Of a DNA stretch of 64,000 nucleotides, positions 1-64,000 are shown piece after piece. The notes below the pieces were generated by a model. It searched no databases. It was given only the letters and a program-made list of their open reading frames with translations, and had not been told where the DNA came from. The stretch comes from Candidatus Latescibacterota bacterium. GTDB taxonomy: Bacteria > Latescibacterota > UBA2968 > UBA8231. The position numbers and the translations under genes were made by a program. The stretch spans positions 2,176,001-2,240,000 of the forward strand of contig CBDFJF010000002.1 in the NCBI GenBank assembly GCA_965248265.1. The letters run 5' to 3'. The number at the start of each line of letters is the position of its first letter. Positions within the stretch are counted from its first letter, which is position 1.

Positions 1-1
1 C

Positions 2-2101
2 AACTCCTACACCTCCCTCGATCTGTTCAGCGGCAATTTTCTGGCCGGCAACCTGACGGCTGGCCAGAGCAGCGCCCCGGTGACGGCCATCGCCGTCATT
101 CTCAGCGACGACTCGCCGCATGACGGAGTCGGTGGCGCCGCCCTGTTCAGCCACGACGTCCGTATCACGACCAGGAACTTCGAGACGGACACCGAGCAGC
201 TATGGACCTTGGAAGAGGTGGTGCGCCCCGGCACCGAGTGGCCGGCCGTGTTCGGCGGGTTCGTGCGTCCCGGGTTCATCGCCGCAGATGGCGACGAGCG
301 CATCGTCCTCAACTACGACTTCACCGATCCCGCCTTCCAGCTCGTGCGCGAAGACGGTTCCGAGCTCGATGCCACCAACATCATCGAGGTCGAGTTCGAC
401 TATGTCCTGGCCAACGACTTCAAAGTTGAACTGTGGTCGAACCGTCAGACCGGTAAGAACGCGGTTCCGTCGCCACCTCTCACGAGCGACGTCATCGACG
501 TGGAGGCGCCGTCCTTGCTGCTCGTTCGCCGGGCCGAGGACAACGTCACGAATATCTCCAACATCCAGCGGCTCAAGTTCGAGTACGGTCTGCCCACGGC
601 CAACATGGTGGCCGGCTTCACGATCGAGGGCACGGATGTCTGGGGAATCGATTTCTACGGGGAATGGGACCGCAACTTCCGCTACTTCCAGTATCCCAAC
701 GCCGCCCTCTTCAACGCCAACGAAGCCCACGAGATCTCTCGTCGGGAGGCGGATGCGCGCTACTTCACGGTCTCCAAGCAGCAGTTTCCATTCTTCGCTT
801 ACGGCGAGGCCTACGGCATCGACGAAGACTACGGCACCAGCGCCTTCATCGTCGATGGAGACGGCAACACGCAGTACGACCGGCCCACCCTTTGGAGCTA
901 CGAGTTCGTGGACGACAACGATGATCAGGACGGCACTGCGGACTGGGTGCGCCGTGGTTCGGGCGGCGTAGATCGAAACGTATTCCCCGGTTGGGATGAA
1001 AACAACGACGCCATCTCCGATTTCAACCAGAACGACAACAGGTTTGTGCCCAACGAACTGCCAGACTACGAAGAGCCGTTTCTCCGCTACGACGTAGACC
1101 GGCCCGAGTTTCTGTTTGGAATCGACCTGAATAACAACGGCTGGATCGACCGCTTCGAAGACGACGAGCTGCCGGACTATCCCTACAAGGCGGACCGCGA
1201 GGGGTACAACGCCTTCGTCGGCATGCACCTGTCGCCGGAGACACGGCTGATGGTGGGTCGCACGGACGAACACATGCTGTCCGACGACCGGGAGAACACG
1301 ACCACCTACGCGCTGTTCACCTTCGACAAGAGCTATGCGGGAATCGGTCGGGTGCGCGTCTTCGACATGGTTCGACGGGCCTCTGACACGATCCCTGATG
1401 ATCGCCGGGAGATCTCGCCGTTTCGCAGTGCGCCGGCCCAGCCCATCTTAGAGGACTTTCTGCGGGCGCAGGACACCTGGATCAACACCGCCTGGCTGGG
1501 GCTCGAGTACATGGCGATTCCGAAGCTGAAGGTCGAGGGCGTGCTGAAGCACGAGTATTTCAACCAGACGCAGGATGAGCCGCGGGATCTGACAAGCCGA
1601 CGCATGGCTGGGGCACCGAGCCTGTTCGGCTTGGTGAACAAACTCGAATACAACATCAGCCTGGGGTCCCTGATGCTGCGGCCGCGGCTGAAGAGCGAGT
1701 ACCTGCGGCAGGATGCGTTCGTGCAGGAAGAGGACGACCACAAGCAGTGGACGGGTCTGGCCATGCTCCTGGCCCAATTCCCCGTCCTCACCGAAAGCTC
1801 GCTGACGGCGGGCATCGAGCTGGCCCAGTTCGCCGACAGAATGAAAGACGAAGACGAGCTGGTGGAGACGGGAAAGGTCGGCGCTACGGGGGATGAGCGC
1901 TCCGTCAACGTCGCCGTCCAGGTGGCCAACCGATCGTCCTATCTGGGCTATCGGTTGACGACCCACATCGGCCTGCGGCTGGCGCGGGTGCTTGTGGAGC
2001 AGGTGCAGGAGCGTGAAGCTGCTCCCGGAGAGTTCGAGAAGGTGAGCCAAGGCAGGACCGAAACCACCAGTTTCATCACCGTCTTCGCCGGGTTGGAATA
2101 G
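2..2101 (+). CDS. Large envelope protein, paralog A (5'-partial); putative outer-membrane beta-barrel with Asp-rich Ca-binding-like core
   Basis: Frame is open from position 2 (NSYTSLDLFSGNFLAG... aligns with the NNNGALDTWEGNPLKG of the next ORF). Motifs DDNDDQDG, VFPGWDENNDAISDFNQN, DLNNNGWID; ends TVFAGLE. Confidence 0.85.
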   Translation, partial: NSYTSLDLFSGNFLAGNLTAGQSSAPVTAIAVILSDDSPHDGVGGAALFSHDVRITTRNFETDTEQLWTLEEVVRPGTEWPAVFGGFVRPGFIAADGDERIVLNYDFTDPAFQLVREDGSELDATNIIEVEFDYVLANDFKVELWSNRQTGKNAVPSPPLTSDVIDVEAPSLLLVRRAEDNVTNISNIQRLKFEYGLPTANMVAGFTIEGTDVWGIDFYGEWDRNFRYFQYPNAALFNANEAHEISRREADARYFTVSKQQFPFFAYGEAYGIDEDYGTSAFIVDGDGNTQYDRPTLWSYEFVDDNDDQDGTADWVRRGSGGVDRNVFPGWDENNDAISDFNQNDNRFVPNELPDYEEPFLRYDVDRPEFLFGIDLNNNGWIDRFEDDELPDYPYKADREGYNAFVGMHLSPETRLMVGRTDEHMLSDDRENTTTYALFTFDKSYAGIGRVRVFDMVRRASDTIPDDRREISPFRSAPAQPILEDFLRAQDTWINTAWLGLEYMAIPKLKVEGVLKHEYFNQTQDEPRDLTSRRMAGAPSLFGLVNKLEYNISLGSLMLRPRLKSEYLRQDAFVQEEDDHKQWTGLAMLLAQFPVLTESSLTAGIELAQFADRMKDEDELVETGKVGATGDERSVNVAVQVANRSSYLGYRLTTHIGLRLARVLVEQVQEREAAPGEFEKVSQGRTETTSFITVFAGLE

Positions 2102-2102
2102 C

Positions 2103-5090
2103 ATGCCGCGACTCACACCCCCCCGACTCCCCGTTGCTCTGGCCGGCCTCGCCCTCTGGGCGAGCACCTCTGTCATGGCGCAGGACTACGGCAGTCGCCT
2201 CGGAACCCGGCTGGGCGAGGAGGTGTTCTACAGCACCTCCGGCGTCCCCATCTACACCCACGCCCTCGACCCGACCGTACACCGCTGGTACGTGCCTGCG
2301 ACGATGTTCGCCGAACTCGGCCGCAGCCAGTGGGAATACACGAACTTTGCCCGCCCTCGCGACCGCTACCGGCGCTACACCGATCGAGACCTAGCGGGTG
2401 CCTACTTCTACGATGTCTACGGGAATCTCACCACCAGGGGATGGCTCGTCTACGACTGGCGCCAGAGCCAGCCGCAGATCTCGGAAAGCTCGTCGATTAC
2501 CCAGGCGGGCGGCCGCTATGACACATGGTTCAACCGCCTGGTCATCAGCTCTGACCGCAAAGGCGAGTACGCTGTTTCCGTCCTCATCGGCGACGAGGTA
2601 TCGGCCCTGCTCACCCCCATGACCTTCCGCAAGGCCGGCTTCAACGGGGTCGTCACCAGTCTCGAGGCTGGCCCCTACCGGACTACAGGAGTGTTCTCCC
2701 GGATCAGCGATCCCTGGCTTGGGGTCGGGACCTCGACCACCCAGAACATGACCAATCTGATGGGCGGCAGAGTCGAAGTGGATGTCACCGACGCCCTCAC
2801 CTTGGGCTTCAATCTGGTCAACAGCCACAACAACAACGGCGCTCTCGACACATGGGAGGGGAATCCGCTCAAGGGCTACCTCGCGCCCGAGCAGCTCTCG
2901 TCGGCTATCTCCATGCTGGTCGTCAGGCTCTCCGATGACTCCCCCGAAGACGGCGGGGGCGCCGTTCTGGTGAGCGACGATATCGAAATCACTACGACGC
3001 TCATGCGGCGGGTGGCCGTGGGCGACACCTTCACCACCGTGCCCAGAGACACCGTCATCGTCGGCAGCAGCATCGGCTTCGAGCCTATCGCAGGACTGCA
3101 GTTCCTCACCGGGGAGGTGGGAATTGGGGAAGGCAAGCTGGTGGAGGGGTTCCGCACGGCCGATGGCTCTGACACCATCGTGCTGAACTACCTCCTCGAC
3201 GTGCCGCCCGTCGTAACCGGTGATGAGCACCGGGCTCAGCTGGAGCCGTTGACGCTGCGCTCGCTTCTGCAGACGCAGGTCGGGCTGGACAGCGATGAGG
3301 TGCAAGACGCCCTGCTGGCGATCAGGAATCTGCGGATGCGTCTCATCCTGGCCAACGACTACCGGGTGGAGGTCACCTCGGACAGGCAGACGGACAAGTC
3401 GGGCGTACCGCAGTTTCGCCCGGTTACACGGGCCGAGGGGAACATCAAGAATCGCCTCAACCAGCGCGAGATCGTGTTCGATTACGGCCTGCCTACGGCG
3501 AATACCATAATCGGTCTGACCGCCGAAGTTCGGGACTTCCACGGCATCGACCTCTACGGCGAGGTCAACGTCAACACCCAGTACCGGAAATACCCGGGAC
3601 TCGGCCGCGAGCGACACCGCGCTATCTCGGGGATTCGCGGCGACCGGAACGCCCTCGGCTGGATGGTCAACATGTCCTGGAGGGGTGATGGCCCGTTTTC
3701 GCTCTTCGCCGAGGGCTTCGGCATGGACGACGAATACACCACGAGCGTATTGCCTCAGGACAGGTCCGGGTTGCCCGACTACTCTCCGGACGCCACCAGC
3801 CTGCGCTACGAATGGGTCGATGACAACGACGACAACGACCGTCAGCCGGATTGGCACCGCGTTCGCGAGGGATCCTTCGTGCCCCGACGCGGATTCGCCG
3901 AGAGTTCGATCGATGGCCGGGGAGTCCCGGATCCGGATGTGTTTCCCGGCTACGACGAGAACCTCGATTTCATCTCCGACTTCAACCAGAACAGCACGCC
4001 GGAGCGCCCCAACTTCTTCCCCGATTACGACGAGCCGTTCCTGCGCTACAGCTCCGACCGGCCGGAATTCCTGTTCGGCATCGATCTGAACAACAACGGC
4101 TGGATCGAGCGTTTCGAAAATGATGACGAGCCGGACTACCCCTACAGGAGGGACCATTTCGGCTACAACCTCTACGGCAGAGCCGAGCTCGCCCGCAGCA
4201 AGCTCACCCTGGGGCAACTGCAACAGGATGAGGGGAAATCCCGGCGCCGGAATCACACGAGATATGGCATGTTCACCTACGAGGGCGACTGGCCGGCGCT
4301 GGGACGGCTGCGCGTGTTCGACATGCTCAAGAGCGCGAAGGACACGATCGCCGACGATCTGATCCAGTGGGTGATGGAGCCCGTCGAGGAGGGACGGCCC
4401 ACCGGTTCATCGGGCCAGATGGAGCCGATCGCAGACCCCCTGGCGGCGGAGGATACCTGGATCAACACCTTTTACACCGACTGGGAGTACGAGTCCCCGC
4501 TGAACTGGAAGACCTTTCACCGCTTCAAGTGGGAGACCTGGAAGCAGCGGGACGCGGATGTGCGGATTACCCTCGACGACGCCGGCGACACCCTGTCCGT
4601 GTTCGATCCCCTCGGCCCGGAAGGGCGCCTCGGGCGCGAGGATTCCGGCTTTTTCGGCTTCATCAACAAGGTCGAGTACGTCCACCGGTTGGGAAACTTC
4701 ACGCTGTCGCCGAGATTCAAGAGCGAGTTTCTCCGCCGGACCCCGTTCACCGTGACGAGAGAAAAGCAGCGCTCCTGGGATGGCATCGGCTTCTTCCTCG
4801 TCGAGTTCCCCATCCTCAAGAGGACTCGCATCAAAGCGGGTCTCGAGCAACGCTTCTTCTACAACCTGAAAGGGGACGAAGGAGATCTCGCGATGGGTGA
4901 CATATCGGGAGATTTCCGCGGCACGGCAGCGGCTATCCAGCTGACAAACGTGAGCGACTACCTCGGATACGCCCTGACGACCCAGGTCGGCTTCCGTATC
5001 GACCGCCGCTCCCTGGAGGTCATCGACGACGATCCGGAATCGACGACGGCTGGTCTGGGGTACATGACCGTCTTCGCCGGACTGCGCTAG
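2103..5090 (+). CDS. Large envelope protein, paralog B, with signal peptide; putative outer-membrane beta-barrel
   Basis: 995 aa; signal peptide ending ...SVMA|QD; colinear similarity to the upstream ORF; amphipathic strand-like C-terminal segments; ends TVFAGLR. ATG lies 1 nt after the upstream stop. Confidence 0.85.
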   Translation: MPRLTPPRLPVALAGLALWASTSVMAQDYGSRLGTRLGEEVFYSTSGVPIYTHALDPTVHRWYVPATMFAELGRSQWEYTNFARPRDRYRRYTDRDLAGAYFYDVYGNLTTRGWLVYDWRQSQPQISESSSITQAGGRYDTWFNRLVISSDRKGEYAVSVLIGDEVSALLTPMTFRKAGFNGVVTSLEAGPYRTTGVFSRISDPWLGVGTSTTQNMTNLMGGRVEVDVTDALTLGFNLVNSHNNNGALDTWEGNPLKGYLAPEQLSSAISMLVVRLSDDSPEDGGGAVLVSDDIEITTTLMRRVAVGDTFTTVPRDTVIVGSSIGFEPIAGLQFLTGEVGIGEGKLVEGFRTADGSDTIVLNYLLDVPPVVTGDEHRAQLEPLTLRSLLQTQVGLDSDEVQDALLAIRNLRMRLILANDYRVEVTSDRQTDKSGVPQFRPVTRAEGNIKNRLNQREIVFDYGLPTANTIIGLTAEVRDFHGIDLYGEVNVNTQYRKYPGLGRERHRAISGIRGDRNALGWMVNMSWRGDGPFSLFAEGFGMDDEYTTSVLPQDRSGLPDYSPDATSLRYEWVDDNDDNDRQPDWHRVREGSFVPRRGFAESSIDGRGVPDPDVFPGYDENLDFISDFNQNSTPERPNFFPDYDEPFLRYSSDRPEFLFGIDLNNNGWIERFENDDEPDYPYRRDHFGYNLYGRAELARSKLTLGQLQQDEGKSRRRNHTRYGMFTYEGDWPALGRLRVFDMLKSAKDTIADDLIQWVMEPVEEGRPTGSSGQMEPIADPLAAEDTWINTFYTDWEYESPLNWKTFHRFKWETWKQRDADVRITLDDAGDTLSVFDPLGPEGRLGREDSGFFGFINKVEYVHRLGNFTLSPRFKSEFLRRTPFTVTREKQRSWDGIGFFLVEFPILKRTRIKAGLEQRFFYNLKGDEGDLAMGDISGDFRGTAAAIQLTNVSDYLGYALTTQVGFRIDRRSLEVIDDDPESTTAGLGYMTVFAGLR

Positions 5091-5099
5091 CAGAGCGAC

Positions 5100-6989
5100 A
5101 TGCACCCGGCCGCGCTGCGTTGGACAATGATCGGCGCGGTCGTTTTGTCGAGCTGTACGGGCGGTGAGGAGGGACCCGCCGAGGGTCGGGCATTTTTCGT
5201 CGACGTCGCCGCAGAGAGCGGCATCGAGTTCGTCCACACCGCCGGCGGCCAGGGAGACTACTACCTCATCGAGACCATGGGTGCCGGGGGGGCGTTCTTC
5301 GACTACGACAGTGACGGGCTTCTCGACATCTATCTCGTGGAAGGATTCTCCATCGGTATCGGCACCGATTTCAGCCCCCTGAACCTCCTCTCGGAGACCT
5401 CTACCCGCTATCTCATCAGGCATCCCATGGAGTACCGCCGCCCTCCTCGTCTGGACGGGGAAGTCGACAGTCTCGCGTATCGGGTTCGTCAGAGCGCCGA
5501 GCCGTTCGTCAGAAACCGCCTCTATCGCAACAATGGGGAACGGGCAGAGGGAACATTCTCAGACAGGACCTCGGAGGCCAGAGTGGGAGATACGGGGTAC
5601 GGTATGGGGTGTGCAGTGGGAGACTACGATAACGACGGCGATGCGGATCTGTATGTCGTCAACTACGGACCGAACACGCTGTACCGGAATGAAGCAGACG
5701 GCAGTTTTGTCGACGTCACGGAGCACATGGGGGTCGGCGATCCGAGCTGGAGCGCGGGCGCGGCCTTCTTCGATTATGATAGCGACGGTCGGCTCGACCT
5801 CTACGTCGTCAACTACCTCGACTTCCACGTCGGCAATAACCTGATCTGCGGCGGCAACGAGGAGGCGCAGGAATCGCCGGCTGGCACCTTGCTGAGAATG
5901 CGCAAGGACCGCCGCTCGTACTGCAGCCCGAAAGGGTACAACGGCGCTGCTGATGTCCTCTACCACAACACCGGAAGTCGCTTCGAGAGCACGTTCGAGA
6001 ACGTGACGCGAGAAATGGGCATCTTCAGCCCGTACGGAAAGGGTCTCGGCGTCGTGACGTCCGATTTCGACGGGGACGGGGACACGGACGTCTACGTGGC
6101 TAACGACGGCGTGAGAAATTTTCTCTACCGGAACGAGGGCGGCGAGCAGTTCGCGGACATCGCAGTGGCGGCGGGAGCGGCGTACAACCGGGATGGTCGT
6201 GCGGAGGCGGGCATGGGCGTGGACTGGGGCGATTTCGATGGAGATGCCGATTTCGATCTCTTCGTCACCAATTACTCGAGACAGACCAACACACTCTATC
6301 GAAACGATGGTGCAGCCGTGTTCAACGACGTCACGGATGTCGTCCAGCTGTCAGAGAGCAGCCACAACCCCCTCGGCTTTGGGACGTTCTTCTTCGAGGC
6401 CGACAACGACGGCGATGTGGATCTGTTCGTCGCCAACGGCCACGTCCAGGACAAGGTTCATTTTTTCGCCGGAAACGAGGGCATCACGTATCCACAGCCG
6501 AACCAGCTTTTCGCCAACAGCGATGGTCGTGAATATGTGGAAGTGTCCAGTCAGAGCGGTCCCGGGCTGGAGCCTGTCCTCGTCTCCCGCGGGAGCGCCT
6601 TTGGAGATTACGACAACGACGGCGATCTCGACATTCTCGTGACCAACTGCGACGGCCCGGCACAGCTGCTGCGCAACGACTTGTCAGCGAAGAGGAACTG
6701 GCTCTCGGTTCGCCTGATCGGCAGAGACGTGAACCGAGATGCCGTTGGATCCAGAATCGCGGTCACCTGCGATGGCGCTACCCAGGTTCGGGAGGTGAAG
6801 ACGAGTGGCAGCTACGCCTCAGCCAGCGATATTCGGCAGCATTTCGGGCTCGGTGACTGCGGTGCGGTCCAGAGTCTGGAGATCATCTGGCACGACGGTT
6901 CGCTGCAACTGGTGGACGGGAAGGAGGTGTTGGTGAATCAGTTTCTGACGATCGAACAGGAAGATTCTCGCGGGGCCTCCCGTCAATAG
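5100..6989 (+). CDS. CRTAC1-family FG-GAP/VCBS repeat lipoprotein with C-terminal ASPIC/UnbV domain
   Basis: Lipobox LSSC; repeated DYDxDGxxDLYV motifs; C-terminal REVKTSGSYASASDIRQHFGLG...WHDG. Confidence 0.92.
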   Translation: MHPAALRWTMIGAVVLSSCTGGEEGPAEGRAFFVDVAAESGIEFVHTAGGQGDYYLIETMGAGGAFFDYDSDGLLDIYLVEGFSIGIGTDFSPLNLLSETSTRYLIRHPMEYRRPPRLDGEVDSLAYRVRQSAEPFVRNRLYRNNGERAEGTFSDRTSEARVGDTGYGMGCAVGDYDNDGDADLYVVNYGPNTLYRNEADGSFVDVTEHMGVGDPSWSAGAAFFDYDSDGRLDLYVVNYLDFHVGNNLICGGNEEAQESPAGTLLRMRKDRRSYCSPKGYNGAADVLYHNTGSRFESTFENVTREMGIFSPYGKGLGVVTSDFDGDGDTDVYVANDGVRNFLYRNEGGEQFADIAVAAGAAYNRDGRAEAGMGVDWGDFDGDADFDLFVTNYSRQTNTLYRNDGAAVFNDVTDVVQLSESSHNPLGFGTFFFEADNDGDVDLFVANGHVQDKVHFFAGNEGITYPQPNQLFANSDGREYVEVSSQSGPGLEPVLVSRGSAFGDYDNDGDLDILVTNCDGPAQLLRNDLSAKRNWLSVRLIGRDVNRDAVGSRIAVTCDGATQVREVKTSGSYASASDIRQHFGLGDCGAVQSLEIIWHDGSLQLVDGKEVLVNQFLTIEQEDSRGASRQ

Positions 6990-9013
6990 GCCAGTGAGAC
7001 GACCTTGAGAGCGGTGTTCGTCCCCTCGTCGGTAGCGACGTCGAGGCGCAGGATGTATACCCCCGGTACGGCGAGTGTGCCGGCGCCGTCTGTGCCGTCC
7101 CAGGTTGCGCTCTGACGTCCGCTCGTCGAAGGCCCGTCAAAGACGACGGCCACCTTTCTGCCCGCCAGGTCGTACAGACTTAGTGTGACGGGTACGGCAC
7201 CGGACAAGTTGACGAGGTCGAAGGAGATCTCGATGGCGTCGTTGACACGGTCGCCGTTGGGGGTGGCCACCGGAGTCGACAGCTGGAAGGCTTGTATCGA
7301 GCTCTGGCCGAGATCGGCCAGTCCCACTGAGAGGGTGTTGCTGTCCACCAATTCGTCGGCGTCGCCGGCGGCGATGCGCTGACGCGGCTCCCCAAGTCGG
7401 GAGCTGTCGAAGACCCTGCCCCGAAAGACGGTTCCGAACTTGAACACCTCGGTCTGGAACACGATTTCGATCAACTCGTTCGTGCGCTGCAGGTCGATGT
7501 GGGGGAGATTGACGACGAAGCTGGTCGGACCCGGCTCCCAACCCCACTCCGACTCATCCAGGTACACCTCGTTTATCCGCACCGAATCCACGCTGGTGAC
7601 CTCGGTCGCCGTCTCGATCTCGATGCTGTCGAACCCGAGGTCCCTGCGGAGCAGCTGCGGCAGCACCAGGTACCGGAACTGGGTCAGGGTTCGCGCCGCC
7701 ACTACGGGTGGAGCGATCTCCGCCACCACCTGGCTGGCGATCGGCGGGCTCGATACGCGGAACTCGAGATAGTCGAGGCGCCGTCTCGAGCGGGTGTTCG
7801 AGGACGTGAGGTCGACGTCGAACTGCACGTATTGGCGTGGTCCATCCGCCGCCAGCGGCGCTTCGCGGGCATCGAAATCGAGCGGGGTCGTCCAGAACTG
7901 CCAGTTCTTGCTGTCCGGCGCGATGCCTGCCCGTTCACCGGCCTCGAGTCTCGCGTAGCTGGCGCGGGTCAGGGGTTTGCCGTCGGTGTCGAGGCCCGAG
8001 CGCTCCTCTCCTCTGAAGGTGTAGCGCGAGTATTTGTTGGGATCCGGGGTGTTGCCGCTGCGGGTGATGAGGTCCACCGTGGCGTCGGCCTCGCGCACCC
8101 CGCTCCACACGAGATCACCCAGGGTGGAGGGCTGTCCCAGATCGAGGATGTTCGAGCGGTAGCTCGCCCGCGGTACGTACCCATCTCCGTAGATCTCGAA
8201 CTCGGCGATTTCCCAGTCTCCTGTCAGGGCGATCAGGAAGATATTCTGAGTCGGGAAGCTGCTCACTTCCAGATCGAGGGTGGATATCCGGTTCTCGGTC
8301 GAGGAGAACACGATCCCCTCTCTCTCCCAGTCGACGAAGTCGGTCTCGTTCCGCGCGTATTGTAGGCTTCTGCGGGCTGTACCCTCAGGGGGTCCTATCG
8401 GAAGACCCAGACCTCGCAGGCCGTCCTTGCGTTCATCGCCGTCGTTGACCGCAATGGTGATCTCCTGCACGAAGCGCTGGTGCGCGTATCTCGGTGTGGG
8501 ATACATCTTGATGCGGGTAATGGGAAGGGGACCGCCGAGATCGATCGCGAGAATCTTGTACTGGCCATACGAGAACCCCGAAGAGCCGCCGTTGAACGCC
8601 GTCGTCGGGGCCTCGTCGATCATCAAATCGAGACCTGGTTCGTCACTGGAGGAGAAGCCGTCCGTCGACTTGATGGAACCGCCCCTGGCCCTGACGAAGG
8701 GAGTCAGATTGACGTTGGGGTCCAGCCTCTCGGGGGCTATGAAATCCGGGGCGAGTTCGACGAGACGACTGCTGCCGAAGAGCGCGTCGTCCGTCCCCGT
8801 CCACGGCAGCTGGACGAATCTGGAGGCGTCCCCGACCTCCGGTGCCGGCAGCTCGTCCCAGTTCAACCGCATGATCTCCAGCGGTCCGTCGATATCCGGC
8901 GCAGGGAGGCTCTCGCCACCGATTCTGTAGATGGTGACCGCGCCGCTATCCGATATCGACGACATGGCGAGTGCTAAGGCGAGTAGCCTGAACTGCAGTC
9001 GAGGCTTATCCAT
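6983..9013 (-). CDS. Secreted protein with discoidin(F5/8)-like segment and C-terminal FlgD Ig-like domain
   Basis: Signal peptide; IDLGG...ITRIKMYP and WEIAEFEIYG; C-terminal TPNGDRVND...YDLAGRKV...WDGTD...PGVYILRL...SLAY. Confidence 0.88.
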   Translation of the reverse strand: MDKPRLQFRLLALALAMSSISDSGAVTIYRIGGESLPAPDIDGPLEIMRLNWDELPAPEVGDASRFVQLPWTGTDDALFGSSRLVELAPDFIAPERLDPNVNLTPFVRARGGSIKSTDGFSSSDEPGLDLMIDEAPTTAFNGGSSGFSYGQYKILAIDLGGPLPITRIKMYPTPRYAHQRFVQEITIAVNDGDERKDGLRGLGLPIGPPEGTARRSLQYARNETDFVDWEREGIVFSSTENRISTLDLEVSSFPTQNIFLIALTGDWEIAEFEIYGDGYVPRASYRSNILDLGQPSTLGDLVWSGVREADATVDLITRSGNTPDPNKYSRYTFRGEERSGLDTDGKPLTRASYARLEAGERAGIAPDSKNWQFWTTPLDFDAREAPLAADGPRQYVQFDVDLTSSNTRSRRRLDYLEFRVSSPPIASQVVAEIAPPVVAARTLTQFRYLVLPQLLRRDLGFDSIEIETATEVTSVDSVRINEVYLDESEWGWEPGPTSFVVNLPHIDLQRTNELIEIVFQTEVFKFGTVFRGRVFDSSRLGEPRQRIAAGDADELVDSNTLSVGLADLGQSSIQAFQLSTPVATPNGDRVNDAIEISFDLVNLSGAVPVTLSLYDLAGRKVAVVFDGPSTSGRQSATWDGTDGAGTLAVPGVYILRLDVATDEGTNTALKVVSLAY

Positions 9014-9048
9014 GAGAAAAGGGGGAGAATCCAGCCGGATTCTCCCCC
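9014..9048 (-). terminator. Intrinsic terminator-like hairpin downstream of 9086-10000
   Basis: Perfect 12-bp stem GGGGGAGAATCC/GGATTCTCCCCC with a 4-nt loop (9021-9048), followed by TTTTCTC on the minus strand. Confidence 0.75.
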
Positions 9049-9085
9049 TCCCCGTCCTATGTGATGGGTAAAGTAAGGCGACTCG

Positions 9086-10000
9086 CTACTTCCTGAAGGA
9101 CGCCTTGATGTTCGCCCAGCTGTCCTCTTCGACGGCCGTCGGGTCGATGATGTCCGTGTCTATTGGCAGCAGGAGATAGTCAGACAGGAAGTCGGCATTG
9201 CAGCAGGCCTGGCCGGGGACGCCCAGATTCCAGCGCGCATTATTTCTGTCCTCGCCTTCATCGGTGCCGTCAGTGTCGTCCACGCTCACGTTCAGGCCGA
9301 TGATCTCGCCTTCCATCATCGGGTGCTCGACGCCGGCGTTGGGATCATCATGGTTGTAGTCGTCAAACACCGTGAACATGAACTCGCCACGGTAATTAAA
9401 CTCCTCACTGTTTCCCGGCGTACCCTCGTATTCGTAGACCCCGTCCCCCCACGGCAAGTCATCGTGCCAGTCCGACGCGGACATCCAGGCCCAGAGCCAC
9501 GTTTCCTTTCTCAAGCCGTCGTCGAAATAGACCTGGTAGATCTGGGCGTGGCGGTTCCGGTTCCGTAGGTTTTCCTCATCCGTGCCACCTTCGATGTTCC
9601 AGAAGGTGCCGCCCGAATGGTCGGCGTCGATGGCAGGCGAGATATTGTCCCATTGCGTCCAGTCGTTGTCGAACCGCTCGTAGGCCCAGTGGAGCTTGCT
9701 CGAGCCCTGCACGAAGCTCGGTATGAAGCGGAACGAAAGGTCGGATGCGTCGAGGTCTGCCGCCTTCGTTTCATTTCCGTCGAACATGAACGAAGAGTTC
9801 ACATTGTAGTTCTCGTGCGTAAACCAGAATTCCTCCGGGACCCTGTCCCAGTCGGACAGGTCTGCATCACGCACCGGCACTTGGTTCGCCGGCCACTGCC
9901 AGATTATGCCCCGATAACCTTCCGGAGCATGCCCAACCACAGGGGCGCTGAGGGCGCAGATCAGAGCACAGACACCCAGGCCTGCTACGATCTTCTTCAT
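9086..10000 (-). CDS. Secreted acidic protein, possible CBM9/DOMON-like fold, with C-terminal PTAVExxSWxxIK tail
   Basis: MKK signal peptide; RBS AAGGAGG; PVRDADLSDW and IIGLNVSVDDTD resemble CBM9-like domains; tail PTAVEEDSWANIKASFRK. Confidence 0.8.
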   Translation of the reverse strand: MKKIVAGLGVCALICALSAPVVGHAPEGYRGIIWQWPANQVPVRDADLSDWDRVPEEFWFTHENYNVNSSFMFDGNETKAADLDASDLSFRFIPSFVQGSSKLHWAYERFDNDWTQWDNISPAIDADHSGGTFWNIEGGTDEENLRNRNRHAQIYQVYFDDGLRKETWLWAWMSASDWHDDLPWGDGVYEYEGTPGNSEEFNYRGEFMFTVFDDYNHDDPNAGVEHPMMEGEIIGLNVSVDDTDGTDEGEDRNNARWNLGVPGQACCNADFLSDYLLLPIDTDIIDPTAVEEDSWANIKASFRK

Positions 10001-10102
10001 GAGAAGCCTCCTTGTAGGGAAGGAACGAAGCTCGGCACGTCTTTCAAAAGTGCACCGAGTCTTGAATAAAGAGCAATGTAGATTGCTGCACCGCTAGTCA
10101 TT

Positions 10103-10182
10103 AGTGTGGCCAAGTGTGGCTAAACATTGGTTGAAACAATGTAATAAATAGTTTGGTTGAAACAATATAATAAGATAGTTTG
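10103..10182. promoter_or_regulatory. AT-rich divergent promoter region with tandem direct repeats
   Basis: TTGGTTGAAACAAT(G/A)TAATAA at 10127 and 10153 (26-bp period) plus AGTGTGGC twice; lies between divergent genes. Confidence 0.6.
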
Positions 10183-10289
10183 TAACTACCTACCGAAAAG
10201 TTGTGCGTGAAAAATCGCGGCCTGCTCAACTGGGCCAAATAACCCAAATTGCACGAACCAAACCGAGGAGAGCCTGTAAGAGGTCCCCC

Positions 10290-12905
10290 ATGAGGTGGTT
10301 CGGATACAACATGCTGGTCGTTTCGACTCTCCTGTGCGCCGTTTCCGGCGCCCAGGCCCAGAAGGGTCACAGGATCAGAGCGAACGACGTCGTGATCGAG
10401 GGAAGACGTCACTTCGAGAACTGGGTGTCGGCCGCCGCCACCGTCGAGGTCGGCGTGGATGGCGTCCGTCCGCGGCACCTGCGAAGGCACACGAACGCCG
10501 TCCTCGAAATCGTGGAGGCCTTGCGCCAGCGGCCACCGAAGCACCTGAGGAACACGCCGCCGGAGCAGATCGAGCTGATCGACGCGGTGCAGGCCGGCTC
10601 GAACCGGGAGGATGTGGTCAACGTCTTCGACGGTGACATGAAAACCTACTGGGAGCCCGAGCCCCCGTCGTCAGACGAGGTCAATCTGGCCAGCGAGTGG
10701 TGGTTCACGGTGGATCTGGGACGGGTCGTGTTCGCCAACCGGATCGTCCTGCGCTTCGTCCATCCCAGGCAGGGAGATCCCTTTCTCCTGTTCGACGTGC
10801 TCACCTCGGATGGCCAGAAGCCGCCCTCCGCGATCGCCGGCGAGAACATCGAGTTCCTGCCGGTGATCGAGACAATCGAGCCGAACAGGACCCGGCGGCG
10901 CTTCGAAGTGGATCTGTCCTACGCCGGCGAGGACGCGCGAGAGACCGTCATCAGGTTCGTCCAGGTCGTCGTCCGGGGCAGCAATCTGGACCGCGGTACT
11001 GAGGTGGGCGAACAGGAGTACGGTCTGCTGGATGCCGGGGAACAGGGAGTGGTGGAGTATACCAAGCGCCTCAGCGACGCGAGGGAGTCGGCAGTGCCCG
11101 AGCAGGTCTACTGGGAGCTGGAGCCCGAGCGACGGGGCAGCATCCGCTACTTCCGCCGCGAACGCCCCCGGCTTGCAGAGCTCGAAGTGTGGGGAGATGG
11201 CGACGAGATCCTGGGCGGCACGCTGTTCCGCGGTGGGGCGATCGAGGGAGAGAAATTGGAAAATGTCGGCACCCTCCTCGACGACGATATGCTCACGAGC
11301 CTCTTCGTGGATACCGATGGTCCCGTCGGGAGTCAGGATGAGGTCGTGGTCGATCTGGGTTCATCCTACTGGATCGACAGTCAGCGAATGGTCGTGTCTT
11401 TTCGGCCGAACGAGCATGCTTCCAGTTTCTTCAAGTACGAGCTGGATTTCTCAGACGGTCGCCGGCATGCAGACGGCAGCCCCGTGTGGACAGTGGTGAA
11501 GCGCATCGAGCGGGAGCATATCGGCCATTTCTTAGGCCGCGTCCCGGCGAGCAGCATGATCGTCGATCGGCACGATTTCGATCCCGTCAAAGCCCGTTTC
11601 TTCCGGCTCCTGTGGGACGTCGAGCCGCGTAAGATTGGGAACCACGTCTATCTGGCGGAGATGCAGCTGTTCGGCTCTGGCTACCAACCCGAAGTCAGGC
11701 TGGAGTCTGACAACATCGAGATGCCGGGCAGTCAGAATCTCACCGAGATATCGTGGGAAGCCGACACGCCTCCCGGTACGCAGGTGGTGCTGCAGACGAA
11801 GACGGGAAACACCGTCCTCTCTGATACGCTCTATTACACCGATGACGGTGAGCTGCTGGGCAGAGGGGAGGCTGGGTCGAAGAAGTACTACAGCCGGGCT
11901 TGGAGGAGCAGCCAGGGCGAGAAGAAGCTCCTTCTCGAGGATGGACCGGATTGGTCGCCTCTGAGCGAGCGCTACGAGGATTCCTCCGGGAGCAAGATCA
12001 CCTCGCCGGCGCCTCGCAGAATGGTCAAGGTCCGTGCGACGCTGCTCTCCGACGACCCTCAAACCGCCGCCACGCTGCGCTCGATCCGGTTGAGGTTTGC
12101 CGATCCCATAGCGCGTCGGCTGCTGGGCGAAGTCATGCCGGCCAGAGTCGAGGCCCTGGGAGTCGAGCGCTCCTTTTCGCTGTATGTGAAGGTGGACACA
12201 CTGGAGCAGCGGTTCGACGAGCTCCTGGTGCGGGCTCCCGCGGGCATGGTGCTGGGAGAGGGAGATGATGTCGAGGAGCAGGTACACTTGTTTTCCGGTC
12301 TGGCCGCGGCAGACGAGCTGCAGCAAGCCGGCGATCTGCAGGTCCTGGGCTATGGCGACAGTCTCCACGTAAAATTTCCCCTCCTAGAATCCAGCGTAGA
12401 GGTCTTGCGGCTGGATTTTCCGGCGACGCTGTATTCCAGCGGCGGCCGTCTGGAGGCTTCCCTGCGGAACTCGGACTCGGAATTCTGGCAGCAAGTCGAT
12501 GTGGGCGATGCCACCAGCGAGATCGCCAGCAACACGCTGATAGTGGTCGCTCAGCCCGAGAGCAAGCAACTGTTCCGGGAACTGAATATCTCGCCGCGGG
12601 TCGCCTCTCCCAACGGCGATGGCATCAACGACGAGATCGTCGCCGAGTTTACCGTCGTCCTCTTAGGAGTGAGCGAGGCCGTTGAGATGGAGATCTACGA
12701 TCTGAGCGGTCGTCTCGTTCGTCGCTTGACAGCGCAGCGCGAGGCAAGCGCTGGCCGCTATCGGATCGACTGGGATGGCCTCGACGAGTCGGGCAAGCTG
12801 GCCCCGCCGGGGTTGTACGCGCTGCGGCTGAGCCTCGACGCCGACACCGAGGGCGCCGGGATCGATGAAAAGCACGCGGTGCGTACGATCGCACTGGCGT
12901 ATTGA
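10290..12905 (+). CDS. Secreted protein with discoidin-like domains and C-terminal FlgD Ig-like domain
   Basis: Likely ATG at 10290 (AAGAGG upstream, signal peptide follows); FTVDLG, LAELEVWG, LAEMQLFG; SPNGDGIND...YDLSGRLVR...WDGLD...PGLY...ALAY. Paralog of 6983-9013. Confidence 0.88.
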   Translation: MRWFGYNMLVVSTLLCAVSGAQAQKGHRIRANDVVIEGRRHFENWVSAAATVEVGVDGVRPRHLRRHTNAVLEIVEALRQRPPKHLRNTPPEQIELIDAVQAGSNREDVVNVFDGDMKTYWEPEPPSSDEVNLASEWWFTVDLGRVVFANRIVLRFVHPRQGDPFLLFDVLTSDGQKPPSAIAGENIEFLPVIETIEPNRTRRRFEVDLSYAGEDARETVIRFVQVVVRGSNLDRGTEVGEQEYGLLDAGEQGVVEYTKRLSDARESAVPEQVYWELEPERRGSIRYFRRERPRLAELEVWGDGDEILGGTLFRGGAIEGEKLENVGTLLDDDMLTSLFVDTDGPVGSQDEVVVDLGSSYWIDSQRMVVSFRPNEHASSFFKYELDFSDGRRHADGSPVWTVVKRIEREHIGHFLGRVPASSMIVDRHDFDPVKARFFRLLWDVEPRKIGNHVYLAEMQLFGSGYQPEVRLESDNIEMPGSQNLTEISWEADTPPGTQVVLQTKTGNTVLSDTLYYTDDGELLGRGEAGSKKYYSRAWRSSQGEKKLLLEDGPDWSPLSERYEDSSGSKITSPAPRRMVKVRATLLSDDPQTAATLRSIRLRFADPIARRLLGEVMPARVEALGVERSFSLYVKVDTLEQRFDELLVRAPAGMVLGEGDDVEEQVHLFSGLAAADELQQAGDLQVLGYGDSLHVKFPLLESSVEVLRLDFPATLYSSGGRLEASLRNSDSEFWQQVDVGDATSEIASNTLIVVAQPESKQLFRELNISPRVASPNGDGINDEIVAEFTVVLLGVSEAVEMEIYDLSGRLVRRLTAQREASAGRYRIDWDGLDESGKLAPPGLYALRLSLDADTEGAGIDEKHAVRTIALAY

Positions 12906-12970
12906 GCGACCTCCAGGCAGAATCTTCAGGCCGGGGATCACCGTCCCGGGTCGGAACAGTCCATCGAGCC

Positions 12971-14188
12971 CTACTCCAGGCCGATGGAGCCGTCGGGTTT
13001 GATGATGACGGGTCGGTCAAAGTCCTTTGGTGGATATGTGGCAGCAGCTTCTTCGTTCAGGTCGATGCCCAATCCCGGGCCCTCGGGCAACTCCATGTAG
13101 CCGTTGGCGATCTTCGGGAGAGGGGAGAAGAGCTCCTGGTTGAACGAAGAGGTGACGTCGTCGTTCACCTCCTGGATGAGGAAGTTGGGAACGGAGGCAT
13201 CGATCTGAGCACACGCGCAGAGCCCGACGGGGCTGCAGGCGTGGTGCGGGGCCAGTGAGATGTTCGAGAGTTCGGCAAACGCGGCCCGCTTCACGGTCTC
13301 CAGGATGCCGCCACAGGCGGTCGGTTCGAGCTGGATGATGTCGACGGCCCGCTTTTCGATGACGTCCTTGAACAGGTCGCGATGAACGACGCGTTCGCCA
13401 CCGGCGATCGGGATGCTCGTCTGACCTTTGACCTCGACGAGTTGATCGGGATTTTCGGTCAGGGCAGGCTCTTCGAGGAAGTAGGGATGGAAAGGTTCGA
13501 TGCCTTTCGCGAGTCGAATCGCATCGGCCGGGCTGAAGCTGCGCCCGTGGAAGTCGAGACAGATGTTGATGTCGGGTCCGACTGCCTCGCGAACCAGCCG
13601 CACGCGTTCGATGGATTCCTCGTATTCGCGGATGGGCGATTTTTCGACTTCCGTCCGCGTGACCCGCGGTTGATCCGAGAGGAGGTCGATGGCCTGCGGC
13701 CCGAACTTGAGTCCTGTCCATCCCTTCTCGACCAAAAGCTTCGCCTGCTCGTGGATCGGCTTTCCCTGCATCTGGGGCCAACGGGACCAGACGTTGCCGC
13801 TGGCGTAGACTCTGATCCGGTCTCTGACCGGACCGCCGAGCATCTTGTAGATGGGGAGCCCGCACGCTTTCCCCGTGATGTCCCAGAGTGCCTGCTCGAT
13901 GGCGCTGAGGGCCGACAACTCTCCCGTCCCGAGGGGATACCGCATCCCCCGGTAGATGGCGTTCCAGTTGTGGACAACACGCGTAGGATCCTGGCCGATG
14001 AGCCAGCGACGGAACTTCCGAACACAGCCCTCGATGATGTCCTCCAGGCTGTGGAAGGCCTCGCCGATTCCGTGGATGCCGTCGTCCGTTTCGATTTTGA
14101 CGATGGCGTGGTTACCGGCGTTCCCCGGGCCGAAGTTGACCGTATGGGGCTGGTTGATGAGGAAGAGCCTGACGTCAGTTATCTTCAT
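12971..14188 (-). CDS. Mandelate racemase/muconate lactonizing enzyme family, galactonate dehydratase-like
   Basis: MKITDV start; ETDDGIHGIGE, SAIEQALWDITGK, LDFHGR, FLEEP, IAGGER, PNFLIQE, PEGPGLG. Confidence 0.92.
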   Translation of the reverse strand: MKITDVRLFLINQPHTVNFGPGNAGNHAIVKIETDDGIHGIGEAFHSLEDIIEGCVRKFRRWLIGQDPTRVVHNWNAIYRGMRYPLGTGELSALSAIEQALWDITGKACGLPIYKMLGGPVRDRIRVYASGNVWSRWPQMQGKPIHEQAKLLVEKGWTGLKFGPQAIDLLSDQPRVTRTEVEKSPIREYEESIERVRLVREAVGPDINICLDFHGRSFSPADAIRLAKGIEPFHPYFLEEPALTENPDQLVEVKGQTSIPIAGGERVVHRDLFKDVIEKRAVDIIQLEPTACGGILETVKRAAFAELSNISLAPHHACSPVGLCACAQIDASVPNFLIQEVNDDVTSSFNQELFSPLPKIANGYMELPEGPGLGIDLNEEAAATYPPKDFDRPVIIKPDGSIGLE

Positions 14189-14258
14189 GGGAGCTTGTAT
14201 TATCTGGCCTCTCGCGAAGGAGGACAAGGGCGGCTTTCCGGTATAGTGCCGCGCGGCA

Positions 14259-15221
14259 CTAGTCAGCACTCTGCTCGATGCGCAGCAGCGCCTGGTGGAT
14301 GCGGTCGGCCTCGACGCGGATCTCGACGCCGGCGCGCTCCTCCTGCAGAAGCATGGCCGCGCGCGAATCGCGATCGCCCCAGCCGCGTTCGAGCGCTTGC
14401 GTGAGCTCGTCGAGGGCGAGATCCGCCATCGGGGTCGGTACCTCTAGCTCGCGCGCCAGTTCGATGGCCAGTGTCACATCCTTGTGCGCCAGGCGCAGAG
14501 CGAATCTCGGTGGCTCGAAAATGCCGGGTAGGAACTGGTTCACGAGCAGATCGAAGGTCCGCGCGCGTCCGGCCACCCCCTCCCGTATCGCCTCCCACAG
14601 CTCCAGCGGTTCGACGCCGGCTTTGACGCCGAGCGTGAACACCTCTGACAGGACCCGGTTGAGGGCGTAGTGCGAACAGTTGTGCACCAGCTTGGCGACC
14701 GTGGCGGCGCCGATCGGCCCGACAAACCGAGGCCTGTCGCCGATCACTTCGAGAAGCGGCCTGTAGTGGCTGAAAACGGACTCCTCACCGCTCACCCAGA
14801 TGGCGAGCGTGCCCGCAGCGGCACCGTGCGGCCCGCCACTCACCGGCGCATCCAGCAAGTGGACGCCTCGTCGGGCGAAGACCCCGTGGATGCGGCGCAC
14901 GACGGTAGGCGAATTCGTCGATAGATCGAACAGCACGCCACCCGCTTTCATCCCCGCAGTCATTTCATTGACAAGACCGTTCTCGCCCAGGGCGACGGCT
15001 TCCACTTCAGCTGGTCCTGGCAGTGAAGTGAACACGACCTGAGCAGCCCTGGCTACCCCGGCCGGTGACTCACCCCAGACGGCGCCCGCCTCCAAATGAG
15101 GATCGGCTGCAGCCCGGGACACATCGTGCACGACGAGGTGGTACCCCGCTCTCTGGAGATTGGCGGCCATCTGCCCGCCCATCGTCCCGAGGCCGATGAA
15201 TCCGACTCGCTCCTCCGCCAC
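14259..15221 (-). CDS. NAD(P)-dependent oxidoreductase, 3-hydroxyisobutyrate dehydrogenase family
   Basis: GFIGLGTMG, DAPVSGG, KLVHN, LAHKDV; GTG start at 15221 just after the upstream stop. Confidence 0.92.
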   Translation of the reverse strand: MAEERVGFIGLGTMGGQMAANLQRAGYHLVVHDVSRAAADPHLEAGAVWGESPAGVARAAQVVFTSLPGPAEVEAVALGENGLVNEMTAGMKAGGVLFDLSTNSPTVVRRIHGVFARRGVHLLDAPVSGGPHGAAAGTLAIWVSGEESVFSHYRPLLEVIGDRPRFVGPIGAATVAKLVHNCSHYALNRVLSEVFTLGVKAGVEPLELWEAIREGVAGRARTFDLLVNQFLPGIFEPPRFALRLAHKDVTLAIELARELEVPTPMADLALDELTQALERGWGDRDSRAAMLLQEERAGVEIRVEADRIHQALLRIEQSAD

Positions 15222-15222
15222 G

Positions 15223-15546
15223 TCAGGCCTGCTCGGCGAAGACGTCGACGGCGACACCGGCGGCGGACATCCCCGAGGGCCAGCCCGAATAGAACGCGAG
15301 GTGGGTCATCAATTCGCTCAGCTCGTCCTTCGTGACGCCATTCTCGAGCGCCCGGCCCAGATGTACCCGCAGCTGCTCGGGCCGGTCGAGGGCGACGAGG
15401 GCGGCCACCGTGATCAGACTCCGGTCGCGCTTGGAAAGCTCCGGGCGTTCCCAGACGTCGCCGAAAAGCACATCTTCCGTGAGCTCGATGAGCTTCGGCA
15501 CCACCGGACGAAGGCGCTCGCGACCTGCTGTCGATGTCTTGGCCAT
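15223..15546 (-). CDS. Carboxymuconolactone decarboxylase (CMD) family protein
   Basis: LFGDVWERPELSKRDRSLITVAAL...HLAFYSGWP; GGGAGAG RBS. It is the real 3' part of the 381-aa ORF. Confidence 0.9.
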   Translation of the reverse strand: MAKTSTAGRERLRPVVPKLIELTEDVLFGDVWERPELSKRDRSLITVAALVALDRPEQLRVHLGRALENGVTKDELSELMTHLAFYSGWPSGMSAAGVAVDVFAEQA

Positions 15547-15753
15547 CAGTCTCTCCCGTTTCCAGTTTCGTGAATGATCGTGCGCTGGTTTGCAGCACGA
15601 AAGGAGGCCGCTGGCGCGGCTCCTGTCAACGACGAAGAGCTCGACGATCAGGCTCTGCCCGGTGGCTCCAGCCCCTTGACAAACTACCGGTAAAAAAGTC
15701 CCTTTTCGTCTCTGTCCGTTATCCTTCCTAACCAAACGGAGCGAAACTGTGCA

Positions 15754-16260
15754 ATGAGCTTCCGATCGATTGACCATTTCGGTATCTCGGTGGAGAGCCT
15801 CGACCGCTCGATCCCCTGGTGGACGCGATTTCTCCAGAGCGAGCCGTTCCAGCGCGGCACATGGACGGCGTCCGAGCTGGACGATTACGTCGGCCGGGTA
15901 CTGGCGTATCCCGAATGCGACATGTCGGCCGCGTTTTGGGCCTTGCCGGGGGGATCCGTCCTGGAGCTCATCGAGTACCACAACCCGCCCCCAGGACGCG
16001 TCGACATGGAGACGAACAACGTCGGCAACAGTCACCTGTGCCTGGAGACGGAGGACATGCGAGCTGAATACGAGCGCCTGCGCGATTTCGTGGAATTCCG
16101 CAGCCCGGAGCCAGTCGAAAGTGTGTGGGGGCCTTACAAGGGCACCCTTGTGTGCTACCTGCGAGATCCGGACGGCATCTCGATCGAGCTGGTACAGTTT
16201 CCGAAGATCGGACGGCCCTTCCAGGAATCCAGTCCGTTTTCGAGTCCTTATGTGAGGTAA
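15754..16260 (+). CDS. VOC/glyoxalase family protein
   Basis: IDHFGISV, LELIEY, HLCL, YLRDPDGISIELVQ. Confidence 0.9.
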   Translation: MSFRSIDHFGISVESLDRSIPWWTRFLQSEPFQRGTWTASELDDYVGRVLAYPECDMSAAFWALPGGSVLELIEYHNPPPGRVDMETNNVGNSHLCLETEDMRAEYERLRDFVEFRSPEPVESVWGPYKGTLVCYLRDPDGISIELVQFPKIGRPFQESSPFSSPYVR

Positions 16261-16295
16261 GGGAAACCGGCGTGGCTTCTTGGGATCTGGAGGCG

Positions 16296-17369
16296 TCAAG
16301 GCAGTCGAGGCAGCACTTCCTCTTTCAGCAATTTCATCGAATGGAGTGACGGTTCCCTTGGCTCCCACTCGTGCCCCATCGCCAGCAGGACCCCGAAACC
16401 ACCGACCTCTTCGTAGATGTCCTGTATCTTCTGGACGACGTCGTCGGGGCTGCCGACAATCCAGACGTTTTCTAGCAGGTACTCCAATGTGACATCGGAA
16501 TCCGGCATGTCTGGATCGGTCTTCATCAGGTCGAGCATCTTGACCTTGGGCAACAGATGTAGGAAGTAGTCGCGGTAGTCTCGGGCAAGCGTGCCACTCA
16601 GCGCCAGTTGCCGCGCTTCTTCAGTCGTGTCTGCGACCACCACCTCGCGGGCGATGCGCCATTGGGACCTGTCGGCGGCGATACCGGCCTCCTCAGCCCC
16701 CTCTTCAACCGCTGCCCAGTGCGTTTCGAGCACCCGCGTCGGCACGATGTTGATGCTCATCGGAATCCAGCCGCGCGCACCGGCCGTCACCAGCGTTCCC
16801 GACTTTACGGTCACGCCCGCTACGCCAATCGGCGGATGCGGCTTCTGGTACGGTTCCAGATGGAAACGCAGCCCGATTTCGTCGTCTTCCTCGGGGACCC
16901 AGAACTTCCAGAACTTGTGCTCGTACAGACCCGGACTCGGATCGCGCCACAGTTTGAGCACCAGTTCGATGGCGTCAGCTGTCATCCCTCGCTGTTCACC
17001 CGTCTTCGGGTCGAACCCGAAGACCTCGAAGTCCCCGGGGAAACCGCCCGAGCCGACGCCCCAGTAGAAGCGCCCGTGGCACATGTGGTCCAATTGTGCA
17101 ATCCGACTGGCAATGACAAACGGATTGTGATTCGGCATGCAGGTGACGCCGGTGCCGAGCACGATGTCGCTTGTCTGGTTGATCGCGCTGGCGATCAGCA
17201 GGTCCGGGGCGGGGATATTCTCCCAAGCAGCGGTAAAGTGCTCTCCGATCCAGGCCTCTTTGAATCCGAGATCATCGAGTATGATGATCTGCTCGAGATC
17301 GTCGTCCAGCCCCTTTGTGTAGTCCGCTCCGGGAGGATGGAGCGGCATGGTAAAGAATCCGAGTTCCAT
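16296..17369 (-). CDS. LLM-class (luciferase-like) flavin-dependent oxidoreductase
   Basis: EAWIGEH, LGTGV, PYQKPHPPI, IVGSPDDV. Confidence 0.92.
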   Translation of the reverse strand: MELGFFTMPLHPPGADYTKGLDDDLEQIIILDDLGFKEAWIGEHFTAAWENIPAPDLLIASAINQTSDIVLGTGVTCMPNHNPFVIASRIAQLDHMCHGRFYWGVGSGGFPGDFEVFGFDPKTGEQRGMTADAIELVLKLWRDPSPGLYEHKFWKFWVPEEDDEIGLRFHLEPYQKPHPPIGVAGVTVKSGTLVTAGARGWIPMSINIVPTRVLETHWAAVEEGAEEAGIAADRSQWRIAREVVVADTTEEARQLALSGTLARDYRDYFLHLLPKVKMLDLMKTDPDMPDSDVTLEYLLENVWIVGSPDDVVQKIQDIYEEVGGFGVLLAMGHEWEPREPSLHSMKLLKEEVLPRLP

Positions 17370-17444
17370 GAGTTTACTCCTCGCGCGTACGCACCAAGCT
17401 AGTACCTACATTGGACCGCCACAAGCTGCAAAGCCGCAGTGCGG

Positions 17445-20400
17445 CTAATCGGCGTCGATCTCCATCGAGACCCGGTGGTACGGCACGAGTCGAACCGGCC
17501 CGACCAGGCCGTTGAGATCAATGGCGCCCATGTAGGGCGGTGCGTACCAGCCGCGCCACCCGTAGTGCCACAGGTCGAACCGCCCTTCGACCATGCGCTC
17601 AACACTGGCCTCGGCTCGCCGGTTGGCGTCGGAGTTGGTAACCGCGATCCTCAACCGGTTTGTCCCGGGACGGATCTGCGCGGACACATCCAGCTCGAAA
17701 GGGGCCCACAGTCGGGTGGCCACGAGCTCGCCGTTGAGCCAGACCTCAGCGGTGAGACCCACCGAGCCGAGATCGAGCATGACGTTGCGGCCGGCCAATC
17801 CCGGGTAGAGGTCGAACTCCGTTTCGTAGACCACCTCCCCGGAGTAGTGCGTCAGACCGGTCCAGGTCCAATTGCCGAGCCGGTATTCGGTAGTACCGCT
17901 CTCGAAGATGAGGTAGTCGACGAGGTCCTGATCGGCCGGCATGCACAGGGCGACGCAGTTCGGTCGCTCGAAGTCGAGTTGACCAAAGCTCACCCGCCTC
18001 CTCCCCACATCGGCCTCCGCGAGATTCCCGTTTACGTAGACTCGCAGGTCTTGTGGTTTTTCGGGCACCACGAAGGACGTGGTCCCCGGCGGGATGTCGA
18101 CGCGATACCACCGTTCCCTGCCGCCCGGGCGCGTGAAGCATCCCTCGCGGATCTCGGCGGGCGGAAAGGGTGGGAGAAAACGCATTCTCTCGCGCGGGAC
18201 TCCCCGCTGGCGCCTTTGCAACAGCTCTCGTGGGTCGCCCGGGCGCTCTGCGCTGATCAGTCCGGGAGCCGGGAAGCCCTCTCTATTCGTGAACCGGAAG
18301 ACGAACTGGGAATTGAAGGCAGGAAAGGAGCTCTCGATTTTCAACAGAATTTCGTTCCACCCCTCGTCGAGCCGGACCGACAGCCGTTCGGCAAAGCCGT
18401 CGGTCATCTTGACGAACCCGATCTGGCCGTAGAAACGATACACCTGCTTGCCGTTGACCCAGATCTTGCCATTGCCGAGCTCGAACCGCGCCTGGACCTC
18501 CTGGGCCTGCGGCGAATAGACATACGTCGCCGCGTAGGCGACACCGGGTTGGCCTACGTAGTCGAGAATCTCCCCCACGTTCAACCATGGGTTGCGGCCG
18601 TGCACGTACTGCCACAGCAGCGTCGCGCCGCCGTCCGCACGACAGGGTCGATCCGGATCGAAGTCCTGTTCCGGTGGATAGACCGTGTCGAAGCCGCGGC
18701 CGTTGTCGCTGCGAAAAGGGCCGATGATCCACCAGTTCCGCACCGTGAGGCGCTCCCGCGACAGCCAGGTGAGCGGCCAGGCGCGGTGGTTGTAGGCCGC
18801 GTCGGCAAAACCGGCTGCCACTCCGCGTCCCTCCGCCTCGACCATCTCTGCCGCGTAGCGAATTTCCACCCGCGGCGCCGACGGCGTGAAGCTCCAGCCC
18901 GTGGCCGGAAGCTCTTGAATCGGCGGCTCCTCAATCGGTTTCTCCTGGTTGAACGCTTTGCCGCGCCAGCTGCCCCGGACGAATGCGGTGGTGGCAGTGC
19001 TGATCCGGCCCTCGATCCGTGGACGGTCCCCGCTCACCGTCAGCGAGCAGCACTCGAGATTGGTCTCCTCCAAACGGATCGGTCGGTCTTCTGTGGCATG
19101 CTGAAACACCACGGCGAATCCGTCCCACGGTGCAAACTCCAGGTGGAGGATGGTCCGGCCATCTTCGACCCAGTACAGGGGCTCGCGTCGCTCCCCTGAT
19201 TCTGCATCCCAGATCTCCGGTGTGCCGAGGGCATCAAACGCGGCCCTGATCGAACGGGCATGGCCAGTGTCGCTGGCCAGCCAGTAGATATCCCGGCCCT
19301 CCTTTACTCGGTGACTGTAGAACAGGTGCTCCGACGGCCCCTTCACGACCGCGAAATCCGCCGGCAGAGTCTGCTCGATATGCCTGACAACTTTCTCGCG
19401 TCCTCCGGCGACAAACCAGGCCCTACCGCCGCCGGCATGCTCGATCGCCGCGTCCTCACCGTGATCGGGCGGCACGCCGAAGATCGCTTCCACGTGGTCA
19501 CGTATCTCCGGATCGTTCCAGCCCTCGTCCGAGGAGCCGCGAGGCAGAACACCGTACGCGATGACCGCACCGCCCCCTTCACAGAATCGGCGGATCGTCT
19601 GCATCGATCGGCGGCTGATGATGCTCATCCGCGGCAGCACGACGATCTTGAAGCGGCTCTCGGCGATCTCTAATTCACCGGAGGCGATGGTCGAACGAGA
19701 CAGATAGTGTTCGTCCGCAACCTCGAAGTCGCGCTGGGATTCGACCAGGAGCCTCATCAGCGCTTCGTAGTCGGTTTCCACCAGTTGCACGAAGTTACTG
19801 CCCCGGTCCTGTTCGACGAGTACGGCGTCGACACCGGCGAACTCACCGGATCCTTCGAAGGCGGAGCTCGGCGCACTCACCGCGGCCGCTAGAGGCTTGA
19901 GTAGCAGAATCGGCGCCACGGATGTCCCCGCATCGTTCAAGAAGCCGATCCGCTGCATCAGGTCACCGTACTGATGGAAGAACTTCCAGTGCGGTTGCTC
20001 GGGTCCCCACATCGGATTTCCGTCCAGCATGTTGTAGCGGTCATAGGAGAGCATGGCCGTCTGAAAGGTGACGCCCCATGCGCCCAGCACATTGCCGCCC
20101 GCCCGCATTTTCTGAGGGCTGATAAACGACTCGACGCCCTCCAGCAGTTGGGCCTCGACCCACAACGGCTTGCCTTCGAAGTGGGCGATCGAGGCGACTT
20201 CCTTGAAACCGCGCGGGCTGTGATGCCAGGAGAACAGGTCCTCCATGAACGGGTAGGTCATCGCCCGCTGCGACGCCATGAAGTCCCCGGCGCGTGTTGA
20301 CTCCAGAACCAGGTTGTCCCCCCACGACTGCTGGATCGTCTCGATGCCGTGGCTCTCACACCAATCGGCAATCAGCTGCCAGTAGTTCTCGACGAACAGC

Positions 20401-21290
20401 TCGCTCACGATGCGGAAATAGTCGTTGCGGATCTTCGGCGTGACGGCGCCGCCCTCGTGCATCAAAAGCGGCAGGACCGGCCGCAAATCGTAGCCGCACC
20501 GCTTGTGAAAAGTCTCGAAGAAGAGTGGGCTCCACGCGATCGGTCCGCCGAAGCTGCCTTCCGAATCGAGCAGGGCGTACTTGAAGGTCGTGCCCGCATG
20601 GTCGGGAAAGCGACGGACCAGCTCCCCCAGGGTAAGATCGATATAGCGGCGGGTCGCATCCGGATTGAGCGGATCGACCCGCATGTTGATGGGGCCCAGA
20701 TAATCGATGGGATGGTAGAAGCTGAGGAGCCACTCGCCCTCCCCCAGCTCGGTTGCGAAGTCTTCACCCTCGAGCGCCGACGACAAGTCCTGCAGGCTCT
20801 CAGCATCGAGCTCGCCGTTTGCCCTCACCCGCCCCGCGACGGCTATGACGCAGGAGTCCGGCAGCCCCCGAATCAACGCCCGGCCCGGTCCGCTGAATCG
20901 TCGCTCGATCAGTTGCAGACGCTGGAGCCGGTATTCCGGATGGCCTTCCAGCACCCGGCTCGGATCCGGTGGGTCCATGCGTACATCCCGGGCATCTCCC
21001 TGAGGATGGAAGAAGTCGGGCACCATGCCGAGAGCCACGTCTGTGCGCCTGGCGTGATCGAGAAAGATGGCCCACAACTCCCACCATTCCTCGCTCAGGA
21101 AGTGAGGACGCATTCCGTGGGCGGGATAGACGATGACGGTGCCGATGCCCTGTTGGCGGAAGTCGTCGAGCTGCCGTTTGCCTTCGTCTGCTTCGATCGT
21201 CGTCGACCACCACCATAACATGCTCGGCCGGTACCTTTGTGGCGGCGATCGAAACGAATCAAAGAGCTTGTCGCTGCTTTGCACGATCAA
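17445..21290 (-). CDS. Large glycoside hydrolase, GH106 (alpha-L-rhamnosidase)-like with C-terminal GH2-type sugar-binding domain
   Basis: RPSMLWWW, FLSEEW, VDPLNPDAT, ASIAHFEGK, LDLGSV...WLNG...LWAPF...GLVGPVRL. Confidence 0.8.
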   Translation of the reverse strand: MIVQSSDKLFDSFRSPPQRYRPSMLWWWSTTIEADEGKRQLDDFRQQGIGTVIVYPAHGMRPHFLSEEWWELWAIFLDHARRTDVALGMVPDFFHPQGDARDVRMDPPDPSRVLEGHPEYRLQRLQLIERRFSGPGRALIRGLPDSCVIAVAGRVRANGELDAESLQDLSSALEGEDFATELGEGEWLLSFYHPIDYLGPINMRVDPLNPDATRRYIDLTLGELVRRFPDHAGTTFKYALLDSEGSFGGPIAWSPLFFETFHKRCGYDLRPVLPLLMHEGGAVTPKIRNDYFRIVSELFVENYWQLIADWCESHGIETIQQSWGDNLVLESTRAGDFMASQRAMTYPFMEDLFSWHHSPRGFKEVASIAHFEGKPLWVEAQLLEGVESFISPQKMRAGGNVLGAWGVTFQTAMLSYDRYNMLDGNPMWGPEQPHWKFFHQYGDLMQRIGFLNDAGTSVAPILLLKPLAAAVSAPSSAFEGSGEFAGVDAVLVEQDRGSNFVQLVETDYEALMRLLVESQRDFEVADEHYLSRSTIASGELEIAESRFKIVVLPRMSIISRRSMQTIRRFCEGGGAVIAYGVLPRGSSDEGWNDPEIRDHVEAIFGVPPDHGEDAAIEHAGGGRAWFVAGGREKVVRHIEQTLPADFAVVKGPSEHLFYSHRVKEGRDIYWLASDTGHARSIRAAFDALGTPEIWDAESGERREPLYWVEDGRTILHLEFAPWDGFAVVFQHATEDRPIRLEETNLECCSLTVSGDRPRIEGRISTATTAFVRGSWRGKAFNQEKPIEEPPIQELPATGWSFTPSAPRVEIRYAAEMVEAEGRGVAAGFADAAYNHRAWPLTWLSRERLTVRNWWIIGPFRSDNGRGFDTVYPPEQDFDPDRPCRADGGATLLWQYVHGRNPWLNVGEILDYVGQPGVAYAATYVYSPQAQEVQARFELGNGKIWVNGKQVYRFYGQIGFVKMTDGFAERLSVRLDEGWNEILLKIESSFPAFNSQFVFRFTNREGFPAPGLISAERPGDPRELLQRRQRGVPRERMRFLPPFPPAEIREGCFTRPGGRERWYRVDIPPGTTSFVVPEKPQDLRVYVNGNLAEADVGRRRVSFGQLDFERPNCVALCMPADQDLVDYLIFESGTTEYRLGNWTWTGLTHYSGEVVYETEFDLYPGLAGRNVMLDLGSVGLTAEVWLNGELVATRLWAPFELDVSAQIRPGTNRLRIAVTNSDANRRAEASVERMVEGRFDLWHYGWRGWYAPPYMGAIDLNGLVGPVRLVPYHRVSMEIDAD

Positions 21291-21341
21291 TGCTTGCGCT
21301 GTGCTCGTCGGGAAGACTCGGGTAGTCGAGCCGGCAGGTCA

Positions 21342-21522
21342 CTTAGGGAAATCTGTCGTGTCCAGACAGACCGCGAACTCGCCCTCTGCGTCGGCGTACA
21401 TCGCTCGGCGGACACGCCGTTGCGATCAGGACCGAGCCATTGCGGCCAGTCAGCTGCCGGCGTGTGCGCAGCACCGAAGAGAATGGCCGCACAAACGGCG
21501 AGAATGGCTCTTTTTTGTACAC
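21342..21522 (-). pseudogene. Remnant of a PQQ-binding-like (BamB-type) beta-propeller gene
   Basis: The minus strand reads KRAILAVCAAILFGAAHTPAADWPQWLGPDRNGVSAE, then in another frame YADAEGEFAVCLD; no intact start or full ORF. Confidence 0.65.
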
Positions 21523-21735
21523 GAAGATAGTGGTTCTATGAGAGCGATTGTCAAGAGCAGACTTCGCCCTTTTTGATGACCCAGCCGTTTTTTTTGGGCA
21601 ATCAGCCCTGACTTCTTACCCGAGAGTCCCGTTTATTGCAATTCCCCACTCCGTGCAGTATGGTTTCGTCGTGAAATCTGGAGGTTTCCAGATGATCGTT
21701 GATAAGCCTAAACGTGCACACGAGGAGGGTCTTAC

Positions 21736-22620
21736 GTGGGTGAGAGTATCTACCTGAAGTGGCCGGCATGCGGCGCCTTTGAGATCAAACTCGGCGATGT
21801 CAACGTCGCCGTGGACCCGTACCTGTTCGGTCCAGCCCTGGAGGCGGCCGAGCCCATCTTCGACTACATCTTCATCAGCCACGAACACTTCGATCACTGC
21901 CATCCCAAAACGCTCTTGAAACTGTGCCGCGGCGACCGCTTCAAGAAGCTGTTCGTCAACATCGGCTGTCTGACCCCCAACGAGCCGGTCGACGAGAACT
22001 ACGGTGACGCCGCTTTCGCCCGCGACCTGCCGATCACCAAGCACATCCCCGCCGACAAGGTGCAGGCCATCTACCCGAAGTACTGCGACGACGACGATCG
22101 CAGCTGGCCCGGGCCGTTTGAGGTCGACCTGGGACCCATCCACGTCGAAGCGATAGAGAGCGGCGAGCAGGCGAGCCCCGATCTGGTTACCTGTGGCTAT
22201 CTGATCACCCACAAAGAGAAGGGGATTTCATTCTACCACACCGGCGATCTCCACAAGTCCTTTCCCTCGATGGAGAAGCTGCGGGGACGGGTCGACTTCC
22301 TCATCCACATGAAGACTTACGACCGGCGGCCCGGTGAGTTTGCCCGCTGGCTCGAGATGATACAACCTCGCTGCCTGATCCCGACTCACTATAGAACTGA
22401 CAGAGAAAGCGAGCCGGTCCCGGCCGGACATTGGCCGCCGAACCTCACCGATGTGAACGCCTATCTTGAAGATTTGCGACAGCACCTGCCTGATGGTGTA
22501 CGTCTGTTGCCGTTTACTGCTGGAGTCGAGTACGAAATCGAACTACCCGGAATGCAGGTAAGGTGGAATTGGGAGTGGTACAATTCCTGGACCGTACCGC
22601 TGTGGCGTGAGGAGGACTAA
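21736..22620 (+). CDS. MBL-fold metallo-hydrolase (UlaG-like)
   Basis: VDPYL, ISHEHFDHCH, YHTGD, IPTHY; GAGGAGG RBS. Confidence 0.88.
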   Translation: MGESIYLKWPACGAFEIKLGDVNVAVDPYLFGPALEAAEPIFDYIFISHEHFDHCHPKTLLKLCRGDRFKKLFVNIGCLTPNEPVDENYGDAAFARDLPITKHIPADKVQAIYPKYCDDDDRSWPGPFEVDLGPIHVEAIESGEQASPDLVTCGYLITHKEKGISFYHTGDLHKSFPSMEKLRGRVDFLIHMKTYDRRPGEFARWLEMIQPRCLIPTHYRTDRESEPVPAGHWPPNLTDVNAYLEDLRQHLPDGVRLLPFTAGVEYEIELPGMQVRWNWEWYNSWTVPLWREED

Positions 22621-22672
22621 GACCTCTGATTGGCGGGAAGTGCCTGCGGTTCAGAGGGAAAGAGATGGTGAA

Positions 22673-24049
22673 ATGATGAAAACTGAACAAACTCTTCTGT
22701 CTTCGCGCGGATGCCAAACTGCGACGTTCGGAACGGGCAACAAGATCATCACTCACGGGGGAAAGAGGCACGTAGCATGGCTGGATTCTACTGAAGAAGG
22801 CTACTTTGCCAGGATTCGGACGTTGGATCAAAAGAGCGGCGAGTGGTCCGAGACGTACACTTTGGGAGAAGCGAGTGACGATCACGGTCGTCCGGCGCTG
22901 ACGATGGATAGCAAGGGGTATCTGCATGCGGTTTATGGGATACACTGGGATGAAGTTCCGTACCGGCGGTCGGTGAGACCGAATGACGCCTCTGAATGGA
23001 CGGAGCCGGTCATCTTTGGTGTGGATATGACCTACCCTTCGTTTCTCTGCGGATTTGATGACACACTGTATCTGACGGGGCGTTCGAAGTGGGGAGGGGA
23101 GAGGATGTTTGCCAAGCCGGAGGGAAAGGGATGGGAGGATCGGGGGCTAATCATCCGGACGAGAGACGACTGCTTCAGCTATGTGGGTTTTCAGACAGGA
23201 CTGGTGTGGGGGCCGGATCATCGCACGCTGCATCTGGCCTGTGAGACGTACCAGAGCAAGACCGAGCAGACGAACCTTTGGGGCACAATACAGTCGGCCA
23301 ACTACATGGTTTCGAGGGATCTTGGGAAGAGCTGGGAGGGTGCGGACGGCAGGTCGATCGAGACGCCGGCGACTTCCGAGACCATGGATGTGCTTGCTGC
23401 AGGTGAGAGTTGCTATCCGAAGCCGGGGATACGGAACTCTGGAGCGATTGTAGTCGACTCTGAGGGGAAGCCGTATGTCCTGTACATGCGCTACAACATG
23501 CCGTCGCAGCCGGGGCAGGTATTTCTCGTAACGCCTGATGAGGGAGGTGTGTGGCGGCAGCTGCCGATACAGGCTGCGATGGATGAGTGCTGGCCTGGAA
23601 AAGCCGTGGTAGACATTCGTGCCGGTTTCAGCATCACCGATGACGATGTGATATGTGTTGCGATGACGGTCATTCCGCGTGAGCATGGGGTGGCGGAAGA
23701 AGAGAAAGCGTCATGGGAGGCGGGCACGGGCTATTCCACGAATGCAGAAAATGCCCGGTATAGCTTCGAGTCGGCCGGCGTCTGGGACAGAGAGTTTCCG
23801 AATAAGCGAGAGATCGCCTGGTTGGAGTCGCATGACAGAGGAAGGACATTCGAAGCCAGAAGTGTGATCGAGCCAGATCCGGAAGCATTACAGAATCAGC
23901 CGAGTCTGGAAAGGCCTACGGGTTTCAACCGGATTCCTGCCGGCAGTTATCCCGGTCTCATTTATTTTCTCGGGGAGCGTAGAAACCCGCGCGAAAACGA
24001 GGTCATCGACAACGACGTTTTTTGGGTCGATGTAGGGGCGGTGCGCTAA
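22673..24049 (+). CDS. BNR/Asp-box (BNR-4) repeat sialidase-like beta-propeller protein
   Basis: DDHGRPALTMDSKGYLH, TYP, SRDLGKSW, SHDRGRTF, QPSLER. Confidence 0.8.
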   Translation: MMKTEQTLLSSRGCQTATFGTGNKIITHGGKRHVAWLDSTEEGYFARIRTLDQKSGEWSETYTLGEASDDHGRPALTMDSKGYLHAVYGIHWDEVPYRRSVRPNDASEWTEPVIFGVDMTYPSFLCGFDDTLYLTGRSKWGGERMFAKPEGKGWEDRGLIIRTRDDCFSYVGFQTGLVWGPDHRTLHLACETYQSKTEQTNLWGTIQSANYMVSRDLGKSWEGADGRSIETPATSETMDVLAAGESCYPKPGIRNSGAIVVDSEGKPYVLYMRYNMPSQPGQVFLVTPDEGGVWRQLPIQAAMDECWPGKAVVDIRAGFSITDDDVICVAMTVIPREHGVAEEEKASWEAGTGYSTNAENARYSFESAGVWDREFPNKREIAWLESHDRGRTFEARSVIEPDPEALQNQPSLERPTGFNRIPAGSYPGLIYFLGERRNPRENEVIDNDVFWVDVGAVR

Positions 24050-24160
24050 CCGAGCCGCAGCACTCACCCATGACCTCCGAATACGGCTTCTTCGTCGACA
24101 GCCTCGTCGCGGGGCTTCCTGCAAACGCTGCGGTGCGGACAATACAAGGGAGGATACAGA

Positions 24161-26125
24161 TTGCATTACGTGGCGAACCGTTTACCGCTACAGCAGACCC
24201 GATTCGTACATCTTCCCCTGGGGGCTACTCGACCGGAAGGATGGCTTCGTCATCAATTGCTGATCCAGGCCGATGGGTTGAGCGGATATGTGTACAGCGC
24301 CTTCGATGCGCCTACCTGGGCTGACCGGAGCAATTACGAGGAAGGGATTGTGGCCCTGGCCTATGTTCTCAATGATCAAAGACTGGAGCAAATAGCAAAG
24401 GCCATTGTAGATCGGGTGTTGGCATCCCCCCCGCGACCACAGGGCATGAATGTCTGCTACCAGCATCGCATGCGCATGCTTATTGAGTACCACGAGGCCA
24501 CTAGTGATGTCCGTGTTATTCTGTGGTTGACCTCGTACTTTGAGGAGATTGCCGACACACCACTCTCAAGGCAGGAGATGGCGTATGGCGGAGACAAGGA
24601 CCGAGCCGGCGAACATTTGATTCCTGCCTACTGGCTGTACAACCGCACGGGGAACCCGAAAATACTGGAGGCCATTCGCGTTAATTTCAGATCAGAAGTA
24701 GGTCTGGATAATATCGAGAGAGCTGTGGAGAGCTTCCTGAGTCCAGGACGCCGGTCCGACTTCTGGAATAACCACAGTGTTACCCTTGCCCAGGCGATAA
24801 AGTTTCCGGGACTTCTGTACCAACAGTTCCCGGAGACTCGCTACGAGGAAGCGGTCTTTCACGGCATTGACATACTGGACCAATATTGCGGGCAGGTCGG
24901 AGGGCGATATGCCGGCCATGAACACTTGCCGGAAAGCAATGGCCACTCTCCTGCCAACGGCACCGAGTTGTGCACTGTCGCAGAGCAGATGTACTCGATG
25001 CAACGGCTGTTTGAGATTTATGGTGACGTCAGGCTGGCAGACCGCATCGAATACCTGATGTTCAACTCCCATCCAGGCACCTGCACGCCGGACATGTGGA
25101 CGCATCAATATGATCAGCAGGCCAATCAGGTTTCGGTGAGTGTAGCCGAGCGTGTCTTTGACAACAGTGACACCGCCAATATCTATGGTTTGGTTCCCCA
25201 CTATCCATGTTGTCTGTCCAACATGCACCAAAGCTGGCCGCGATTTGTCGAATACCTGTGGATGGCCACGCACGACAACGGATTGGCAACGGTCGCCTAC
25301 GCCCCCAGTCGAGTCACGGCCAAAGCAGGCACCGACGGCGACGTGGTCACAATAATCGAGGAAACGGACTACCCCTTCGGAGGAGAGATCCTCTTCAGGC
25401 TGAAGATGGTCAAGCCCGTGGTATTCCCCCTGCACCTTCGAATTCCGAGCTGGGCGCACGGAACCACCATCGTCGTCGATGAAGAGGAAGTCCATCCTAA
25501 AGCCGGCAGCATTTATGCTCTAAAACGGTCGTGGCGGAACGACGATGTTGTCAGGCTCGTCTTTCCGATGAAGGTGAGAGTTGAAGAGCGGCATAGAAGG
25601 GCCGTTTCGATCCTCCGAGGGCCCCTCTATTTCTGTCTGCGAATAGGCCAGGAGTACCGTGAGTGCGCACATCACGCCAGGTTGATCCGAGAACAGACGG
25701 GGTTTCCAGTGTATGACTGGGAGATTCACCCGACGACGCCGTGGAACTACGGGTTGATTGTCGATTGCCGGCATCCGGAGCGTTCAATCGAAGTCGTAAC
25801 TCACGAAGTCGCTCGTGTCCCGTTTGCCCAGAGAGGGGAGCCGCTTTTTAGAAGGGAAGATCCAGATACGCTGCCGAACTCAGCGGCGTGTGTTCATAGA
25901 CCGATGCCGGCCATCGCTTTCAGGAGGGTCGAATGCCAGCACAAAGAGCCGGTGATCTTGAAGGTCAAAGGTCGCCTGATTCCCAGTTGGAAAATGGCGA
26001 GCGCGAGCGCCGCTGATCCACCGGAATCTCCGGTTCAGTCTGACCAGCCGATTGAGGATCTCGAGTTGATTCCGTATGGCTGCACGCGGTTGAGGATCTC
26101 GGAGTTCCCGGTTACTGTCAACTGA
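24161..26125 (+). CDS. GH127/GH146 family beta-L-arabinofuranosidase-like hydrolase
   Basis: PEGWL, GTELCTVAE, YDQQANQ, YPCCLSNMHQ, ETDYPF, LRIPSWA, LIPYGCTRLRI. Confidence 0.88.
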   Translation: MHYVANRLPLQQTRFVHLPLGATRPEGWLRHQLLIQADGLSGYVYSAFDAPTWADRSNYEEGIVALAYVLNDQRLEQIAKAIVDRVLASPPRPQGMNVCYQHRMRMLIEYHEATSDVRVILWLTSYFEEIADTPLSRQEMAYGGDKDRAGEHLIPAYWLYNRTGNPKILEAIRVNFRSEVGLDNIERAVESFLSPGRRSDFWNNHSVTLAQAIKFPGLLYQQFPETRYEEAVFHGIDILDQYCGQVGGRYAGHEHLPESNGHSPANGTELCTVAEQMYSMQRLFEIYGDVRLADRIEYLMFNSHPGTCTPDMWTHQYDQQANQVSVSVAERVFDNSDTANIYGLVPHYPCCLSNMHQSWPRFVEYLWMATHDNGLATVAYAPSRVTAKAGTDGDVVTIIEETDYPFGGEILFRLKMVKPVVFPLHLRIPSWAHGTTIVVDEEEVHPKAGSIYALKRSWRNDDVVRLVFPMKVRVEERHRRAVSILRGPLYFCLRIGQEYRECAHHARLIREQTGFPVYDWEIHPTTPWNYGLIVDCRHPERSIEVVTHEVARVPFAQRGEPLFRREDPDTLPNSAACVHRPMPAIAFRRVECQHKEPVILKVKGRLIPSWKMASASAADPPESPVQSDQPIEDLELIPYGCTRLRISEFPVTVN

Positions 26126-26251
26126 AACGTGGTCGACTTCCGCCACGCTGTAACACCTTGAGGATCTGAGTCACCTGCACGAGCTCCTCAACAAGAATCC
26201 GGTTCTGATGATAAACGGCATTGGGGACATCCATTTAACTCACCATAGCCA

Positions 26252-28393
26252 TCAGTCACCCAGCTCGAGCTGCACGTGCTGGATGTGGTCGTAACCCGGA
26301 GGCGCGCGAACCGGCTGGCGCTGACCCACCACCTCAACCCGCCCTCCCTCAGAGCTGAACCCGTATTCCCCGGCCTCCGGTAACACGAACCAGCTCGCCC
26401 CAGTCCGGTCTGCCTGCACCCCGAAGGGAGTGATCCCCTGCCCCTCGCGCGGCTCGACGAAAACCTGGGCACCCGCCACCGGCTCACCTCCCCGTGTCAC
26501 GTGCACCATCACCTCTGGCACCCGCGTCTCAGCCAGCGGACCCACATCTCTGCCCGCAATCCGTCGATACAGCTCGCGCGACCACTCCCATGTCGCCGTT
26601 CGCCGCGACATCTGCTCTTCCGGATCACACCAGTTGATATACAACACCGCCTTCCCCCATGCCTCCTGCGTCCCCTCCCCAAAAGGATCGATGCGCGCAT
26701 TCAGGCCCGACTGCGATGGCCAACTGATCTTCGGATGGACCGGCGCCATGAGGTTGCCCGGGTTCGAGTCCGTGAAGCCCCGAGTATCCTGGTCGATGAA
26801 GTAGAATGTTTGCAGCCCGTGGATCTTGCGTTCCGGCATGCTCTCCAGGAAGTCCAGCCAATCCTCCCCCTCCTTCATGGGTGGCGCTTCGTCATACCCC
26901 CAGGTCTTCTGCTCGAAGATGCCCGCCTCGCCCACGCGGATCGGCTTGACTGGCATCTCCGGATTCGAGCGGATAAAGTCAATCGTCTCCTCGATGTGCT
27001 CCCTGTCGCTGAACAGCCGGTAGCTGTCGATGAGCTCAACCAGCTCAGGTGAGGCACTCGTGTGATCGTAGGTAACCTCCCTGATGCGGGTCGAATCCAG
27101 CCCCTTCGCCCGCCGCAGCAGCGGCACGGCGAATCTCGGTTCCCGCGAATCGGTCACGTCCCAGAACAGGATGCTCGGATGGTTGCGATCTCGCCTGATC
27201 CAGGTCTCGCAGATTGCCAGGTCGTTCTCGAGCACGATCTCGAGATCCTCCCCCTCCAGCTCCTCGTCCACCATGCCAGTGGCGACACAGAAGTTCGACG
27301 ACACCACGAACACACCCAGCTCGTCCGCTACCTCGTAGAGCACCGGCGGCGGGTCGTGGCGATGGTTTTCGACGATGCTGACATTGCCGTCGGCCAGGTC
27401 CACGAGTTTGCGCATCAACCACTGCCGCTCGTGCACGTAGGGCAGAGAGTGATCACCCCACGGCAAAAGCGGCTGCCCGTTGAGCAGCAGCTCCTCCCCC
27501 TCCGTCCACACCTCCCTGAAACCAAAGCGCTCGACGCGCGTGTGTGCCAGTACAGAATCACCCTCATTCCGCAGCGCCCCCTGCAGGAAATACAATACGG
27601 GGTCCCCGTACGGGGGGCGCCCCCAGAGCACGGGATCCGCCCACGGCACGGAGACCCGCACCACCTGTTCCGATCCCGGTTCGAGCCTGAGTTCCTGGGA
27701 GGGCAGCTCGAGCTCGACCCCTCCTTCCCGGGTCACCACCAGGTCCAACACCGCCGAGGTTGTCGCCGGTGTCTCATTGCGCACCGTTGCTTCGACTGTC
27801 AGTGCTTTTTCCCGCACCGATGTCACCACGTAGAGATCCTCGATGCGCAGCCGCTTCTCCAGTAGCAGCCACACATCCCCCTCGATCCCGATGGTGCTCG
27901 AACCCATCTTCCACGTGTACGTATCGAGACCCGTCGCGACCAGTTCGCTGACCTCGTCAAGCTCGGGATGGACATAAGAGCCCGCGGAGTTGTGCGTGTA
28001 AATCAGCAGCTCGTATTCGCCACCCGCCTCCACCACCCCACGTAGTTGTACCTGCCACGGCGTCCGCATGCCGTGATGCTCACCGACGATGCGGTCGTCC
28101 AGGTACACCCGGCCGTAATGTCTCACTCGCGTCAGGTCGAGCAGCGGATCACTGCCGCGAAGATCCCAGTGTTCGGGCACCTGCAGGATTGTCCGGTACC
28201 AGCCCGATGCCGGCGCCTCGGGTTCGAATTCTCTGGATCGGTGCGGCACCCGCACCCGCTGCCAATCATGGTCACGGGCCGGTGGCGACCCATCGGGCCC
28301 CTCCGTGAACTGCCACTCGCCGTTGAGCAGCAGACGGCTGCTTCCTGCGGGGTGCTCCAGTGACAATCGTGCCAAAGCCTCGCTCCTTTTCAT
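26252..28393 (-). CDS. Glycoside hydrolase family 2-like protein
   Basis: LLNGEWQF, GWYR, GIEGDVWL, FGFREV, LLNGQP, ADELG, RDRNHPSILFW. Confidence 0.85.
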   Translation of the reverse strand: MKRSEALARLSLEHPAGSSRLLLNGEWQFTEGPDGSPPARDHDWQRVRVPHRSREFEPEAPASGWYRTILQVPEHWDLRGSDPLLDLTRVRHYGRVYLDDRIVGEHHGMRTPWQVQLRGVVEAGGEYELLIYTHNSAGSYVHPELDEVSELVATGLDTYTWKMGSSTIGIEGDVWLLLEKRLRIEDLYVVTSVREKALTVEATVRNETPATTSAVLDLVVTREGGVELELPSQELRLEPGSEQVVRVSVPWADPVLWGRPPYGDPVLYFLQGALRNEGDSVLAHTRVERFGFREVWTEGEELLLNGQPLLPWGDHSLPYVHERQWLMRKLVDLADGNVSIVENHRHDPPPVLYEVADELGVFVVSSNFCVATGMVDEELEGEDLEIVLENDLAICETWIRRDRNHPSILFWDVTDSREPRFAVPLLRRAKGLDSTRIREVTYDHTSASPELVELIDSYRLFSDREHIEETIDFIRSNPEMPVKPIRVGEAGIFEQKTWGYDEAPPMKEGEDWLDFLESMPERKIHGLQTFYFIDQDTRGFTDSNPGNLMAPVHPKISWPSQSGLNARIDPFGEGTQEAWGKAVLYINWCDPEEQMSRRTATWEWSRELYRRIAGRDVGPLAETRVPEVMVHVTRGGEPVAGAQVFVEPREGQGITPFGVQADRTGASWFVLPEAGEYGFSSEGGRVEVVGQRQPVRAPPGYDHIQHVQLELGD

Positions 28394-28531
28394 CGCGTCG
28401 GTTGGACTCAAGATAGAATCTTAGACTGATTGATTTTGCAGGGGTGGCAGCGCATCGCTGCTTTGCAGCATCAATTCTTGCGCTGTGCGGTTTGTCGGGA
28501 AGAATCCGGTAGTTCGAGCCTGCAGGTCGTG

Positions 28532-28652
28532 TCAGTTTCCCCGTTGCACCAACGAGACACTGTCGTGCACGAGGGCAGTACCGTACAGGAGCTCTGTACA
28601 CTGGAGCCCGCCTTCTCCATCGACAGGAGCGACGCAGGCTGTCCCCTCGAGA
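28532..28652 (-). pseudogene. 3' remnant of a heparinase II/III-family gene
   Basis: Clear nucleotide and protein similarity (LEGTACV...ELLYGTALVHDSVSLVQRGN) to the 3' end of 43111-45375; cut off by the IS end at 28653. Confidence 0.85.
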
Positions 28653-29003
28653 ATAGGTCAAATAAGGAGTATTATCGTTAGTCTATTTCGGTGGTGTTGT
28701 GTTGTTGAGGGGTATTCGAGGTGGTCTGACGGCCGAACGAGCAGGTGTCGGTCCCGAACTGGCGGGTGTGAGGGTCGATTGGTTGAGCAGGGGCGGCCGA
28801 TTGGCCGATGTCGGTAAATGCAAGGGCGGATTCGGGCGCAGGGCTTGCTCAGCGGACGCCAACGCCCGACTATCACCGCCCCTGTATCACACGGCGAATT
28901 CGGATTGAGGTGAGGGTCGTGCCGCTGCGATCGATGGAGGGCGGGCCGGCAGCCCTACCCCTTCCAGGTAGCGCCGGATCAAGTGCGGCTCGGTCAGGGC
29001 GAG
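28653..29003 (-). mobile_element. IS91-family remnant: transposase C-terminus plus 235-bp oriIS end (copy A1)
   Basis: Minus strand ALTEPHLIRRYLEGVGLPARPPSIAAARP...stop (28887-28889) matches the transposase tail at 54.9 kb; ends ...TTGACCTAT. Confidence 0.85.
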
Positions 29004-29123
29004 TGATTCTGCTTTCGGCTTCAAGTCGCAGAGGACATGCTGAGCGCAGGGATGTCACAAGCGCCGACTGGCCTTGAGAGGCCGTTGCGATGGCCTCTTC
29101 CCTTTCCGAAGATTCTGTCTATT

Positions 29124-29891
29124 ATGGACGACACTATGACAGAAGAAGAGAGATTCCTCTTCGACCTCGAGGGTTACCTGGTGGTGCCCGGTGTGCTCTC
29201 ATCGCAGGAAGTGACACAGCTGAACGAGCTCGCCGACGAAGCCTGGCCCGGAGAGCACGACGAAACAGGTTTGCGTCGCACGTCGAACGTGTCGCAGTGG
29301 GGACCCCGCTTCCGCGACCTCATCGACCATACCAACATCGTGCCGTATCTGATCGAGCTTCTGGGTCCCAAGTTCCGCATCGATCACGACTACTGCATGT
29401 TCATGCGCCGCGGAACCTCTCGCAGCCGCCTGCATGGAGGTCCCTCACCGCATAGCTACGAAGGCGACCACTGGTATCGCTTTCACCCCGACGGCACGAT
29501 CCGCAATGGTCTCACCGTCTTCACATACAATCTGAGCGACTGCGGTCCGGAGGATGGTGGCTTCGCCTGCGTACCAGGCAGCCACAAAACCAATCTGAGG
29601 TCGGGCATTCCGCAGGACGTGATCCGCTTCGAACGGGATGCTCACTATGTGCGGCAGCCTCCCGTCAAGGCGGGAGACGTCATCATCTTCACCGAAGCGT
29701 TGGTGCATGGCACGCTGGCCTGGGATGCCGACCACGAGCGCCGGGCTTTGCTGTACAAATACAGCCCCGGGCACTCATCCTGGAGCAGCACCTACTACGA
29801 TCCCGATGACTACCCGGGCGCCACGGAGCAGCAGATTCGCATCATGGCGGCGCCCTCAGTGGGGTCCCGGCCCGATTCAGTGCAGGTATGA
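29124..29891 (+). CDS. Phytanoyl-CoA dioxygenase (PhyH) family protein
   Basis: FLFDLEGYLV, LHGG, DGGFACVPGSHK, AGDVIIFTEALVHGT, RRALLYKY. Confidence 0.92.
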   Translation: MDDTMTEEERFLFDLEGYLVVPGVLSSQEVTQLNELADEAWPGEHDETGLRRTSNVSQWGPRFRDLIDHTNIVPYLIELLGPKFRIDHDYCMFMRRGTSRSRLHGGPSPHSYEGDHWYRFHPDGTIRNGLTVFTYNLSDCGPEDGGFACVPGSHKTNLRSGIPQDVIRFERDAHYVRQPPVKAGDVIIFTEALVHGTLAWDADHERRALLYKYSPGHSSWSSTYYDPDDYPGATEQQIRIMAAPSVGSRPDSVQV

Positions 29892-30085
29892 ATGGTAAGA
29901 CGAACTGTGACAGCGGCGAAATGGGACGCTGCAGTTGTGCCGTCTGTGTCATCGTACGAAAACCATCCTCCCTCGCCGAATCCTGAGATGACGGGGATCT
30001 GCGATCCCGCGGGCGAGATTGGCTGCGAGCAGCCGTCAGCAGTGCTCGTCGCTGGCCCCACGGATTGGGGGTAGGCTGTGCGGGG

Positions 30086-31255
30086 TTACGATGGGGTCGT
30101 TGCCAGGCGGCCCAGTCTGGCGTCTTCGGCGGCCAGCCATTCGTAGTAGGGCCGCGGCAGAGGCTCAGGCAAGCCCAGACCGGCTTCCTCCCGCCACCGC
30201 AGCAATGGGTTGCGGCGATCCTCCTGTGGCAGATCCACGCGGCAGCCGTACGCCCCCGATTCGAAAATGGCCATCAGGATCTCGATCACGTGCCGGGCCT
30301 CTTTGCCGCTGCACTCGTGCTCGCGATTCTGGTCCAGGGCCTGTACGTATTCGTCGGCAAAACAGTAGTCGGCTTCATCGGCTGCGCCGTCAGGGTCGTA
30401 TGTTTGCGCTGAGATCGGTTCGAGCGCCTGCCATTGACCGTCGCCTGTTGGTACGTCGTGCGGGACCGGAAGGTAATACGCGGCTCCGCTCTTCCAGAAC
30501 AACCTGCCTTCCGTGCCGTAGATCTCCAGACAGTAACCTGTGGAATCCACTTTGGGGAAACGGTGCTGTAGCAGCGTTCCGGTGACGTTCCCCTCGAACT
30601 CCAGTGACGCAGTCGCACGCTCTCCCGCCACGTACCCCATGCCGCTGGCGGCTGGAACCACGTCGTTCGGAGTGATACGGCGTCCGTCTGTGAGCACCGT
30701 CGACGAGACGCTGCGACAATGGCCGGCGACTCCGATAATGTTGTTGAGCATGTGGGTTCCGATGTTCCTCAGTCCGTAACCGGCGTAGTACCCCTTACCG
30801 CTACCGAGGAGATACCTGAGCTCGCCGATGCGCCCTTCATGTAGCGCTCGCTGCACGGCTCTGAAATGCCCGCCTGTCCTGCCCTGGTGATGGACGGCGA
30901 TTCGCACCCCTTGCGACTGCGCCCGTGCCAGTAGCTTGTCAGATTGCTCCAGATCGACGCACATCGGCTTTTCGACGTCGATGTGCACTTTGTGTTCGAG
31001 TACGCCCATGGCCAACTCGTAGTGAAACTCGGTCCCTGTCGGGATGGCGACGATGTCCGGCTTTGTCTGCTCGATCATCTCGTGGTAGTCGTTAAACCGC
31101 GCAGGTACACCGAATTCTTCCCCCATCGCATCGAGTCGTTCCTGGACCAGATCACAAAGGCCGACCAGCTCGGTGCGGAGGTGCTGATCGTATCCTCTGG
31201 CGGCAGCTGTCCCCCGTCCTCGACAACCCAGAATAGCCACACGATACATCTTCAC
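30086..31255 (-). CDS. Gfo/Idh/MocA family oxidoreductase
   Basis: VAILGCRGRG, KPDIV, VEKPM, IGTH, EIYGTEGR. Confidence 0.92.
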   Translation of the reverse strand: MKMYRVAILGCRGRGTAAARGYDQHLRTELVGLCDLVQERLDAMGEEFGVPARFNDYHEMIEQTKPDIVAIPTGTEFHYELAMGVLEHKVHIDVEKPMCVDLEQSDKLLARAQSQGVRIAVHHQGRTGGHFRAVQRALHEGRIGELRYLLGSGKGYYAGYGLRNIGTHMLNNIIGVAGHCRSVSSTVLTDGRRITPNDVVPAASGMGYVAGERATASLEFEGNVTGTLLQHRFPKVDSTGYCLEIYGTEGRLFWKSGAAYYLPVPHDVPTGDGQWQALEPISAQTYDPDGAADEADYCFADEYVQALDQNREHECSGKEARHVIEILMAIFESGAYGCRVDLPQEDRRNPLLRWREEAGLGLPEPLPRPYYEWLAAEDARLGRLATTPS

Positions 31256-31284
31256 TTATCAACTCCTTTGTTCGCATCAGTAGA

Positions 31285-31335
31285 ATAGTCGTCAACGAAG
31301 AGCTCGAGTCTGGATTCGATGTTTAGTGGTTGCAT
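31285..31335 (-). pseudogene. Tiny N-terminal remnant of a propeller glycosidase-like gene
   Basis: MQPLNIESRLELFVDDY resembles LDIDSRLQLFVDDY of the adjacent pseudogene. Confidence 0.55.
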
Positions 31336-31459
31336 TCGTCTTAGGGCTAAATGGTGGCGACAGAGGAAATCGTCGAGGAGACCGACAAGTATTACGACTG
31401 GCGCGGGCGGGGGATCTTGTGCAAGGACGTAATCAGCCCTATTCCTGTGGAATGCTGAC

Positions 31460-32061
31460 GTGCGCCAGAACCCCATAATGGCCCTTGCTGTGGCAGCGGA
31501 GAACGTCTTGGCAGAGCAGGCCAGCCGCGAGGGTTCCCTGGACATCGACTCCCGATTGCAGCTGTTCGTCGATGACTACCTGGTAGACGAGCTGCACGGG
31601 ACTCGACTCGTCCTCCACCACCCTCGTCCGGCAGGGGTGGCCCTGAGATTCGATCGGCCCTGGGAGGGTGCCTTCTGTGCCTACGTGACCGTGCTCCACG
31701 TCGGCGACATCTACCGCATGTACTACCGGGGACAGCCCAACGCCATGCCGGACGGAAGCTTTGGCGAGGTGACCTGTTACGCCGAGAGCCGTGACGGGAT
31801 CCACTGGGAGAAGCCCGATCTGGGGCTGTTCGAGGTCGCAGGGACGCGGAAAAACAACGTCGTTCTGGGCTCCGAGTATGCGCCCGTGCCCACAACTTCA
31901 TCGCGTTCGTGGACACTCGGCCCGGGATTCCTTCCTCCCAGAGATACAAGGGCCTGGGGGGCATGTTCCCCATATCCGAGGAGCAGCGCTTCAGCAACGG
32001 CCTCCTGGGCTTCACCTCCGCGGACGGGATCCGATGGAGGAAGATCCAGCAGGCACCGAGA
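31460..32061 (+). pseudogene. Frameshifted, 3'-truncated five-bladed-propeller glycosidase-like gene
   Basis: RLQLFVDDY, DRPWEG, YRMYYRG, YAESRDGIHW; frameshift near 31890 continues HNFIAFVDTRP...RYKGLGG...SADGIRW; ends at an oriIS-like end. Confidence 0.8.
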
Positions 32062-32135
32062 ATAGACAAATAAGTGGCGTTATGGTGAGTTTAGATCCGT
32101 CTGGGCCGTGGTGTCGAGCGCTTTTTGAACGGCGG
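32062..32135 (-). mobile_element. Diverged IS91-family oriIS end (copy A3)
   Basis: ATAG-ACAAATAAGTGGCGTTATGGTGAGTTTA aligns with ATAGGTCAAATAAGGAGTATTATCGTTAGTCTA of copies A1/A2; the downstream GTGGTGTCGAG is also shared. Confidence 0.6.
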
Positions 32136-32411
32136 AAGCCGGGTTTGAGGCCATCGACGGGCATTGAGAAGGAGAGGAATCCAGGGCTGAGCGTGTTTTT
32201 GTATCGGCCGCAGTTCTACTGCTGCGAAGACATGGACGGGGCACTCGAGCGGGCTCGCGCCGATGGCATCGAGCTCGACGAGGAGACGATCGAGCTCGCC
32301 TCGATGAAGGAAAAGGGGTAGCTGAAGGAGATCGTGAAAAAGTACACCGCGCCGATGCAGGGCCTTGGCTGAAGCCACGGACGGCTTATCTGTCGGCGCC
32401 TGAGCTCTCGC

Positions 32412-33497
32412 CTATCCGAGTCGCAGCGAGCGATCCTCCAATGGCAGATTGACCCGGACGTTTCCGCGGCGGTGGGATTCTCTCATGGCGATGGCGATCT
32501 CCAGCGCTTCGCGGCCGAACTCGCCGGGGCAGATGCGCTCCTTCCCGGCATCGATCGAGCGGCAGACTCCTTCGATGGCGTCGACCATGGAGCTGCGCGG
32601 ATGCCAGGGGTTGGGAAACTGGCGCTGCACCGACGCTCCCGTTTCAGGATCCGTCGTCCACAGCTCGAACTGCGCGTGAGCGTTGCGCGACACGATGCGG
32701 CCGACGTCGCCTATGAACTCATGCGTCCATTGGCGACCGCCGTCACTCTCGGATCGTGAGTTGAGAAAACCTCGGACGCCGTTTTCGTACACGATGTACC
32801 CGGAGCCGCACAGATCGCTCTCGGCGACCGCCTCTGCGTCGCTGTCCATGTGGCCGAAGACCCATTGGGCCGGAGCGTCGGCGAACAGTCGCATCAGAGA
32901 GAGCATGTGGCTGCCCATGTTTGACAGACCTGAGGCGCTGTGGCAGATCATCGAGCGCAACTCGCCGATGGTGCCGTCGGCGATGGCCTGACGGGCGTTC
33001 GTATACCAGCCGTACCAGTTCAGGTGGCAGGCCATGGCGAGAATGGTGTTGTGTCGACGGCAGGCGTCGATCATGGCGTCCGCCTCGGCCAGGGTGCGAC
33101 ACATCGGTTTGGTGGCGAAGATCGCTTTCACGCCTGACTCGGCCAGACCGACGACGACATCGGCCCGCTCCGCCGGCCGCGTGGTCACGGCGACGAGATC
33201 CGGCTTCTCCTTCTCGACCATCTCGCGGTAGTCGAGGTAGAGCGCCTCGACCTTCCAGCGGCGGCGGAAGTCATCGAGCTTGGCCTGGTCGATGTCGGCC
33301 GCGGCCACGAGCTCGGCGCCGCGCGCCTCGATGATGGCCGGCGCGTGGGCCCACGGCCACGGATAGTGGGCCATGCCGATGTGCTCGTCGTCAATGGTGC
33401 TGCCCATGCGGCCGCAGCCGACGACGGCGGCGCGGTAGATTTTTGACGGCCGCGTCTCCTCGATAATGCGAAACGCTTCGCCTCGGACTCGAGCCAT
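32412..33497 (-). CDS. Gfo/Idh/MocA family oxidoreductase
   Basis: AVVGCGRMG, EKPDLV, ATKPM, MGSH, ALEIAIAMRES. Confidence 0.92.
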   Translation of the reverse strand: MARVRGEAFRIIEETRPSKIYRAAVVGCGRMGSTIDDEHIGMAHYPWPWAHAPAIIEARGAELVAAADIDQAKLDDFRRRWKVEALYLDYREMVEKEKPDLVAVTTRPAERADVVVGLAESGVKAIFATKPMCRTLAEADAMIDACRRHNTILAMACHLNWYGWYTNARQAIADGTIGELRSMICHSASGLSNMGSHMLSLMRLFADAPAQWVFGHMDSDAEAVAESDLCGSGYIVYENGVRGFLNSRSESDGGRQWTHEFIGDVGRIVSRNAHAQFELWTTDPETGASVQRQFPNPWHPRSSMVDAIEGVCRSIDAGKERICPGEFGREALEIAIAMRESHRRGNVRVNLPLEDRSLRLG

Positions 33498-33523
33498 GAT
33501 TGCGGATTAGTCGAAAGACCGAC

Positions 33524-35161
33524 TCAAGCGCCGGCGACGTGCAGTTGGACGCCGTCCACGAGAATGGGCGTCTGCATCGACTCGTCCCGCCTGCTCAGCT
33601 TGAGCTCGAGCGTGTTCCCGCCGCGCCGGACCTGGGACGGGTCCAGTCCGCACTCCAGCCATCCACCTCCCTGCGCCGTCCTTGCGACGGACTGGACCTC
33701 CTCGAGGGGCCGGTTGTTCAAAGCCACATTCAGCTCGTCGCCGTCGGTGAGATCCCACAGGTGCAGACGGAATCGCAGCCTCTGCGGATCCGCCGACGAC
33801 AGATCGTCACCCACCTGGAACGACAGCTCGACCGGGCGCCCCGGCGTCAGCCCGACGTTTTCTGCGGTCTCGAACCGCCCGCGTTCGCCCGTGACCTCGT
33901 CTCCGAGAAACCGGTCGACCCCGAAGAGCTTCTCCTTGCCCGCCATCGTCTCGGGATCGCCGATCTCGAACCAGGTCTCGGGCACGCCGAGGCCCGGATT
34001 GAAAACGTAAACACCATCGGCACCGTCGTTGAAGACGTTCGTCGCCACCGCCCGCCACACCGCCGGCCGGCCCTCCCACTCGTTGAAGACGACGATGTAT
34101 GTGGGCTTGCCGAGGCGCTCTGGCTGGCCGCCGTAGAGCGTCTTGAGCCACGAACTGAAGGCCCTGTGCTCCCCAGCGCCCAGCGCCAGGTAGACCCACT
34201 GGCCCCAGAAGGCCCACTGCAGGCAGGGGTAGACCGGTACTTCGTGTCGGTGTCCGAAGTCGATGATATCGCGGAACGAGTCGCACATCGGTGAATCCTC
34301 GTTGCCGCCCGGCATCAGCTTATCGATCAGATTCTCGCCCAGCCAGGTCTCCAGGTCGACGCCGACGAACAGCGAGTCCTCGAGTGTGGCCGGCGTGTGT
34401 GCTGCCAGCAGCAGCGGCCGGCCTCTTCTGGCGCCGACCTCGTCGGCCATCCGGCGAATGCGGCGCACGAAGTCGTTCATCACTTCCACGTGCTCCTCGC
34501 TCACCGGCAGACCCTCGCGCGACTCGCGGAAGTACGGGTGGTACTTGAAAAATTCCATGGCGATGACGTCGACGTCGTAGTTCTCGGCCACTTCCTCGAT
34601 GACGGCGAAGTAGTGATCCCGCACCTCCTTGGCGCCGTAGTCGAGGCCCGACCACGCCTCGCCGGACTCGAAGTCATCCAGCTCGCCCATCATGCATTCG
34701 GGATGCTCGCGCTTGAACGGGGCGAGACCGTAGGAAGTCCAGCGTCTCGAACCCGGGGCGTAGGAGTCGTGGATGTCGTTCATGCGCAGCGACCAGCCGA
34801 ACTCCATGCCGTGCTCGCGGCTGAAGTCCTGCTGCACCTGCACCGTATCCTTGCCGTACTGGTCGATGAGCTCCTGCGGCATTCCCCTGCCGATGAAACC
34901 GCCCAGTTTCGTGTGGTGGGAGAACGTCAGACCCGCCATGCAGCTGCAGAACCAGTTGCTGTCCACCTGGGAGCCGATCAGCGGCGTGCTTCGCGCCTGC
35001 AGGAAGTCACCCATAAGCTCCCCGCTGGTGCGCACCGTCAGGCCCTCGGCGACGTCGTGTTCGCTCTCGGCGCCGTCACGCGCGTAGATGGCATCGTCGC
35101 CGTCGTTGTTGTAGATGATCCGCCGGCGTCTCCAGCGCGCTGCCCTTCGAGCTTCGTCCAC
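33524..35161 (-). CDS. Putative glycosyl hydrolase-like (GHL10-type TIM barrel) protein
   Basis: RRRIIYNNDGDD, SLRMNDIHD, LDYGAKEVR, YDVD, GADGVYVFN. Confidence 0.7.
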   Translation of the reverse strand: MDEARRAARWRRRRIIYNNDGDDAIYARDGAESEHDVAEGLTVRTSGELMGDFLQARSTPLIGSQVDSNWFCSCMAGLTFSHHTKLGGFIGRGMPQELIDQYGKDTVQVQQDFSREHGMEFGWSLRMNDIHDSYAPGSRRWTSYGLAPFKREHPECMMGELDDFESGEAWSGLDYGAKEVRDHYFAVIEEVAENYDVDVIAMEFFKYHPYFRESREGLPVSEEHVEVMNDFVRRIRRMADEVGARRGRPLLLAAHTPATLEDSLFVGVDLETWLGENLIDKLMPGGNEDSPMCDSFRDIIDFGHRHEVPVYPCLQWAFWGQWVYLALGAGEHRAFSSWLKTLYGGQPERLGKPTYIVVFNEWEGRPAVWRAVATNVFNDGADGVYVFNPGLGVPETWFEIGDPETMAGKEKLFGVDRFLGDEVTGERGRFETAENVGLTPGRPVELSFQVGDDLSSADPQRLRFRLHLWDLTDGDELNVALNNRPLEEVQSVARTAQGGGWLECGLDPSQVRRGGNTLELKLSRRDESMQTPILVDGVQLHVAGA

Positions 35162-35255
35162 GACTCAGCCTTTCTGCATTTCTATGCGTGGCGTGTCAAA
35201 ATCCGCCATGGTCAGTTCAAATCGCGCCAGTAGTGCTCGAGCTCGACGGCTGCCG

Positions 35256-35479
35256 TCACCAGTCCACGACGGCACCGTCGTCTCCGCTGTACGATTCCGG
35301 ATTTGCCCCGTTATCCTCATCGCCGTTCCGCAGTGCGTCGTCGAGATAGTCGTCGTCGAGCTCGACACCCAGCCCCGGTCCGGTCGGCAGTTTGAGGAAT
35401 CCGTCCTCCACTGCGAACGGTTCCTTCAACACGCCTTCCCCCGGCCGCAATACGCCGGCTCCTTCCTGGATCAGGGAGT
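35256..35479 (-). pseudogene. 3' remnant of an enolase-superfamily (galactonate dehydratase-like) gene
   Basis: SLIQE...EDGFLKLPTGPGLGVELD...DDGAVVDW; cut off by the IS end at 35480. Confidence 0.85.
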
Positions 35480-35714
35480 ATAGGTCAAATAAGGAGTATT
35501 ATCGTTAGTCTATTTCGGTGGTGTTGTGTTGTCGAGGGGTATTCGAGGTGGTCTGACGGCCGAACGAGCAGGTGTCGGTCCCGAACTGGCGGGTGTGAGG
35601 GTCGATTGGTTGAGCAGGGGCGGCCGATTGGCCGATGTCGGTAAATGCAAGGGCGGATTCGGGCGCAGGGCTTGCTCAGCGGACGCCAACGCCCGACTAT
35701 CACCGCCCCTGTAT
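35480..35714 (-). mobile_element. 235-bp IS91-family oriIS end without transposase (copy A2)
   Basis: Near-identical to 28653-28887 (one mismatch seen by eye); no target-site duplication. Confidence 0.88.
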
Positions 35715-35985
35715 GATTGGCACGGGAAGCTCCACGACGTCGTCTACGGCGCCTGCTCGTTCCCGCCCTCGTGCCGGGTCGATGACCCGCAGACACAGGA
35801 AGGCGCCATTCTCGCGCACGCCGTTGTTCTCAGGGGAGCAACAAATCGGCAGCTACGAGCGCTTCTGGGACGGGCGCGACGACGCCCGCAGGCTGGCGCC
35901 TCCGGGTGTATACCTGTATCAACTGACCACGAAGACCCACGAGCGCCGCTTCGTCGAGACCGGAGAGGTGCGCCTGGTTTACTGA
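35715..35985 (+). pseudogene. 3' remnant of an FlgD-domain protein gene
   Basis: LFSGEQQIGSYERFWDGRDD...PPGVYLYQL...RLVY-stop with no N-terminus. Confidence 0.75.
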
Positions 35986-35986
35986 C

Positions 35987-37972
35987 CTACCAGACGTGGA
36001 CGCGGTGGCCCTCGTCGGGGAACCAGATGCCGTCGACGATGCCGGACAGTGCTACGGCCGCAGCGTAACCCAGGCCTAATCCGTAGAACAGGGGCTTACC
36101 TCTCTGGTAAGCCTGCACCCCTCCGTAGCGCAGCAGGGCGGCCTTGATGACCCACACGAGGAGCAGGCTGAACCAGTAGTTTGCCGGGCCCGCGGCGTTC
36201 TGGAAGGCGAGACCGACTGGATGCAGCGGGAACCAGTGAAAGCGGCTGCGCAGATAGGCGAGAGCTCCGGCCTCTGACATGCCCGCCACCCACACGCCCC
36301 ACTTGCCGATGTCGAACACCCTGGGATGCTGCACCAGGTTGGCAGTCTGTGGGTAGACGTTGAAAGCGTGGATCAGGTGGACGGCGCCCCCCTGGTCGTA
36401 GGCGACTTCGATGCTGGCCCAGGCCGCCACCAGGCAGCCGATCGTGAAGGCGATGAGGACGACGGCGCAGACGCGGCCGCGTTGCCGGCGCAGCGAGAAT
36501 ATGCGCAGGTGGTGGGGGATCGCGGGCCAGGCCGGAAGGCGGATGTTGCCGAAGAAGGCCTGGCTCGTGAACAGCTTGAACGCCACCACGTTCTTCGTCG
36601 ATAGGATGCTGGAGCCGACCAGTTCGGTGATGAAGGAGCCGCCCTTCATGTTGGCCCAGCTCGGCATCAGGTAGGGGAAGCCCGTGGCGGCGATCAGCTT
36701 GACCGTGACGAAAAACGTCATCGCCATGAGCAGGAACGTGCACACGGCTAGGGGCACCGTCGCCCCGAGGCTGACGCCGAAGCCGATGACGTAAACGGCT
36801 GACAACGTCATTCCGATGAAAGCAAGCCGATACATTCCGACCTGTCCGGCATCGCCGGTGCCGCCCCTGACCTGTCGCCAGACCTGGCCGAGATGGCGTC
36901 GCGCCAGCCATACCGACCAGATGGCGATGAGGACGATGGCGCCGAAACTCTCCAGATGCAGGATGTCGGAACTGATCAAGCGCTGGCCGGAAGCGCCGAC
37001 GCTGACCCCGAATTGATCCATGGCCCCCAACTTGAAGACGGAGAGCAGGTAGAAGAGGATGATGCTGCCCAGGATGTCGAGCGGGCACAGGTAGGTCACC
37101 GCCAGCACAAGGGGCAGGATGCGGATGGTCAACGCCGGAAAGGGCTGCGGCAAGGGGATGGTGTAGCGCTCGCGGAAGACCTCCACCATGGGCGCGCCCG
37201 GGCTGAAATAGGTGGCGATGTTGTAGAGCAACGGCAGGAAGACGATGCCGAAGCCGGCCCAGAACAGACTGGAGCGGAACAGCTCCGGCATGCGCCGGGG
37301 ACCGTCGAAGCCGCGCGTCAGTTCGAGGGGCATCTGAGCCAGTGGAAAGGTGAGCTTCTCGTTGTCCACCCACTGGCGGTGGAAGAGGATCATCAGACAG
37401 AGTCCGAACACGACCATGGCCAGCGAAGCTCCGCCCCACTGCGCGATGATGCCGATCCACACGTCCCACGGAATTGAAGCGCCATCCGGCAGGCCCAGCC
37501 ACAGGGGATCGATGACGCGTGGCTCGGGCCCGGGAAAGGCGTTCCACGGCATGAAGGGGACGATGAGGGTGTCCCACTGGTTCTCCGGCGTCGGCATGAA
37601 GGACGGCGCGCCCAGTATGGCGACCCAGTAGTCGCTCCACCCCCACATCGGCAGCGCCCCGACGATCCAGGTCATCGAGAACACGGTGAGCAGCTCGCCG
37701 CGACTCAGGGCCACGCGCGGCCACACCCGTTTGAGGGCCACGTTGAAGAACAGCCACAGCACGAAGGGGATGACGGCCACCATCGGGTACTGCGACTGCA
37801 CGAGGTTGATCCCCATGAACAGGATCAGGTAATAGAACCAGACTGCGATGGTAACGGCCCCGACGAGGACTCCGCGCCAGGTGATCGTCAGCTTGTCGTC
37901 TTCGGCCGGTAAGTCAGACCCCCGACTCGCGTGGGGCTGGGTTACGTCAGCTGCTTGAGCGGGGTCGGGCAA
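35987..37972 (-). CDS. DUF6785/DUF6784-type polytopic membrane protein (putative transporter)
   Basis: Many TM helices; LSRGELL, TPENQW, RQWVDNEKLTFPL, WFPLHPVG, LLRYGG. Confidence 0.8.
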   Translation of the reverse strand: MPDPAQAADVTQPHASRGSDLPAEDDKLTITWRGVLVGAVTIAVWFYYLILFMGINLVQSQYPMVAVIPFVLWLFFNVALKRVWPRVALSRGELLTVFSMTWIVGALPMWGWSDYWVAILGAPSFMPTPENQWDTLIVPFMPWNAFPGPEPRVIDPLWLGLPDGASIPWDVWIGIIAQWGGASLAMVVFGLCLMILFHRQWVDNEKLTFPLAQMPLELTRGFDGPRRMPELFRSSLFWAGFGIVFLPLLYNIATYFSPGAPMVEVFRERYTIPLPQPFPALTIRILPLVLAVTYLCPLDILGSIILFYLLSVFKLGAMDQFGVSVGASGQRLISSDILHLESFGAIVLIAIWSVWLARRHLGQVWRQVRGGTGDAGQVGMYRLAFIGMTLSAVYVIGFGVSLGATVPLAVCTFLLMAMTFFVTVKLIAATGFPYLMPSWANMKGGSFITELVGSSILSTKNVVAFKLFTSQAFFGNIRLPAWPAIPHHLRIFSLRRQRGRVCAVVLIAFTIGCLVAAWASIEVAYDQGGAVHLIHAFNVYPQTANLVQHPRVFDIGKWGVWVAGMSEAGALAYLRSRFHWFPLHPVGLAFQNAAGPANYWFSLLLVWVIKAALLRYGGVQAYQRGKPLFYGLGLGYAAAVALSGIVDGIWFPDEGHRVHVW

Positions 37973-37982
37973 GCGCGTTCAG

Positions 37983-38233
37983 CTACTCGAAGAAGGCTTC
38001 GTCGTGTGGACGCACGTCCACGGCATGGCGCAGCGGCGGCTGAGCGGCCGCTTGTACGGTGACGTTGGCGGCTTCGAGTGGCCGGCCCGAATCCACAGAG
38101 ATGACGCGGCCTGCGATGCGCCCACCATCAGGGGGGGAGGCCTCCGTCTCAACGGGCGGTTCGGCTGACGCCGCCACAACGCTGAGCACGAGGACGGCGG
38201 CGGCGCCGCCGCGGATGGCTACAGCGGTCACCA
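37983..38233 (-). pseudogene. N-terminal remnant of a carboxypeptidase-regulatory-domain protein (TonB-dependent receptor-like)
   Basis: Signal peptide followed by GRIAGRVISVDSGRPLEAANVTV, then an early stop. Confidence 0.6.
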
Positions 38234-38236
38234 TCG

Positions 38237-39505
38237 TCACTGCAAGGCGCAATTGTACAGCTTCGCGGGGTTATCGCGGAAGGCCGCGCGCGCCACATCC
38301 AGGGCGACGGACTCCGACAGAGATCCTTCCTCTATCATCTCCGCCAGGACGTGAGCGAAATTCCACCGCGCCATCTTCAGGTGGCCGTAGACGGCTTCCA
38401 GATGCTGCAGGTCGTCGCCGAAGGCGATGATCTTGTTGCAGGGGACCATGCGCAGCCACTCGCGCAGATCGGCGCGGGCGCCGATGGGGGAGATGATGTG
38501 GATCCACGACATGTTCAAATAGACATTGGGAAAGGTCTTACCGAGGACGGCCCCCTCGCGCAGGTAGGGATAGCCGGCGTGCGACAGGTCGAAGCGAGCC
38601 TCGCGGAAGGTCGACATGAGCTCCGTCAGCGGTGCTGGACTACATCCTTCCATGCCGACGAAACTCGAGGCTCTCATACCCTGGTGAAACTGGACAGCGA
38701 GCCCGACTTCGGATGCCGCCCGGCAACACTCGAAGACGAGGTAATCCTCGAGCAGCGCGCCCTGAGGCGAATTGAGGCCGTCGTAGTCGTCGCGCATGAA
38801 GCGGTCGAATATCGCAGCCGCCTCCGCCGGGTCACGTCGCTGGAAATCCATGCGCCGATGGTAAGACTGAGAAAGCTTCACACCTGCCGCTTCGGCCTGC
38901 GCCCAGCTCTGGCAGGTCCGTGCGATCAAGTCGACGAGTCCCGGGAGGTCGGACACCGTGGCATCGTAGTCCTTCTCGATGCCGTGTATGTCTGCGGCCG
39001 AGTTCAGCATGCTGAAGCGGTTCAGGCGCGGCAGCGGCAGGAAGAATTCGCGATCCACCTCGACGAGGTCGTTCATGTTGACGACGGAGCGCTCGATATT
39101 GCTGCGGCGCTTCAGCACGTCGGTGTAGAGCCCGGGCTGAGCCCGCTGACGCAGGGCTTCGTTGATCGGCTCGATTGTGCCGGCGCTCAGTCCGTCGAAG
39201 CCGAGGAGGTCCCGCACGCCTTCCACGATGGCTTGAGAGTAGCCCGTCAGCCGGATCGACTTCCAGAACTCGGAGAAGATCTCCCAACGCTGAGCCAGCG
39301 GCAGGCCCGGCTGCAAGGCCTGCTCTATCTGCTCCTCACTCATGCCGGCACAACGCAGGTCCGCCACCGGATAGGCGTGCTCGAAGTACTTGAGAATGTC
39401 GGGCTCGAGCTTCAGGTACGCTGCCTCCGGCATCATGTGGGAGTGAGAGTTGATGCAGGGGATCTTGCGAATCTCGTCGAACAGCTCGCTGCGCAATGGA
39501 CTCAT
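38237..39505 (-). CDS. Amidohydrolase-family protein (uronate isomerase-like)
   Basis: INSHSH, VQFHQG, FDLSHAGYPY, PNVYLNMSW, KIIAFGDD. Confidence 0.85.
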   Translation of the reverse strand: MSPLRSELFDEIRKIPCINSHSHMMPEAAYLKLEPDILKYFEHAYPVADLRCAGMSEEQIEQALQPGLPLAQRWEIFSEFWKSIRLTGYSQAIVEGVRDLLGFDGLSAGTIEPINEALRQRAQPGLYTDVLKRRSNIERSVVNMNDLVEVDREFFLPLPRLNRFSMLNSAADIHGIEKDYDATVSDLPGLVDLIARTCQSWAQAEAAGVKLSQSYHRRMDFQRRDPAEAAAIFDRFMRDDYDGLNSPQGALLEDYLVFECCRAASEVGLAVQFHQGMRASSFVGMEGCSPAPLTELMSTFREARFDLSHAGYPYLREGAVLGKTFPNVYLNMSWIHIISPIGARADLREWLRMVPCNKIIAFGDDLQHLEAVYGHLKMARWNFAHVLAEMIEEGSLSESVALDVARAAFRDNPAKLYNCALQ

Positions 39506-39718
39506 CTTAGCGGTTGACTCCTGTCTGTGACCGGCTCTGGACGAGGTCGGGACGGCCGTGCGTGCATAACGAATTGATTTTATTCAGCATGCGCAAGTGC
39601 GATCGCCGGATTGCCGGACCGGGCACCGTCCTGATTACAACGCCGCCGGTGACACTTTTGCGCTTGGGAAGTGTCGCAATAGGGACCGCGACAATACCTT
39701 CTAAGAGGAGACACTACG

Positions 39719-40579
39719 ATGAAGACGACACTCTGTGCAATCGGCGCTTTGCTGGCCGCCACGGCGGGTTTCGCCGAGCCCGTCGACACGCAGTTCAAGT
39801 TCGACCGCCCGGCCGCCATCGAGTGGGTGACGGGAGAGCGCGTTGAGATCGAGTGGAATGAGGTAATCGACTCCCGCTGTGCCATCGGCGCGACCTGCGT
39901 GTGGGAAGGTCAGGTGACTGTGTCCATCGACGTCGTCGTCGACGGAGTCCGCAACGAGGACGTCGAGATCACCCTCCACGGTGAGGAGTTCGAGCGCGCC
40001 GTGGCCACGGTCGAAGGATTTCGGATTCAGCTGGCCGCCGTCGGTCCGTATCCCGTTCTCGACGTCGAGACCGAGCGCTCCCGCTACGTGGCGACCGTCG
40101 TCGTGTCTCCGGTGACCCCGACGGAGGAACTTCACGGAGTGGCCGCCCTCAACACGGAGTGGCATCTCGAGGCATTCGGCCGAATCGGAGCGGAGGAGCC
40201 GACCCTGCCCGGCACGGATGTCACGATCAACTTCGACGTCTCCGTGGAGGGTGTGGGGTCCGCGTGGGGGACCGGAGGCTGCAACGGGTTCACGGGTACG
40301 GTCCAGGCGGCCCCGATCGGCGCCATCGCGCTCAGCGATCTGGGATTCACCGACATGGCGTGCGGCGATCCGGCCGGCGTCATGGAGCAGGAAGACCGCT
40401 TCTTCACCGAGCTCCCCAATGTCATCGGCTTCACCATGGACGAGGCCCGCCTGGTCCTGCCCTTCGCGGGCGCTGACGACGTGGTCGGCACCATGATCTT
40501 CAGCAGAATGACCGCTCCGACGGCTGTCGAGTCCGCTAGCTGGGGGCAGGTCAAGAAGCTGGATCGACTCGACCGGTGA
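39719..40579 (+). CDS. Secreted META-domain (HslJ-like) protein with PTAVExxSWxxVK tail
   Basis: Signal peptide; DSRC...CVWEG; GTGGCNGF...TDMAC...MEQEDRF; tail PTAVESASWGQVKK. Confidence 0.85.
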   Translation: MKTTLCAIGALLAATAGFAEPVDTQFKFDRPAAIEWVTGERVEIEWNEVIDSRCAIGATCVWEGQVTVSIDVVVDGVRNEDVEITLHGEEFERAVATVEGFRIQLAAVGPYPVLDVETERSRYVATVVVSPVTPTEELHGVAALNTEWHLEAFGRIGAEEPTLPGTDVTINFDVSVEGVGSAWGTGGCNGFTGTVQAAPIGAIALSDLGFTDMACGDPAGVMEQEDRFFTELPNVIGFTMDEARLVLPFAGADDVVGTMIFSRMTAPTAVESASWGQVKKLDRLDR

Positions 40580-41334
40580 GGACGACGGGGATCCTCATAG
40601 CAGTCCTGCTGCAGGCGGGTGCCCCCGTAGAAGCCGAGCGCAATCCGGCAGCCGAGGGGTTCGATCAGATTGGCTCGGACGCCCGCGCGATCGAAGTCGC
40701 CGACGCCGTGATGGAACGGCTGGGCGGCCGCCCCAACTGGGACAACACCCGCTACATCGCCTGGCGCTTCTTCGGTCGCCGGTTCCACGTGTGGGACAAA
40801 TGGACGGGCGACCTGCGCTACGAGGCAGAGGACGGGCACGTCGTCCTCATGAACATCCACTCGCGGCAGGGCAAAGCCTGGGAGGCAGGCCAGCCCGTCA
40901 CCGATCCGGATTCAACCGCCGCTCGGATCGAGGCGGGCTACCGGGCCTGGATCAACGACAGCTACTGGCTGGTGATGCCGTACAAGCTGAAGGATACCGG
41001 CGTCACACTGAAGTACAAGGGCGTTGGAGAAACCGAAGCCGGCGAGCCCTCGGACATCCTCGAGCTGACTTTCACCGACGTCGGGGTGACACCGCAGAAC
41101 AAATACGACGTCTACGTCGACCGGGAAGAGCGCCTCGTGCGCCAATGGGCTTTCTACGCCGATGCGGACGATCAGGATCCGCGCTTCACCAGTCCCTGGT
41201 CGAACTGGCGTCAATACGGAGACATCTGGCTGGCTGACGACCCCGGCCGCTACCAGCACACGGACGTGGCTGTGTACGACGAGCTGCCGCGCGCACTATT
41301 CGAGGACCCCAAAGCCCGCTACCCGCGAAAATGA
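40576..41334 (+). CDS. Conserved secreted hypothetical protein
   Basis: GTGA overlap with the upstream gene; signal peptide; WINDSYWLVMPYKLKD, GVTPQNKY. Confidence 0.75.
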   Translation: MRTTGILIAVLLQAGAPVEAERNPAAEGFDQIGSDARAIEVADAVMERLGGRPNWDNTRYIAWRFFGRRFHVWDKWTGDLRYEAEDGHVVLMNIHSRQGKAWEAGQPVTDPDSTAARIEAGYRAWINDSYWLVMPYKLKDTGVTLKYKGVGETEAGEPSDILELTFTDVGVTPQNKYDVYVDREERLVRQWAFYADADDQDPRFTSPWSNWRQYGDIWLADDPGRYQHTDVAVYDELPRALFEDPKARYPRK

Positions 41335-41374
41335 CCGCGGTCGCCATCGCGGTGCCGGGTTCAGCGAACCGCTT

Positions 41375-42100
41375 TTAGCGGACGGCTCCTTTGCCGTATC
41401 GGCAAAACCCCTCAGCGAAAGTGCACTCCTTCATGCCCGCCGTGATCTGCGCCTCCAGGGCGCGGTAGCGGGCCAGGACCTCGTACTGCGTCGGCAGCGC
41501 CGGCTGCGAGGCCAGCGCCTTCATGGCCTCGATCTTGCGGTCCATGGTGGTGCCGATGTCGACGTAGAAGTCGGGCAGGAACTTGGTCACGGGGCTGGCC
41601 CCCAGCTGGGTCTCATAACAGACGAATTCCGCCACGGGGCAGGGGTCGTGCTCCGTGTCGATGCCGGGAACGTCCGTATGCCGCGCTGCCCACAGCACTC
41701 CCTGTGCCGTTTCGACGTGGTCTGGATGCAGGAAGTCGTCGATCCAGTGGCAGAGGATCATATCGGGCCGGAAAGCCCGCATCGCGTCGAGGACCTCGAT
41801 GCGTCGCTCCGGCCCCAGCAGCAGCGGTCCGTCGCCGTAATCGAAGCAGTCGATGGAGGCCCCCAGGATGCCGGCAGCCTTTTCCATCTCGGCTTTGCGG
41901 ATCGCCTTGATCTCGTCTACCGACGGAGGCGGAGTTTGCGCCCAGAGTGCCGGCGATTCGAGCAGCTCGCCGTAGGTCAGGTCGTGGATGTGCACGGCGG
42001 CGCCGGCGTCGCTGAAGCGGGCGATCGTCCCCCCGGCGCGTGAACAAAAATCAGCTGCGTGGGCGCTGAACACGAGCACCCTCTCGCGGTCCAAGAACAT
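41375..42100 (-). CDS. PIG-L/LmbE family protein (4-oxalomesaconate hydratase GalB-like)
   Basis: VFSAHAADF..RAGG, TYGE..ES, HPDH, YVDI, AEGF. Confidence 0.8.
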   Translation of the reverse strand: MFLDRERVLVFSAHAADFCSRAGGTIARFSDAGAAVHIHDLTYGELLESPALWAQTPPPSVDEIKAIRKAEMEKAAGILGASIDCFDYGDGPLLLGPERRIEVLDAMRAFRPDMILCHWIDDFLHPDHVETAQGVLWAARHTDVPGIDTEHDPCPVAEFVCYETQLGASPVTKFLPDFYVDIGTTMDRKIEAMKALASQPALPTQYEVLARYRALEAQITAGMKECTFAEGFCRYGKGAVR

Positions 42101-42181
42101 GGCGAAGCTCCTGTGGAATTCTCGCAGGACACATGTCCTGCTGATCGGGACAGGCAAGATGTGACACAGGCCGCAGGCGGG

Positions 42182-42774
42182 TCAATCGCCCGGCAGTTCG
42201 ATTCCGAGCGCGGTCAGCTGTTCCTCCACCTGCCGAGCCCAGCCGCGGTTGGCTGCCGGACTCGCCGGAGAGGGATGCAGGATGCCGCCGACCTCGACGT
42301 CGCCGACCACGTTCCGGGCGCGGATCTCGCCGAATTTGCCGACGCCGAGCACGTGTGAAGGCCGCACGAACTCGACGAGGGCGCAGAGCGTGCGGTCACA
42401 GACTTCGAACAGGGGATCCCGCTCCGTCACGGGCAGCTTGTCCGGGGTGCGGTTGCGGCCTGAGTCTTCCAGAAAGGCGAGGGGGCAGTAGTTCCACATG
42501 AAAAAACGCGCAAAGAACGATTCGGGCGACCCGAAGCGATCGCAGGCCCAACCCCACAGCCGTTGCCCGCTCACCTCGCTGCGCCCACAATCGAAACCCT
42601 CGATCGGGCGTTTGGGGTGCTCCGATCGAGGCCGGCGCACGCCATCGCGGATGCCGAGCCAGTCCCGCACGAGCCCGACCTCACCGAAAGGCACGCCCGT
42701 CTGAGCCATCGGTCCAACCTCGCACGTCTCTGTGCCAGCGCGCGCACGTGCTCGATGATTGTATCAGTTAGCAC
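42182..42774 (-). pseudogene. SMUG1-type uracil-DNA glycosylase with an internal deletion
   Basis: MAQTGVPFGEV, SEVSGQRLW, NYCPL, GRNRTPDKL, ILHPSPASP are present. The preceding GMNPGP motif is missing; a probable N-terminal stub (LTDTIIEHVRALAQR) lies out of frame. Confidence 0.8.
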
Positions 42775-43110
42775 ACGTCGGTGTGTATGACTCGTCACGC
42801 TGAGGCAATCCCCCCTCCAACGATCGTTTCCCGGGCCCGCCGTGATCTATGGGCTCACTTCATCCGCAGAATCCGGCTTGCGGGCGCCACGTCCAGCAGG
42901 CCGCCTGCTCTGAGCAGCCTGTGTTGCGTGCGATAACTGTCTCGTGGAGTCGTTCGTCTCGTCAGCCGACCTGTTGGGGATGCGAGACCTTCGTGTGACG
43001 GCTCTCGTCGTGCCACCTCTGTGCGACTGCGCCCTGTGACCAATCCGGGACGCCAACGTCGCGGCGCGTTTCGTGGGAAAGATTCGGGTAGTCGAGCCGG
43101 CGGGTGGCCG

Positions 43111-45375
43111 TCAGATTCCCGGTTGCACCAACGAGACACCGTCGCGCTCGAGGGCCGTGCCGTGCACGAGCTCTGCCGAATGCAGCCCACCTTCTCGGTC
43201 GAGACGAACGACGCAGGCTGTCCCCTCGAATGAGACTCCCTCATGTTCATACGTTCCGCGAGCGGGTGGCGAGCAGTAGAGATCGACGCCGCCATCGGGA
43301 AGGGTGATCGACAACCAGCCGCTGTCCGTCTCCGACAGTGCCTGCACGTGCGGCAAGGAGCCCTTGGCTGCGCAGGCTTCCGAATCGGGGCGCATCGGCC
43401 ACAACACAGTCTGAATCATCGTGGGCGTGGGGCCAGACCGCCGGTAGATGACGCACGGCGCCGGCACAGGTCGACCGGCTCCACCAGGCCCGCAGTACCA
43501 ACCCTGCAGGTCCGGTTCCTCGCGACCTTCAACGACTTCAAGCTCCACGTATTCGGGAAGGGCTGGTAGAAAGGCGAGATTGGCTCCTTGTGAGGTTGTC
43601 CGCACCGTGCGTGCGGCCGCGTCAACGGCCACGTCGATCGGCACGAGGTGGAAGAGTTGCTCATAGGTATGGTCGCCGCTTCCCGTAAAGCGGTCGGTGA
43701 TTATCCAGTACTCGGGTCCACCGGATTGGCGGGCTTTGACGAAAGCGATGCTGCGGTGATGGACGACCGAATTGCCCGCCGGAGTGCCGTATCCCTGCTC
43801 GTACTCGCCGGCGAGGTAGTCACAGGTTGTGCTGCTGTGCCAGGGATTCGTCAACGGCTCATCAGTCGTTTTCGGTCCGGCAAGCGACCGCACCTGGCTC
43901 TTGCCGTCGACGATGACCGTGTTGTGCGCGCTCGAGCCGTTGAAGAATTCTGTCCACGCCACGTCCCTGGGGTCTTTGCTGTAGCTATGGACGCCGAGAT
44001 CCTCTACGAGCGAGCGCCCGTAGGCCACCACCTCGACGGCCAGTTTACCCTCATGTCCGTGAACGACGCCGAAAGGGCCGACGTCGAAGAAGAGATAGTT
44101 GGTATCAGCGGCCCAGCTCGAGCGCATGATGCCGACCCCAGCCCATGAGTACCAGAACGAGATGTGAGCCGGCGCTTTGCCTCGCTCCCCCGACGTGGCT
44201 ACGAAGCGCAGATCGTCGCGCTGTTCGATTTCGGCCATGCGCCTGACATAGGGGAATCCGGATCCGCGCCTGCTGTCCCCCGTCCACACGTAGTTGCCGT
44301 CCGGCTTGGAGGTGAAGGCGAGGAACTCGGCCCGCATTACCATTGCTTGGGACAGGCCCTCCGGCACGGCGAGACCGTTGCCTCTGGTCAGTTTGAGCGC
44401 TTGAAAGACATGCAAGGATGCCCCGGCGACATACCCGTATGAGTTTTCCGTGGATGAGCCGTCGGGGTAGGTCCCGGCGTTGAGATAGTAGTCGGTGATC
44501 TCCCGGAGTCCGCGTTCGCGCCAACGTGGTGCAGCCTCGAATTCCGGCATGCCGACTCCGATCCATAGCAGCCCGAGGCCGTTGCACATCAGCTGATTTC
44601 CCGGTGCACCGATCACCCCCTCCATCGACTCGGCGCACGGGCCTGAGAGGAAATACTGGATCGTGCAGAAATCGCGCGGCGCCAACTCGTCCCAGGAGAG
44701 GATGAAGGGCATCACCTGCTGGTAGTGGATTGCCAGTTGCATGTCGGGAAGCCACATCCAGTCGCTCTTGCCCGGCAGGTAGACGACATAGTCGGTCGCC
44801 GTCCGGACCAGCTTGGCGACATAGCGCTCGTCGTCCGTGAGCCACCAGGCCTGCGCCAGGGCGCGCTGGAAATACTGGTAGACGAGACTCATCGGCCACC
44901 GCCTCCCGGCGCCACCCGGCGGTGGATGGTGCTCCCAATCCCACTCCGGTCCGAGATCCTGGACGCCGTCCTCGGGGTGGTAAGGGATGAATACCTTGTT
45001 ATCCAACAGCATATCAGCGTGATCGAGCAACGTGAAGTCCGAGCGCTGGAGACCTTCGCTCCGGTCCCATATAGAGCCGCGCTCATTGCTGATATATGGC
45101 CGCACTGCATCCCGATCACGCCAAGTGATCGTGTCCGGGCGGCGGCTCAGGAAGTCCCAATCCGCGGAGCTCGCCTTGACATTCGCCTCGGCTCCCCAGT
45201 CGAGGACGGGTTGCTCTCTCGCGCGGTAGTGCTGGAGGTAGGCCGCTTCGGCGGCTGCATAGTCACCGGCCCCGACCGCTGCGGATACGTCCTCGAGTCC
45301 GGGTGAGTCGAGTCGCATCTGGCCGAACATAGCGACGATGAGAGCATCATCGATTTTGGAGAAAGGCTCTGTCAT
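43111..45375 (-). CDS. Heparinase II/III family protein (polysaccharide lyase-like)
   Basis: YPDG..ENSYGY, MRSSW, FDVGPFG..HGHEGKL, AHNTVIVDGKSQ, HHRSI. Confidence 0.9.
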   Translation of the reverse strand: MTEPFSKIDDALIVAMFGQMRLDSPGLEDVSAAVGAGDYAAAEAAYLQHYRAREQPVLDWGAEANVKASSADWDFLSRRPDTITWRDRDAVRPYISNERGSIWDRSEGLQRSDFTLLDHADMLLDNKVFIPYHPEDGVQDLGPEWDWEHHPPPGGAGRRWPMSLVYQYFQRALAQAWWLTDDERYVAKLVRTATDYVVYLPGKSDWMWLPDMQLAIHYQQVMPFILSWDELAPRDFCTIQYFLSGPCAESMEGVIGAPGNQLMCNGLGLLWIGVGMPEFEAAPRWRERGLREITDYYLNAGTYPDGSSTENSYGYVAGASLHVFQALKLTRGNGLAVPEGLSQAMVMRAEFLAFTSKPDGNYVWTGDSRRGSGFPYVRRMAEIEQRDDLRFVATSGERGKAPAHISFWYSWAGVGIMRSSWAADTNYLFFDVGPFGVVHGHEGKLAVEVVAYGRSLVEDLGVHSYSKDPRDVAWTEFFNGSSAHNTVIVDGKSQVRSLAGPKTTDEPLTNPWHSSTTCDYLAGEYEQGYGTPAGNSVVHHRSIAFVKARQSGGPEYWIITDRFTGSGDHTYEQLFHLVPIDVAVDAAARTVRTTSQGANLAFLPALPEYVELEVVEGREEPDLQGWYCGPGGAGRPVPAPCVIYRRSGPTPTMIQTVLWPMRPDSEACAAKGSLPHVQALSETDSGWLSITLPDGGVDLYCSPPARGTYEHEGVSFEGTACVVRLDREGGLHSAELVHGTALERDGVSLVQPGI

Positions 45376-45619
45376 CGGGTACCGGTCAGGAGATGCTTTG
45401 CCTGAGGGGTTTGAAGCGGATAGTATGATTCCTGGCAGGGGCTTTGTCGAGTGTGATTGGCGCGGTGGCAGATGGAGTTGAGCAGCTCGCTGATTGACTG
45501 TTTACAGGTGTTTGTTATCAAAACATCGATTGAAGTATGTTGTGATGTATGCGAACCACCTTGGCCATCGACGGTCTGTTCCGGCAGGGCACCCGCCGAG
45601 TAGAAGCAGGAGGAATCAG

Positions 45620-46558
45620 GTGATGCCCATCTCGATGACGAAGCAGCAGGAGAGAGATTTCGACGAGGAGGGATTCATCATTCTCGAGGACTTTTTGTCA
45701 GAGGACGAGCTGGGCCGACTGTTGTCGGCGGTGGACGAGGTTGTGGCCAAGGGGCGCAAGGCGAAGAGCATGGGTCCCGACGACCCTTTCGCCATTCGCA
45801 ACCTGCTATCTCACCACGACGCCTTCCTCGATCTGGTCGACCACCCCCGAATTCTGCCACTCGTCGTCGACGCGATCGGATGGAACATCCAGGTTCGAAC
45901 CACTCACCTCGACTATCGGCCACCGTACCCCGAAAACATCCCGCCTGGCGATATCGGCAGCCCTGACGGAGCGGACAGTCAGGCCGGCTACGCCAATGTC
46001 AACTGGCACCCGGACCTCTCCGGCGATTACTTCTTCGAGGCGCCTTCCCTCGACGGACGACTGCCCTTCATGGAGATCAAGGTATTCTACGTGCTGTCAG
46101 ATCTCAGCGAATCGAACCGCGGCAACCTGTGGATGGTGCCGGGCAGCCACAAACGACCGCCGCAGGAACTGCGTGACGGGGACGGCAAGGTCGATCCGGC
46201 CGAAGCCGTGGAATTCAGGCTGTCGCCTGGCTCCGCCGTGCTCTGGCGCACCGCCACCTGGCACTGCGTCGGCCCGAATCTGTCGAATATGATCAGGAAG
46301 ATCGTGCACGTGGGTTACCACTACCGCTGGCTCCGCCCCGCCGACTACATCGAGCAGGACCCGAAACTCCTGGAGCGCTGCACGCCGATCCGGCGCCAGC
46401 TGCTGGGCGCCCTGCCCGCGGGTGCCCGTCCGCTGGGCGACGACCCGGACATACAACCACATTCGATGTACTGGATCTCGAAAGATTGGGACGCTGTGCC
46501 GTTGAAGGCCTGGGCTGAGAAACAGGCGGGATTCAAGCAGCCAACGGAGCCCCTCTGA
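45620..46558 (+). CDS. Phytanoyl-CoA dioxygenase (PhyH) family protein
   Basis: AGGAGG RBS; FDEEGF, WHPD, GNLWMVPGSH, TWHCV, YRWLRP. Confidence 0.92.
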   Translation: MMPISMTKQQERDFDEEGFIILEDFLSEDELGRLLSAVDEVVAKGRKAKSMGPDDPFAIRNLLSHHDAFLDLVDHPRILPLVVDAIGWNIQVRTTHLDYRPPYPENIPPGDIGSPDGADSQAGYANVNWHPDLSGDYFFEAPSLDGRLPFMEIKVFYVLSDLSESNRGNLWMVPGSHKRPPQELRDGDGKVDPAEAVEFRLSPGSAVLWRTATWHCVGPNLSNMIRKIVHVGYHYRWLRPADYIEQDPKLLERCTPIRRQLLGALPAGARPLGDDPDIQPHSMYWISKDWDAVPLKAWAEKQAGFKQPTEPL

Positions 46559-46613
46559 TTAGGGCCAAAGGCGCGTATGGTGGCTGCGAAGCGGATGGGT
46601 GGGTGGCACCTGC

Positions 46614-48530
46614 CTACCATCCCCCCAGCGGAGAATTGCCCTGGTGACCGGTGACGTAGTCGATGACGAGCCAGGTCCCCGACGTGACGAAGGCCCCCAG
46701 GATCATCCCCATGAAAAGGTACCGGCTGTGGCTGTAAAGATTGCCGCCGCCATACTTCAGCACCACTACCTTGGTGAGCCAGGCGATGAAGACGCTGAAC
46801 CACATGAACCCGGAGGTAAATACAGTTCCGCTGATGGCCAGACCGAGGGGATGAACCGGCCACCAGGTGACGCGCTGCTGGACGAACATCAACAACCACA
46901 TGACGCCGGCGCCGAATCCGGTAAACAGCCAACCTGCCGCCTCCGTCACCGAGGGCGTCTGGATCATGGCGGCGATGTAGGTCAGGGGAAAACTGGAGGA
47001 ATGTTTCCAGAACCAGGGCGACAGGTTGATGCCGCCGCGCGTGTACGACAGGTGGATGACCATCCAACCGGAGGCGCACAGCGTAACGACGACAGCCAGC
47101 ATCATCCCCAAGAACGCCGCTCGCCGCTCTCTGCCGATGAACTCGGAGACCATCCTGAGTCCGTTGGCGGCTGCCGCCATCGGGAACGTGACGATGTCGG
47201 CCGTCCACGGATAGGTGTATGCCAGGCCGGTGAGGCCGGCGCCACCCAGCGTCGACGTGCCGAAGCTCGCCATGACAAAATCGGGAGCGATCAGCGGCGC
47301 TCGCAGCAGGGCGACCCCGGCCTCGACGACGATGCGTGTTATGGCCAGAAACAGCAACAACGCCACGGTGAGAAAAACCGGTACGACGAACAGCGGTATG
47401 CCTGCCGCGTTGAGCCACAAGAGCATGACCGCCAGTCCGGCTAGCAGGCCGAACACGGCGGCCCTGTAAGACAGGATTTCGTCGTCATCCCTCACGCTGT
47501 CGTCACCGGTGAACGCCTTGCGAAGGACATCTCGCAGGTGGGATCGCGCGTTCCACAAGACGAAAAGGGCGAACATCAACATGGCGCCCAGAGCCTGATG
47601 GGTGAGAAAGGGGGAGCTCGGGTTGCTGAACCATCCGAGTCGCTCGCTGGTCTGGAAACCGACGACGTTGAACAACTCCTGTTCCAGCAAGGTCAGCCAA
47701 TAGAAGAGCCAGATTCCCAGCGCGAGAGACTGGTGGATGAAGTAGGAGAAGCCGGTCAACGGGAAGGAAAAGTGCAAGGGGACATTGCGGTCGCGAAAAA
47801 CATCCAGGGACGTGGTGAGGTGAACGCTCGGCACGGACGGGAAGTAGCTGCTCAACCCGTTGAGTGTTCCCACGAGGACCGGCAGGGCAAAACCGACCCA
47901 CATGACGGTGTTGCGGAAAAACCGCGATTCGCCTGAGGCCATGCGCGCCGGACCGACCAGCTCCATCGCCGTGAGCATCATCGGGTAGGCGAGACGCTCG
48001 CGTTCCATCCATTGCCGGCGCACGATCACGACTACACAGATGGACACGAGATAGAGGGCCAGCAGGAACAGGAGCCACCATGAGAGCGACTCGAGCCAAC
48101 CCCCCCAGGGAATCGATTCTCCGAGTGGCATACCTTCGTAGAATCCCCTGATCAATTGCGGGTCGCTCGGCGCTATCCAGGTGGGAATGTGCGGGTGGAT
48201 GAGGGTCTCCCAGTTGTTCTCAGGGGTCGCGTAGTAGAAAGCGCCAGTGATCATCGGCAGCAGATGCTGGACCAGGCCGAACGTCGGAATCGAAGCGGAG
48301 ACGAGCATCATCACGAAGATCAAGGCCAGCTCTTCGCGTTTCAGAGCCAGCTGCCGCGACGCGCGGCGGACGAGCAGGTTGGCCGCCACGAGATAGAAGA
48401 GCAGGAAGAACGCCACCGGGCTGGCGAAGCTGGATGCCATGAAGGTGCCGCGGATGATGTTGCGGGCGTAGGGCGTTCCGGCCCCTATCAGGAGGCTGAG
48501 CAGAGAGCCGATCAGGAGTGCTCTGAGCAT
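46614..48530 (-). CDS. DUF6785/DUF6784-type polytopic membrane protein (putative transporter)
   Basis: GAGGAGG RBS; YYATPENNW, RRQWMERERLAYP, WWPVHPLG, LKYGG; paralog of 35987-37972. Confidence 0.85.
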   Translation of the reverse strand: MLRALLIGSLLSLLIGAGTPYARNIIRGTFMASSFASPVAFFLLFYLVAANLLVRRASRQLALKREELALIFVMMLVSASIPTFGLVQHLLPMITGAFYYATPENNWETLIHPHIPTWIAPSDPQLIRGFYEGMPLGESIPWGGWLESLSWWLLFLLALYLVSICVVVIVRRQWMERERLAYPMMLTAMELVGPARMASGESRFFRNTVMWVGFALPVLVGTLNGLSSYFPSVPSVHLTTSLDVFRDRNVPLHFSFPLTGFSYFIHQSLALGIWLFYWLTLLEQELFNVVGFQTSERLGWFSNPSSPFLTHQALGAMLMFALFVLWNARSHLRDVLRKAFTGDDSVRDDDEILSYRAAVFGLLAGLAVMLLWLNAAGIPLFVVPVFLTVALLLFLAITRIVVEAGVALLRAPLIAPDFVMASFGTSTLGGAGLTGLAYTYPWTADIVTFPMAAAANGLRMVSEFIGRERRAAFLGMMLAVVVTLCASGWMVIHLSYTRGGINLSPWFWKHSSSFPLTYIAAMIQTPSVTEAAGWLFTGFGAGVMWLLMFVQQRVTWWPVHPLGLAISGTVFTSGFMWFSVFIAWLTKVVVLKYGGGNLYSHSRYLFMGMILGAFVTSGTWLVIDYVTGHQGNSPLGGW

Positions 48531-48546
48531 GGGGCTCAGGTCCTCC

Positions 48547-48690
48547 TCACATGATGAATTCGTGCACGTCGTCGAGCCAGGCGAATCCCTCCGCATTGTC
48601 CAACTTGTAGGCTCCACCCATCAAAAAGATCCGATCTTCGGTGGCGGCTGCCGGCATCCAGGCTTTCTTGACCAGCCCCCCTTGCGCGGT
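48547..48690 (-). pseudogene. 3' remnant of a Kelch-repeat-like protein
   Basis: ...AAATEDRIFLMGGAY...WLDDVHEF-stop abutting the RBS of the next gene; no credible N-terminus. Confidence 0.5.
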
Positions 48691-48863
48691 ACCTACTTTG
48701 GTCTCCAAACTTTGGTTACCGGGCTCGAGACCAAGCAAAGGATGCTGGCCGCTCATGACGTTTGCGAACATAACGATAGGCTTGGATGTGGACGAGCGTT
48801 TCTCTCAGGCACGGGGGCGCCCACAACCGCGTCGCGATCATCGAAAACAGGATCAGCTCTGCC

Positions 48864-50270
48864 ATGACGACGACGCTCTTGTTTGACGACCAGAGACTCA
48901 ACCGGCTGCACAACGTGGAGCGAAAGCTCGGACGACCCGAGCGAGTCGAAGATGCGGTCTACCGGGACGAGTACGGCAACACGGCATTCGGCTATCCCTC
49001 GGTGTTCCGGCATGAGGAAAGCGGCATGTGGCGCATGGTGTACCAGACTGCCCTCACAGGCCAGGGCGGGCTGCTGTTTGCCCAGGTCATAGCCGAGAGC
49101 AAGGACGGCCTCGAGTGGCGACCGCTGGACACGACCGCACAGGTCGATCTGCCGGAGCGGCAGGTGCCGCACCAGATTGTGCCGATCCAGGATCAGAAGG
49201 AATGGGCCTCGTGCTTCGTCGACCACCGAGCCGGCGCCGAGGAGCGCATCAAGGCGTTCGAGACTACATTTCCGGAGGGTGTCGCCGGAGGTGGGCTTGC
49301 CTTGTTGCTCGTGTCACCCGACGGCATCCGCTGGACGCCCAAGAGTGATGGCGCCTGGCAGCAACCGACAGGCGATCCCGGCGTCTTTGCATTCTGGAAC
49401 GAGGTGCGTCAGAGTTACGTCATCCACACCCGTCCCGAGGTCCTCGACCGGCGCGTAGCCGCCGTGGAGACCGTGGACTGGCGCAACTACTCGGAGCCGG
49501 AACTCGTCATACATCCGGACGGACTCGATGCGCCCCTGACCGAGCCCTACGGCATGCCGGTGTTTCCGTACGAGGATTACTTCATCGGTTTGCTGTGGCT
49601 GTTCCACACGGTGCCCTGGGACCCGGCGATCCGCCGGTTTCGCGGCGGTCACATGGACTGCCAGCTCGCTTACAGCCTCGACGGCTGGCACTGGCAGCGC
49701 GGACTCCGCGAACCGTTCATCCCCAATGGCGCCCCCGGAGAGCCTGATTCCGGATGCGTCTACCCAGGTTCGGTTGCTGTCCAGGACGATGGCTCTCTCC
49801 TCATCTACGCGTCGGCGTGCACGCACGAGCACGGGGTGCCGCCCGACGGCGCGGGTTCCATCGTCGTCTACCGCTTGCGCCGCGACGGTTTCTGCTTCCT
49901 GGAGAGCGGCGGCGGGGCCGGTCTGGTCGGGATACGACCGGTGTATTGGCGCGGCGGGGAGGTCGAACTGAACGTCTCGTGCCAGGGCGGCCAGGTGCGG
50001 GCGCAGATCACCGATCAGATCGGCACCCCGATCGAGGGCTTCACTTTCGAAGACTGTCAGCCCTTCTCCGGCGACGACACCGCATGGACTCCGGTCTGGC
50101 AGACCGGGAAGAAGCTCGATTCGCTCACGGCTCAGTTCATCCGCGTGGAGATCGAGCTCGACAGTGCCCGCCTGTACGCCGTCCGAGGTGACTATATCAA
50201 AACGCTGCCGAGAGACATCGCCCGCCACAGGCAGTATGGCGACATTCCAGCTGACAGAATCGGTTGGTAG
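48864..50270 (+). CDS. Uncharacterised five-bladed propeller glycosidase-like protein with C-terminal beta-sandwich
   Basis: LLFDD, GYPSVF, AESKDGLEW, YGMPVFPYE, QLAYSLDGWHW, YRLRRDGF; paralog of 61486-62970. Confidence 0.75.
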   Translation: MTTTLLFDDQRLNRLHNVERKLGRPERVEDAVYRDEYGNTAFGYPSVFRHEESGMWRMVYQTALTGQGGLLFAQVIAESKDGLEWRPLDTTAQVDLPERQVPHQIVPIQDQKEWASCFVDHRAGAEERIKAFETTFPEGVAGGGLALLLVSPDGIRWTPKSDGAWQQPTGDPGVFAFWNEVRQSYVIHTRPEVLDRRVAAVETVDWRNYSEPELVIHPDGLDAPLTEPYGMPVFPYEDYFIGLLWLFHTVPWDPAIRRFRGGHMDCQLAYSLDGWHWQRGLREPFIPNGAPGEPDSGCVYPGSVAVQDDGSLLIYASACTHEHGVPPDGAGSIVVYRLRRDGFCFLESGGGAGLVGIRPVYWRGGEVELNVSCQGGQVRAQITDQIGTPIEGFTFEDCQPFSGDDTAWTPVWQTGKKLDSLTAQFIRVEIELDSARLYAVRGDYIKTLPRDIARHRQYGDIPADRIGW

Positions 50271-50309
50271 CCGGAGCGGAGCCATTCGTATTCGTGTGAG
50301 GATCAAAAC

Positions 50310-51248
50310 ATGCTGACAGCTAAAGAGCTACACGACAGGCTGCGTGGTCCCGTCGTTGCCATGACGACTCATTTCATGGACGATTATTCGCTTGACTTAG
50401 ACGCCATGAAGCGGCTGACAGAGTTTTACATCGAGCAGAAGGTTCCCACAGTCATCGTCACTGGTAGTACGGGCGAGTATGGTGCCCTGACGGACGATGA
50501 GCGCCACCGGGTCCAAAAGACCGTCATCGATACGGCCCAGGGTAGCGGCATGACCGTGATCGCGGGTGCTTCGGCCATGGCGTCACTGCAGTGCGTCGAA
50601 CTGACGAAGTATGCCGAAGGCGCCGGTGCCGACGGAGTGATGATCACCCCACCGCTGGCAGCGACCTGCGGTGCCGGCTTCCCCGCGATCCAGCATCATT
50701 ACGATACGGTGACCCGCGCTACCGACATCGGGATCGTCATCTACTTCAGCGGGGCCGTCCTATGGCAGGTGCAGGACGTGATCGCCAACCCCGGGATGAT
50801 GTTGCAGTTGGTGGAATCATGCAACGGACATGCCGGCGGGTTCAAGGATGGCTCGGGGAATTACACGTTTTACCGAAGCCACAGCGGCCTGCTAGCCGGA
50901 AAGGTGGCGACGATGGGCAGCAATGGAATGAGGTACTACCTGTGGGGATTCGATTTCGGTTCGCCCTGCTTTCTGACCGGTCTTGGAAATATCTGGCCGA
51001 AATGGGAAATCGATTTCTACCAGCACCTCGTGGAAGGCCGCCGCGCAGAAGCGTTGAAGATTGTGAAACAGCAAGACATTCCCTATGCCGATGTCACCAT
51101 AGGAACCAAGCGATATTGGTCCTGCGTCAAGGTGCTTCAGGAGATGGTGGGTCTGCCCGGCGGCCCCATGCGGCCACCCCTCATGGATTGCACTCCCGAG
51201 CAACGAGATGCGCTGCGCAAAGTGTGTACCGAGGCCGGTTTGATGTAG
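50310..51248 (+). CDS. Dihydrodipicolinate synthase/N-acetylneuraminate lyase family aldolase
   Basis: GSTGE, GADGVMITPP, IVIY, GFKD, GGPMRPPL. Confidence 0.9.
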   Translation: MLTAKELHDRLRGPVVAMTTHFMDDYSLDLDAMKRLTEFYIEQKVPTVIVTGSTGEYGALTDDERHRVQKTVIDTAQGSGMTVIAGASAMASLQCVELTKYAEGAGADGVMITPPLAATCGAGFPAIQHHYDTVTRATDIGIVIYFSGAVLWQVQDVIANPGMMLQLVESCNGHAGGFKDGSGNYTFYRSHSGLLAGKVATMGSNGMRYYLWGFDFGSPCFLTGLGNIWPKWEIDFYQHLVEGRRAEALKIVKQQDIPYADVTIGTKRYWSCVKVLQEMVGLPGGPMRPPLMDCTPEQRDALRKVCTEAGLM

Positions 51249-51264
51249 CTGCAACGCGAGGGCA

Positions 51265-51397
51265 CCGCAGTGACCGGCGTCGCTGTTGGATGAACGTTGC
51301 TTCAGTTTCCAACAGGCTCAGCAACGTGCCCGAAGGTTTGCCCAAGTCGTGAGATCGCATCCAGCGGAAGCGGGCCTTTCTCAATGTGCACGTCTTC
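51265..51397 (-). repeat. Diverged duplicate of the aldo/keto reductase 3' end and its downstream spacer (55389-55527)
   Basis: EDVHIEKGPLPLDAISRLGQTFGHVAEPVGN versus EDVQIIEKGPLPPAAISRLGQTFGHIAEPVGN, plus the shared 3' non-coding sequence. Confidence 0.9.
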
Positions 51398-51416
51398 TGA
51401 GCTGATAGGACGCCCT

Positions 51417-51488
51417 GCGTTGAGTTTGAAGCGGGTGCTGCATATCGGCTCGTACCAGACCGCCTGGGCGATGCTACACCGGCTGCTC
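51417..51488 (+). mobile_element. IS1595-family transposase fragment
   Basis: ALSLKRVLHIGSYQTAWAMLHRL resembles the ALxLQRxLGLGSYxTAWxxLHxL HTH motif of IS1595/ISXO2 transposases. Confidence 0.7.
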
Positions 51489-51496
51489 GGTGACGG

Positions 51497-51738
51497 ATAG
51501 CAACGATTAGGGACCATTACCGATAGACCAAACCGGCGGTTGAGGGCTGCGTTGGGGCGATCGAGGTGTGGGTGGGATGGTTTGGCGGGGGATGAGTGTC
51601 GTGGTCGGGCGACGACCCTCACCCGCCCCCGCAAGCCCAAAGTACCCATCCCGTCCATCACAAAAGCTCAGATTTTCATTCAACACCAAGCCGCGCGGGC
51701 GATCTTGACTACCTGTAACGGGCCCTTATCGTTCTTAT
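51497..51738. mobile_element. Two IS91-family oriIS ends fused back to back (copies B1 and B2)
   Basis: The left ~120 bp match 54611-54733. The termini are imperfect inverted repeats, ...GGTCCCTAATCGTTGCTAT and ...GGGCCCTTATCGTTCTTAT, each followed by CCGT. Confidence 0.75.
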
Positions 51739-51765
51739 CCGTGATAGTCGAGACGAGCCGTGTAG

Positions 51766-51941
51766 CGGTGGCGGCGGGTCGAGCGGGCTTACAGCTACTG
51801 CGCCAGCAACGACCCTCGTGTCCACTGCGGGTTGGGAGCCGCGACGGTGGTGGACAAGGTCACCGTGTACTGGTCGGACGGCACCACGAGCGAATTCGGA
51901 CCTCTCGAGGTCGACGGACTCACGTCCTCCACCGAGACTAG
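51766..51941 (+). pseudogene. C-terminal ASPIC/UnbV remnant of a CRTAC1-family gene
   Basis: WRRVERAYSYCASNDPRVHCGLGAATVVDKVTVYWSDG in a frame not listed in the ORF track. Confidence 0.8.
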
Positions 51942-52024
51942 GAGCCTGTCCGAGTATTCGCTTTGACAGGCGGCATTACAGAATTCTCAGCGAAACAGGA
52001 GCCACGGCAGCTTCTGAAGCTCTC

Positions 52025-54601
52025 ATGGTATATCTGATATTCTTCATCTCCGGCATCAGCGGTCTCGTGTATCAGGTCATATGGATCCGGCAGTTTGGAT
52101 TGGTCTTCGGCAATACCATCTATTCGTCCTCCATCGTCATCGGCACGTTCATGCTGGGCCTCGGGCTTGGCAGCTATGTAATTGGCTCATTCGCCGACAA
52201 GAAGTACCGCCAGGGCCCCTCGCACGCATTGAAGCTGTACGCGATTTCGGAGGTCTTGATAGCCGGCCTCGGCCTGAGCATAGCCGTTTTGCTGCTCCAT
52301 CTGGAAGGGCTGTCGAGTACGATCACCGCCTACAGCACCGGAGAGCACGGTTGGCACTATGTCACCTTCTCATCCTATCTGATGAGGTATGTCATCGCGG
52401 TTGTCACCGTCTTTCCGATCACCTTTGTGATGGGAGGTACCCTTACCCTTCTCATCCGATTCTTGGTAAGAGCGAATCTCTTAAATGCGGGCTGGCATGT
52501 CGGTCTACTCTATGGATTGAACACGGCGGGTGCGGCTCTGGGTTGTATCCTCGTTGACTTCTTCGCCATCCCCAACTTCGGCCTGTTCAGTGCCCAGGCT
52601 CTCGCCGCCCTGCTCAATCTGATCGCGGCCCTCGGTGCCTTATGGATGTTGAGGATTCAACGGCGTGAGCCTCAAGATGATCCCAGCCGCGATGCTCCAG
52701 GCGAGACTTCGGTCCGCGGCGATCGAAATCGTTCATTCACCTTCGTCGTCGTAGCTATTGTCCTGTCCGGTTTTGCCGCCATGGGAATGGAGATCGTCTG
52801 GTTCCGATTCTTGACCAGCGCTGTCGGACAACTCCGATCCGTATACTCCATAGTGCTCATGGTCGTACTGATCGGAATCTGGATCGGGTCCATGGCTGGA
52901 GGACATCTCACGCGTGTCTTCAAAAGGCCCGCCGATCTGTACATCCTCTCTCAGTTGCTGTTCGCGTTGACCTCTCTGATCGCCTTCTTGATCGTCGACG
53001 GTGGCTCGTACGGATTCGATCAACGACATCTACGGTCATCGACCACCTTGACCCACATCTGGTCTATTCTGCATCCGACATTGGTGTTGATGTTTGTCCC
53101 GTCGGTGTTCATGGGAGTCGCGTTTCCTCTCGCGAATGCTATCGTCCAAGACAGTGAACACCAGGTCGGCCGCAGAGCCGGAGTGCTCTATCTGGCCAAT
53201 ACCCTCGGTGCTCTGGGTGGAAGCATTCTGTCGGGTTTCGCTCTGTTGCCCATGCTGGGGATGAAGTGGAGCATACTGACGCTCCTGACCGTGGCAGCTC
53301 TGGTTGCAATCCCGCTCCTCCTCCTCTCCGACTCGGAAGAGAAAAAGACCACACCGAGCAGAAGACCTCTCAAACCGGCCATGGTGATGCTGTCTGCGAT
53401 GCTGATCGCCGCTCTCGTAAAATGGTGCCTGCTTCCCGCTGACACTCTGCTCAAGAGCTCCGTGGCCAGGGAGGGCAAGTCGTACTTCAAGCATCCCTAC
53501 CTCGTGAAAACGAGCGAGGGCATCCTCGAAACCATCGTTATATTGAATTTGCCGCGCGGTGAAAGAGCCCTGATCACCAATGGACACCTCATGTCCAGTA
53601 CGAACCGGCAAACCCAGCGTTATATGAGGGCCTTTTCACACATTCCCCTGCTGCACCTGAGCGAACCCACGAACGCTCTGGTGATCTGCTTTGGTGTCGG
53701 GAACACGGCCCATGCGGCGGCCCTGCATCCATCCCTGACCAACATTGAGGTGGTCGAACTATCCAAGCATGTTCTCGAGCACGCAGGATACTTCAGGGAG
53801 GCCAATCAAGATGTCCTGAACGATCCCCGGGTTTCGGTATTCGTGAACGACGGGCGACAGCATTTGCGGATGCAGGAGCGTGACAAGTACGACCTCGTTA
53901 CTCTGGAACCCCCGCCGATCAAGCACGCCGGAACCGCTTCACTCTACTCCCGTGAATTTTTCGAGTTGGTCAGAAGTCGCCTCAAGTCCGGAGGATTCCT
54001 GACGCAGTATTTGCCACTGAGCCAACAGCCCGCACCCATCATCAAGTCGATGATCCGCTCCTTCGTCGATGTATTTCCACATACGATTATGCTTTCCGGT
54101 GCCACGAGCGAGTGTATTCTGGTCGGGCGGAAAGATGAAAGAATTGATCTCGAGCCGGCCTCAGTGAGTGCGAGAATAGCTCGAAACCCGAAGCTGCAGC
54201 AGGATCTGAGCAAGATACGGATCAACTCTCTGACTGACATCGCTGGTATGTTCGTAGCGGATTCCGAGTCGCTGTCGGAGGCGGTCGAAGATGTCGCGCC
54301 GGTTACCGACGATTTTCCCATCATGGAGTACGGCACGGCGGGCTCTCATGATCCAGCTCCGCCAATCGACCTGATCAAGACCTGGAGGGCCAAATCGTGG
54401 TGCGCCAGCTGCTATGAAGAAGGGAGTCCAATCCCGGAACTTGCCGACCTGGATATCTATCTCCGGCTGATACAGGCGGTATTCGCAGAAAAGGCGAGAG
54501 ACCCCACATCACCGAGTTATCTGTTGAAGATCGACAGTCCAAACATCATCAGAACCATCGAAAGCCATCCATTCCTGCAATCACTGTTCACCAAGAGATA
54601 G
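52025..54601 (+). CDS. Fused membrane (MFS-like)/spermidine synthase-like protein
   Basis: SGISGLVYQVIW, LYGLNTAGA, LYLANTLG, LVICFGVGNT, VVEL, DGR, YDLV, LYSREFF, TDDFPIMEY. Confidence 0.9.
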   Translation: MVYLIFFISGISGLVYQVIWIRQFGLVFGNTIYSSSIVIGTFMLGLGLGSYVIGSFADKKYRQGPSHALKLYAISEVLIAGLGLSIAVLLLHLEGLSSTITAYSTGEHGWHYVTFSSYLMRYVIAVVTVFPITFVMGGTLTLLIRFLVRANLLNAGWHVGLLYGLNTAGAALGCILVDFFAIPNFGLFSAQALAALLNLIAALGALWMLRIQRREPQDDPSRDAPGETSVRGDRNRSFTFVVVAIVLSGFAAMGMEIVWFRFLTSAVGQLRSVYSIVLMVVLIGIWIGSMAGGHLTRVFKRPADLYILSQLLFALTSLIAFLIVDGGSYGFDQRHLRSSTTLTHIWSILHPTLVLMFVPSVFMGVAFPLANAIVQDSEHQVGRRAGVLYLANTLGALGGSILSGFALLPMLGMKWSILTLLTVAALVAIPLLLLSDSEEKKTTPSRRPLKPAMVMLSAMLIAALVKWCLLPADTLLKSSVAREGKSYFKHPYLVKTSEGILETIVILNLPRGERALITNGHLMSSTNRQTQRYMRAFSHIPLLHLSEPTNALVICFGVGNTAHAAALHPSLTNIEVVELSKHVLEHAGYFREANQDVLNDPRVSVFVNDGRQHLRMQERDKYDLVTLEPPPIKHAGTASLYSREFFELVRSRLKSGGFLTQYLPLSQQPAPIIKSMIRSFVDVFPHTIMLSGATSECILVGRKDERIDLEPASVSARIARNPKLQQDLSKIRINSLTDIAGMFVADSESLSEAVEDVAPVTDDFPIMEYGTAGSHDPAPPIDLIKTWRAKSWCASCYEEGSPIPELADLDIYLRLIQAVFAEKARDPTSPSYLLKIDSPNIIRTIESHPFLQSLFTKR

Positions 54602-54610
54602 CCAAAACGG

Positions 54611-55392
54611 ATAGCAACGATCTCTTTAGGCCATTACCAATAGTCCAAAACGGCGGTTGAGTGCTTGGTTGGTGCGATTGGGGTGTGGGTGGGATGGTTT
54701 GGCGGGGGATGGGTGTCGTGGTCTGGCGACGACGGGCGCCCGGTGGGGAAGGTGGGGGCGGATTTTCTGCGATCTTAGCCGGTTTTGAGGCCGACGGATC
54801 AGAGCTGGACGCAGCCGTGCCCGGGCGCGCGGCCGTCGCATGTGCCGTGGCCTGGATTCAACCGCGCTGAACTCGAGCTTGGTTTGCGGCGGTGATCTCG
54901 GTGGCGCGATGGGTGGCGGTTGATCGGGCAGGACCCACGCCCTGCAGGTATCGACGAATGGAGGCGGGCTCGGTAAGGGCGGCGATGACCCGCATGCGTC
55001 CGCCACAGCGATCGCAGGTGCTGACGTCGATGGAAAAAACCCTCGCCAGCAGGACAGCCCACGCGAGTCTTTGCGGCATGTGGTGGGGGCACGGATCGCG
55101 GTCCTCGCCGCACGGCTCGGGGGGCTCCTGCTGCGGCACGATCTTGTCGCGGTCGCGGGCGCTGGGGGCGAGGATGCCATGATAGCGGATGAGATTGACC
55201 CGGGGTGGAGGCACGAGGGCGGCGAGTTTTTCCAGCAACTCATGGGGCGTGACACCGTGCACGGAGGCGGCGGTGAGGGCGGCCAGCAGGGGCTCCTAGT
55301 CGGCGAGGGGATCGGCCTGGGAATCGTCGAGCAGGCCGCGTTTGGTGCACAGCCGGATGACGCGACGAGCCGTGGTCTCGACGATCTGCCGC
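54611..55392 (-). mobile_element. Degenerate IS91-family element: transposase pseudogene plus oriIS end (copy B3)
   Basis: ELLEKLAALVPPPRVNLIRYHGILAP...WAVLLARVF..D...CxxCGGRMRVIA; internal stop, deletion and frameshift; ends ...ATCGTTGCTAT|CCGT. Confidence 0.9.
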
Positions 55393-55426
55393 AGTGACCG
55401 GCGTCGCTCTTGGATTGAACGCTGCT

Positions 55427-56395
55427 TCAGTTTCCAACAGGTTCAGCAATGTGCCCGAATGTTTGCCCAAGTCGTGAGATCGCAGCCGGCGGCAGCGGGC
55501 CCTTCTCAATGATCTGCACGTCCTCCTCCAACTCGGCGGTCTCGATCGTACCGCACATGACGGTGGATACGGGGTCGGTATACGCTGCGTAGCGGTAAGC
55601 AGCCTCGACCAGCGACTTGCACTTCCCCAGTTCGAGCAACCAGCCCAGTGGGTCATCGTCCGGTATGGCGTTCTGGTCGAGAATTCTCCGCTGCTTCAAA
55701 TCGGAGAGAACCTCCTTCAGACGTGGCGGATTCCAAAACAAATTGCGCACGGTAAAGACATTGATCACACCGATGCTCTTTTCCTGGCAGAGAGGAAAAA
55801 CCGAATGGCGCGCAGATTGGTTGATCATGTTGTGGCCCACCATGGCGACTTCGATCCGATCGGTCGGCAGTATCCTTTGCAGCCATAGGTGCGCGCCGTC
55901 GGTGACTGTCTGTTCGCTGGAACCCAGGAAGCGGATTTTACCCTGCTGCTTGACCTTTTCCAGTTCAGGGATCAGCTCCTGGATCACCATGTCGAAATGC
56001 TCGGGTACGTCCGCTACGCCGATGAGCATGACATCGATATAATCCATGTTGAGGCGTCGCAGACTGTCCTCGACCGCCGGAGCCACGTCCGACGGTTTCA
56101 TGAAATTCACCTGCCCGTTGGGCATCGAACCAGCCAGGGCAATCTTCGTGGTGACGACAAGCTGATCGCGTGGCAGACTGGCCAGCGCGCGACCGAGTAC
56201 GTGTTCGCTGCGACCGGACCCATATCCGGGTGACGTGTCAAACAATCGGATCCCCAGGTCGAATGCGCGGTGCAACAGCGCTACCATCTCGGACTCCGGG
56301 CGGCCGCTTTCCGAGCCCAGCGGATCGTGGCCGCCGGTCCCCATGCCCAGTAACGATACCTTGAGTCCGGTCCTACCTAGCGAACGGTAGATCAT
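55427..56395 (-). CDS. Aldo/keto reductase
   Basis: MIYRSLGRTGLKVS, FDTSPGYG, TTK, SLRRLNMDYID, GKIRFLG; GGAGGAGG RBS. Confidence 0.93.
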   Translation of the reverse strand: MIYRSLGRTGLKVSLLGMGTGGHDPLGSESGRPESEMVALLHRAFDLGIRLFDTSPGYGSGRSEHVLGRALASLPRDQLVVTTKIALAGSMPNGQVNFMKPSDVAPAVEDSLRRLNMDYIDVMLIGVADVPEHFDMVIQELIPELEKVKQQGKIRFLGSSEQTVTDGAHLWLQRILPTDRIEVAMVGHNMINQSARHSVFPLCQEKSIGVINVFTVRNLFWNPPRLKEVLSDLKQRRILDQNAIPDDDPLGWLLELGKCKSLVEAAYRYAAYTDPVSTVMCGTIETAELEEDVQIIEKGPLPPAAISRLGQTFGHIAEPVGN

Positions 56396-56593
56396 CCTGA
56401 ATCCTCCTCCTGCGCTCCAGCGCCTTGACAGAGAATCGATTATAGGCCCTTATACTCCTGACGGTCGGAGCGCGAAACACAGATGCTGTGACGGTAAACG
56501 ACGACTTGGCGCACCTACGCGCCCCTCAAAGGTGATACGACACGCGGGCTGCAATGCGCATTGAATCACCCTATCTGTCTAGGAGAAAAGAGT

Positions 56594-57706
56594 TTGACTG
56601 ACCCGAACGCCGAAGGGAAGTACCGAGTCGGAGCCATAGGCATCGGCAGGAAAGGGGCCCAGCATGCGAGGGCCTACCGTATCCACCCGTCGACGAGGAT
56701 CGTCGCGGCCGCCGACAACGACGAAGAGAATCTGGAGATATTCTGCCGCAGGTTCAACATTCCCGGTTATGCCGACCACCGGGAGATGTTGGAGAAGGAA
56801 GAGCTAGATATCGCGGCCCCTGTCTTGCCGGTGCAGCCGAACCCGGCCGTTGTCCTGGACTGCGCCGAGGCAGGCGTCAAGGCCATCCTGTGCGAGAAGC
56901 CCATCGCCGCCAGCCTGGAGGACGCCGATCGCATGGTGGCCGCGTGCAAGTCGAGGGGCATTAAGTTCGGCTCCGGCGACCTCGACGTCAACCTGCCCGA
57001 TCATGCGAAAGCGCGAGGCATTATCGACTCGGGCGAACTCGGAGACGTGAAGAGCGTCACGTTCTACAGCGGCAGCGGCACTGAGATGTCGGGTGGGGGC
57101 TGCCAGCTATTCAGCCTCATGAGATTTTATGCCGGAAGCGTCGACGTGGCCTGGATGATAGGATGGGTTGCACACGACCCATGGAGCGACTACGACCAGG
57201 GCGGGGCGGGGTACGTGCGCTTCGTCAACGGCGTTGAGGGGTTCATCCACCGGGAGAGCGATTCCAGGACCGGCCTCGAAGTCGCTCTCACCGGAGGGGT
57301 CATCAGATACGCCGACACCATGGTCAGCATGTGGAAGGCCGATGGGTCGGGGGGGTATGACAAGGTCGATGCGGGGTTCCGCGAGACTCCCATGAGGACG
57401 AGCGCCTCCTATGAACCCGACGGCTGGAAGTGGCCCGGCGACAGAAACCTGGCGAGCGTTGATGGCACCGTCGACGCCCTGGAGAACGACACTGAGCCAA
57501 TAGGTAGCGGGGACAACGGGCGTCGCGTTCTGGAGATGGCCATCGCGATAAGGGAGTCCCACCGACAAGGGCACGCGCCCGTACGACTCCCTTTAGAGGA
57601 CCGCAGCCTGCGAATGATTCCCAGCCGGTCGCGCTGGCAGTACAAGAAGCCACAAATGGGTCGGGAGGCGTACATGAGCCAGATCGCTGCGCAGGTAAGG
57701 GACTGA
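56594..57706 (+). CDS. Gfo/Idh/MocA family oxidoreductase
   Basis: AGGAG RBS with TTG start; GAIGIGRKG, CEKP, LEMAIAIRESH; related to 32412-33497. Confidence 0.9.
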   Translation: MTDPNAEGKYRVGAIGIGRKGAQHARAYRIHPSTRIVAAADNDEENLEIFCRRFNIPGYADHREMLEKEELDIAAPVLPVQPNPAVVLDCAEAGVKAILCEKPIAASLEDADRMVAACKSRGIKFGSGDLDVNLPDHAKARGIIDSGELGDVKSVTFYSGSGTEMSGGGCQLFSLMRFYAGSVDVAWMIGWVAHDPWSDYDQGGAGYVRFVNGVEGFIHRESDSRTGLEVALTGGVIRYADTMVSMWKADGSGGYDKVDAGFRETPMRTSASYEPDGWKWPGDRNLASVDGTVDALENDTEPIGSGDNGRRVLEMAIAIRESHRQGHAPVRLPLEDRSLRMIPSRSRWQYKKPQMGREAYMSQIAAQVRD

Positions 57707-57886
57707 CGGAACACCATTCCCGTTGGCCGTAGCGGGCGCTTGTGCCGGATAATCGCCTTCAGCGAGAAAGGCGGAGAACGAGGATAGAATGGGTAGTATT
57801 CGTGCCCACGTCTTGAGTGCTCGCGTCAATCGTATTCGATCTTCCCTTCTCAACTGCTTAATTTCTCGAACTGAGGGGTATCCGCA

Positions 57887-59479
57887 ATGTCACCGTCGAC
57901 ATCAGTCACGACTAATTCGCTGACGGTTGCCATTCTCGCTTTTTTGTGCGCCTGTACTCAGGAGGTGGACCTCGGCGACTCCCGACGTCCGGACCTCGTC
58001 GAGTCAGTCCCGGGAACGACAGCCGCCGGGTCGGAGGATGCCGTCATCGCACTGCGCAGAAGCCTGATGGCTGCTCCGCTGTCCGTGACGCGACTCTATA
58101 TCACGGAGGACGCCACCGATCCGCGCCCACCCCCGGGAGGGATCTTGCGACTCAGAGCCCAAGTGCGGGCCGACTCCAGCAATCACCCGGCCCGATTTGC
58201 CCTTGCAGAAGCGTTGCGCCGGGACCGTGACTACGCAGGAGCCGAAGAGCACTACAGAGAGGCGATCCGTCTCAGGAGCGGCCATACCGAGTCTTACGTG
58301 GGCTTGGCGAGGCTGTTCATCTCATTGTCACGCGACGATGACGCCGCCGAGATCCTGGAGGCCGCCGCCAACGCCGCCGGACCAACCCTTGAATTTCACT
58401 CGCTTCGTGGCACCCTCGCCCTGCGGCTGGAGCGATACGATCAGGCTTTGGCTTCCTTCCATGAGGTCGTCGACATGGATCCGTCACGCGACCGCGCCCA
58501 CTACGATCTCGCCGGCGTCCTCGAACGTCAGGGTTCGATGTCCACCGCGATTTCCGCCCTGCGGCAGGGGCTGGCTCACATTCCCGGGAGTATAGAGCTG
58601 AGTCTGAGACTCGCCGAGCTGCTGGCAGCCACGGGAGACCACGATCAGGCCCTCGAGCAGCTGCGACAACTCATCGAGGCGAATCCTTTGACGCGCGCCT
58701 ACCTCGCCAGCGCCAGGATCCACCGGCAGCGTGGTGACATGAAGTCCGCTCGTGATGCGGTCGACGAGGGTCTCGAAATCGAATCCTCGTACGCTGACCT
58801 GATCGCCGAGCTCGGAATTCTACTCGTCGAGGAGGGAGAGGATGAGGAGGCGATCCCCCATCTCGAACGTGCCATCAGCAGCGATCCAGATCTGCTCCAG
58901 GCGTGCTCGGCCCTGGGCCTCGCTTACGAACGCACCGGTGATCTCCATCGGGCCCAGCTTGTCAAGGAATACACCGAACACCTGCGCGACCACAAAGAGG
59001 CGCTGCGCGCGCTCAAGACTTCGATTGCTCTGGACAAGCGTGACGCGGCCGCCTTTTTCGCCATCGGAGACCTCTACACCCACTTGGTGAGGCCTGTGGC
59101 GGCCGCTCAGGCGCTGGAGGTCGGCCTGCAGATCGTCCCCGACAACATCGAGGCGCTCAGCAACCTCGGACTCGTTTTTCTCAACCTCCAGCGGCTGCCG
59201 CGCGCTATCGAGACATACGAGAAGGTGATCGCCCTCGACTCGACCTCGGTGTCGGCCCATGCCAACCTCGCCAGCGCCCTCGCCGTCAGCGGTGAATCCG
59301 AGCGGGCGATCGCCGCATTCCAGCGCGCCCTGGCCCTGAAACCGGATTTAGCACCGGCACATCTGGGATTAGCCCGCCTCTATGAGAAGCTGGGGCGAGC
59401 GGAGGAAGCGCAGGCGGCCCGGTCCGAATTCGAAAGACTCGGAGAATCCGCTATGCGTGGGGCTGCCGAGGCTCCCTGA
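57887..59479 (+). CDS. Tetratricopeptide-repeat protein, probable lipoprotein
   Basis: LCAC lipobox-like motif; multiple TPR units (ALSNLG, AHANLA, AHLGLA). Confidence 0.9.
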   Translation: MSPSTSVTTNSLTVAILAFLCACTQEVDLGDSRRPDLVESVPGTTAAGSEDAVIALRRSLMAAPLSVTRLYITEDATDPRPPPGGILRLRAQVRADSSNHPARFALAEALRRDRDYAGAEEHYREAIRLRSGHTESYVGLARLFISLSRDDDAAEILEAAANAAGPTLEFHSLRGTLALRLERYDQALASFHEVVDMDPSRDRAHYDLAGVLERQGSMSTAISALRQGLAHIPGSIELSLRLAELLAATGDHDQALEQLRQLIEANPLTRAYLASARIHRQRGDMKSARDAVDEGLEIESSYADLIAELGILLVEEGEDEEAIPHLERAISSDPDLLQACSALGLAYERTGDLHRAQLVKEYTEHLRDHKEALRALKTSIALDKRDAAAFFAIGDLYTHLVRPVAAAQALEVGLQIVPDNIEALSNLGLVFLNLQRLPRAIETYEKVIALDSTSVSAHANLASALAVSGESERAIAAFQRALALKPDLAPAHLGLARLYEKLGRAEEAQAARSEFERLGESAMRGAAEAP

Positions 59480-59558
59480 CCACTGCACGAAACCCGTAGC
59501 TATCTCGATCACTGATCTCGCCTGCCCACGAAACTGACGCTCTACCGACGAGGAAGAC

Positions 59559-61466
59559 ATGGAAAAAATCACCGCCACGGTACCCGTAACCGCCCCACCA
59601 TCATGGGCAGCCCAGCAGCGACTCCTGCTGCAGACCCTGGAGCAATCGGCGTATCCCTACTGGGATCGCTACGTCCGCGAGGACGGCGAGCTCTACTGGG
59701 ACGACCGTTTTGGCGGCGGCAGCCCCGACGATTTCTACGAGGCCTTCTTCAGCTGGCCCCTCGTCTACGCGATGGGCGGCGGTAATCACCTGTTGGAGAT
59801 GGCGCATCGCGGCTGGGAAGGCATCACGCGATTGCTCACCCGTTGCGGCACCGTGCACAAGGAGTACGCCCGGGGCGAAGACCAATTCCACCAGTCCGAA
59901 AGCGACATCTTTTTCTACCACCTGTGCATGGCCGATCCCAGTAACACCAGCCTACAGATTCGCGCCCGCCGCTTCGCCGGCCTCTATCTCAACGAAGACC
60001 CGGAGGCGATCAATTACGATCCGGAGCACAAGATTGTTCTCAGCCCGGTCAACGGATCTGGCGGTCCGCACTATCCTCCCGAGGGTTCCAAACCGGGTCT
60101 CTTCCGCGGCAGCGAGCGCTACGGTCTGCCCTCCTACGAGTTACCTGACGTGCAGTCATGGCAGGACACCGAGGACGACGACAAAGCGAGACGGCTGGGC
60201 GAAGTCATGCACGGACGCTGGGACAAGGGGGATGTCATTTCCAACCTCGGGCTCACCAGTCTGGCCACCAACGCCTTCCTGCTCACGGGCGAAGAGAAGT
60301 ACCGCGACTGGGTCATCGAGTACACGGACGCCTGGATCGAGAGGGCCCGCGCCAACGACTGGATGATCCCCGACAACGTCGGCCATTCCGGCAAGGTCGG
60401 CGAGTACATCGATGGCAAATGGTACGGCGGGAAGTACGGCTGGACCCGGTTCCACGGCTGGTACAACATCCAGATGACGGCGACGGATGCCGCCGCCAAC
60501 GCCTACCTGCTGACGCGCGACGACCGTTACCTGGAACTGCCTCGGCGCCAGCTCGACCGCATTCTCGAGCTCGGCGAGGTTCGTGACATCAGCAAGGAGC
60601 ACATGAGCCTGGACGTGCACTGGATCGGCCAGTTCATGGCCATGGGTGACAGAACCGAGACCTTGCTCGTCCCCTATCGCTACGGCGATTCCGGCTGGTT
60701 CGACTGGCAGCCTCCGTCACCTGTCTTCCTGGCCGCCCTGTGGAACCTCTCGATGGCGGACGAGGACTGGCAGCGCATCGAGCGCGTGCGCGAGGCCGAG
60801 GCCTACGACTGGAACGACGTCATCTCGTTCCGCAACAAGGAAGACGCCGGCCATGAGCCGCCCTGGTTGCGCTTTCTGGCTGGCGATAACCCCGATTATC
60901 CCGAACGCTCGCTGCAGGCGAGCTACCAGCAGGTCGCCTGGCGTGTGGCCCTGGTCCGCAATGATGACGAGGTCGGCACGCACATGAACGTCCACCGCTG
61001 GCAGGAGACCAATCCGGTTTCCTCCGAGGCCCTTATCCAGCAGACCCTGGGTGCCCCGCAACCGATCTACAACGGCGGCCTCCTCCACTGCCGGCTGCGC
61101 TACTTCGATTGCCTGGCCAAACGGCCGGGCTTACCGCAAGATGTAGCCGCCCTCGTCGAGAAAGTCGAAGCCGGCCGCACGGTCGTCCGACTCATCAACC
61201 TGAATCCACAGGAAAACCGCGAACTGATCGTGCAGGCGGGGGGTTACGGAGAGCACAGCTTCGGAGAGCTCGAGTTCAACGCCAGGACGAGCGACTACCC
61301 GGGGCCCACGACCGACTACGCGCCCAAACCGATCACGACGGAGAAGCGCAAAGTCGCCGTCAACGACAAGCATGTGCAGGTCGCGTTGCCTGCGGGAACC
61401 GAAATCAGTCTGGATTTGAGTACGCAGCGTTACGTCAACGAACCGACGTGTGGTGGGCCCTTCTGA
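59559..61466 (+). CDS. Conserved hypothetical cytoplasmic protein, possible (alpha/alpha)-barrel enzyme
   Basis: 635 aa with host-like codon usage and a GAGGA RBS; DDFYE, RFAGLY, IPDNVG, WYGGxYGW, NPVSSEAL. Confidence 0.8.
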   Translation: MEKITATVPVTAPPSWAAQQRLLLQTLEQSAYPYWDRYVREDGELYWDDRFGGGSPDDFYEAFFSWPLVYAMGGGNHLLEMAHRGWEGITRLLTRCGTVHKEYARGEDQFHQSESDIFFYHLCMADPSNTSLQIRARRFAGLYLNEDPEAINYDPEHKIVLSPVNGSGGPHYPPEGSKPGLFRGSERYGLPSYELPDVQSWQDTEDDDKARRLGEVMHGRWDKGDVISNLGLTSLATNAFLLTGEEKYRDWVIEYTDAWIERARANDWMIPDNVGHSGKVGEYIDGKWYGGKYGWTRFHGWYNIQMTATDAAANAYLLTRDDRYLELPRRQLDRILELGEVRDISKEHMSLDVHWIGQFMAMGDRTETLLVPYRYGDSGWFDWQPPSPVFLAALWNLSMADEDWQRIERVREAEAYDWNDVISFRNKEDAGHEPPWLRFLAGDNPDYPERSLQASYQQVAWRVALVRNDDEVGTHMNVHRWQETNPVSSEALIQQTLGAPQPIYNGGLLHCRLRYFDCLAKRPGLPQDVAALVEKVEAGRTVVRLINLNPQENRELIVQAGGYGEHSFGELEFNARTSDYPGPTTDYAPKPITTEKRKVAVNDKHVQVALPAGTEISLDLSTQRYVNEPTCGGPF

Positions 61467-61485
61467 GAGTAGCCGCGACGACCTA

Positions 61486-62970
61486 TCATTCTGGCGCGTT
61501 GTCCAGGAAATACGCATCGAGCGCCCGCGGCTCCGCACCCGCCGACTTGAACTTCTGGTAGTCGTACGGCCCCACTGGCGCAAAGTCCCCACGCATCGCG
61601 TAAATCGACCCATCAGTCAGCCGCACCGAGAATCGCACCACCTGCCCCGCCACCTGCGCCATCGACTTCCCGTCTTTCCACTGCGGTATCCAGTACAGCT
61701 CATCCCCCGCGAATGAAACGGCATCGTCGAAACCGTACCCGGCAAGCGGCTCCCCCATCGCATCCTCCACCTGCACGCGGATCTCACCCTCAGGCGCTTT
61801 CACATTGATCTGCAGCTCTCCCCCTTTCCAGTAGACGATCCGCGTCGTCATCGAACCCGCTTCCCCCTCCGACTCCAGATAGCAGAACCCGTCCAGCCGC
61901 AGCTCGTGCAGAAGGATGGCGCTTTCTGTCAACAGCGACGGATCCTGAGACACCTCACCGTGTTCCCCCTTGAACGAGCTCGAGTACACCCGGATCCGAT
62001 CATCCGCCGTGACCACCATACTCGACGCGTGAACGAGACCGGCGCCATGCTGACCCGGCTCGGAATTGGCAATGAACGGATCCCGCAGCCCCCGCTGAAA
62101 GTGCCAGCCGTTGTAGCTGTAGACGAGCTGACAGTCGATGGTGCCGTAGAGGAACTTGATCGGTCCGTCGATCTCCGCCGTTTCGCTGTACGCCGCCGAC
62201 ACCTTGGGTGGCGTGTGATAAACCCACAGAAACCCGACGAACATCCCTTCGTAGGGAAACACCGGCATCCCGTAGAGCTCCGCCGCCGGCGTATCGAGGG
62301 CGTCTGCCTGCAGCAGCAGCTCCGGCTTCGAGAAGTTCCGCCAGTCCCTCGTCTCATAAATAGCCACCCGCCGATCCCCGATACTCGGCCGTGCCGTGAT
62401 GCAGTAACTGTTGCGGTATTCATTCCAGAACACGCACGCCGCCGGATCGATGCCGTGGGGATGCCACCGCGCCCCTTCGGGTCGTTTCCACGACCTCCCG
62501 TCTGTCGAGGTATGGAGTAGACAGTCGTGCCCCAGCCGATCCTCCGCCCAGCAGCAGACCAGTCCCTTGATCCGCTCCCCCGGGTCCTCCGCCTGCCCAT
62601 CGAAGTAGGCCGGCGCCCACTCGAAGAATTCCCCCGAGGGGATCACCTGGTGGGGTACCCGCCTCGGAAAGTCATCTCCCCCGCCGGACAGATCCGGCGT
62701 CTCCCAGTGCACCCCGTCGTCACTCTCCGCTACCGCGGCGACAAACCCGTCATTGTCATGGATCGGTCCCCCCTGGTAGAGACAGCGCCAGACCCCGCTG
62801 TCCGGATCGCGAAACACCGAGGGGTATCCCGAATGCACGTCGAGTTGGGGATCGACGAAGACCCCTTCTGGGACGAGCTGCGGAGTGCCGACCCGGCGCT
62901 CCATATTTTGCCGGTCATAGAGATGCCAGTCGTCGAAAAAAAGCATGACTCTGTTCTCCTTCGTCGGCAT
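61486..62970 (-). CDS. Uncharacterised five-bladed propeller glycosidase-like protein
   Basis: LFFDD, GYPSVF, AESDDGVHW, YGMPVFPYE, QLVYSYNGWH, LRLDGF; paralog of 48864-50270. Confidence 0.75.
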   Translation of the reverse strand: MPTKENRVMLFFDDWHLYDRQNMERRVGTPQLVPEGVFVDPQLDVHSGYPSVFRDPDSGVWRCLYQGGPIHDNDGFVAAVAESDDGVHWETPDLSGGGDDFPRRVPHQVIPSGEFFEWAPAYFDGQAEDPGERIKGLVCCWAEDRLGHDCLLHTSTDGRSWKRPEGARWHPHGIDPAACVFWNEYRNSYCITARPSIGDRRVAIYETRDWRNFSKPELLLQADALDTPAAELYGMPVFPYEGMFVGFLWVYHTPPKVSAAYSETAEIDGPIKFLYGTIDCQLVYSYNGWHFQRGLRDPFIANSEPGQHGAGLVHASSMVVTADDRIRVYSSSFKGEHGEVSQDPSLLTESAILLHELRLDGFCYLESEGEAGSMTTRIVYWKGGELQINVKAPEGEIRVQVEDAMGEPLAGYGFDDAVSFAGDELYWIPQWKDGKSMAQVAGQVVRFSVRLTDGSIYAMRGDFAPVGPYDYQKFKSAGAEPRALDAYFLDNAPE

Positions 62971-62974
62971 CAGC

Positions 62975-64000
62975 TCAACTCAAGGTCTTGCCATCGTATG
63001 ACAGTCCCGCGCCGTCGACGACGTCCCAGACTCTGGGTGTGCTGCTGCCGTCAAGCCGCACGACGGCTGCCGACCCTTCGAAGGAAATGGGCCGGTCGCT
63101 TTCATCGCTGAGTGCCTGGGATCCGCGTTGGGCGGCGGCGCAGATGATATCTTCGCCTCCACCCGGCAAAAGCACCCGCAGCCAACCTCCTTGGGCGTCT
63201 CCGAGTGGCTCGACTGTGATTATTCGATCTTCGTCTGGCCTCAGAGGCCACAGAACCGTCTGCATGAGAGTAGAGTCCGTTCCGTTTCGCCTGAATATGG
63301 CGCATGGAGCCGGGATAATCTCTCCACCCTCCACGTGCCAGCCCTGAACACCCTCCCCACCATCATCGCGACCTTCGGCGATCTCCACCTCGAGACCTTC
63401 GCTACGCACCGGCACGAGGGCCAGATTCGCCTCGCCTGCCGTTGTCGTGCGCACCGTTTGCGACGCTTCGTCCAGTGCTGATTCCACCGGCACAAAATGG
63501 AAAAGTTGCTCGTAGGCATGCTCCCCCGATCCCGACAGTCGGTCGCTCACGAGCCAGTAGTCGAAGTCGTCCGCCCCTGTCGCCTTCACGTAAATCACCG
63601 TGCGCCGGTGCGTGACCCAGACGTCGATCTCCCCCTCGAAGGGTGGTGGCGGGAATCCGGTACGCATAGGCTCGGTGAACTGAACCGGTCCCCACCCCTC
63701 GTCGTACTCGCCGCTCAGACAGTCACAGACTGCGCTCGAGTGCCACTCGTTGTCGAGAGGTTCGCTTACGGACTTCGCCCTGTCGCTGACGAGTCTCATC
63801 TGGCAGAGCCCGTCTACGGTGACCGTGCTGTGTCCCCTGGTGCCGCCCAGGAATCGGTACCAGCGGTGATGGCGCTCCTCGCGCGAATACGTGTGAACCC
63901 CTTTGTCGGCGATGAGCGTTCGTCCGAATGCGGCAACTTCGATGGCGAGCTTGGCCTCGTGGGCGTGGATATCACCGAGGGGACCCATGTCGCACATGAG
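62975..64000 (-). CDS. Heparinase II/III family protein (5'-partial)
   Basis: DMGPLG..HAHEAKL, GHSTVTVDG, THRRTV, YEQLFHF; paralog of 43111-45375; frame runs off the window end. Confidence 0.88.
   Translation of the reverse strand, partial: LMCDMGPLGDIHAHEAKLAIEVAAFGRTLIADKGVHTYSREERHHRWYRFLGGTRGHSTVTVDGLCQMRLVSDRAKSVSEPLDNEWHSSAVCDCLSGEYDEGWGPVQFTEPMRTGFPPPPFEGEIDVWVTHRRTVIYVKATGADDFDYWLVSDRLSGSGEHAYEQLFHFVPVESALDEASQTVRTTTAGEANLALVPVRSEGLEVEIAEGRDDGGEGVQGWHVEGGEIIPAPCAIFRRNGTDSTLMQTVLWPLRPDEDRIITVEPLGDAQGGWLRVLLPGGGEDIICAAAQRGSQALSDESDRPISFEGSAAVVRLDGSSTPRVWDVVDGAGLSYDGKTLS

Follow-up and report, generated by a model that had tools for sequence, protein, structure and literature searches.

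The window analyzed here is a stretch of 64,000 nucleotides from the genome of a Candidatus Latescibacterota bacterium (assembly GCA_965248265.1, contig CBDFJF010000002.1). A sequence-only reading of this DNA had recognized six neighboring genes at its left end, and the ORF list of the window confirmed six adjacent ORFs (g1 to g6), at the same coordinates, between positions 2 and 12905 (Table 1). The signal peptides of the locus were read by eye, with no predictor. The six genes had also been taken to form a bounded unit, which proved incorrect: the locus runs approx. 10 kb further upstream of the window, where we found a third paralogue of the large putative outer-membrane protein encoded by g1 and g2 (hereafter the barrel family), a third protein with a C-terminal domain (CTD) of the kind described below (u_771), a DUF6785/DUF6784 gene and a SurA-like gene. 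The whole module copy measures approx. 22.6 kb (genome C2:2166321-2188902), and its right-hand two thirds lie in the window. The complete gene g1 (L011:15237-18101), which encodes 954 aa, has its start 764 nt upstream of the left window edge. Downstream of the locus lie genes for GH106, GH127, GH2, BNR_4, heparinase II/III and sugar-acid enzymes, and 33 paralogues of the DUF6785 membrane protein are scattered over the genome. One DUF6785 gene of the window adjoins a short ORF (genome C2:2211614-2211985) that is probably the remnant of a module cargo gene.

Table 1. Features of the module locus and of a related site within the window
Feature	Position	Strand	Description
g1, barrel-family paralogue A	2..2101	+	3' 699 codons; cut at the 5' end by the window edge
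g2, barrel-family paralogue B	2103..5090	+	995 aa
g3, FG-GAP/UnbV (ASPIC) protein	5100..6989	+	Pfam; probable lipoprotein
g4, c4-class cargo protein	6983..9013	-	676 aa; signal peptide; Tyr-tail CTD
Tyr-tail CTD of g4	6986..7261	-	last 92 aa, end VVSLAY; alignment
g5, divergent CBM9_1-like protein	9086..10000	-	304 aa; signal peptide; conserved C-terminal tail
Conserved g5 C-terminal tail (PTAVEEDSWANIKASFRK)	9089..9142	-	alignment
g6, c6-class cargo protein	10203..12905	+	900 aa from GTG start; discoidin-like N-terminal region; Tyr-tail CTD
Tyr-tail CTD of g6	12627..12902	+	end TIALAY; alignment
Short ORF with Tyr-tail CTD end	35614..35985	+	123 aa, end ..VRLVY
DUF6785 gene	35987-37972	-	adjoins the short Tyr-tail ORF

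The first two genes, previously read as a pair, are indeed paralogues (36% identity, E 2e-123), and g1 shares 65.5% identity with the upstream paralogue u_965. The g2 protein has a signal peptide (cleavage by eye between VMA and QDYG) that lacks a lipobox, an Asp-rich region in which DLNNNGWIERFE resembles an EF-hand loop, and, at the C-terminus, the strand MTVFAGLR. Neither g1 nor g2 gave any Pfam match, even at E<=10, or any NCBIfam match. The homologues of g2 number 752, and the 120 listed are all unnamed or 'hypothetical' and carry no Pfam domain; the family profile was matched by 958 cluster representatives. Comparison of the family with PDB sequences yielded no match (the lowest E-value, 0.026, belonged to an unrelated protein), and hhalign comparisons of its profile with the TonB-dependent receptors (TBDRs), SprA, DUF5916, DUF6029 and PorV-like proteins of the same genome were negative, the probabilities being 0.1 for 12 TBDRs and 0.4-3.6 for the DUF5916 protein.

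Several hints point to an outer-membrane location of these proteins, namely the signal peptide lacking a lipobox, the aromatic residues near the C-terminus and the co-encoded SurA-like chaperone. An aromatic residue is present within the last six positions in 269 of 331 family members; the terminal residue itself is aromatic in only 36 of the 331, and three tandem barrel copies of one genome (G015) end in Phe. We regard the protein of approx. 900-1000 aa as probably an outer-membrane protein of an orphan family. A crude density of amphipathic strands per 100 aa (1.76 in the barrel family, 1.72 in TBDRs and up to 1.94 in enzymes) did not separate TBDRs from enzymes. Mean-field DCA of the C-terminal 305 columns (307 sequences, Neff 151) was dominated by gap artefacts and revealed no strand ladders, with 43 antiparallel vs 49 parallel neighbor pairs. 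In the ESM Atlas, a stored homologue (P0027) led to its own family and, below the threshold (0.89), to the TBDR-like DUF6029. This identity was rejected for the barrel, as DUF6029 matches another gene of the genome and hhalign was negative.

The proteins g4 and g6 are paralogous over their C-terminal approx. 430 aa (26% identity, E 6e-26), and u_771 is a further paralogue. Both had been described as discoidin proteins with a FlgD-like domain and the end LAY. Their paralogy, the FlgD_ig domain at the C-terminus and the LAY end stood up to analysis; the discoidin assignment was marginal in g6, in which F5_F8_type_C (PF00754) scored 28.4 bits (cut-off 28.2) with no single significant stretch, and g4 gave no match. 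Among relatives, all eight c6 proteins matched this domain (five above the cut-off), as did one of eight c4 proteins, weakly. In the full-length proteins FlgD_ig reached 30.2 bits in g4 and 42.7 bits in g6, TIGR04183 22.4 and 16.7 bits, respectively (cut-off 23), and CHU_C 19.6 bits in g4. The start of g6 is likely the ATG at 10290, located ahead of the signal peptide MRWFGYNMLVVSTLLCAVSGAQA. Classes c7, c4 and c6 are three large secreted protein classes with a common C-terminal region.

The Tyr-tail CTD is Ig-like, starts with PNGDGxND and ends with hydrophobic-A/V-Tyr. The genome contains 120 ORFs with a C-terminal CTD, and a Tyr end was found in 24 of the 26 whose distance from a barrel gene is at most 10 kb vs 9 of the 94 elsewhere (Fisher p ~1e-15, calculated over paralogues, which are not independent). 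The barrel-adjacent CTDs of relatives end in Tyr in 174 of 178 cases, and the 30 loci of four barrel-less relatives that scored best with our Tyr-tail profile included 28 C-terminal CTDs, none of which ends in Tyr. The same profile gave a median of 83 bits for Tyr-tail CTDs vs 37 for other CTDs, and PF18962 matched none of three Tyr-tail CTDs vs three of four K/R-tail CTDs of the same genome. This subclass is almost confined to barrel neighborhoods, a linkage which is consistent with barrels that may dock CTD-bearing partners.

When the CTDs were scanned alone, CHU_C (PF13585, cut-off 27) scored 35.6 bits in u_771, 27.4 in g6 and 23.2 in g4, and FlgD_ig 45.4 bits in g6 and 32.9 in g4. In 15 relatives of classes c7 and c4 the CHU_C scores ranged from 23.3 to 42.7 bits, nine of them above the cut-off. 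The type B model TIGR04131 reached 14.8 bits on the locus cargo (cut-off 35), and of the type A models TIGR04183 stayed below its cut-off and PF18962 found no match on Tyr-tail cargo. The CTDs are thus neither clean type A nor clean type B, which leaves room for their handling by PorV/PorU. Judged by these profiles, the Tyr tail looks like a variant of its own of the tag for the secretion system of type IX (T9SS).

Gene g5 had been read as a CBM9-like protein with a short conserved tail. The tail was confirmed (TAVExxSWGxIKASF), and 12 ORFs of the genome end in this motif, including the g5 paralogues detected by tblastn. Gene g5 itself has no Pfam match, to CBM9 or otherwise, even at E<=10; CBM9_1 (PF06452, cut-off 23.4 bits) matched none of 11 proteins comprising g5 and ten close relatives, and scored above the cut-off (25.4-32.0 bits) in five of nine distant members of the family, joined to it by profile E-values of 1e-41 to 1e-56. 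Genes g5 and g4 share a strand and follow the canonical g5-c4 order, with g5 upstream. The description of g3 as an FG-GAP/UnbV lipoprotein was correct (FG-GAP_3, PF13517, 145.6 bits; UnbV_ASPIC, PF07593, 59.8 bits; lipobox VLSSC at the N-terminus by inspection). Its supposed role as a core part was not borne out: such a gene occurs at only 18 of 80 related loci, approx. 30 paralogues are scattered over the genome, and g3 is an accessory neighbor outside the module core. A glycan context for the module is plausible from the discoidin domain of c6, the CBM9_1 matches among g5 relatives and the downstream GH106, GH127, GH2 and heparinase-like genes.

The sequence-only reading had expected its gene families to co-localize in other genomes, and this is what we observed, both at the 12 barrel loci of the genome itself and around 80 homologous loci, where c4-like genes were present at 73, SurA-like and c7-like genes at 63 each, g5-like genes at 62 and c6-like genes at 59. 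Chance adjacency is ruled out by this synteny. The genes form a tight operon in the order c7, barrel, CBM9-like, c4, SurA-like, c6; at one locus (L064) six genes lie on one strand with gaps of 0-70 nt. In the genome under study the barrel family occupies 18 places at the 12 loci, and at ten of these loci a Tyr-tail CTD gene is no more than 10 kb away. The phylum was sampled with 151 genomes, of which 90 carry the barrel family, among them all 66 of the organism's own family and none of the 31 and 22 genomes of two sister families. The module is a lineage-restricted, many-times-duplicated envelope gene set of the Latescibacterota, and its core consists of one to three barrels, cargo of classes c7, c4 and c6 with the Tyr-tail CTD, a small CBM9-like protein and a dedicated SurA-like chaperone.

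A search of the genome for T9SS parts, which the sequence-only reading had proposed, was successful for the translocon and sorting components: SprA (296.9 and 276.6 bits in one frame of 2090 aa, cut-off 200), three PorU proteins (626-655 bits, cut-off 420) and, 220 nt from one of the PorU genes, a PorV-like gene scoring 155.6 bits, below its cut-off of 250. None of the motor and ring parts (GldK/L/M/N) was identified in this genome; GldK models gave only partial matches of FGE-sulfatase type, far below the cut-off, and the single GldM candidate was rejected as a methyl-accepting chemotaxis protein. The PorP/SprF model (TIGR03519) matched nothing in the genome and was silent in the control genomes as well, so that its sensitivity is unproven. 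Judged at E<=1e-10, SprA is present in 149 of the 151 sampled genomes and in 88 of the 90 that carry barrels. The other two (G015 and G038) were considered as possible cases of barrels without a T9SS, which was rejected, as both have PorU above the cut-off and many CTDs. The cargo of the locus has Sec signal peptides (by eye), and its genome encodes a T9SS core. Since SprA, PorU and PorV-like genes lie elsewhere in the genome, and all 90 barrel-positive genomes have a T9SS marker, the module is not a new secretion system, and the idea of a separate "T9SS-analogous" export system was abandoned. The companion term "SusCD-analogous" also fails with respect to membership: the barrels lack a Plug domain and the locus contains no SusD gene, the only SusD match of the whole genome being a weak one (C2:2550060) beside a true TBDR.

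In our estimate, there is about an even chance that the module proteins are T9SS cargo together with a cognate outer-membrane partner, comparable to type B CTDs and PorP/SprF, and that they form PUL-like complexes of lectins. Because the sugar-binding-like proteins carry a variant T9SS tag, the module would add a new accessory to a secretion system already known. In this scheme Sec would carry every module part into the periplasm, where the SurA-like protein may assist the assembly of the large outer-membrane protein. The ordinary T9SS (SprA and its partners, encoded elsewhere) would then move the Tyr-tail proteins across. These would bypass lipid attachment by PorV/PorU, and the module's own outer-membrane protein would take and keep them, as PorP/SprF does with type B. 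The outcome would be lectin-like domains (discoidin and CBM9-like) assembled as a complex on the cell surface, and different module copies would capture different glycans for the adjoining catabolic genes. A more far-reaching version, to which we give distinctly less than an even chance, holds that the module is a phylum-specific counterpart of the Bacteroidota PUL. In it the barrel would serve the Tyr-tail CTD, as a third T9SS signal class, both as shuttle and as anchor, and would also be the uptake channel for glycans caught by the tethered discoidin and CBM9-like partners, with approx. ten copies per genome, each for a different polymer.

The large protein may alternatively be chiefly a glycan uptake channel, i.e. 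a SusC-like importer, with the Tyr-tail and CBM9-like proteins as surface glycan binders; it would then be a PUL analogue in which the T9SS, in place of lipoprotein export, delivers the binders and anchoring is a secondary function. The PUL-fashion multiplication of the module (12 barrel loci), a length of approx. 950 aa, near the size of SusC-type receptors, the lectin-like domains, the glycoside hydrolases, lyases and 33 DUF6785 paralogues scattered nearby, and a whole genome with only one weak SusD match all suit an importer. However, none of the 30 Plug matches of the genome lies inside a module barrel, no TonB-box-like motif was recognized in the barrels, the hhalign comparison with the genome's own TBDRs was negative (probability 0.1), and the separate CTD subclass of the cargo is left unexplained; we consider this reading unlikely. 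We are equally doubtful of a role of the modules in making alternative protein coats or adhesins, each a barrel anchor with Ig and lectin ectodomains, for attachment to a host, particle or prey or for surface variation, rather than for nutrient capture. FG-GAP and discoidin domains are frequent in adhesion proteins, the S-layer of Deinococcus is anchored by SlpA, and numerous paralogous sets per genome would suit surface variation. Moreover, SlpA_C (PF21620) matched one shared model region in 6 of 22 distant barrel relatives (16.7-30.2 bits) and, with E-values of 0.07 and 0.2, two divergent barrel paralogues of the genome itself. These matches are sub-threshold (cut-off 35) and sit on the Asp-rich segment, and may thus reflect only the composition of a calcium site; in addition, the locus has no SLH domain and its genomic context is catabolic.

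A very improbable explanation is that Tyr-tail proteins leave by a separate, T9SS-analogous route of export with the barrel itself as translocon. In its favor are the link between the CTD subclass and the barrel family and the dedicated chaperone of the operon; SprA is reported to bind a peptidyl-prolyl isomerase. Against such a route speak the T9SS markers in every sampled barrel-positive genome (SprA in 88 of 90, PorU in the other two), the FlgD_ig/CHU_C fold family, which the CTDs share with ordinary T9SS signals, the lack of similarity to SprA in hhalign and the fact that the module encodes no energising component.

The module is an undescribed gene set of the Latescibacterota. Searches of full texts found no paper linking the T9SS with Latescibacteria or Latescibacterota, none combining T9SS, Gemmatimonadota and C-terminal domain, and no mention of DUF6785; the accessible part of one genomic survey does not mention the module. 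To our knowledge, the sorting of cargo to different fates after the SprA translocon has been worked out for just two partners, PorV (type A) and PorP/SprF (type B), and in Bacteroidota alone. The pairing of Tyr-tail cargo with the barrel, if true, would be a third T9SS signal-partner pair, in another phylum, and it is directly testable, since its sequence mark, the C-terminal Tyr, is simple and its orphan partner family counts approx. 950 public cluster representatives. Sediments, seawater and sponges commonly harbor Latescibacterota, which are uncultured, and a PUL-like module present approx. ten times per genome would be a main route of their polymer handling.

Several known systems resemble the module in part. 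With the SusC/SusD PULs of Bacteroidota it shares a repeated large (here putative) outer-membrane protein and surface proteins of carbohydrate-binding type amid glycan-degrading genes; unlike them, it has no Plug, TBDR signature or SusD, its binders bear T9SS-type CTDs in place of lipoprotein signals, and it includes a dedicated SurA-like gene. The CBM9_1-DUF5916 outer-membrane proteins likewise combine a CBM9_1-like domain with a large putative beta-barrel, whereas in the module these are encoded by separate adjacent genes, the barrel profile does not resemble the DUF5916 protein of this genome, and the sole true DUF5916 gene lies elsewhere. The SlpA beta-barrel of Deinococcus and Thermus (PF21620) is also a large envelope protein, to one model region of which distant members of the module family match weakly, but all these matches are below the cut-off, and there is neither an SLH domain nor a match to a PDB sequence.

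The closest parallel to the reading that we favor, in which T9SS cargo would pair with an outer-membrane protein of its own, is the type B branch of the T9SS, exemplified by SprB-SprF of Flavobacterium johnsoniae and PG1035-PorP of Porphyromonas gingivalis. The module differs from it in the size of its barrel (954-995 aa, approx. three times the 292 positions of the TIGR03519 model of PorP/SprF), which has no PorP/SprF match, though the control genomes are silent too; in its TIGR04131 scores, far below the cut-off, and CTDs that always end in Tyr; in the sharing of one to three barrels by three cargo classes; in the addition of a CBM9-like protein and a SurA-like chaperone to the operon; and in its occurrence in Latescibacterota, not Bacteroidota. 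According to two papers (PMC12618676; PMC9143113), type B cargo pairs with cognate PorP/SprF outer-membrane proteins from neighboring genes, and on the same accounts the module is like type B in its CTD, which starts with PNGDGxND and matches CHU_C, in part above the cut-off, in the linkage of cargo genes to the gene of an outer-membrane protein (putative in the module), and in having, within one genome, a CTD class separate from type A and several cognate sets.

The six ORFs that the sequence-only reading had placed in 2-12905 were found at its coordinates in this genome (7.32 Mb, two contigs, the window being C2:2176001-2240000), and all five complete products were judged by eye to carry signal peptides, with a lipobox-like VLSSC at the N-terminus of g3. 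Proteins g4 and g6 are paralogues whose similarity covers the C-terminal ~430 residues (26% identity, E 6e-26); each matches FlgD_ig at the C-terminus and CHU_C more weakly, and each terminates in LAY. The discoidin domain attributed to the two was retained, marginally, for g6 (28.4 bits; cut-off 28.2), but g4 gave no match. The proposed limits of the unit had to be abandoned, since the 16 kb read upstream contained more module genes. The genes u_965 and u_771 share 4 nt, and u_771, g1, g2 and g3 are separated by 1-9 nt; g4 is preceded by g5 at a distance of 72 nt, both lying on the strand opposite to g1-g3.

Features of the locus, the window and the genomes (window positions, unless contig C1 or C2, genome G015 or L011, a stretch including DNA upstream of the window, is named)
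Feature	Position	Strand	Remarks
g1	2-2101	+	5′ end cut by window edge; full gene 954 aa
g2	2103-5090	+	995 aa; g1 paralogue (36% identity, E 2e-123)
g3	5100-6989	+	FG-GAP_3 145.6 bits, UnbV_ASPIC 59.8 bits
g4	6983-9013	-	676 aa
g5	9086-10000	-	304 aa
g6	10203-12905	+	900 aa; ATG at 10290 the likely start
SurA-like parvulin chaperone	upstream of window	-	
DUF6785/DUF6784 membrane protein	upstream, L011:8048-9991	-	
u_965	upstream of window	+	third barrel paralogue; 65.5% identity to g1
u_771	upstream of window	+	third CTD protein, g4/g6 paralogue; FlgD_ig 33.7 bits, CHU_C 31.6 bits
DUF6785/DUF6784 genes	35987-37972; 46614-48617	-	
ORF with Tyr-tail CTD	35614-35985	+	123 aa; ends ..VRLVY
PhyH-type dioxygenase genes	29037-29891; 45494-46558; L011:1668-2642; L011:5369-6124		
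Divergent barrel subfamily	C2:1328174-1337177; C2:575896-578898; C2:2730322-2733375		24-27% identity
Divergent barrels ending ..GYGQNVLY or ..GYAQSVLY	C2:1333986-1337177; C2:575896-578898; C2:2730322-2733375		
Full PorU paralogues	C2:2871983-2875108; C2:1023220-1026390; C1:1899128-1902307		
Partial PorU copy	C2:1517398-1519542		
Distant-lineage locus (L128/L129)	G015:C14:58781-72009		

The orphan ~950-aa family of g1, g2 and u_965, putative outer-membrane proteins labelled here "barrels", yielded 752 homologues, with source names that are Latescibacteria or Gemmatimonadetes MAG labels; the 120 listed were all unnamed or "hypothetical protein", none with a Pfam domain. The family profile matched 958 cluster representatives, and 641 barrel places were confirmed when each species was scanned through a single genome, the best 80 loci being mostly titled Latescibacterota. 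As the earlier reading required, the families co-localise in other genomes: within ±10 kb of these 80 barrels, cargo genes of the g4 type (c4) occurred in 73, of the u_771 type (c7) in 63 and of the g6 type (c6) in 59, with SurA-like genes in 63 and g5-like genes in 62. The FG-GAP/UnbV gene, previously counted as a member, was found at only 18 of them and was dropped from the core of the module; DUF6785 genes occurred at only 15. At the related locus L064 the core order is c7, barrel, g5, c4, SurA-like, c6, with all six genes on one strand and 0-70 nt apart. The copy that reaches into the window is rearranged and has three barrels. In the distant lineage G015, a c7-like 1123-aa Tyr-tail protein is followed by a 344-aa ORF ending ..LGYRW and then by three tandem barrel genes with terminal Phe, one frame containing a TAA stop.

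In the window's own genome, tblastn revealed 18 barrel-family genes at 12 loci, 8 SurA-like genes and 33 DUF6785 paralogues. The DUF6785/DUF6784 proteins (~650 aa, with a hydrophobic N-terminus) often have glycoside hydrolase or lyase genes or a module as neighbours, and may represent the inner-membrane uptake step. Downstream of the locus lie genes for GH106, GH127, GH2, BNR_4, two heparinase II/III-like proteins, enolase-superfamily, DHDPS-like and GFO/IDH/MocA enzymes, and two further DUF6785 proteins. Four PhyH-type dioxygenase genes within 40 kb are intermingled with the glycan-degrading genes, which is unusual company. The 123-aa ORF with a Tyr-tail CTD has no barrel nearby; it is probably the remnant of a module cargo gene, and thus a scar of the system outside 2-12905.

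The putative barrel had no Pfam match at E<=10 and no PDB match, and hhalign against the genome's own TonB-dependent receptors, SprA, DUF5916, DUF6029 and PorV-like proteins revealed no relative. Weak leads came from SlpA_C, whose sub-threshold matches in 6 distant members out of 22 all fell on an Asp-rich segment, and from the Atlas, with a feature score of 0.89 for a TBDR-like family; a strand-density statistic and DCA were uninformative. Several features hint at an outer-membrane barrel: the signal peptide lacks a lipobox, the last strand is conserved (...F-I-T-V-[FY]-A-G-L-x), an aromatic residue stands among the last six in 269 of 331 members (terminal in only 36), the three tandem G015 copies end in Phe and the operon encodes its own SurA-like chaperone. 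Residues ~570-690 of g2 form a near-invariant Asp/Asn-rich block (VDDNDDxD, FPGxDENxDFISDFNQN, PDYxEPFLRY, GIDLNNNGWIxRFENDDxPDYPY); its DxNxNGxIxxxE pattern is one we take to be an EF-hand-type loop, and the block probably forms calcium sites. The only SlpA_C matches in the genome, likewise sub-threshold, fall on two of the three divergent barrels ending ..NVLY or ..SVLY.

No Pfam or NCBIfam match was obtained for g5, and its 85 homologues are all unnamed or "hypothetical". They share an N-terminal DGDLSEWD motif and a C-terminal tail, TAVExxSWGxIKASF, which terminates 12 ORFs in the genome. The description of g5 as CBM9-like survives at family level (CBM9_1 exceeds its cut-off in 5 of the 9 more distant proteins), but none of the 11 close members, g5 included, matched Pfam. 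In the metagenomic relative P0337, the CBM9_1 g5 fold is fused to a type A-like FlgD_ig/Por_Secre_tail CTD, which implies that the small protein of some lineages is itself T9SS cargo, the CTD replacing the SWGxIKASF tail. Discoidin-type matches were present in 8/8 c6 proteins, above cut-off in 5.

A CTD (C-terminal domain, the T9SS sorting tag) profile identified 120 ORFs with a C-terminal CTD in the genome. Of those <=10 kb from a barrel gene, 24/26 had [VLI][AV]Y-type tails, compared with 9/94 Tyr-ending among the remainder, where 69/94 ended in Lys or Arg, the customary ...LLK or ...LLR (Fisher p ~1e-15, with paralogues in the counts not independent). Several of the nine outliers are slightly more than 10 kb from a barrel or belong to clusters of module-type genes that have no barrel. 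The 80 related loci had 178 CTD ORFs, of which 174 were Tyr-ending. The profile of the Tyr-tail domain (consensus PNGDGxND...DLSGRxVR...WDGxD...VPPGxY...VxVAY) gave in this genome a median of 83 bits for Tyr-tail (n=35) versus 37 for other CTDs (n=50). Tyr-tail CTDs matched almost the whole of CHU_C, plus FlgD_ig, with PF18962 in 0/3 (K/R-tail CTDs, 3/4); CHU_C exceeded its cut-off in 9/15 c7 and c4 relatives, and the NCBIfam type A and type B models both fell under cut-off on module CTDs. By these matches, the subclass appears nearer to type B, though a clean member of neither type. Four complete genomes of two barrel-less sister families were scanned with the same profile, and their 30 best loci contained 28 C-terminal CTDs, none Tyr-ending (top score 48.6 bits).

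The view of the locus as a T9SS-analogous system of its own did not hold, since canonical T9SS genes are encoded elsewhere in the genome: an SprA match exceeds its cut-off, as do three PorU matches (~47 further short ones being CTDs), and a PorV-like gene (155.6 bits, under the curated cut-off) lies 220 nt from a PorU gene. GldK/L/M/N were not identified in this genome, the GldK-like matches being partial and the single GldM match a chemoreceptor. One PorU paralogue might serve the Tyr-tail class specifically. SprA occurs in 149/151 sampled genomes of the phylum and the barrel in 90/151, including 66/66 of the window's own family and 0/31 and 0/22 in two sister families, which do have SprA. 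Two genomes without an SprA match, G015 and G038, were candidates for barrels without T9SS, and were rejected because both have PorU above cut-off and many CTDs; no barrel-positive genome without T9SS was found among the 90. That the barrel is an independent translocon seems very improbable. A SusCD-like role was likewise not borne out, as the barrels have no Plug domain (all 30 Plug matches lie outside them), and the sole SusD-like match, at C2:2.55 Mb, adjoins a true TonB-dependent receptor; the large protein is unlikely to be mainly an importer.

We give about an even chance to the reading, drawn by analogy, that Tyr-tail cargo is handled by type B logic, with the module's own large outer-membrane partner and lectin-like display. 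Tyr-tail proteins would be translocated by the T9SS and then received and held by the module's outer-membrane protein, whose assembly the SurA-like protein would aid; the CBM9-like protein would join via its conserved tail, and the complex would display the lectin-like domains. The PUL-like multiplication and catabolic neighbourhood suggest that the module serves glycan capture, and the large protein may in addition carry substrate inward; a coat or adhesin is an unlikely alternative to this type B-like reading.

Full-text searches returned no description of the module, no mention of DUF6785, no paper linking type IX secretion with Latescibacteria or Latescibacterota, and none combining T9SS, Gemmatimonadota and C-terminal domain; a genomic survey of the phylum from 2015 mentions, in the passages found, porins and TonB-dependent import alone. 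Two Bacteroidota papers describe type B cargo with CHU_C-type CTDs that bypass PorV, and that need, and stay bound to, a cognate, adjacently encoded PorP/SprF-like outer-membrane protein (PMC12618676; PMC9143113). This type B CTD system is the closest precedent, although the module's proposed partner differs and is much larger. T9SS cargo sorting via a cognate outer-membrane partner is known; the version proposed here would use an orphan protein family and a CTD subclass that is new.

Follow-up and report, generated by a model that had tools for sequence, protein, structure and literature searches.

The window analyzed here, a stretch of 64,000 nucleotides from a Candidatus Latescibacterota bacterium, opens with two adjacent paralogous genes, which we call A and B. 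The best reading of their products is that both are Sec-exported beta-barrels of unusual size, predicted to have about 28-30 strands each and to reside in the outer membrane. We propose, with a probability of roughly 0.45, that the A/B pair forms the core, within the membrane, of a conserved module at the cell surface for glycan capture, uptake or the docking of cargo. The family to which A and B belong is unnamed, and its nearest known relatives, remotely, are best taken to be the giant barrels of the SlpA type. The positions of the two genes are as follows.

2..2101, forward strand: ORF A, the upstream paralog, a predicted giant barrel of the A type; 699 aa are seen, the 5' end being cut by the start of the window.
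2103..5090, forward strand: ORF B, the downstream paralog, a predicted giant barrel of the B type; complete, 995 aa, placed in the B clade.

The stop codon of A (TAG, 2099-2101) and the ATG of B at 2103 are separated by 1 nt, and the two genes are translationally coupled. BLASTP aligned residues 1-698 of A with residues 243-994 of B, giving 280 identities in 782 positions (36%), 48% positives and an E value of 2e-123, a colinearity far beyond chance. The first-pass annotation had described a colinear pair of open reading frames 1 nt apart that share a series of motifs; the pair holds as described, and all of the quoted motifs were found in both translations. The motifs common to A and B are LSDDSP[HE]DG, LAND..VE..S.RQT, F[ED]YGLPTAN, YE.VDDNDD.D, VFPG.DEN.D.ISDFNQN, PDY.EPFLRY..DRPEFLFGIDLNNNGWI.RFE.D..PDYPY, DTWINT, YLGY.LTT and the end TVFAGL[ER]. 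ORF A scored 719 bits against a custom HMM of the family and was placed in the A clade. Since the full-length relatives of the A type have 927-1014 aa and the window edge cuts A, about 240 N-terminal residues of A are missing.

The family comprises 938 clusters at 50% identity and was found in Latescibacterota, Gemmatimonadota and Ignavibacteriales, with proteins of about 930-1000 aa. Our literature search, which covered envelope, PUL and T9SS topics of Latescibacterota and Gemmatimonadota in journals other than subscription journals, returned no description of it. According to the gene calls at 78 related loci, two family genes are present at 50 loci, one at 26, and three at 2. The A copies, the B copies and the single copies were each set apart by a branch (branch values 99*, 100* and 96*, respectively), and the same split was seen in a 135-row tree. 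The A-A and B-B identity matrices were correlated with r = 0.986 over 46 loci. That is, the A and B clades diversified in step, so that the pair is ancient and its members probably work together. The best reading of these comparisons is that the A and B lineages would have split once, long ago, and since then have duplicated and diverged strictly together. Several modules can occur on one chromosome; for example, 4 of the 80 loci kept lie on OZ220478.1. The gene coupling and the co-diversification suggest that A and B may heterodimerize. Among proteins of 1743-4975 aa there was no A-B fusion, which is weak evidence.

Within the two proteins, the following elements were distinguished, all on the forward strand.

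2103..2180, forward strand: predicted Sec signal peptide of B, residues 1-26, ...SVMA/QDYG, the cleavage site being judged by eye.
2181..2480, forward strand: N-terminal part of mature B, conserved, spanning about residues 27-126; not confidently modelled by AlphaFold2 (pLDDT 29-74).
3063..3326, forward strand: variable insert of B carrying three helices, at about residues 321-408; A has a shorter form of it, and the family alignment is rich in gaps here.
869..1195, forward strand: core of A, acidic and rich in Asp/Asn, at about residues 290-398, with DDNDDQD at residue 304.
3726..4154, forward strand: acidic core of B, residues 542-684, flanked by the barrel strands 532-541 and 685-696.
4083..4118, forward strand: EF-hand-like 12-residue loop of B, DLNNNGWIERFE, residues 661-672.

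All 16 family members inspected possess a signal peptide, a hydrophobic N-terminus followed by Q-[DE]-Y-G-x-R-L-G, and a conserved hydrophobic strand at the C-terminus. In the N-terminal region of B, the residues G34, G47, P57, Y63, N81, G99, Y103 and D104 are near-invariant, and the first 100 residues of the model have a low pLDDT (29-53). The acidic core of B contains DDNDDND (573), DENLDFISD (618) and PDYDEPF (640). It was modelled by AlphaFold2 as coil (pLDDT 42-68) lying between two barrel strands, which bears out the earlier idea of a large insert. When the column entropy was taken from a 441-sequence alignment of the family, the lowest values were obtained at B residues 641-680, namely 1.08-1.25 bits per 20-residue block versus 1.5-3.3 bits elsewhere; the contrast between a conserved core and divergent flanks, first noticed in A and B, is thus true family-wide.

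The EF-hand loop has the 12-residue pattern D-x-[DNS]-x-[DNS]-G-x-[ILV]-x-x-x-[DE]. Residues 661-672 of B and residues 375-386 of A (DLNNNGWIDRFE) both follow this pattern. Among 424 full-length family sequences, the strict pattern was present in 226 and a loose pattern in 293, and D661, N664, N665, F671 and E672 are invariant in profile A1. In the model of B, in which no ions were placed, the loop region is coil apart from a helix of three residues, 669-671 (pLDDT 67-77). Judged from its motifs, which are the basis of this assignment (one EF-hand-like loop and two Asp/Asn runs), the acidic core probably binds calcium.

The genes that follow the pair in the window include four that bear on the proposed module.

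5100..6989, forward strand: protein with FG-GAP/VCBS repeats and an ASPIC/UnbV domain, 629 aa (FG-GAP_3 145.6 bits, UnbV_ASPIC 59.8 bits).
6983..9013, reverse strand: secreted protein of cluster 0 with a C-terminal FlgD-Ig/type IX sorting-like domain (FlgD_ig 30.2 bits).
9086..10000, reverse strand: CBM9-like/DOMON-like secreted protein of cluster 3, 304 aa (AlphaFold2 pLDDT 78.5).
10203..12905, forward strand: second protein of cluster 0, discoidin-like, with a C-terminal FlgD-Ig/CHU_C-like domain.

The FG-GAP/UnbV gene begins 10 nt past B, and a member of its gene cluster occurs at 16 of the 78 related loci. The protein of 6983..9013 scored 22.4 bits with TIGR04183, for which the NCBIfam cut-off is 23. 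With Pfam, the protein of 10203..12905 scored 42.7 bits for FlgD_ig, 28.4 bits for F5_F8_type_C and 23 bits for CHU_C, the last being below the cut-off of 27. Of 74 loci of the family, 67 have a cluster-0 gene immediately upstream in the same orientation; that is, the barrel gene adjoins the gene of a cargo protein with a type-B-like C-terminal domain, as is seen for PorP/SprF. CHU_C was above the Pfam cut-off in four of the six upstream proteins tested, whereas the scores of all six with TIGR04131 (16.7-25.1 bits) were below the NCBIfam cut-off of 35. The tail consensus of the upstream proteins is FTPNGDGxND...WDG, and the only PDB sequences matched by the upstream cargo were FlgD Ig domains. 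The identity matrices of cargo and barrel were correlated with r = 0.97 over 35 loci.

This regular order of cargo gene and barrel gene, together with the co-diversification of the two proteins, agrees with another explanation, in which the barrels would be dedicated anchors or shuttles for the upstream type IX cargo and would transport nothing, being counterparts of PorP/SprF built on a giant barrel. Another likeness to PorP/SprF is the number of cognate pairs, of which a genome has many. A precedent exists in Flavobacterium, where, according to one paper, type B substrates are often linked genetically to their cognate PorP/SprF shuttles (PMC12618676); another paper describes type B proteins as anchored by PorP-like proteins and sprB as adjoining sprF (PMC9143113). 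However, the latter paper gives PorP/SprF as 14-stranded proteins of the FadL family about one third as long (PMC9143113), whereas the members of the A/B family have about 28-30 predicted strands and are three times longer, and neither A nor B has a match to the PorP_SprF family in Pfam or NCBIfam. In addition, a role in anchoring leaves the conserved barrel pair and the invariant acidic core unexplained. We consider this explanation unlikely, but the strongest of the alternatives.

For a module that captures glycans, the relevant neighbours are those with carbohydrate-binding folds. The best Foldseek match of the model of the 9086..10000 protein was 7nwo (CBM9 with glucose; E 1.2e-8, TM 0.74 by target), and 1i82_A was also matched (E 1.5e-6), so that the predicted fold is a CBM9-like beta-sandwich. 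No Pfam family, CBM9 included, was matched by any of the 55 members of cluster 3, and its relation to CBM9 is therefore a likeness of fold only. This CBM9-like partner is encoded in 51 of the 78 loci, and among the small partner genes of the module its gene is the most frequent; a PPIC-type rotamase is encoded in 59 of the 78. The carbohydrate genes of the window are GH106, GH2, GH127, BNR_4 and two heparinase II/III genes. Since the glycoside hydrolases of the window lie 12-23 kb from the A/B pair, and the related loci have varied neighbours (TPR, PhyH, DUF6785, pentapeptide), the link to carbohydrate comes mainly from the discoidin-like and CBM9-like folds.

AlphaFold2 modelled B as nearly all beta (pLDDT 78.8, pTM 0.76), and the DSSP string of the model gives about 28-30 long strands. 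When the model was compared with the PDB by Foldseek, 85 matches were obtained at E <= 0.001, and the best 50 of the 85 were all outer-membrane beta-barrels, several of them with a probability of 1.00. The suggestion in the first-pass annotation that these proteins are barrels is thus backed by the model and by the structural matches. The TM-score by query was at most 0.25 with every solved barrel matched, so that B is without a close structural twin. A Foldseek search of viral models gave 4 matches at E <= 0.001, which were uninformative.

By sequence, A and B gave no match to Pfam or NCBIfam at E <= 1, and searches of PDB sequences gave no usable match for B, for the profiles A1 and A2, or for the relatives P0306 and P0272. 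A 14-bit PDB match of profile A2 to a restriction-enzyme subunit was spurious. Among the 30 nearest models in the ESM Atlas none has a Pfam family, and the nearest clusters are those of the A/B family itself, unnamed. The nearest named cluster was DUF6029 (PF19494; 159-160 of 256 features shared), which Pfam describes as a putative TonB-dependent receptor-like barrel. Its score of 0.89 is below the 0.9 line, so that DUF6029 is a lead only, and Pfam did not confirm it, there being no DUF6029 match in A, B or the 57 relatives scanned. The earlier statement that the proteins match no TonB receptor, BamA or porin is therefore right as to sequence, but the family is not isolated, the nearest folds being the SlpA giant barrels.

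The top Foldseek matches of B were Deinococcus radiodurans SlpA (8agd_A, 8ae1_A and 7zgx_A; E 9e-8 to 7e-7, probability 1.00). SlpA has 28 or 30 strands and the model of B about 28-30. In Pfam, SlpA_C (PF21620) gave no match in A or B. Local matches, mostly below threshold, were present in 9 of 41 and 12 of 16 distant relatives and spanned about 75-130 of the 656 profile positions; only one of these 57 relatives was above the cut-off (P0306, 37.7 bits versus 35). A precomputed PF21620.6 label was carried by 15 of 120 relatives listed.

From this similarity, it can be supposed that the barrels serve the outer membrane as a structural scaffold in the manner of Deinococcus SlpA: they would be abundant and plugged, and would organize the envelope or hold a surface layer rather than act as channels. 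The nearest folds and the distant members that graze SlpA_C speak for this supposition. An SLH domain and a coiled-coil tether are the defining trait of SlpA/OmpM. In contrast, A and B are without an SLH domain (Pfam) and without a coiled-coil stalk; the N-terminal 130 residues in the model of B are short strands and coil, and there is no long helix. SlpA is a homotrimer of which one or two copies are usual, whereas the A/B family forms co-evolving pairs beside type IX-tailed proteins. Its many divergent copies per genome, with their own cargo and CBM9-like partner, resemble substrate-specialized modules more than a single bulk scaffold. As a further point in favor, the SlpA paper describes metal-stabilized inserts within the barrel, with Asp-based metal sites in the lumen, from which its authors suggested a scaffold over a pore (PMC9388160). 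On balance, we regard the scaffold role as rather improbable.

The Foldseek list also includes LptD, the PapC/FimD ushers, AlgE and SprA (8gl6_A, E 1.9e-5), the size of the barrels is in the class of secretion pores, and some loci contain glycosyltransferase/TPR and membrane protein genes. It is nevertheless very unlikely that the barrels form an alternative outer-membrane translocon, with pores through which polysaccharide, or the secreted proteins encoded nearby, would be exported. Wza, Wzx and ABC-type polysaccharide synthesis or export genes were not seen among the conserved neighbours, the type IX-like tails of the neighbouring proteins imply another translocon, and the SprA match is no better than those to unrelated barrels.

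Finally, the low TM-scores, together with a mean-field coevolution analysis (438 sequences, Neff 235) whose couplings were blocky and gap-driven and gave no trustworthy strand ladder or usable contact map, could mean that the barrel is an artefact of modelling, the proteins being instead beta-rich, secreted, and soluble or on the surface, but this can hardly be right given that five models of B agree (pLDDT 72.6-78.8, with 396 residues at 90 or above), that the Foldseek matches described above are to membrane barrels, that hydrophobic alternation patterns and a conserved C-terminal strand are present, and that an independent ESM Atlas model of the relative P0029 reached a pTM of 0.71.

We now return to the surface module for glycan capture, uptake or cargo docking. 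The wide lumen of each barrel would most likely be filled or gated by three conserved elements, namely the N-terminal stretch of about 100 residues, the helical insert, and the 140-residue acidic core as a probable calcium binder; the inserts of SlpA, stabilized by metal within its barrel, are a precedent (PMC9388160). A single ancient split, followed by strictly joint duplication and divergence, makes it most likely that A and B act as one hetero-oligomeric unit; the single-gene forms of the family may be homo-oligomers. The discoidin-like protein with a C-terminal domain like those of type B in type IX secretion, encoded directly upstream, would be a part of the module, and the CBM9-like secreted protein, other type IX-tailed proteins and a SurA-like chaperone may be further parts. 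We propose that the barrels dock carbohydrate-binding proteins delivered by type IX secretion at the cell surface, and that captured glycan fragments may pass through their gated pore. No energy-coupling element (TonB box or plug) was seen in A or B, and any uptake via the barrels would therefore be passive.

To our knowledge, few solved structures are outer-membrane barrels of about 30 strands. In the SlpA paper, the 30-stranded barrel is presented as the first so large (PMC9388160). Here we describe a large unnamed family of predicted near-30-stranded barrels, without a Pfam or NCBIfam model, in phyla that are abundant and mostly uncultured in soil, sediment and sea, and these barrels form co-evolving pairs tied to type IX-tailed and carbohydrate-binding partners. 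If glycan import is true, the substrate uptake route of these polysaccharide-degrading phyla would be explained, and metagenome annotation would gain a new marker for substrate-utilization loci. If type IX anchoring is true, the repertoire of surface attachment would extend past PorV and PorP. In either case, the family should be named, and a profile model and a structure of it would be worth having.

Comparison with other known systems sets the family apart in several respects. TonB-dependent transporters, including SusC, have an N-terminal Plug and a TonB_dep_Rec barrel of 22 strands. Neither domain was found in A or B with Pfam or NCBIfam, the strands of the model exceed 22, and the structures of such transporters were only weak Foldseek matches (TM 0.10-0.19). 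BamA and TamA (Omp85) combine POTRA domains with a 16-stranded Bac_surface_Ag barrel; A and B gave no Pfam match to these features, and TamA was only a partial Foldseek match (TM by query 0.13). SprA/Sov of the type IX translocon is a 36-stranded barrel of about 2,200-2,400 aa, whereas B has 995 aa, without an NCBIfam match to the SprA family and with a TM by query of 0.15 to 8gl6_A. The 26-stranded LptD and MtrB are likewise large single-chain barrels enclosing another protein or domain (Foldseek E 1.4e-6 to 2e-5, TM 0.13-0.22), but they have no sequence similarity to A or B, and their partners and gene context are different.

A further comparison is with SusC/SusD, the glycan uptake pairs of Bacteroidota, whose role the module may fill without a TonB plug. 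We know of no description of SusC/SusD loci in Latescibacterota, Gemmatimonadota or Ignavibacteriales. It is conceivable, although we hold it doubtful in this full form, that these groups possess a TonB-independent glycan-capture machine, a counterpart of SusC/SusD with a heteromeric pair of about 30-stranded barrels, a calcium-loaded acidic gate and many copies per genome. Both systems are multi-copy outer-membrane modules in which a large barrel is combined with proteins that bind carbohydrate at the surface, and the genomes concerned have many glycoside hydrolases. In contrast to SusC/SusD, A and B are without Plug or TonB_dep_Rec, and no SusD-like lipoprotein is among their neighbours; the partners are apparently delivered by type IX secretion here and are lipoproteins in SusC/SusD systems. 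A module of the present family has two paralogous barrels, whereas a SusC/SusD module has one.

The two genes at the start of the window, A upstream and B downstream, encode paralogous exported proteins for which a giant-barrel fold is confidently predicted, and we consider it very probable that both are outer-membrane barrels. The features of this region discussed here are as follows.

Window start to 2101, + strand: ORF A, 699 aa seen, 5' part outside the window
2103..5090, + strand: ORF B, 995 aa
2181..2480, + strand: conserved N-terminal region of mature B, residues about 27-126
9086..10000, - strand: CBM9-like partner protein, window copy

The stop codon of A (TAG, 2099-2101) and the start codon of B (ATG, 2103) are separated by 1 base. 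By BLASTP the two proteins are colinear (A1-698 with B243-994), with 36% identity over 782 columns (E 2e-123). About 240 N-terminal residues are missing from A because of the window edge; A-type relatives at full length have 927-1014 aa. These values bear out the closely spaced, colinear ORFs that the first-pass annotation had described, and each of the motifs that it quoted was found in both A and B. It had also placed the most conserved stretch within the Asp/Asn-rich insert, which we call the acidic core, and the family alignment (n = 441) agrees with this: B641-680 (PDYDEPFLRY...DLNNNGWIERFENDDEPDYP) is the entropy minimum of the entire protein.

The relatives of A and B are numerous. In the 90% clustered protein set, scoring of the 7998 candidates with the most shared words gave 782 relatives at E <= 0.001, and the exhaustive search of the 50% clustered set gave 938 family proteins, 315 of them below 1e-30. 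Their source annotation is 'hypothetical protein' throughout. By label, the hosts are Latescibacteria/Latescibacterota and Gemmatimonadetes/Gemmatimonadota, with a more distant branch in Ignavibacteriales and one MAG each labelled Handelsmanbacteria, Planctomycetota and Rhizobiaceae. Among the best 80 loci, the locus most similar to the window's pair (L029, contig CAZUXZ010000204.1, three family genes, B 64% identical) comes from the MAG labelled 'uncultured Rhizobiaceae', which is remote from the other hosts; this contig is probably mis-binned.

The AlphaFold2 model of B, with a 121-sequence alignment as input, had a mean pLDDT of 78.8 and a pTM of 0.76 (pLDDT range over five models, 72.6 to 78.8). 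According to the DSSP string of this model, which is the only source of our readings of strand number, closure and insert sidedness, B is nearly all-beta and contains some 28-30 long strands, each 8-21 residues in length. The strands begin after the first 130 residues, which are poorly modelled. Three elements break their series: residues 321-408 form a helical insert, 542-684 are the acidic core, and a small hairpin spans 821-834. When the model was compared with the PDB by Foldseek, 85 structures matched at E <= 0.001; each of the 50 listed is an outer-membrane barrel. The top three were SlpA of Deinococcus radiodurans (8agd_A, 9.2e-8; 8ae1_A, 2.1e-7; 7zgx_A, 7.1e-7; prob 1.00 each), followed by MtrB, a TonB-dependent transporter, LptD, the type IX translocon SprA, porins and ushers. 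The TM-score to any solved barrel was low (best 0.25), and the model therefore suggests a barrel of its own kind, no copy of a solved one. The predicted structure thus favours the membrane barrel proposed by the first-pass annotation, and its statement that no TonB receptor, BamA or porin family could be recognised also held: neither A nor B matched Pfam or NCBIfam at E <= 1, and searches of the PDB by sequence and by profile were likewise empty.

Further observations support the barrel independently of this model. Many segments have an alternating hydrophobic pattern. Each of the 16 members inspected has a Sec-type signal peptide whose end precedes Q-[DE]-Y-G-x-R-L-G, and terminates in a conserved C-terminal strand, ...[FY]-h-[ST]-h-[FY]-A-[GS]-[LVI] plus 0-2 residues. 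The ESM Atlas model of the relative P0029 had a pTM of 0.71, and its nearest structural neighbours there were unnamed clusters of the same family only. Residues about 27-126 of B are strongly conserved family-wide (DYGxRLG, ALDPTVxRWYxPQELFxEYGRxQW), and despite this conservation the first 100 residues of mature B had a pLDDT of 29-53; perhaps this region folds only when it meets a partner or lies in the lumen.

The acidic core of B was modelled as coil (pLDDT 42-86 per ten-residue block). Within it, B661-672 (DLNNNGWIERFE) conforms to the EF-hand loop pattern of 12 residues, as does A375-386 (DLNNNGWIDRFE). A strict form of the pattern is present in 226 of the 424 full-length sequences of the family and a looser one in 293. 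DDNDD.D is present in 309 and PDY[DE]EPF in 276 of 441 family sequences, and the alignment of 121 sequences shows no variation at D661, N664, N665, F671 and E672. On these motifs, calcium binding by the acidic core is plausible.

The genome scan, with one genome per species, gave at least 609 relatives among at least 646 pattern matches. The best 80 loci were kept, and gene counts use 78 of them, the family gene having been lost in greedy gene calling in the other 2. By our own gene calls, two family genes are present in 50 of the 78 loci, one in 26 and three in 2. In the FastTree tree of 135 proteins, all the downstream copies group together (54 rows, support 100), as do all the upstream copies (55 rows, 99), and genes without an adjacent paralog form a third group that adjoins A (26 rows, 91). 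IQ-TREE with 34 rows divides them likewise (A 99, B 100, single 96), and the sub-clades are mirrored. Identity between A and B within a locus is 39-46%; A copies are mutually at least 51% and B copies at least 44% identical. These trees and identity patterns indicate that A and B stem from one old duplication and that whole pairs were later duplicated as units. A chromosome can carry several of them: OZ220478.1, OZ242361.1 and OZ220690.1 each have 4 loci among the best 80.

The pair is thus ancient and co-diversifying. A-A and B-B pairwise identities of the same loci correlate with r = 0.986 (46 loci), a value which the shared history of linked genes would also yield and which is therefore no proof of joint function. 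Co-diversification, taken with the gap of 1 nt between the genes, suggests that A and B act jointly and probably form a physical hetero-oligomer. A fusion of A with B was looked for among longer proteins and not found, which is weak evidence.

The barrel genes are accompanied by recurrent partners. In 67 of the 74 loci with a visible upstream gene, a same-strand gene of one homologous cluster (~600-840 aa) directly precedes them. The C-terminus of its product scored above the cut-off for Pfam CHU_C, a signal domain of type IX secretion, in 4 of the 6 proteins tested, and FlgD_ig matched in 4 of 6; the NCBIfam type B sorting-domain model gave 16.7-25.1 bits, below the cut-off of 35 in all 6. 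The aligned tails read ...VFTPNGDGxND...WDGRDDxGxLVPPGxY, and the N-terminal part has a discoidin-like signature (F5_F8_type_C weak in one member). Identity matrices of this protein and the first barrel correlate with r = 0.97 (35 loci, 595 pairs).

A secreted protein of 290-340 aa, none of whose 55 members has a Pfam match, occurs in 51 of 78 loci, in 50 of them at most three genes from the barrel genes. The window copy is predicted as a beta-sandwich (pLDDT 78.5). Its best PDB matches are CBM9 with glucose or cellobiose (7nwo, E 1.2e-8, TM 0.74 by target; 1i82_A), and the next are DOMON-type haem subunits (nitrite oxidoreductase, ethylbenzene dehydrogenase). His24, directly after the signal peptide, Asp125, Asp127, His128, Asp242 and Asp244 are invariant. 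Given the weaker haem-subunit matches, the ligand may be a metal or haem instead of a sugar.

A lipoprotein-like, SurA/PpiD-like double PPIC rotamase is found in 59 of 78 loci. In 10 loci (L019, L022, L024-L027, L031, L032, L042, L045) such a gene, of ~570 aa and with a lipoprotein-like N-terminus, lies between A and B, not downstream. Other proteins with type IX-like tails, TPR, FG-GAP/ASPIC and DUF6785/DUF6784 membrane proteins also recur nearby; the gene directly after B in the window encodes an FG-GAP/ASPIC protein (Pfam). Besides the pair, the conserved gene module contains an outer-membrane-protein chaperone, a CBM9-like protein and a discoidin-like protein with a type IX tail.

Carbohydrate genes are plentiful in the rest of the window (GH106, GH2, GH127, BNR_4, two heparinase II/III, sugar oxidoreductases).

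12971..17369, - strand: four-gene block just past the module, unrelated to it in the loci compared
17445..28411: glycoside-hydrolase-type run (GH106-like rhamnosidase, BNR_4, GH127-like, GH2-like)
35987..37972 and 46614..48617, both - strand: DUF6785 + DUF6784 genes, ~660 aa (Pfam, 272.6 and 423.7 bits)
43111..45375, - strand: heparinase II/III-like (Pfam)
51818..54601, + strand: spermine/spermidine-synthase-like domain protein, 927 aa
62975..64000, - strand: heparinase II/III-like, cut by the window end

The four-gene block is of mandelate racemase/enolase, 3-hydroxyisobutyrate-dehydrogenase, carboxymuconolactone-decarboxylase and luciferase-like monooxygenase types. The GH106-like rhamnosidase (1281 aa) carries GH2-type sugar-binding domains, and in related loci a cluster homologous to the 927-aa protein has the synthase-like domain fused to an MFS-like membrane part. 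Members of the DUF6785/DUF6784 family also lie close to the barrel genes in 15 of the 78 loci; no mention of DUF6785 was found in the literature searched. Its protein may be an inner-membrane partner of the barrel loci.

In our reading, A and B would form a hetero-oligomer in the outer membrane. The N-terminal region, the helical insert and an acidic core loaded with calcium would together fill and gate their very wide lumen. The barrels would dock the binding protein delivered by type IX secretion, and the whole assembly would catch glycan fragments and let them in. We give such glycan uptake a probability of about 0.35 to 0.4. Its main rival is docking without transport, in which the barrels are a PorP/SprF-like anchor. 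PorP-like proteins are 14-stranded barrels holding type B cargo (PMC9143113), and their genes often adjoin type B cargo genes (PMC12618676, PMC9143113).

The family has a remote link to SlpA. Local matches to Pfam SlpA_C, the barrel domain of SlpA, were found in distant relatives (9 of 41 proteins in one set, 12 of 16 in another), most of them at about 232-305 of the 656 profile positions and a few reaching out to 196-335; the matching part corresponds to B about 410-470 (LANDYRVEV...FDYGLPTAN). The relative P0306 alone exceeded the gathering score (37.7 vs 35), and 15 of 120 listed relatives carry the precomputed label PF21620.6. SlpA/OmpM are defined by an SLH domain and a coiled-coil stalk, whereas neither was found in A or B by Pfam or in the B model; we therefore do not file A and B with the SlpA family. 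As roles for the barrels, an SlpA-like scaffold and an export pore are both less likely.

The family, its A/B pairing, the acidic insert and the type IX coupling were not found described in the literature searched. SlpA is a homotrimeric 30-stranded barrel in which Asp-based metal sites stabilise lumen inserts (PMC9388160), and these inserts offer a useful precedent for the acidic core of A and B. The outer-membrane beta-barrel is known as a kind; what appears to be new, by the literature searched, is the family, its size class outside the Deinococcus-type tethers, the pairing of A with B, an acidic insert that is invariant, and the coupling to type IX-tailed partners.

Follow-up and report, generated by a model that had tools for sequence, protein, structure and literature searches.

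A remnant field of putative ISCR-like oriIS ends at rearrangement junctions in a sugar-degrading gene block of a Candidatus Latescibacterota genome

The IS91 family comprises rolling-circle transposons driven by an HUH/Y2 transposase. In a window of 64,000 nucleotides (the whole stretch of DNA analysed here) from a Candidatus Latescibacterota bacterium, a sequence-only reading had recognised six homologous ends of such elements among catabolic genes, and had proposed that blocks of these genes were stacked by one-ended transposition. Are these sequences truly oriIS ends, do they mark real breakpoints, and did the transposons carry the genes that lie between them? Sequence comparison within the window places all six ends where that reading had put them, at 28653, 32062, 35480, 51497 and 54611 on the minus strand and at 51738 on the plus strand. 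Two of them keep transposase tails, as had also been claimed. The ends and the remnants beside them are as follows.

28649..28887, minus strand: oriIS stub 1, 235 nt followed by the terminal bases TCTC, at 99% identity to stub 3
28896..29000, minus strand: transposase tail immediately upstream of stub 1, about aa 440-474, frame stop at 28887-28889
32058..32200, minus strand: oriIS stub 2, about 140 nt, TCTC subgroup
35476..35714, minus strand: oriIS stub 3, 235 nt plus ACTC, inner edge against a fragment of a 426-aa-family gene
51493..51616, minus strand: oriIS stub 4 (CCGT subgroup, type A), about 120 nt long, with 86% identity to stub 6
51615..51742, plus strand: oriIS stub 5, type B, CCGT subgroup, about 124 nt, tail-to-tail with stub 4
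54607..54742, minus strand: oriIS stub 6, type A', CCGT subgroup
54921..55394, minus strand: transposase remnant upstream of stub 6, covering aa 212-259 and aa 351-459; an internal piece is deleted and the N-terminus is missing

The three left ends all terminate in xCTC and the three right ends all in CCGT; the left ends share one orientation and are spaced 3409 and 3418 bp apart. The homologues of stub 2 are themselves stubs (C2:2708577, 2769680, 2780162 and 2799197), and the stretch of stub 5 has matches at 24 other places in the genome. No complete element was found in the window, where the transposase fragments match the Y2_Tnp (E 6.7e-6) and ISCR_clade_Ia (E 2.7e-22) profiles.

The oriIS end has the form ...TTAT-N4-6-CTAT followed by four further bases. 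A profile of it was built from 15 ends outside the window, each downstream of transposase sequence. This independent profile recovers four of the six window ends (32062, 51738, 35480 and 28653; E 8e-10 to 1e-5) and has no match in 20 shuffles of the window. It misses ends 51497 and 54611; the latter lies 310 nt downstream of a correctly oriented transposase fragment, and the former resembles it at 86% identity over about 125 nt. The motif also follows near-complete transposase genes at C2:1844055, 2800223 and 2467282, at a distance of 196-311 nt downstream, and transposase homologues in two further genomes (L016 and L023), at 276-291 nt. It parallels the 22-bp end of ISCR1, given in print as TTTAT-ACTT-CCTAT-ACCC (PMC13023784). 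Judged by these matches, the six sequences are oriIS (3') ends of ISCR-like IS91-family elements, as the earlier assignment had it.

A transposase able to act in trans, which the proposal needs, is at hand: four intact open frames of 471-521 aa lie in the genome outside the window, and an H-x-H motif is visible in their translations. Three of the four were scanned and match Zn_Tnp_IS91 (E ~1e-19) and Y2_Tnp (E 1e-26 to 1e-28). The intact transposases align with NCBIfam ISCR_clade_Ia over positions 18-484 of 509 (E 1e-111 to 1e-117) and far more weakly with the IS91 model (E 1e-30). Their ISCR_clade_Ia scores, 378-391 bits, fall well under the curated cut-off of 925 bits, which points to a distant branch of the ISCR clade. 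The elements resemble known ISCR elements in this nearly full-length match to the clade Ia profile, in an oriIS that follows the transposase gene after about 200-300 nt, and in copies that are usually truncated on the ter side with variable DNA right after the end. They differ in their non-proteobacterial host (a family-level search also sampled a MAG labelled Candidatus Latescibacterota), in having no integron or resistance gene, and in forming many diverged subgroups that differ in the last four bases. With IS91 and IS1294 they share the HUH/Y2 transposase, distinct ori and ter ends, the absence of inverted repeats and target duplication, and the position of a tetranucleotide beside oriIS (PMC13181058).

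The origin of this tetranucleotide is a point of difference. In IS91 and IS1294 it belongs to the target, and in IS91 it is variable, with CTTG making up 45-72% and GTTC 24-47% across the tabulated assay conditions (PMC13181058). Here the four terminal bases are almost constant within each subgroup, and they match homologues of the flanks at 6 of 16 positions over four junctions (0/4, 2/4, 2/4 and 2/4). The next 6-12 bases match the same homologues fully or nearly (11-12 of 12 at element A). Since the four bases are not derived from the flanking genes, they travel with the end, as in ISCR1, whose last four bases stay with the element; a target-derived tetranucleotide of the kind known from IS91, IS801 and IS1294 was not found beside oriIS at these junctions. 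The absence of target duplication, which the sequence-only reading had also noted, is seen at the stubs too, but stubs that lack a second end hardly allow such a test. One left (ter-side) boundary was placed by comparing copies. The single full-length element with both boundaries placed (C2:1842308-1844059) has the flanks ...GGTGTTGC / AGAAGCCG, which show no repeat and hence no target duplication, and its two ends are mutually unlike.

A genome-wide scan of the kind that the reading had suggested found 55 ends at E<0.01, a minimum for the whole population, in addition to the four intact transposases. Nearly all of the ends (52/55) are on contig C2, concentrated in its middle. Near-full transposase accompanies 3 of them and a partial gene or tail 12; a further 5 have only a neighbour's transposase farther upstream, and 35 have none. 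Counted along the transposase, the loci that cover it number 6-7 over aa 25-75 and 11-13 over aa 175-325; further on, position 375 is covered by 14-15, position 425 by 19-28 and position 455 by 31-33 (from the two queries reaching that far), against 55 ends. Coverage thus climbs from the N-terminus towards the ends, which argues for loss inward from the far side with the ori side spared, and the same bias to fragments of the C-terminal domain is present in relatives. The gradient could partly reflect uneven conservation along the protein, and it could also stem from early termination of one-ended transposition, as shown for IS801. Some ori fragments have near-perfect copies (99-100% identity): one of 235 nt within the window, one of 161 nt in another part of the genome and one of 221 nt in L023. 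The 161-nt stub matches the end of an intact element at 99%. Identity this high shows that ori fragments have been copied recently, for which simple decay gives no explanation. The sequence that copies of an end have in common runs for 120-240 nt and stops within IS-derived DNA. Neighbouring ends at most 10 kb apart have the same orientation in 17 pairs genome-wide and opposite orientation in 5. Fragments of IS801 in Pseudomonas syringae are also ori pieces of a few hundred nt, often near accessory genes, but only 5 of 17 kept the right end, whereas ori-side fragments greatly predominate here (PMC3189936).

The genes and gene fragments around the stubs are listed below.

28532..28650, minus strand: heparinase II/III fragment (last ~37-40 codons, at 28538-28648), outer flank of stub 1
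29037-29891, plus strand: PhyH-like gene, apparently intact, between stubs 1-3
30086-31255, minus strand: GFO/IDH/MocA gene, apparently intact, between stubs 1-3
31433..32057, plus strand: fragment of a GH32-like propeller glycosidase, keeping the first ~209 of 513 codons, at the outer flank of stub 2
32412-33497, minus strand: GFO/IDH/MocA gene, apparently intact, between stubs 1-3
33524-35161, minus strand: GHL10-like gene, apparently intact, between stubs 1-3
35676..35828, plus strand: internal gene fragment at the inner edge of stub 3, homologous to C1:447562-448842
51265..51397, minus strand: duplicate of an aldo-keto reductase 3' end, 90% identical to 55389-55525
51417..51492, plus strand: IS1595-family transposase fragment (26 aa), outer flank of stub 4
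51760..54601, plus strand: fused MFS/spermidine-synthase-like gene; its non-coding leader (51760-51949) is conserved

At 28653, 32062, 35480, the 51497/51738 pair and 54611, the DNA on either side is unrelated, and the ends do mark junctions as proposed. Three named gene fragments and one further fragment abut the breakpoints. Five truncated genes had been reported, and three of them (heparinase, propeller glycosidase and IS1595) stand. The 'dehydratase' at 35480 falls away: the outer flank is the 318 nt upstream of a GHL10-like gene that is intact and encodes 545 aa, and the 122-aa frame in this flank has no family match and no homologue in 30 relatives. So does the 'UnbV' at 54611: here the flanking DNA is the 3' end of a fused MFS/spermidine-synthase-like gene that seems complete, the G015 orthologue aligning up to its stop codon. 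This gene is bracketed by stubs 5 and 6, with both ori ends facing inward. An intact heparinase paralogue lies at 43111-45375, and the GH32-like fragment is 96% identical to C2:1230424-1231120; for neither the heparinase nor the GH32-like gene does the genome contain the missing half. The gene at C1:447562-448842 encodes 426 aa and has no family match. The region contains recent partial duplicates of genes located elsewhere. From these flanking sequences we conclude that the stubs sit at real breakpoints within a sugar-degrading gene block. The comparison with relatives, also suggested earlier, bears on this to a limited degree. In G015 and G031, the intervening genes have orthologues (~70-82% nucleotide identity) at scattered positions, in 11 loci around homologues in relatives the end profile (E<=10) gave no end, and the flanking 4-24 kb of the window keep only partial micro-synteny; the nearest genomes belong to other genera, so the missing synteny is weak evidence.

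Taken together, the locus is a real, ordinary field of IS91/ISCR remnants at rearrangement junctions. The identity, orientation, truncation pattern and breakpoints of the stubs are established by the comparisons above. The six sequences are probably 5'-truncated 'ori stubs' (120-780 nt) of ISCR-like IS91 members that mark such junctions: each retains its oriIS end, and the transposase gene and terIS side are gone. Elements of two subgroups (xCTC and CCGT) would have inserted repeatedly and locally in the region. Ori-anchored events would then have swapped the ter-proximal part of each copy for other DNA, and this removal of the ter side may have come about by abortive or intramolecular rolling-circle events or by deletions sparing the ori side. 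Every stub would be left marking a junction of unrelated pieces, some of them gene fragments, and gene conversion between paralogues may have added to the patchwork. Most genomic fragments of IS801 were likewise attributed by the authors to reorganisation in preference to one-ended transposition (PMC3189936), and we reach the same conclusion for the window stubs.

Transport of the intervening catabolic genes by the transposons is possible. Its most direct form, in which the blocks between same-orientation ends are one-ended products (an ori with upstream DNA), mobilised in trans and stacked stepwise beside the previous ori, is what the sequence-only reading proposed, and we regard it as rather unlikely. 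One-ended transposition is documented at 1-14% or more for IS91 and IS1294 (PMC13181058) and also for IS801 (PMC3189936), and the evenly oriented xCTC array of the window suits such stacking. L023 has a like layout (transposase tail and ori, a 663-aa ORF, and an identical 221-nt ori stub). At C2:2788277-2789686 two ends of the same orientation enclose an oxidoreductase gene with 82% identity to window 32424-33438, but the two oxidoreductase copies are homologous in the coding region only, and their spacers and ends differ. A 1256-bp gene copy on C1 (99% identical) is also upstream of an ISCR end, but it is bounded by a ribosome-binding site and a terminator hairpin, and gene conversion fits equally. 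The intact transposases could supply the activity, but their genes are only 68-69% identical to element A in nucleotide sequence, the nearest genomic relative of element A (77.6%) is a frameshifted copy, and no full-length element was seen in two near-identical copies in the genome. No unit of cargo plus ori recurs at a second site, identity between copies stopping within IS-derived sequence, and no target gene split by a block was found with its other half. A one-ended product should have an intact ori end, which the stubs do have, and a far end that starts with a tetranucleotide like that of the element's left end or of its target (PMC3189936). The three recently copied stubs depart from this left-end rule of IS801 save for one loose match: the 235-nt stub starts with ATAC (against xCTC), the 221-nt stub of L023 with GATA (ACTC) and the 161-nt stub, the loose match, with AACG/ACGG (ACGT).

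The reading had called this kind of gene shuffling a role best known for resistance genes, which overstates its novelty, as IS91-family shaping of catabolic clusters is already described in a report on sphingomonad pesticide clusters (PMC5737581). There, as here, IS91-family copies and fragments lie amid duplicated catabolic genes, and one-ended transposition is proposed. That report describes direct evidence of an 11-kb circle, obtained by sequencing the mobilome, and complete elements next to the cargo, whereas here there are stubs alone, known from contigs only.

A distinctly unlikely variant is that directly repeated ori ends are cassette boundaries, between which a transposase acting in trans releases ori-to-ori circles that re-insert beside other ori ends. 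The enzyme would begin at one ori and halt at the nick site of the next ori upstream, so that the circles come out precise. Each circle would carry one or a few genes and one ori. This would explain the same-orientation, same-subgroup arrays in the window, at C2:2788277-2789686 and in L023, as well as the four element-borne bases after every end. If true, it would amount to an integron-like system for glycan-catabolic genes run by an HUH enzyme.

Very unlikely is the view that the stubs are miniature, non-autonomous, ori-only elements that inserted independently into a mosaic of other origin. It draws on the recent copying of ori fragments described above, on two of the three recent copies beginning 1-2 nt from the transposase stop codon, and on the one-ended miniature products proven for IS801, such as a 229-nt derivative (PMC3189936). 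Independent insertion should leave two halves of one sequence around each stub, but the flanks at all of the junctions are unrelated, and type-B copies break off at differing inner positions.

Compatible with the remnant-field explanation and with the others, but highly improbable, is retention of the stubs as outward promoters for the genes beyond, in the manner of the ISCR1 oriIS, for which POUT promoters are documented (PMC6218425). Three ends contain sigma-70-like hexamer pairs facing the terminus (35535-35507, 32117-32088 and 51705-51732), and four ends are followed by an intact co-directional gene (GH2, GFO/IDH/MocA, GHL10-like and spermidine-synthase-like). The site counts do not exceed those of shuffles (3 against 1.5+/-1.2, and 1 against 1.5+/-1.2), and the promoter-like sites are not independent because the ends are homologous.

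Contigs from three runs of one sample show 0 differences from the assembly as far as the repeats, and they bridge junctions 51738 and 54611 without difference; at 35480 and 51497 they do not bridge by at least 31 letters on both sides. The assembly was probably made from these same runs, which are thus not independent support. That the junctions are assembly errors is scarcely credible: they do hold repeats of 239 nt (99%) and about 125 nt (86-90%), within which the short-read contigs break, but these repeats are short and mostly too diverged to mislead an assembler, and the genome is assembled in 2 contigs with no N.

All six ends that the sequence-only reading had placed in the window, at 28653, 32062, 35480, 51497 and 54611 (minus) and 51738 (plus), are present in the sequence, and their assignment to the IS91 family as ISCR-like ends is correct. 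In element orientation they share the motif GACTA..(C)GATAA..N..CTTAT-N4-6-C(C/T)TAT. It is followed by TCTC at 28653 and 32062, ACTC at 35480 and CCGT at 51497, 54611 and 51738, which gives two subgroups, xCTC (stubs 1-3) and CCGT (stubs 4-6). The two transposase tails reported with the ends are also real.

ISCR-like stubs in the window
28649-28887, tail to 29000, minus: stub 1, oriIS stub with transposase tail (29000..28896, minus; matches aa 440-474)
32058-32200, minus: stub 2, oriIS stub
35476-35714, minus: stub 3, oriIS stub, 99% identical to stub 1
51493-51616, minus: stub 4, oriIS stub
51615-51742, plus: stub 5, oriIS stub
End at 54611, minus: stub 6, with transposase tail (55394..54921, minus; matches aa 212-259 and 351-459, with an internal gap)

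A profile trained on 15 ends that lie outside the window and downstream of transposase sequence (13 from this genome, 2 from others) recovers 32062, 51738, 35480 and 28653 (E 8e-10 to 1e-5); 20 shuffled versions of the window gave no match. It misses 51497 and 54611, which form a diverged pair. These two ends are 86% identical across about 125 nt, and 54611 has its transposase fragment 310-783 nt upstream in the correct orientation. A type-B stub was considered as a discrete mini-element and rejected, as 25 aligned copies break at variable inner points.

The genome (7.32 Mb, two contigs, C1 and C2, with the window at C2:2176001-2240000) holds 16 matches to Pfam Y2_Tnp. The proposed search for intact transposases yielded four full-length open frames of 471-521 aa, and each of the three that were scanned contains Zn_Tnp_IS91 and Y2_Tnp. 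The same three align with positions 18-484 of the 509-position NCBIfam model ISCR_clade_Ia (E 1e-111 to 1e-117), scoring far under that model's curated cut-off, while their match to the IS91 model is much weaker (E 1e-30). Three near-complete transposase genes have an adjoining end, and the motif is found 196-311 nt downstream of them. It also occurs 291 nt past a transposase homologue of 87% identity in L016, a contig labelled Chloroflexota, and 276 nt past a transposase fragment of 78% identity in L023, a MAG labelled Candidatus Latescibacterota. One description of the IS91 family places oriIS downstream of the transposase gene and prints the conserved right end of ISCR1 as 22 bp finishing TTTAT-ACTT-CCTAT-ACCC (PMC13023784). 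The layout here is the same, for example TTTAT-CGGT-CCTAT-ACGT in this genome. Because of this ISCR1-like layout and the position downstream of transposase genes, the six ends are oriIS ends of ISCR-like elements.

The origin of the four bases after CTAT was checked at the four junctions whose flank DNA has close homologues.

Four bases after CTAT and the corresponding bases in flank homologues
32062: GAGA (plus strand); ACTG in both homologues; 0 of 4, preceding bases identical
Intact element, C2:1844055: ACGT; AGGG in five interrupted-transposase homologues (2 of 4), AGAG in one (1 of 4)
28653: TCTC; ATTC; 2 of 4
51497: CCGT (element strand); CCAA; 2 of 4, the alignment requiring a 2-nt gap

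In total 6 of 16 bases agree with the flank homologues, against an almost full match at the neighbouring bases. Within each subgroup the four bases hardly vary (xCTC has nine junctions, L023 included). ACGT follows all five ends finishing ...TATCGGTCCTAT in a regular-expression list of ends, and it comes next at the L016 end too. The IS91 tetranucleotide, in contrast, is described as target-derived and variable (PMC13181058), a feature that the ends here do not share. We infer that these four bases are carried along with the end, as are the last four of the ISCR1 end. Being element-borne, they would place the true termini at 28649, 32058, 35476, 51493, 54607 and 51742.

The genome-wide profile scan suggested from the sequence alone found 55 ends at E<0.01, of which 52 are on C2. 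A second, sequence-only model gives 65. Most of the 55 ends lack transposase sequence, and coverage of the transposase rises toward the ori side.

Transposase sequence at the 55 ends
Near-full transposase adjoining the end: 3
Partial transposase gene or tail adjoining the end: 12
Only a neighbour's transposase sequence, >950 nt upstream: 5
No transposase sequence: 35

Loci covering positions of the transposase
aa 25-75: 6-7
aa 175-325: 11-13
aa 375: 14-15
aa 425: 19-28
aa 455: 31-33 (two queries reaching that far)

From this ori-ward rise it follows that copies lose the ter side and keep the ori side, a gradient that random decay would not produce. Y2_Tnp fragments in relatives have the same C-terminal bias (23 of 41 family genomes have matches). 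The sequence-only end model, trained on this genome, finds few matches elsewhere; the family genome G015 has 19 Y2_Tnp matches and no end by that model. Within the genome, 15 ends cluster in C2 2.6-2.8 Mb and 10 in C2 2.2-2.4 Mb. Neighbouring ends within 10 kb form 17 pairs of the same orientation and 5 that are not, an excess that regional orientation bias could in part explain.

The other three intact transposase genes have only 68-69% nucleotide identity to that of the full-length element A (C2:1842308-1844059), and a frameshifted copy has 77.6%. Given this low identity, there is no sign of a full-length element currently multiplying. Recent copying of stubs is seen in the window (99% over 235 nt), in two solo copies that share 161 nt at 99% identity with the intact element at 1844055, and in L023 (100% over 221 nt). 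The two solo copies themselves belong to a 1158-bp tandem duplication.

The sequence-only reading had placed a truncated gene at or beside five of the ends. The heparinase, propeller and IS1595 fragments are confirmed, and the "dehydratase" and "UnbV" are not. The outer flank of stub 1 is the final 37-40 or so codons of a heparinase II/III gene, of which an intact paralogue lies at 43111-45375. On the inner side its tail halts 36 nt before a PhyH-like gene begins, apparently whole and on the opposite strand. Stub 2 has on its outer flank the start of a gene for a GH32-like propeller protein, ~209 codons out of 513 (96% identity to C2:1230424-1231120, 93% to a gene of the family genome G002). 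Its inner side carries about 210 nt without assignment and then a GFO/IDH/MocA oxidoreductase gene. On the outer side of stub 3 an intact 545-aa GHL10-like gene lies 318 nt away, with the stub upstream of it; this family is large (290 homologues at E<=1e-10, most of the best 120 being 531-558 aa). At 35480, where a dehydratase had been supposed, the 122-aa frame has no family match and no homologue in 30 relatives. On its inner side stub 3 adjoins an internal gene fragment homologous to a 426-aa ORF on C1, the upstream part of which is absent at the junction.

Stubs 4 and 5 lie tail to tail with their ori ends outward. On its outer flank stub 4 has two pieces: 26 aa of an IS1595 transposase, and 133 nt that duplicate the 3' end of the aldo-keto reductase gene located at 55427-56395. 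Stubs 5 and 6 flank a fused MFS/spermidine-synthase-like gene on both sides. The orthologue in G015 can be aligned with it over 51760 up to the stop codon at 54600; the UnbV supposed at 54611 is thus not confirmed, and the gene is not visibly truncated. A chimeric gene had been suspected since 51760-51949 is 86% identical to a distant paralogue. This was rejected because the G015 orthologue has the same stretch adjoining in another frame, which points to a conserved non-coding leader. The stretch (~190 nt) has 84-86% identity to the regions upstream of the G015 orthologue and of the paralogue (C2:1358237-1358424). Both copies are in another frame or stop-interrupted, and the proteins downstream are only 26-75% alike. 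The stretch could be a conserved leader or a cis-regulatory RNA. An Rfam scan of the whole window at the gathering threshold gave no matches, 51760-51949 included.

At none of the six stubs do the two flanks form halves of one gene, the finding that would have told against gene shuffling. IS-anchored truncation and rearrangement would account for stubs at junctions, and we favour this explanation with some reserve. A study of IS801 attributes most genomic fragments of that element to reorganisation (PMC3189936). The sequence-only reading, whose observation was largely right, had proposed iterative one-ended transposition that moved blocks of genes stepwise. This mechanism is still live and we consider it rather unlikely, the less likely of the two. 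It would fit the trio of same-subgroup, same-orientation ends spaced 3409 and 3418 bp apart, the genes found between two ends at C2:2788277-2789686 and in L023, and the recent partial copies in the window region of genes located elsewhere. Window 30016-31270 is moreover 99% identical to C1:1462954-1464209, there too upstream of an ISCR end. However, the oxidoreductase gene at C2:2788277-2789686 and its counterpart at window 32424-33438 have only the coding region in common, and the 99% copy spans exactly the ribosome-binding site to the terminator hairpin, as gene conversion between paralogues would give. Identity between end copies always ends within IS-derived DNA. The missing gene halves are absent as well: tblastn of the whole genome with full-length paralogues found no other halves of the heparinase and GH32-like genes at comparable identity. 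A miniature one-ended product is described as having an intact right end and a left end beginning with a target-like tetranucleotide (PMC3189936); one of the three recent stubs fits loosely, and the subgroup tetranucleotide was looked for at the inner edges of recently copied stubs and is absent.

Nothing points to mis-assembly. Contigs from three runs of one sample, compared at 35480, 51497, 51738 and 54611, show no differences. They bridge 51738 and 54611; at 35480 and 51497 they break within repeats, without 31-letter bridging on both sides. The runs are probably the source of the assembly, so their support is neither independent nor complete. The nearest genomes are of other genera, and none of the 41 family genomes searched is of the same genus or species. 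Orthologues in G015 and G031 (about 70-82% nucleotide identity) are scattered across megabases, and 11 loci around homologues in G002, G005, G007, G015, G018 and G031 have no end at E<=10. This fits, weakly, a region that may have been assembled in this lineage; little weight attaches to it, as micro-synteny is only partial even in the window's flanking part. An exact 23-nt scan of metagenome contigs for the 32062-type end gave no true match; its sole stretch was rejected as a chance match in unrelated low-GC DNA without transposase similarity. Run X1, labelled seawater metagenome, holds only short pieces of 95-99% likeness, on which we base no habitat claim.

ISCR elements are described as known almost only from proteobacterial resistance regions, with no experimental demonstration of their transposition to date (PMC6218425). 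A role beyond resistance genes is not new, since PMC5737581 already reports the IS91 family in catabolic clusters with direct circle evidence. The finding as it stands is a well-documented but ordinary remnant field. This genome, of a lineage labelled Latescibacterota among its relatives, has dozens of diverged ISCR-like ends. With the ori-side survival bias and four apparently end-borne bases, they make it a natural data set for asking how ISCR-like elements end, truncate and reshuffle neighbouring genes. A second question is whether such elements help build large, paralogue-rich polysaccharide-degradation regions in such bacteria. For specialists, the details of interest are the strong survival gradient and the seemingly element-borne terminal bases.

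Several other arrangements were observed. L023:3001-5800 (G031/G039) holds a transposase tail with its ori end, a 663-aa ORF without NCBIfam match, and then an identical ori stub of 221 nt, which begins at the site of the transposase's stop codon. At C2:944467-944594 a 127-bp unit of two ~60-nt ori ends, tail to tail and outward-facing, repeats the 51493-51742 layout; it may be a MITE-like derivative or have arisen by snap-back. The ISCR-like ends at C2:2725789, 2769676 and 2788277 (also 1800744) break off at ...CCT and run on into one common CGTATAAT... sequence, which suggests another repeated element inserting at or near the ISCR terminus. The roughly 400-nt sequence at C2:1845599-1846000 is repeated with 100% identity, at least 10 copies being spread over both contigs, and probably represents an active insertion sequence from another family; unlike this repeat, the ISCR-like elements have no identical full-length copies. 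Within C1:1462954-1464823, the 1256-bp copy of the GFO/IDH/MocA oxidoreductase gene has two neighbours: a further ISCR-like end, and a GH32-like fragment whose order is permuted with respect to the window. The genome shows a strong expansion of the GH32-like propeller family, one member of which has about 90 tblastn matches, chiefly on C2, and 8 or more paralogues belong to the GHL10-like 545-aa family. Two paralogous DUF6785+DUF6784 membrane-protein genes lie at 35987-37972 and 46614-48617. Finally, the paralogous block 38322-42709 and C1:443440-447342, at 71-73% identity, shows an older segmental duplication between the contigs.
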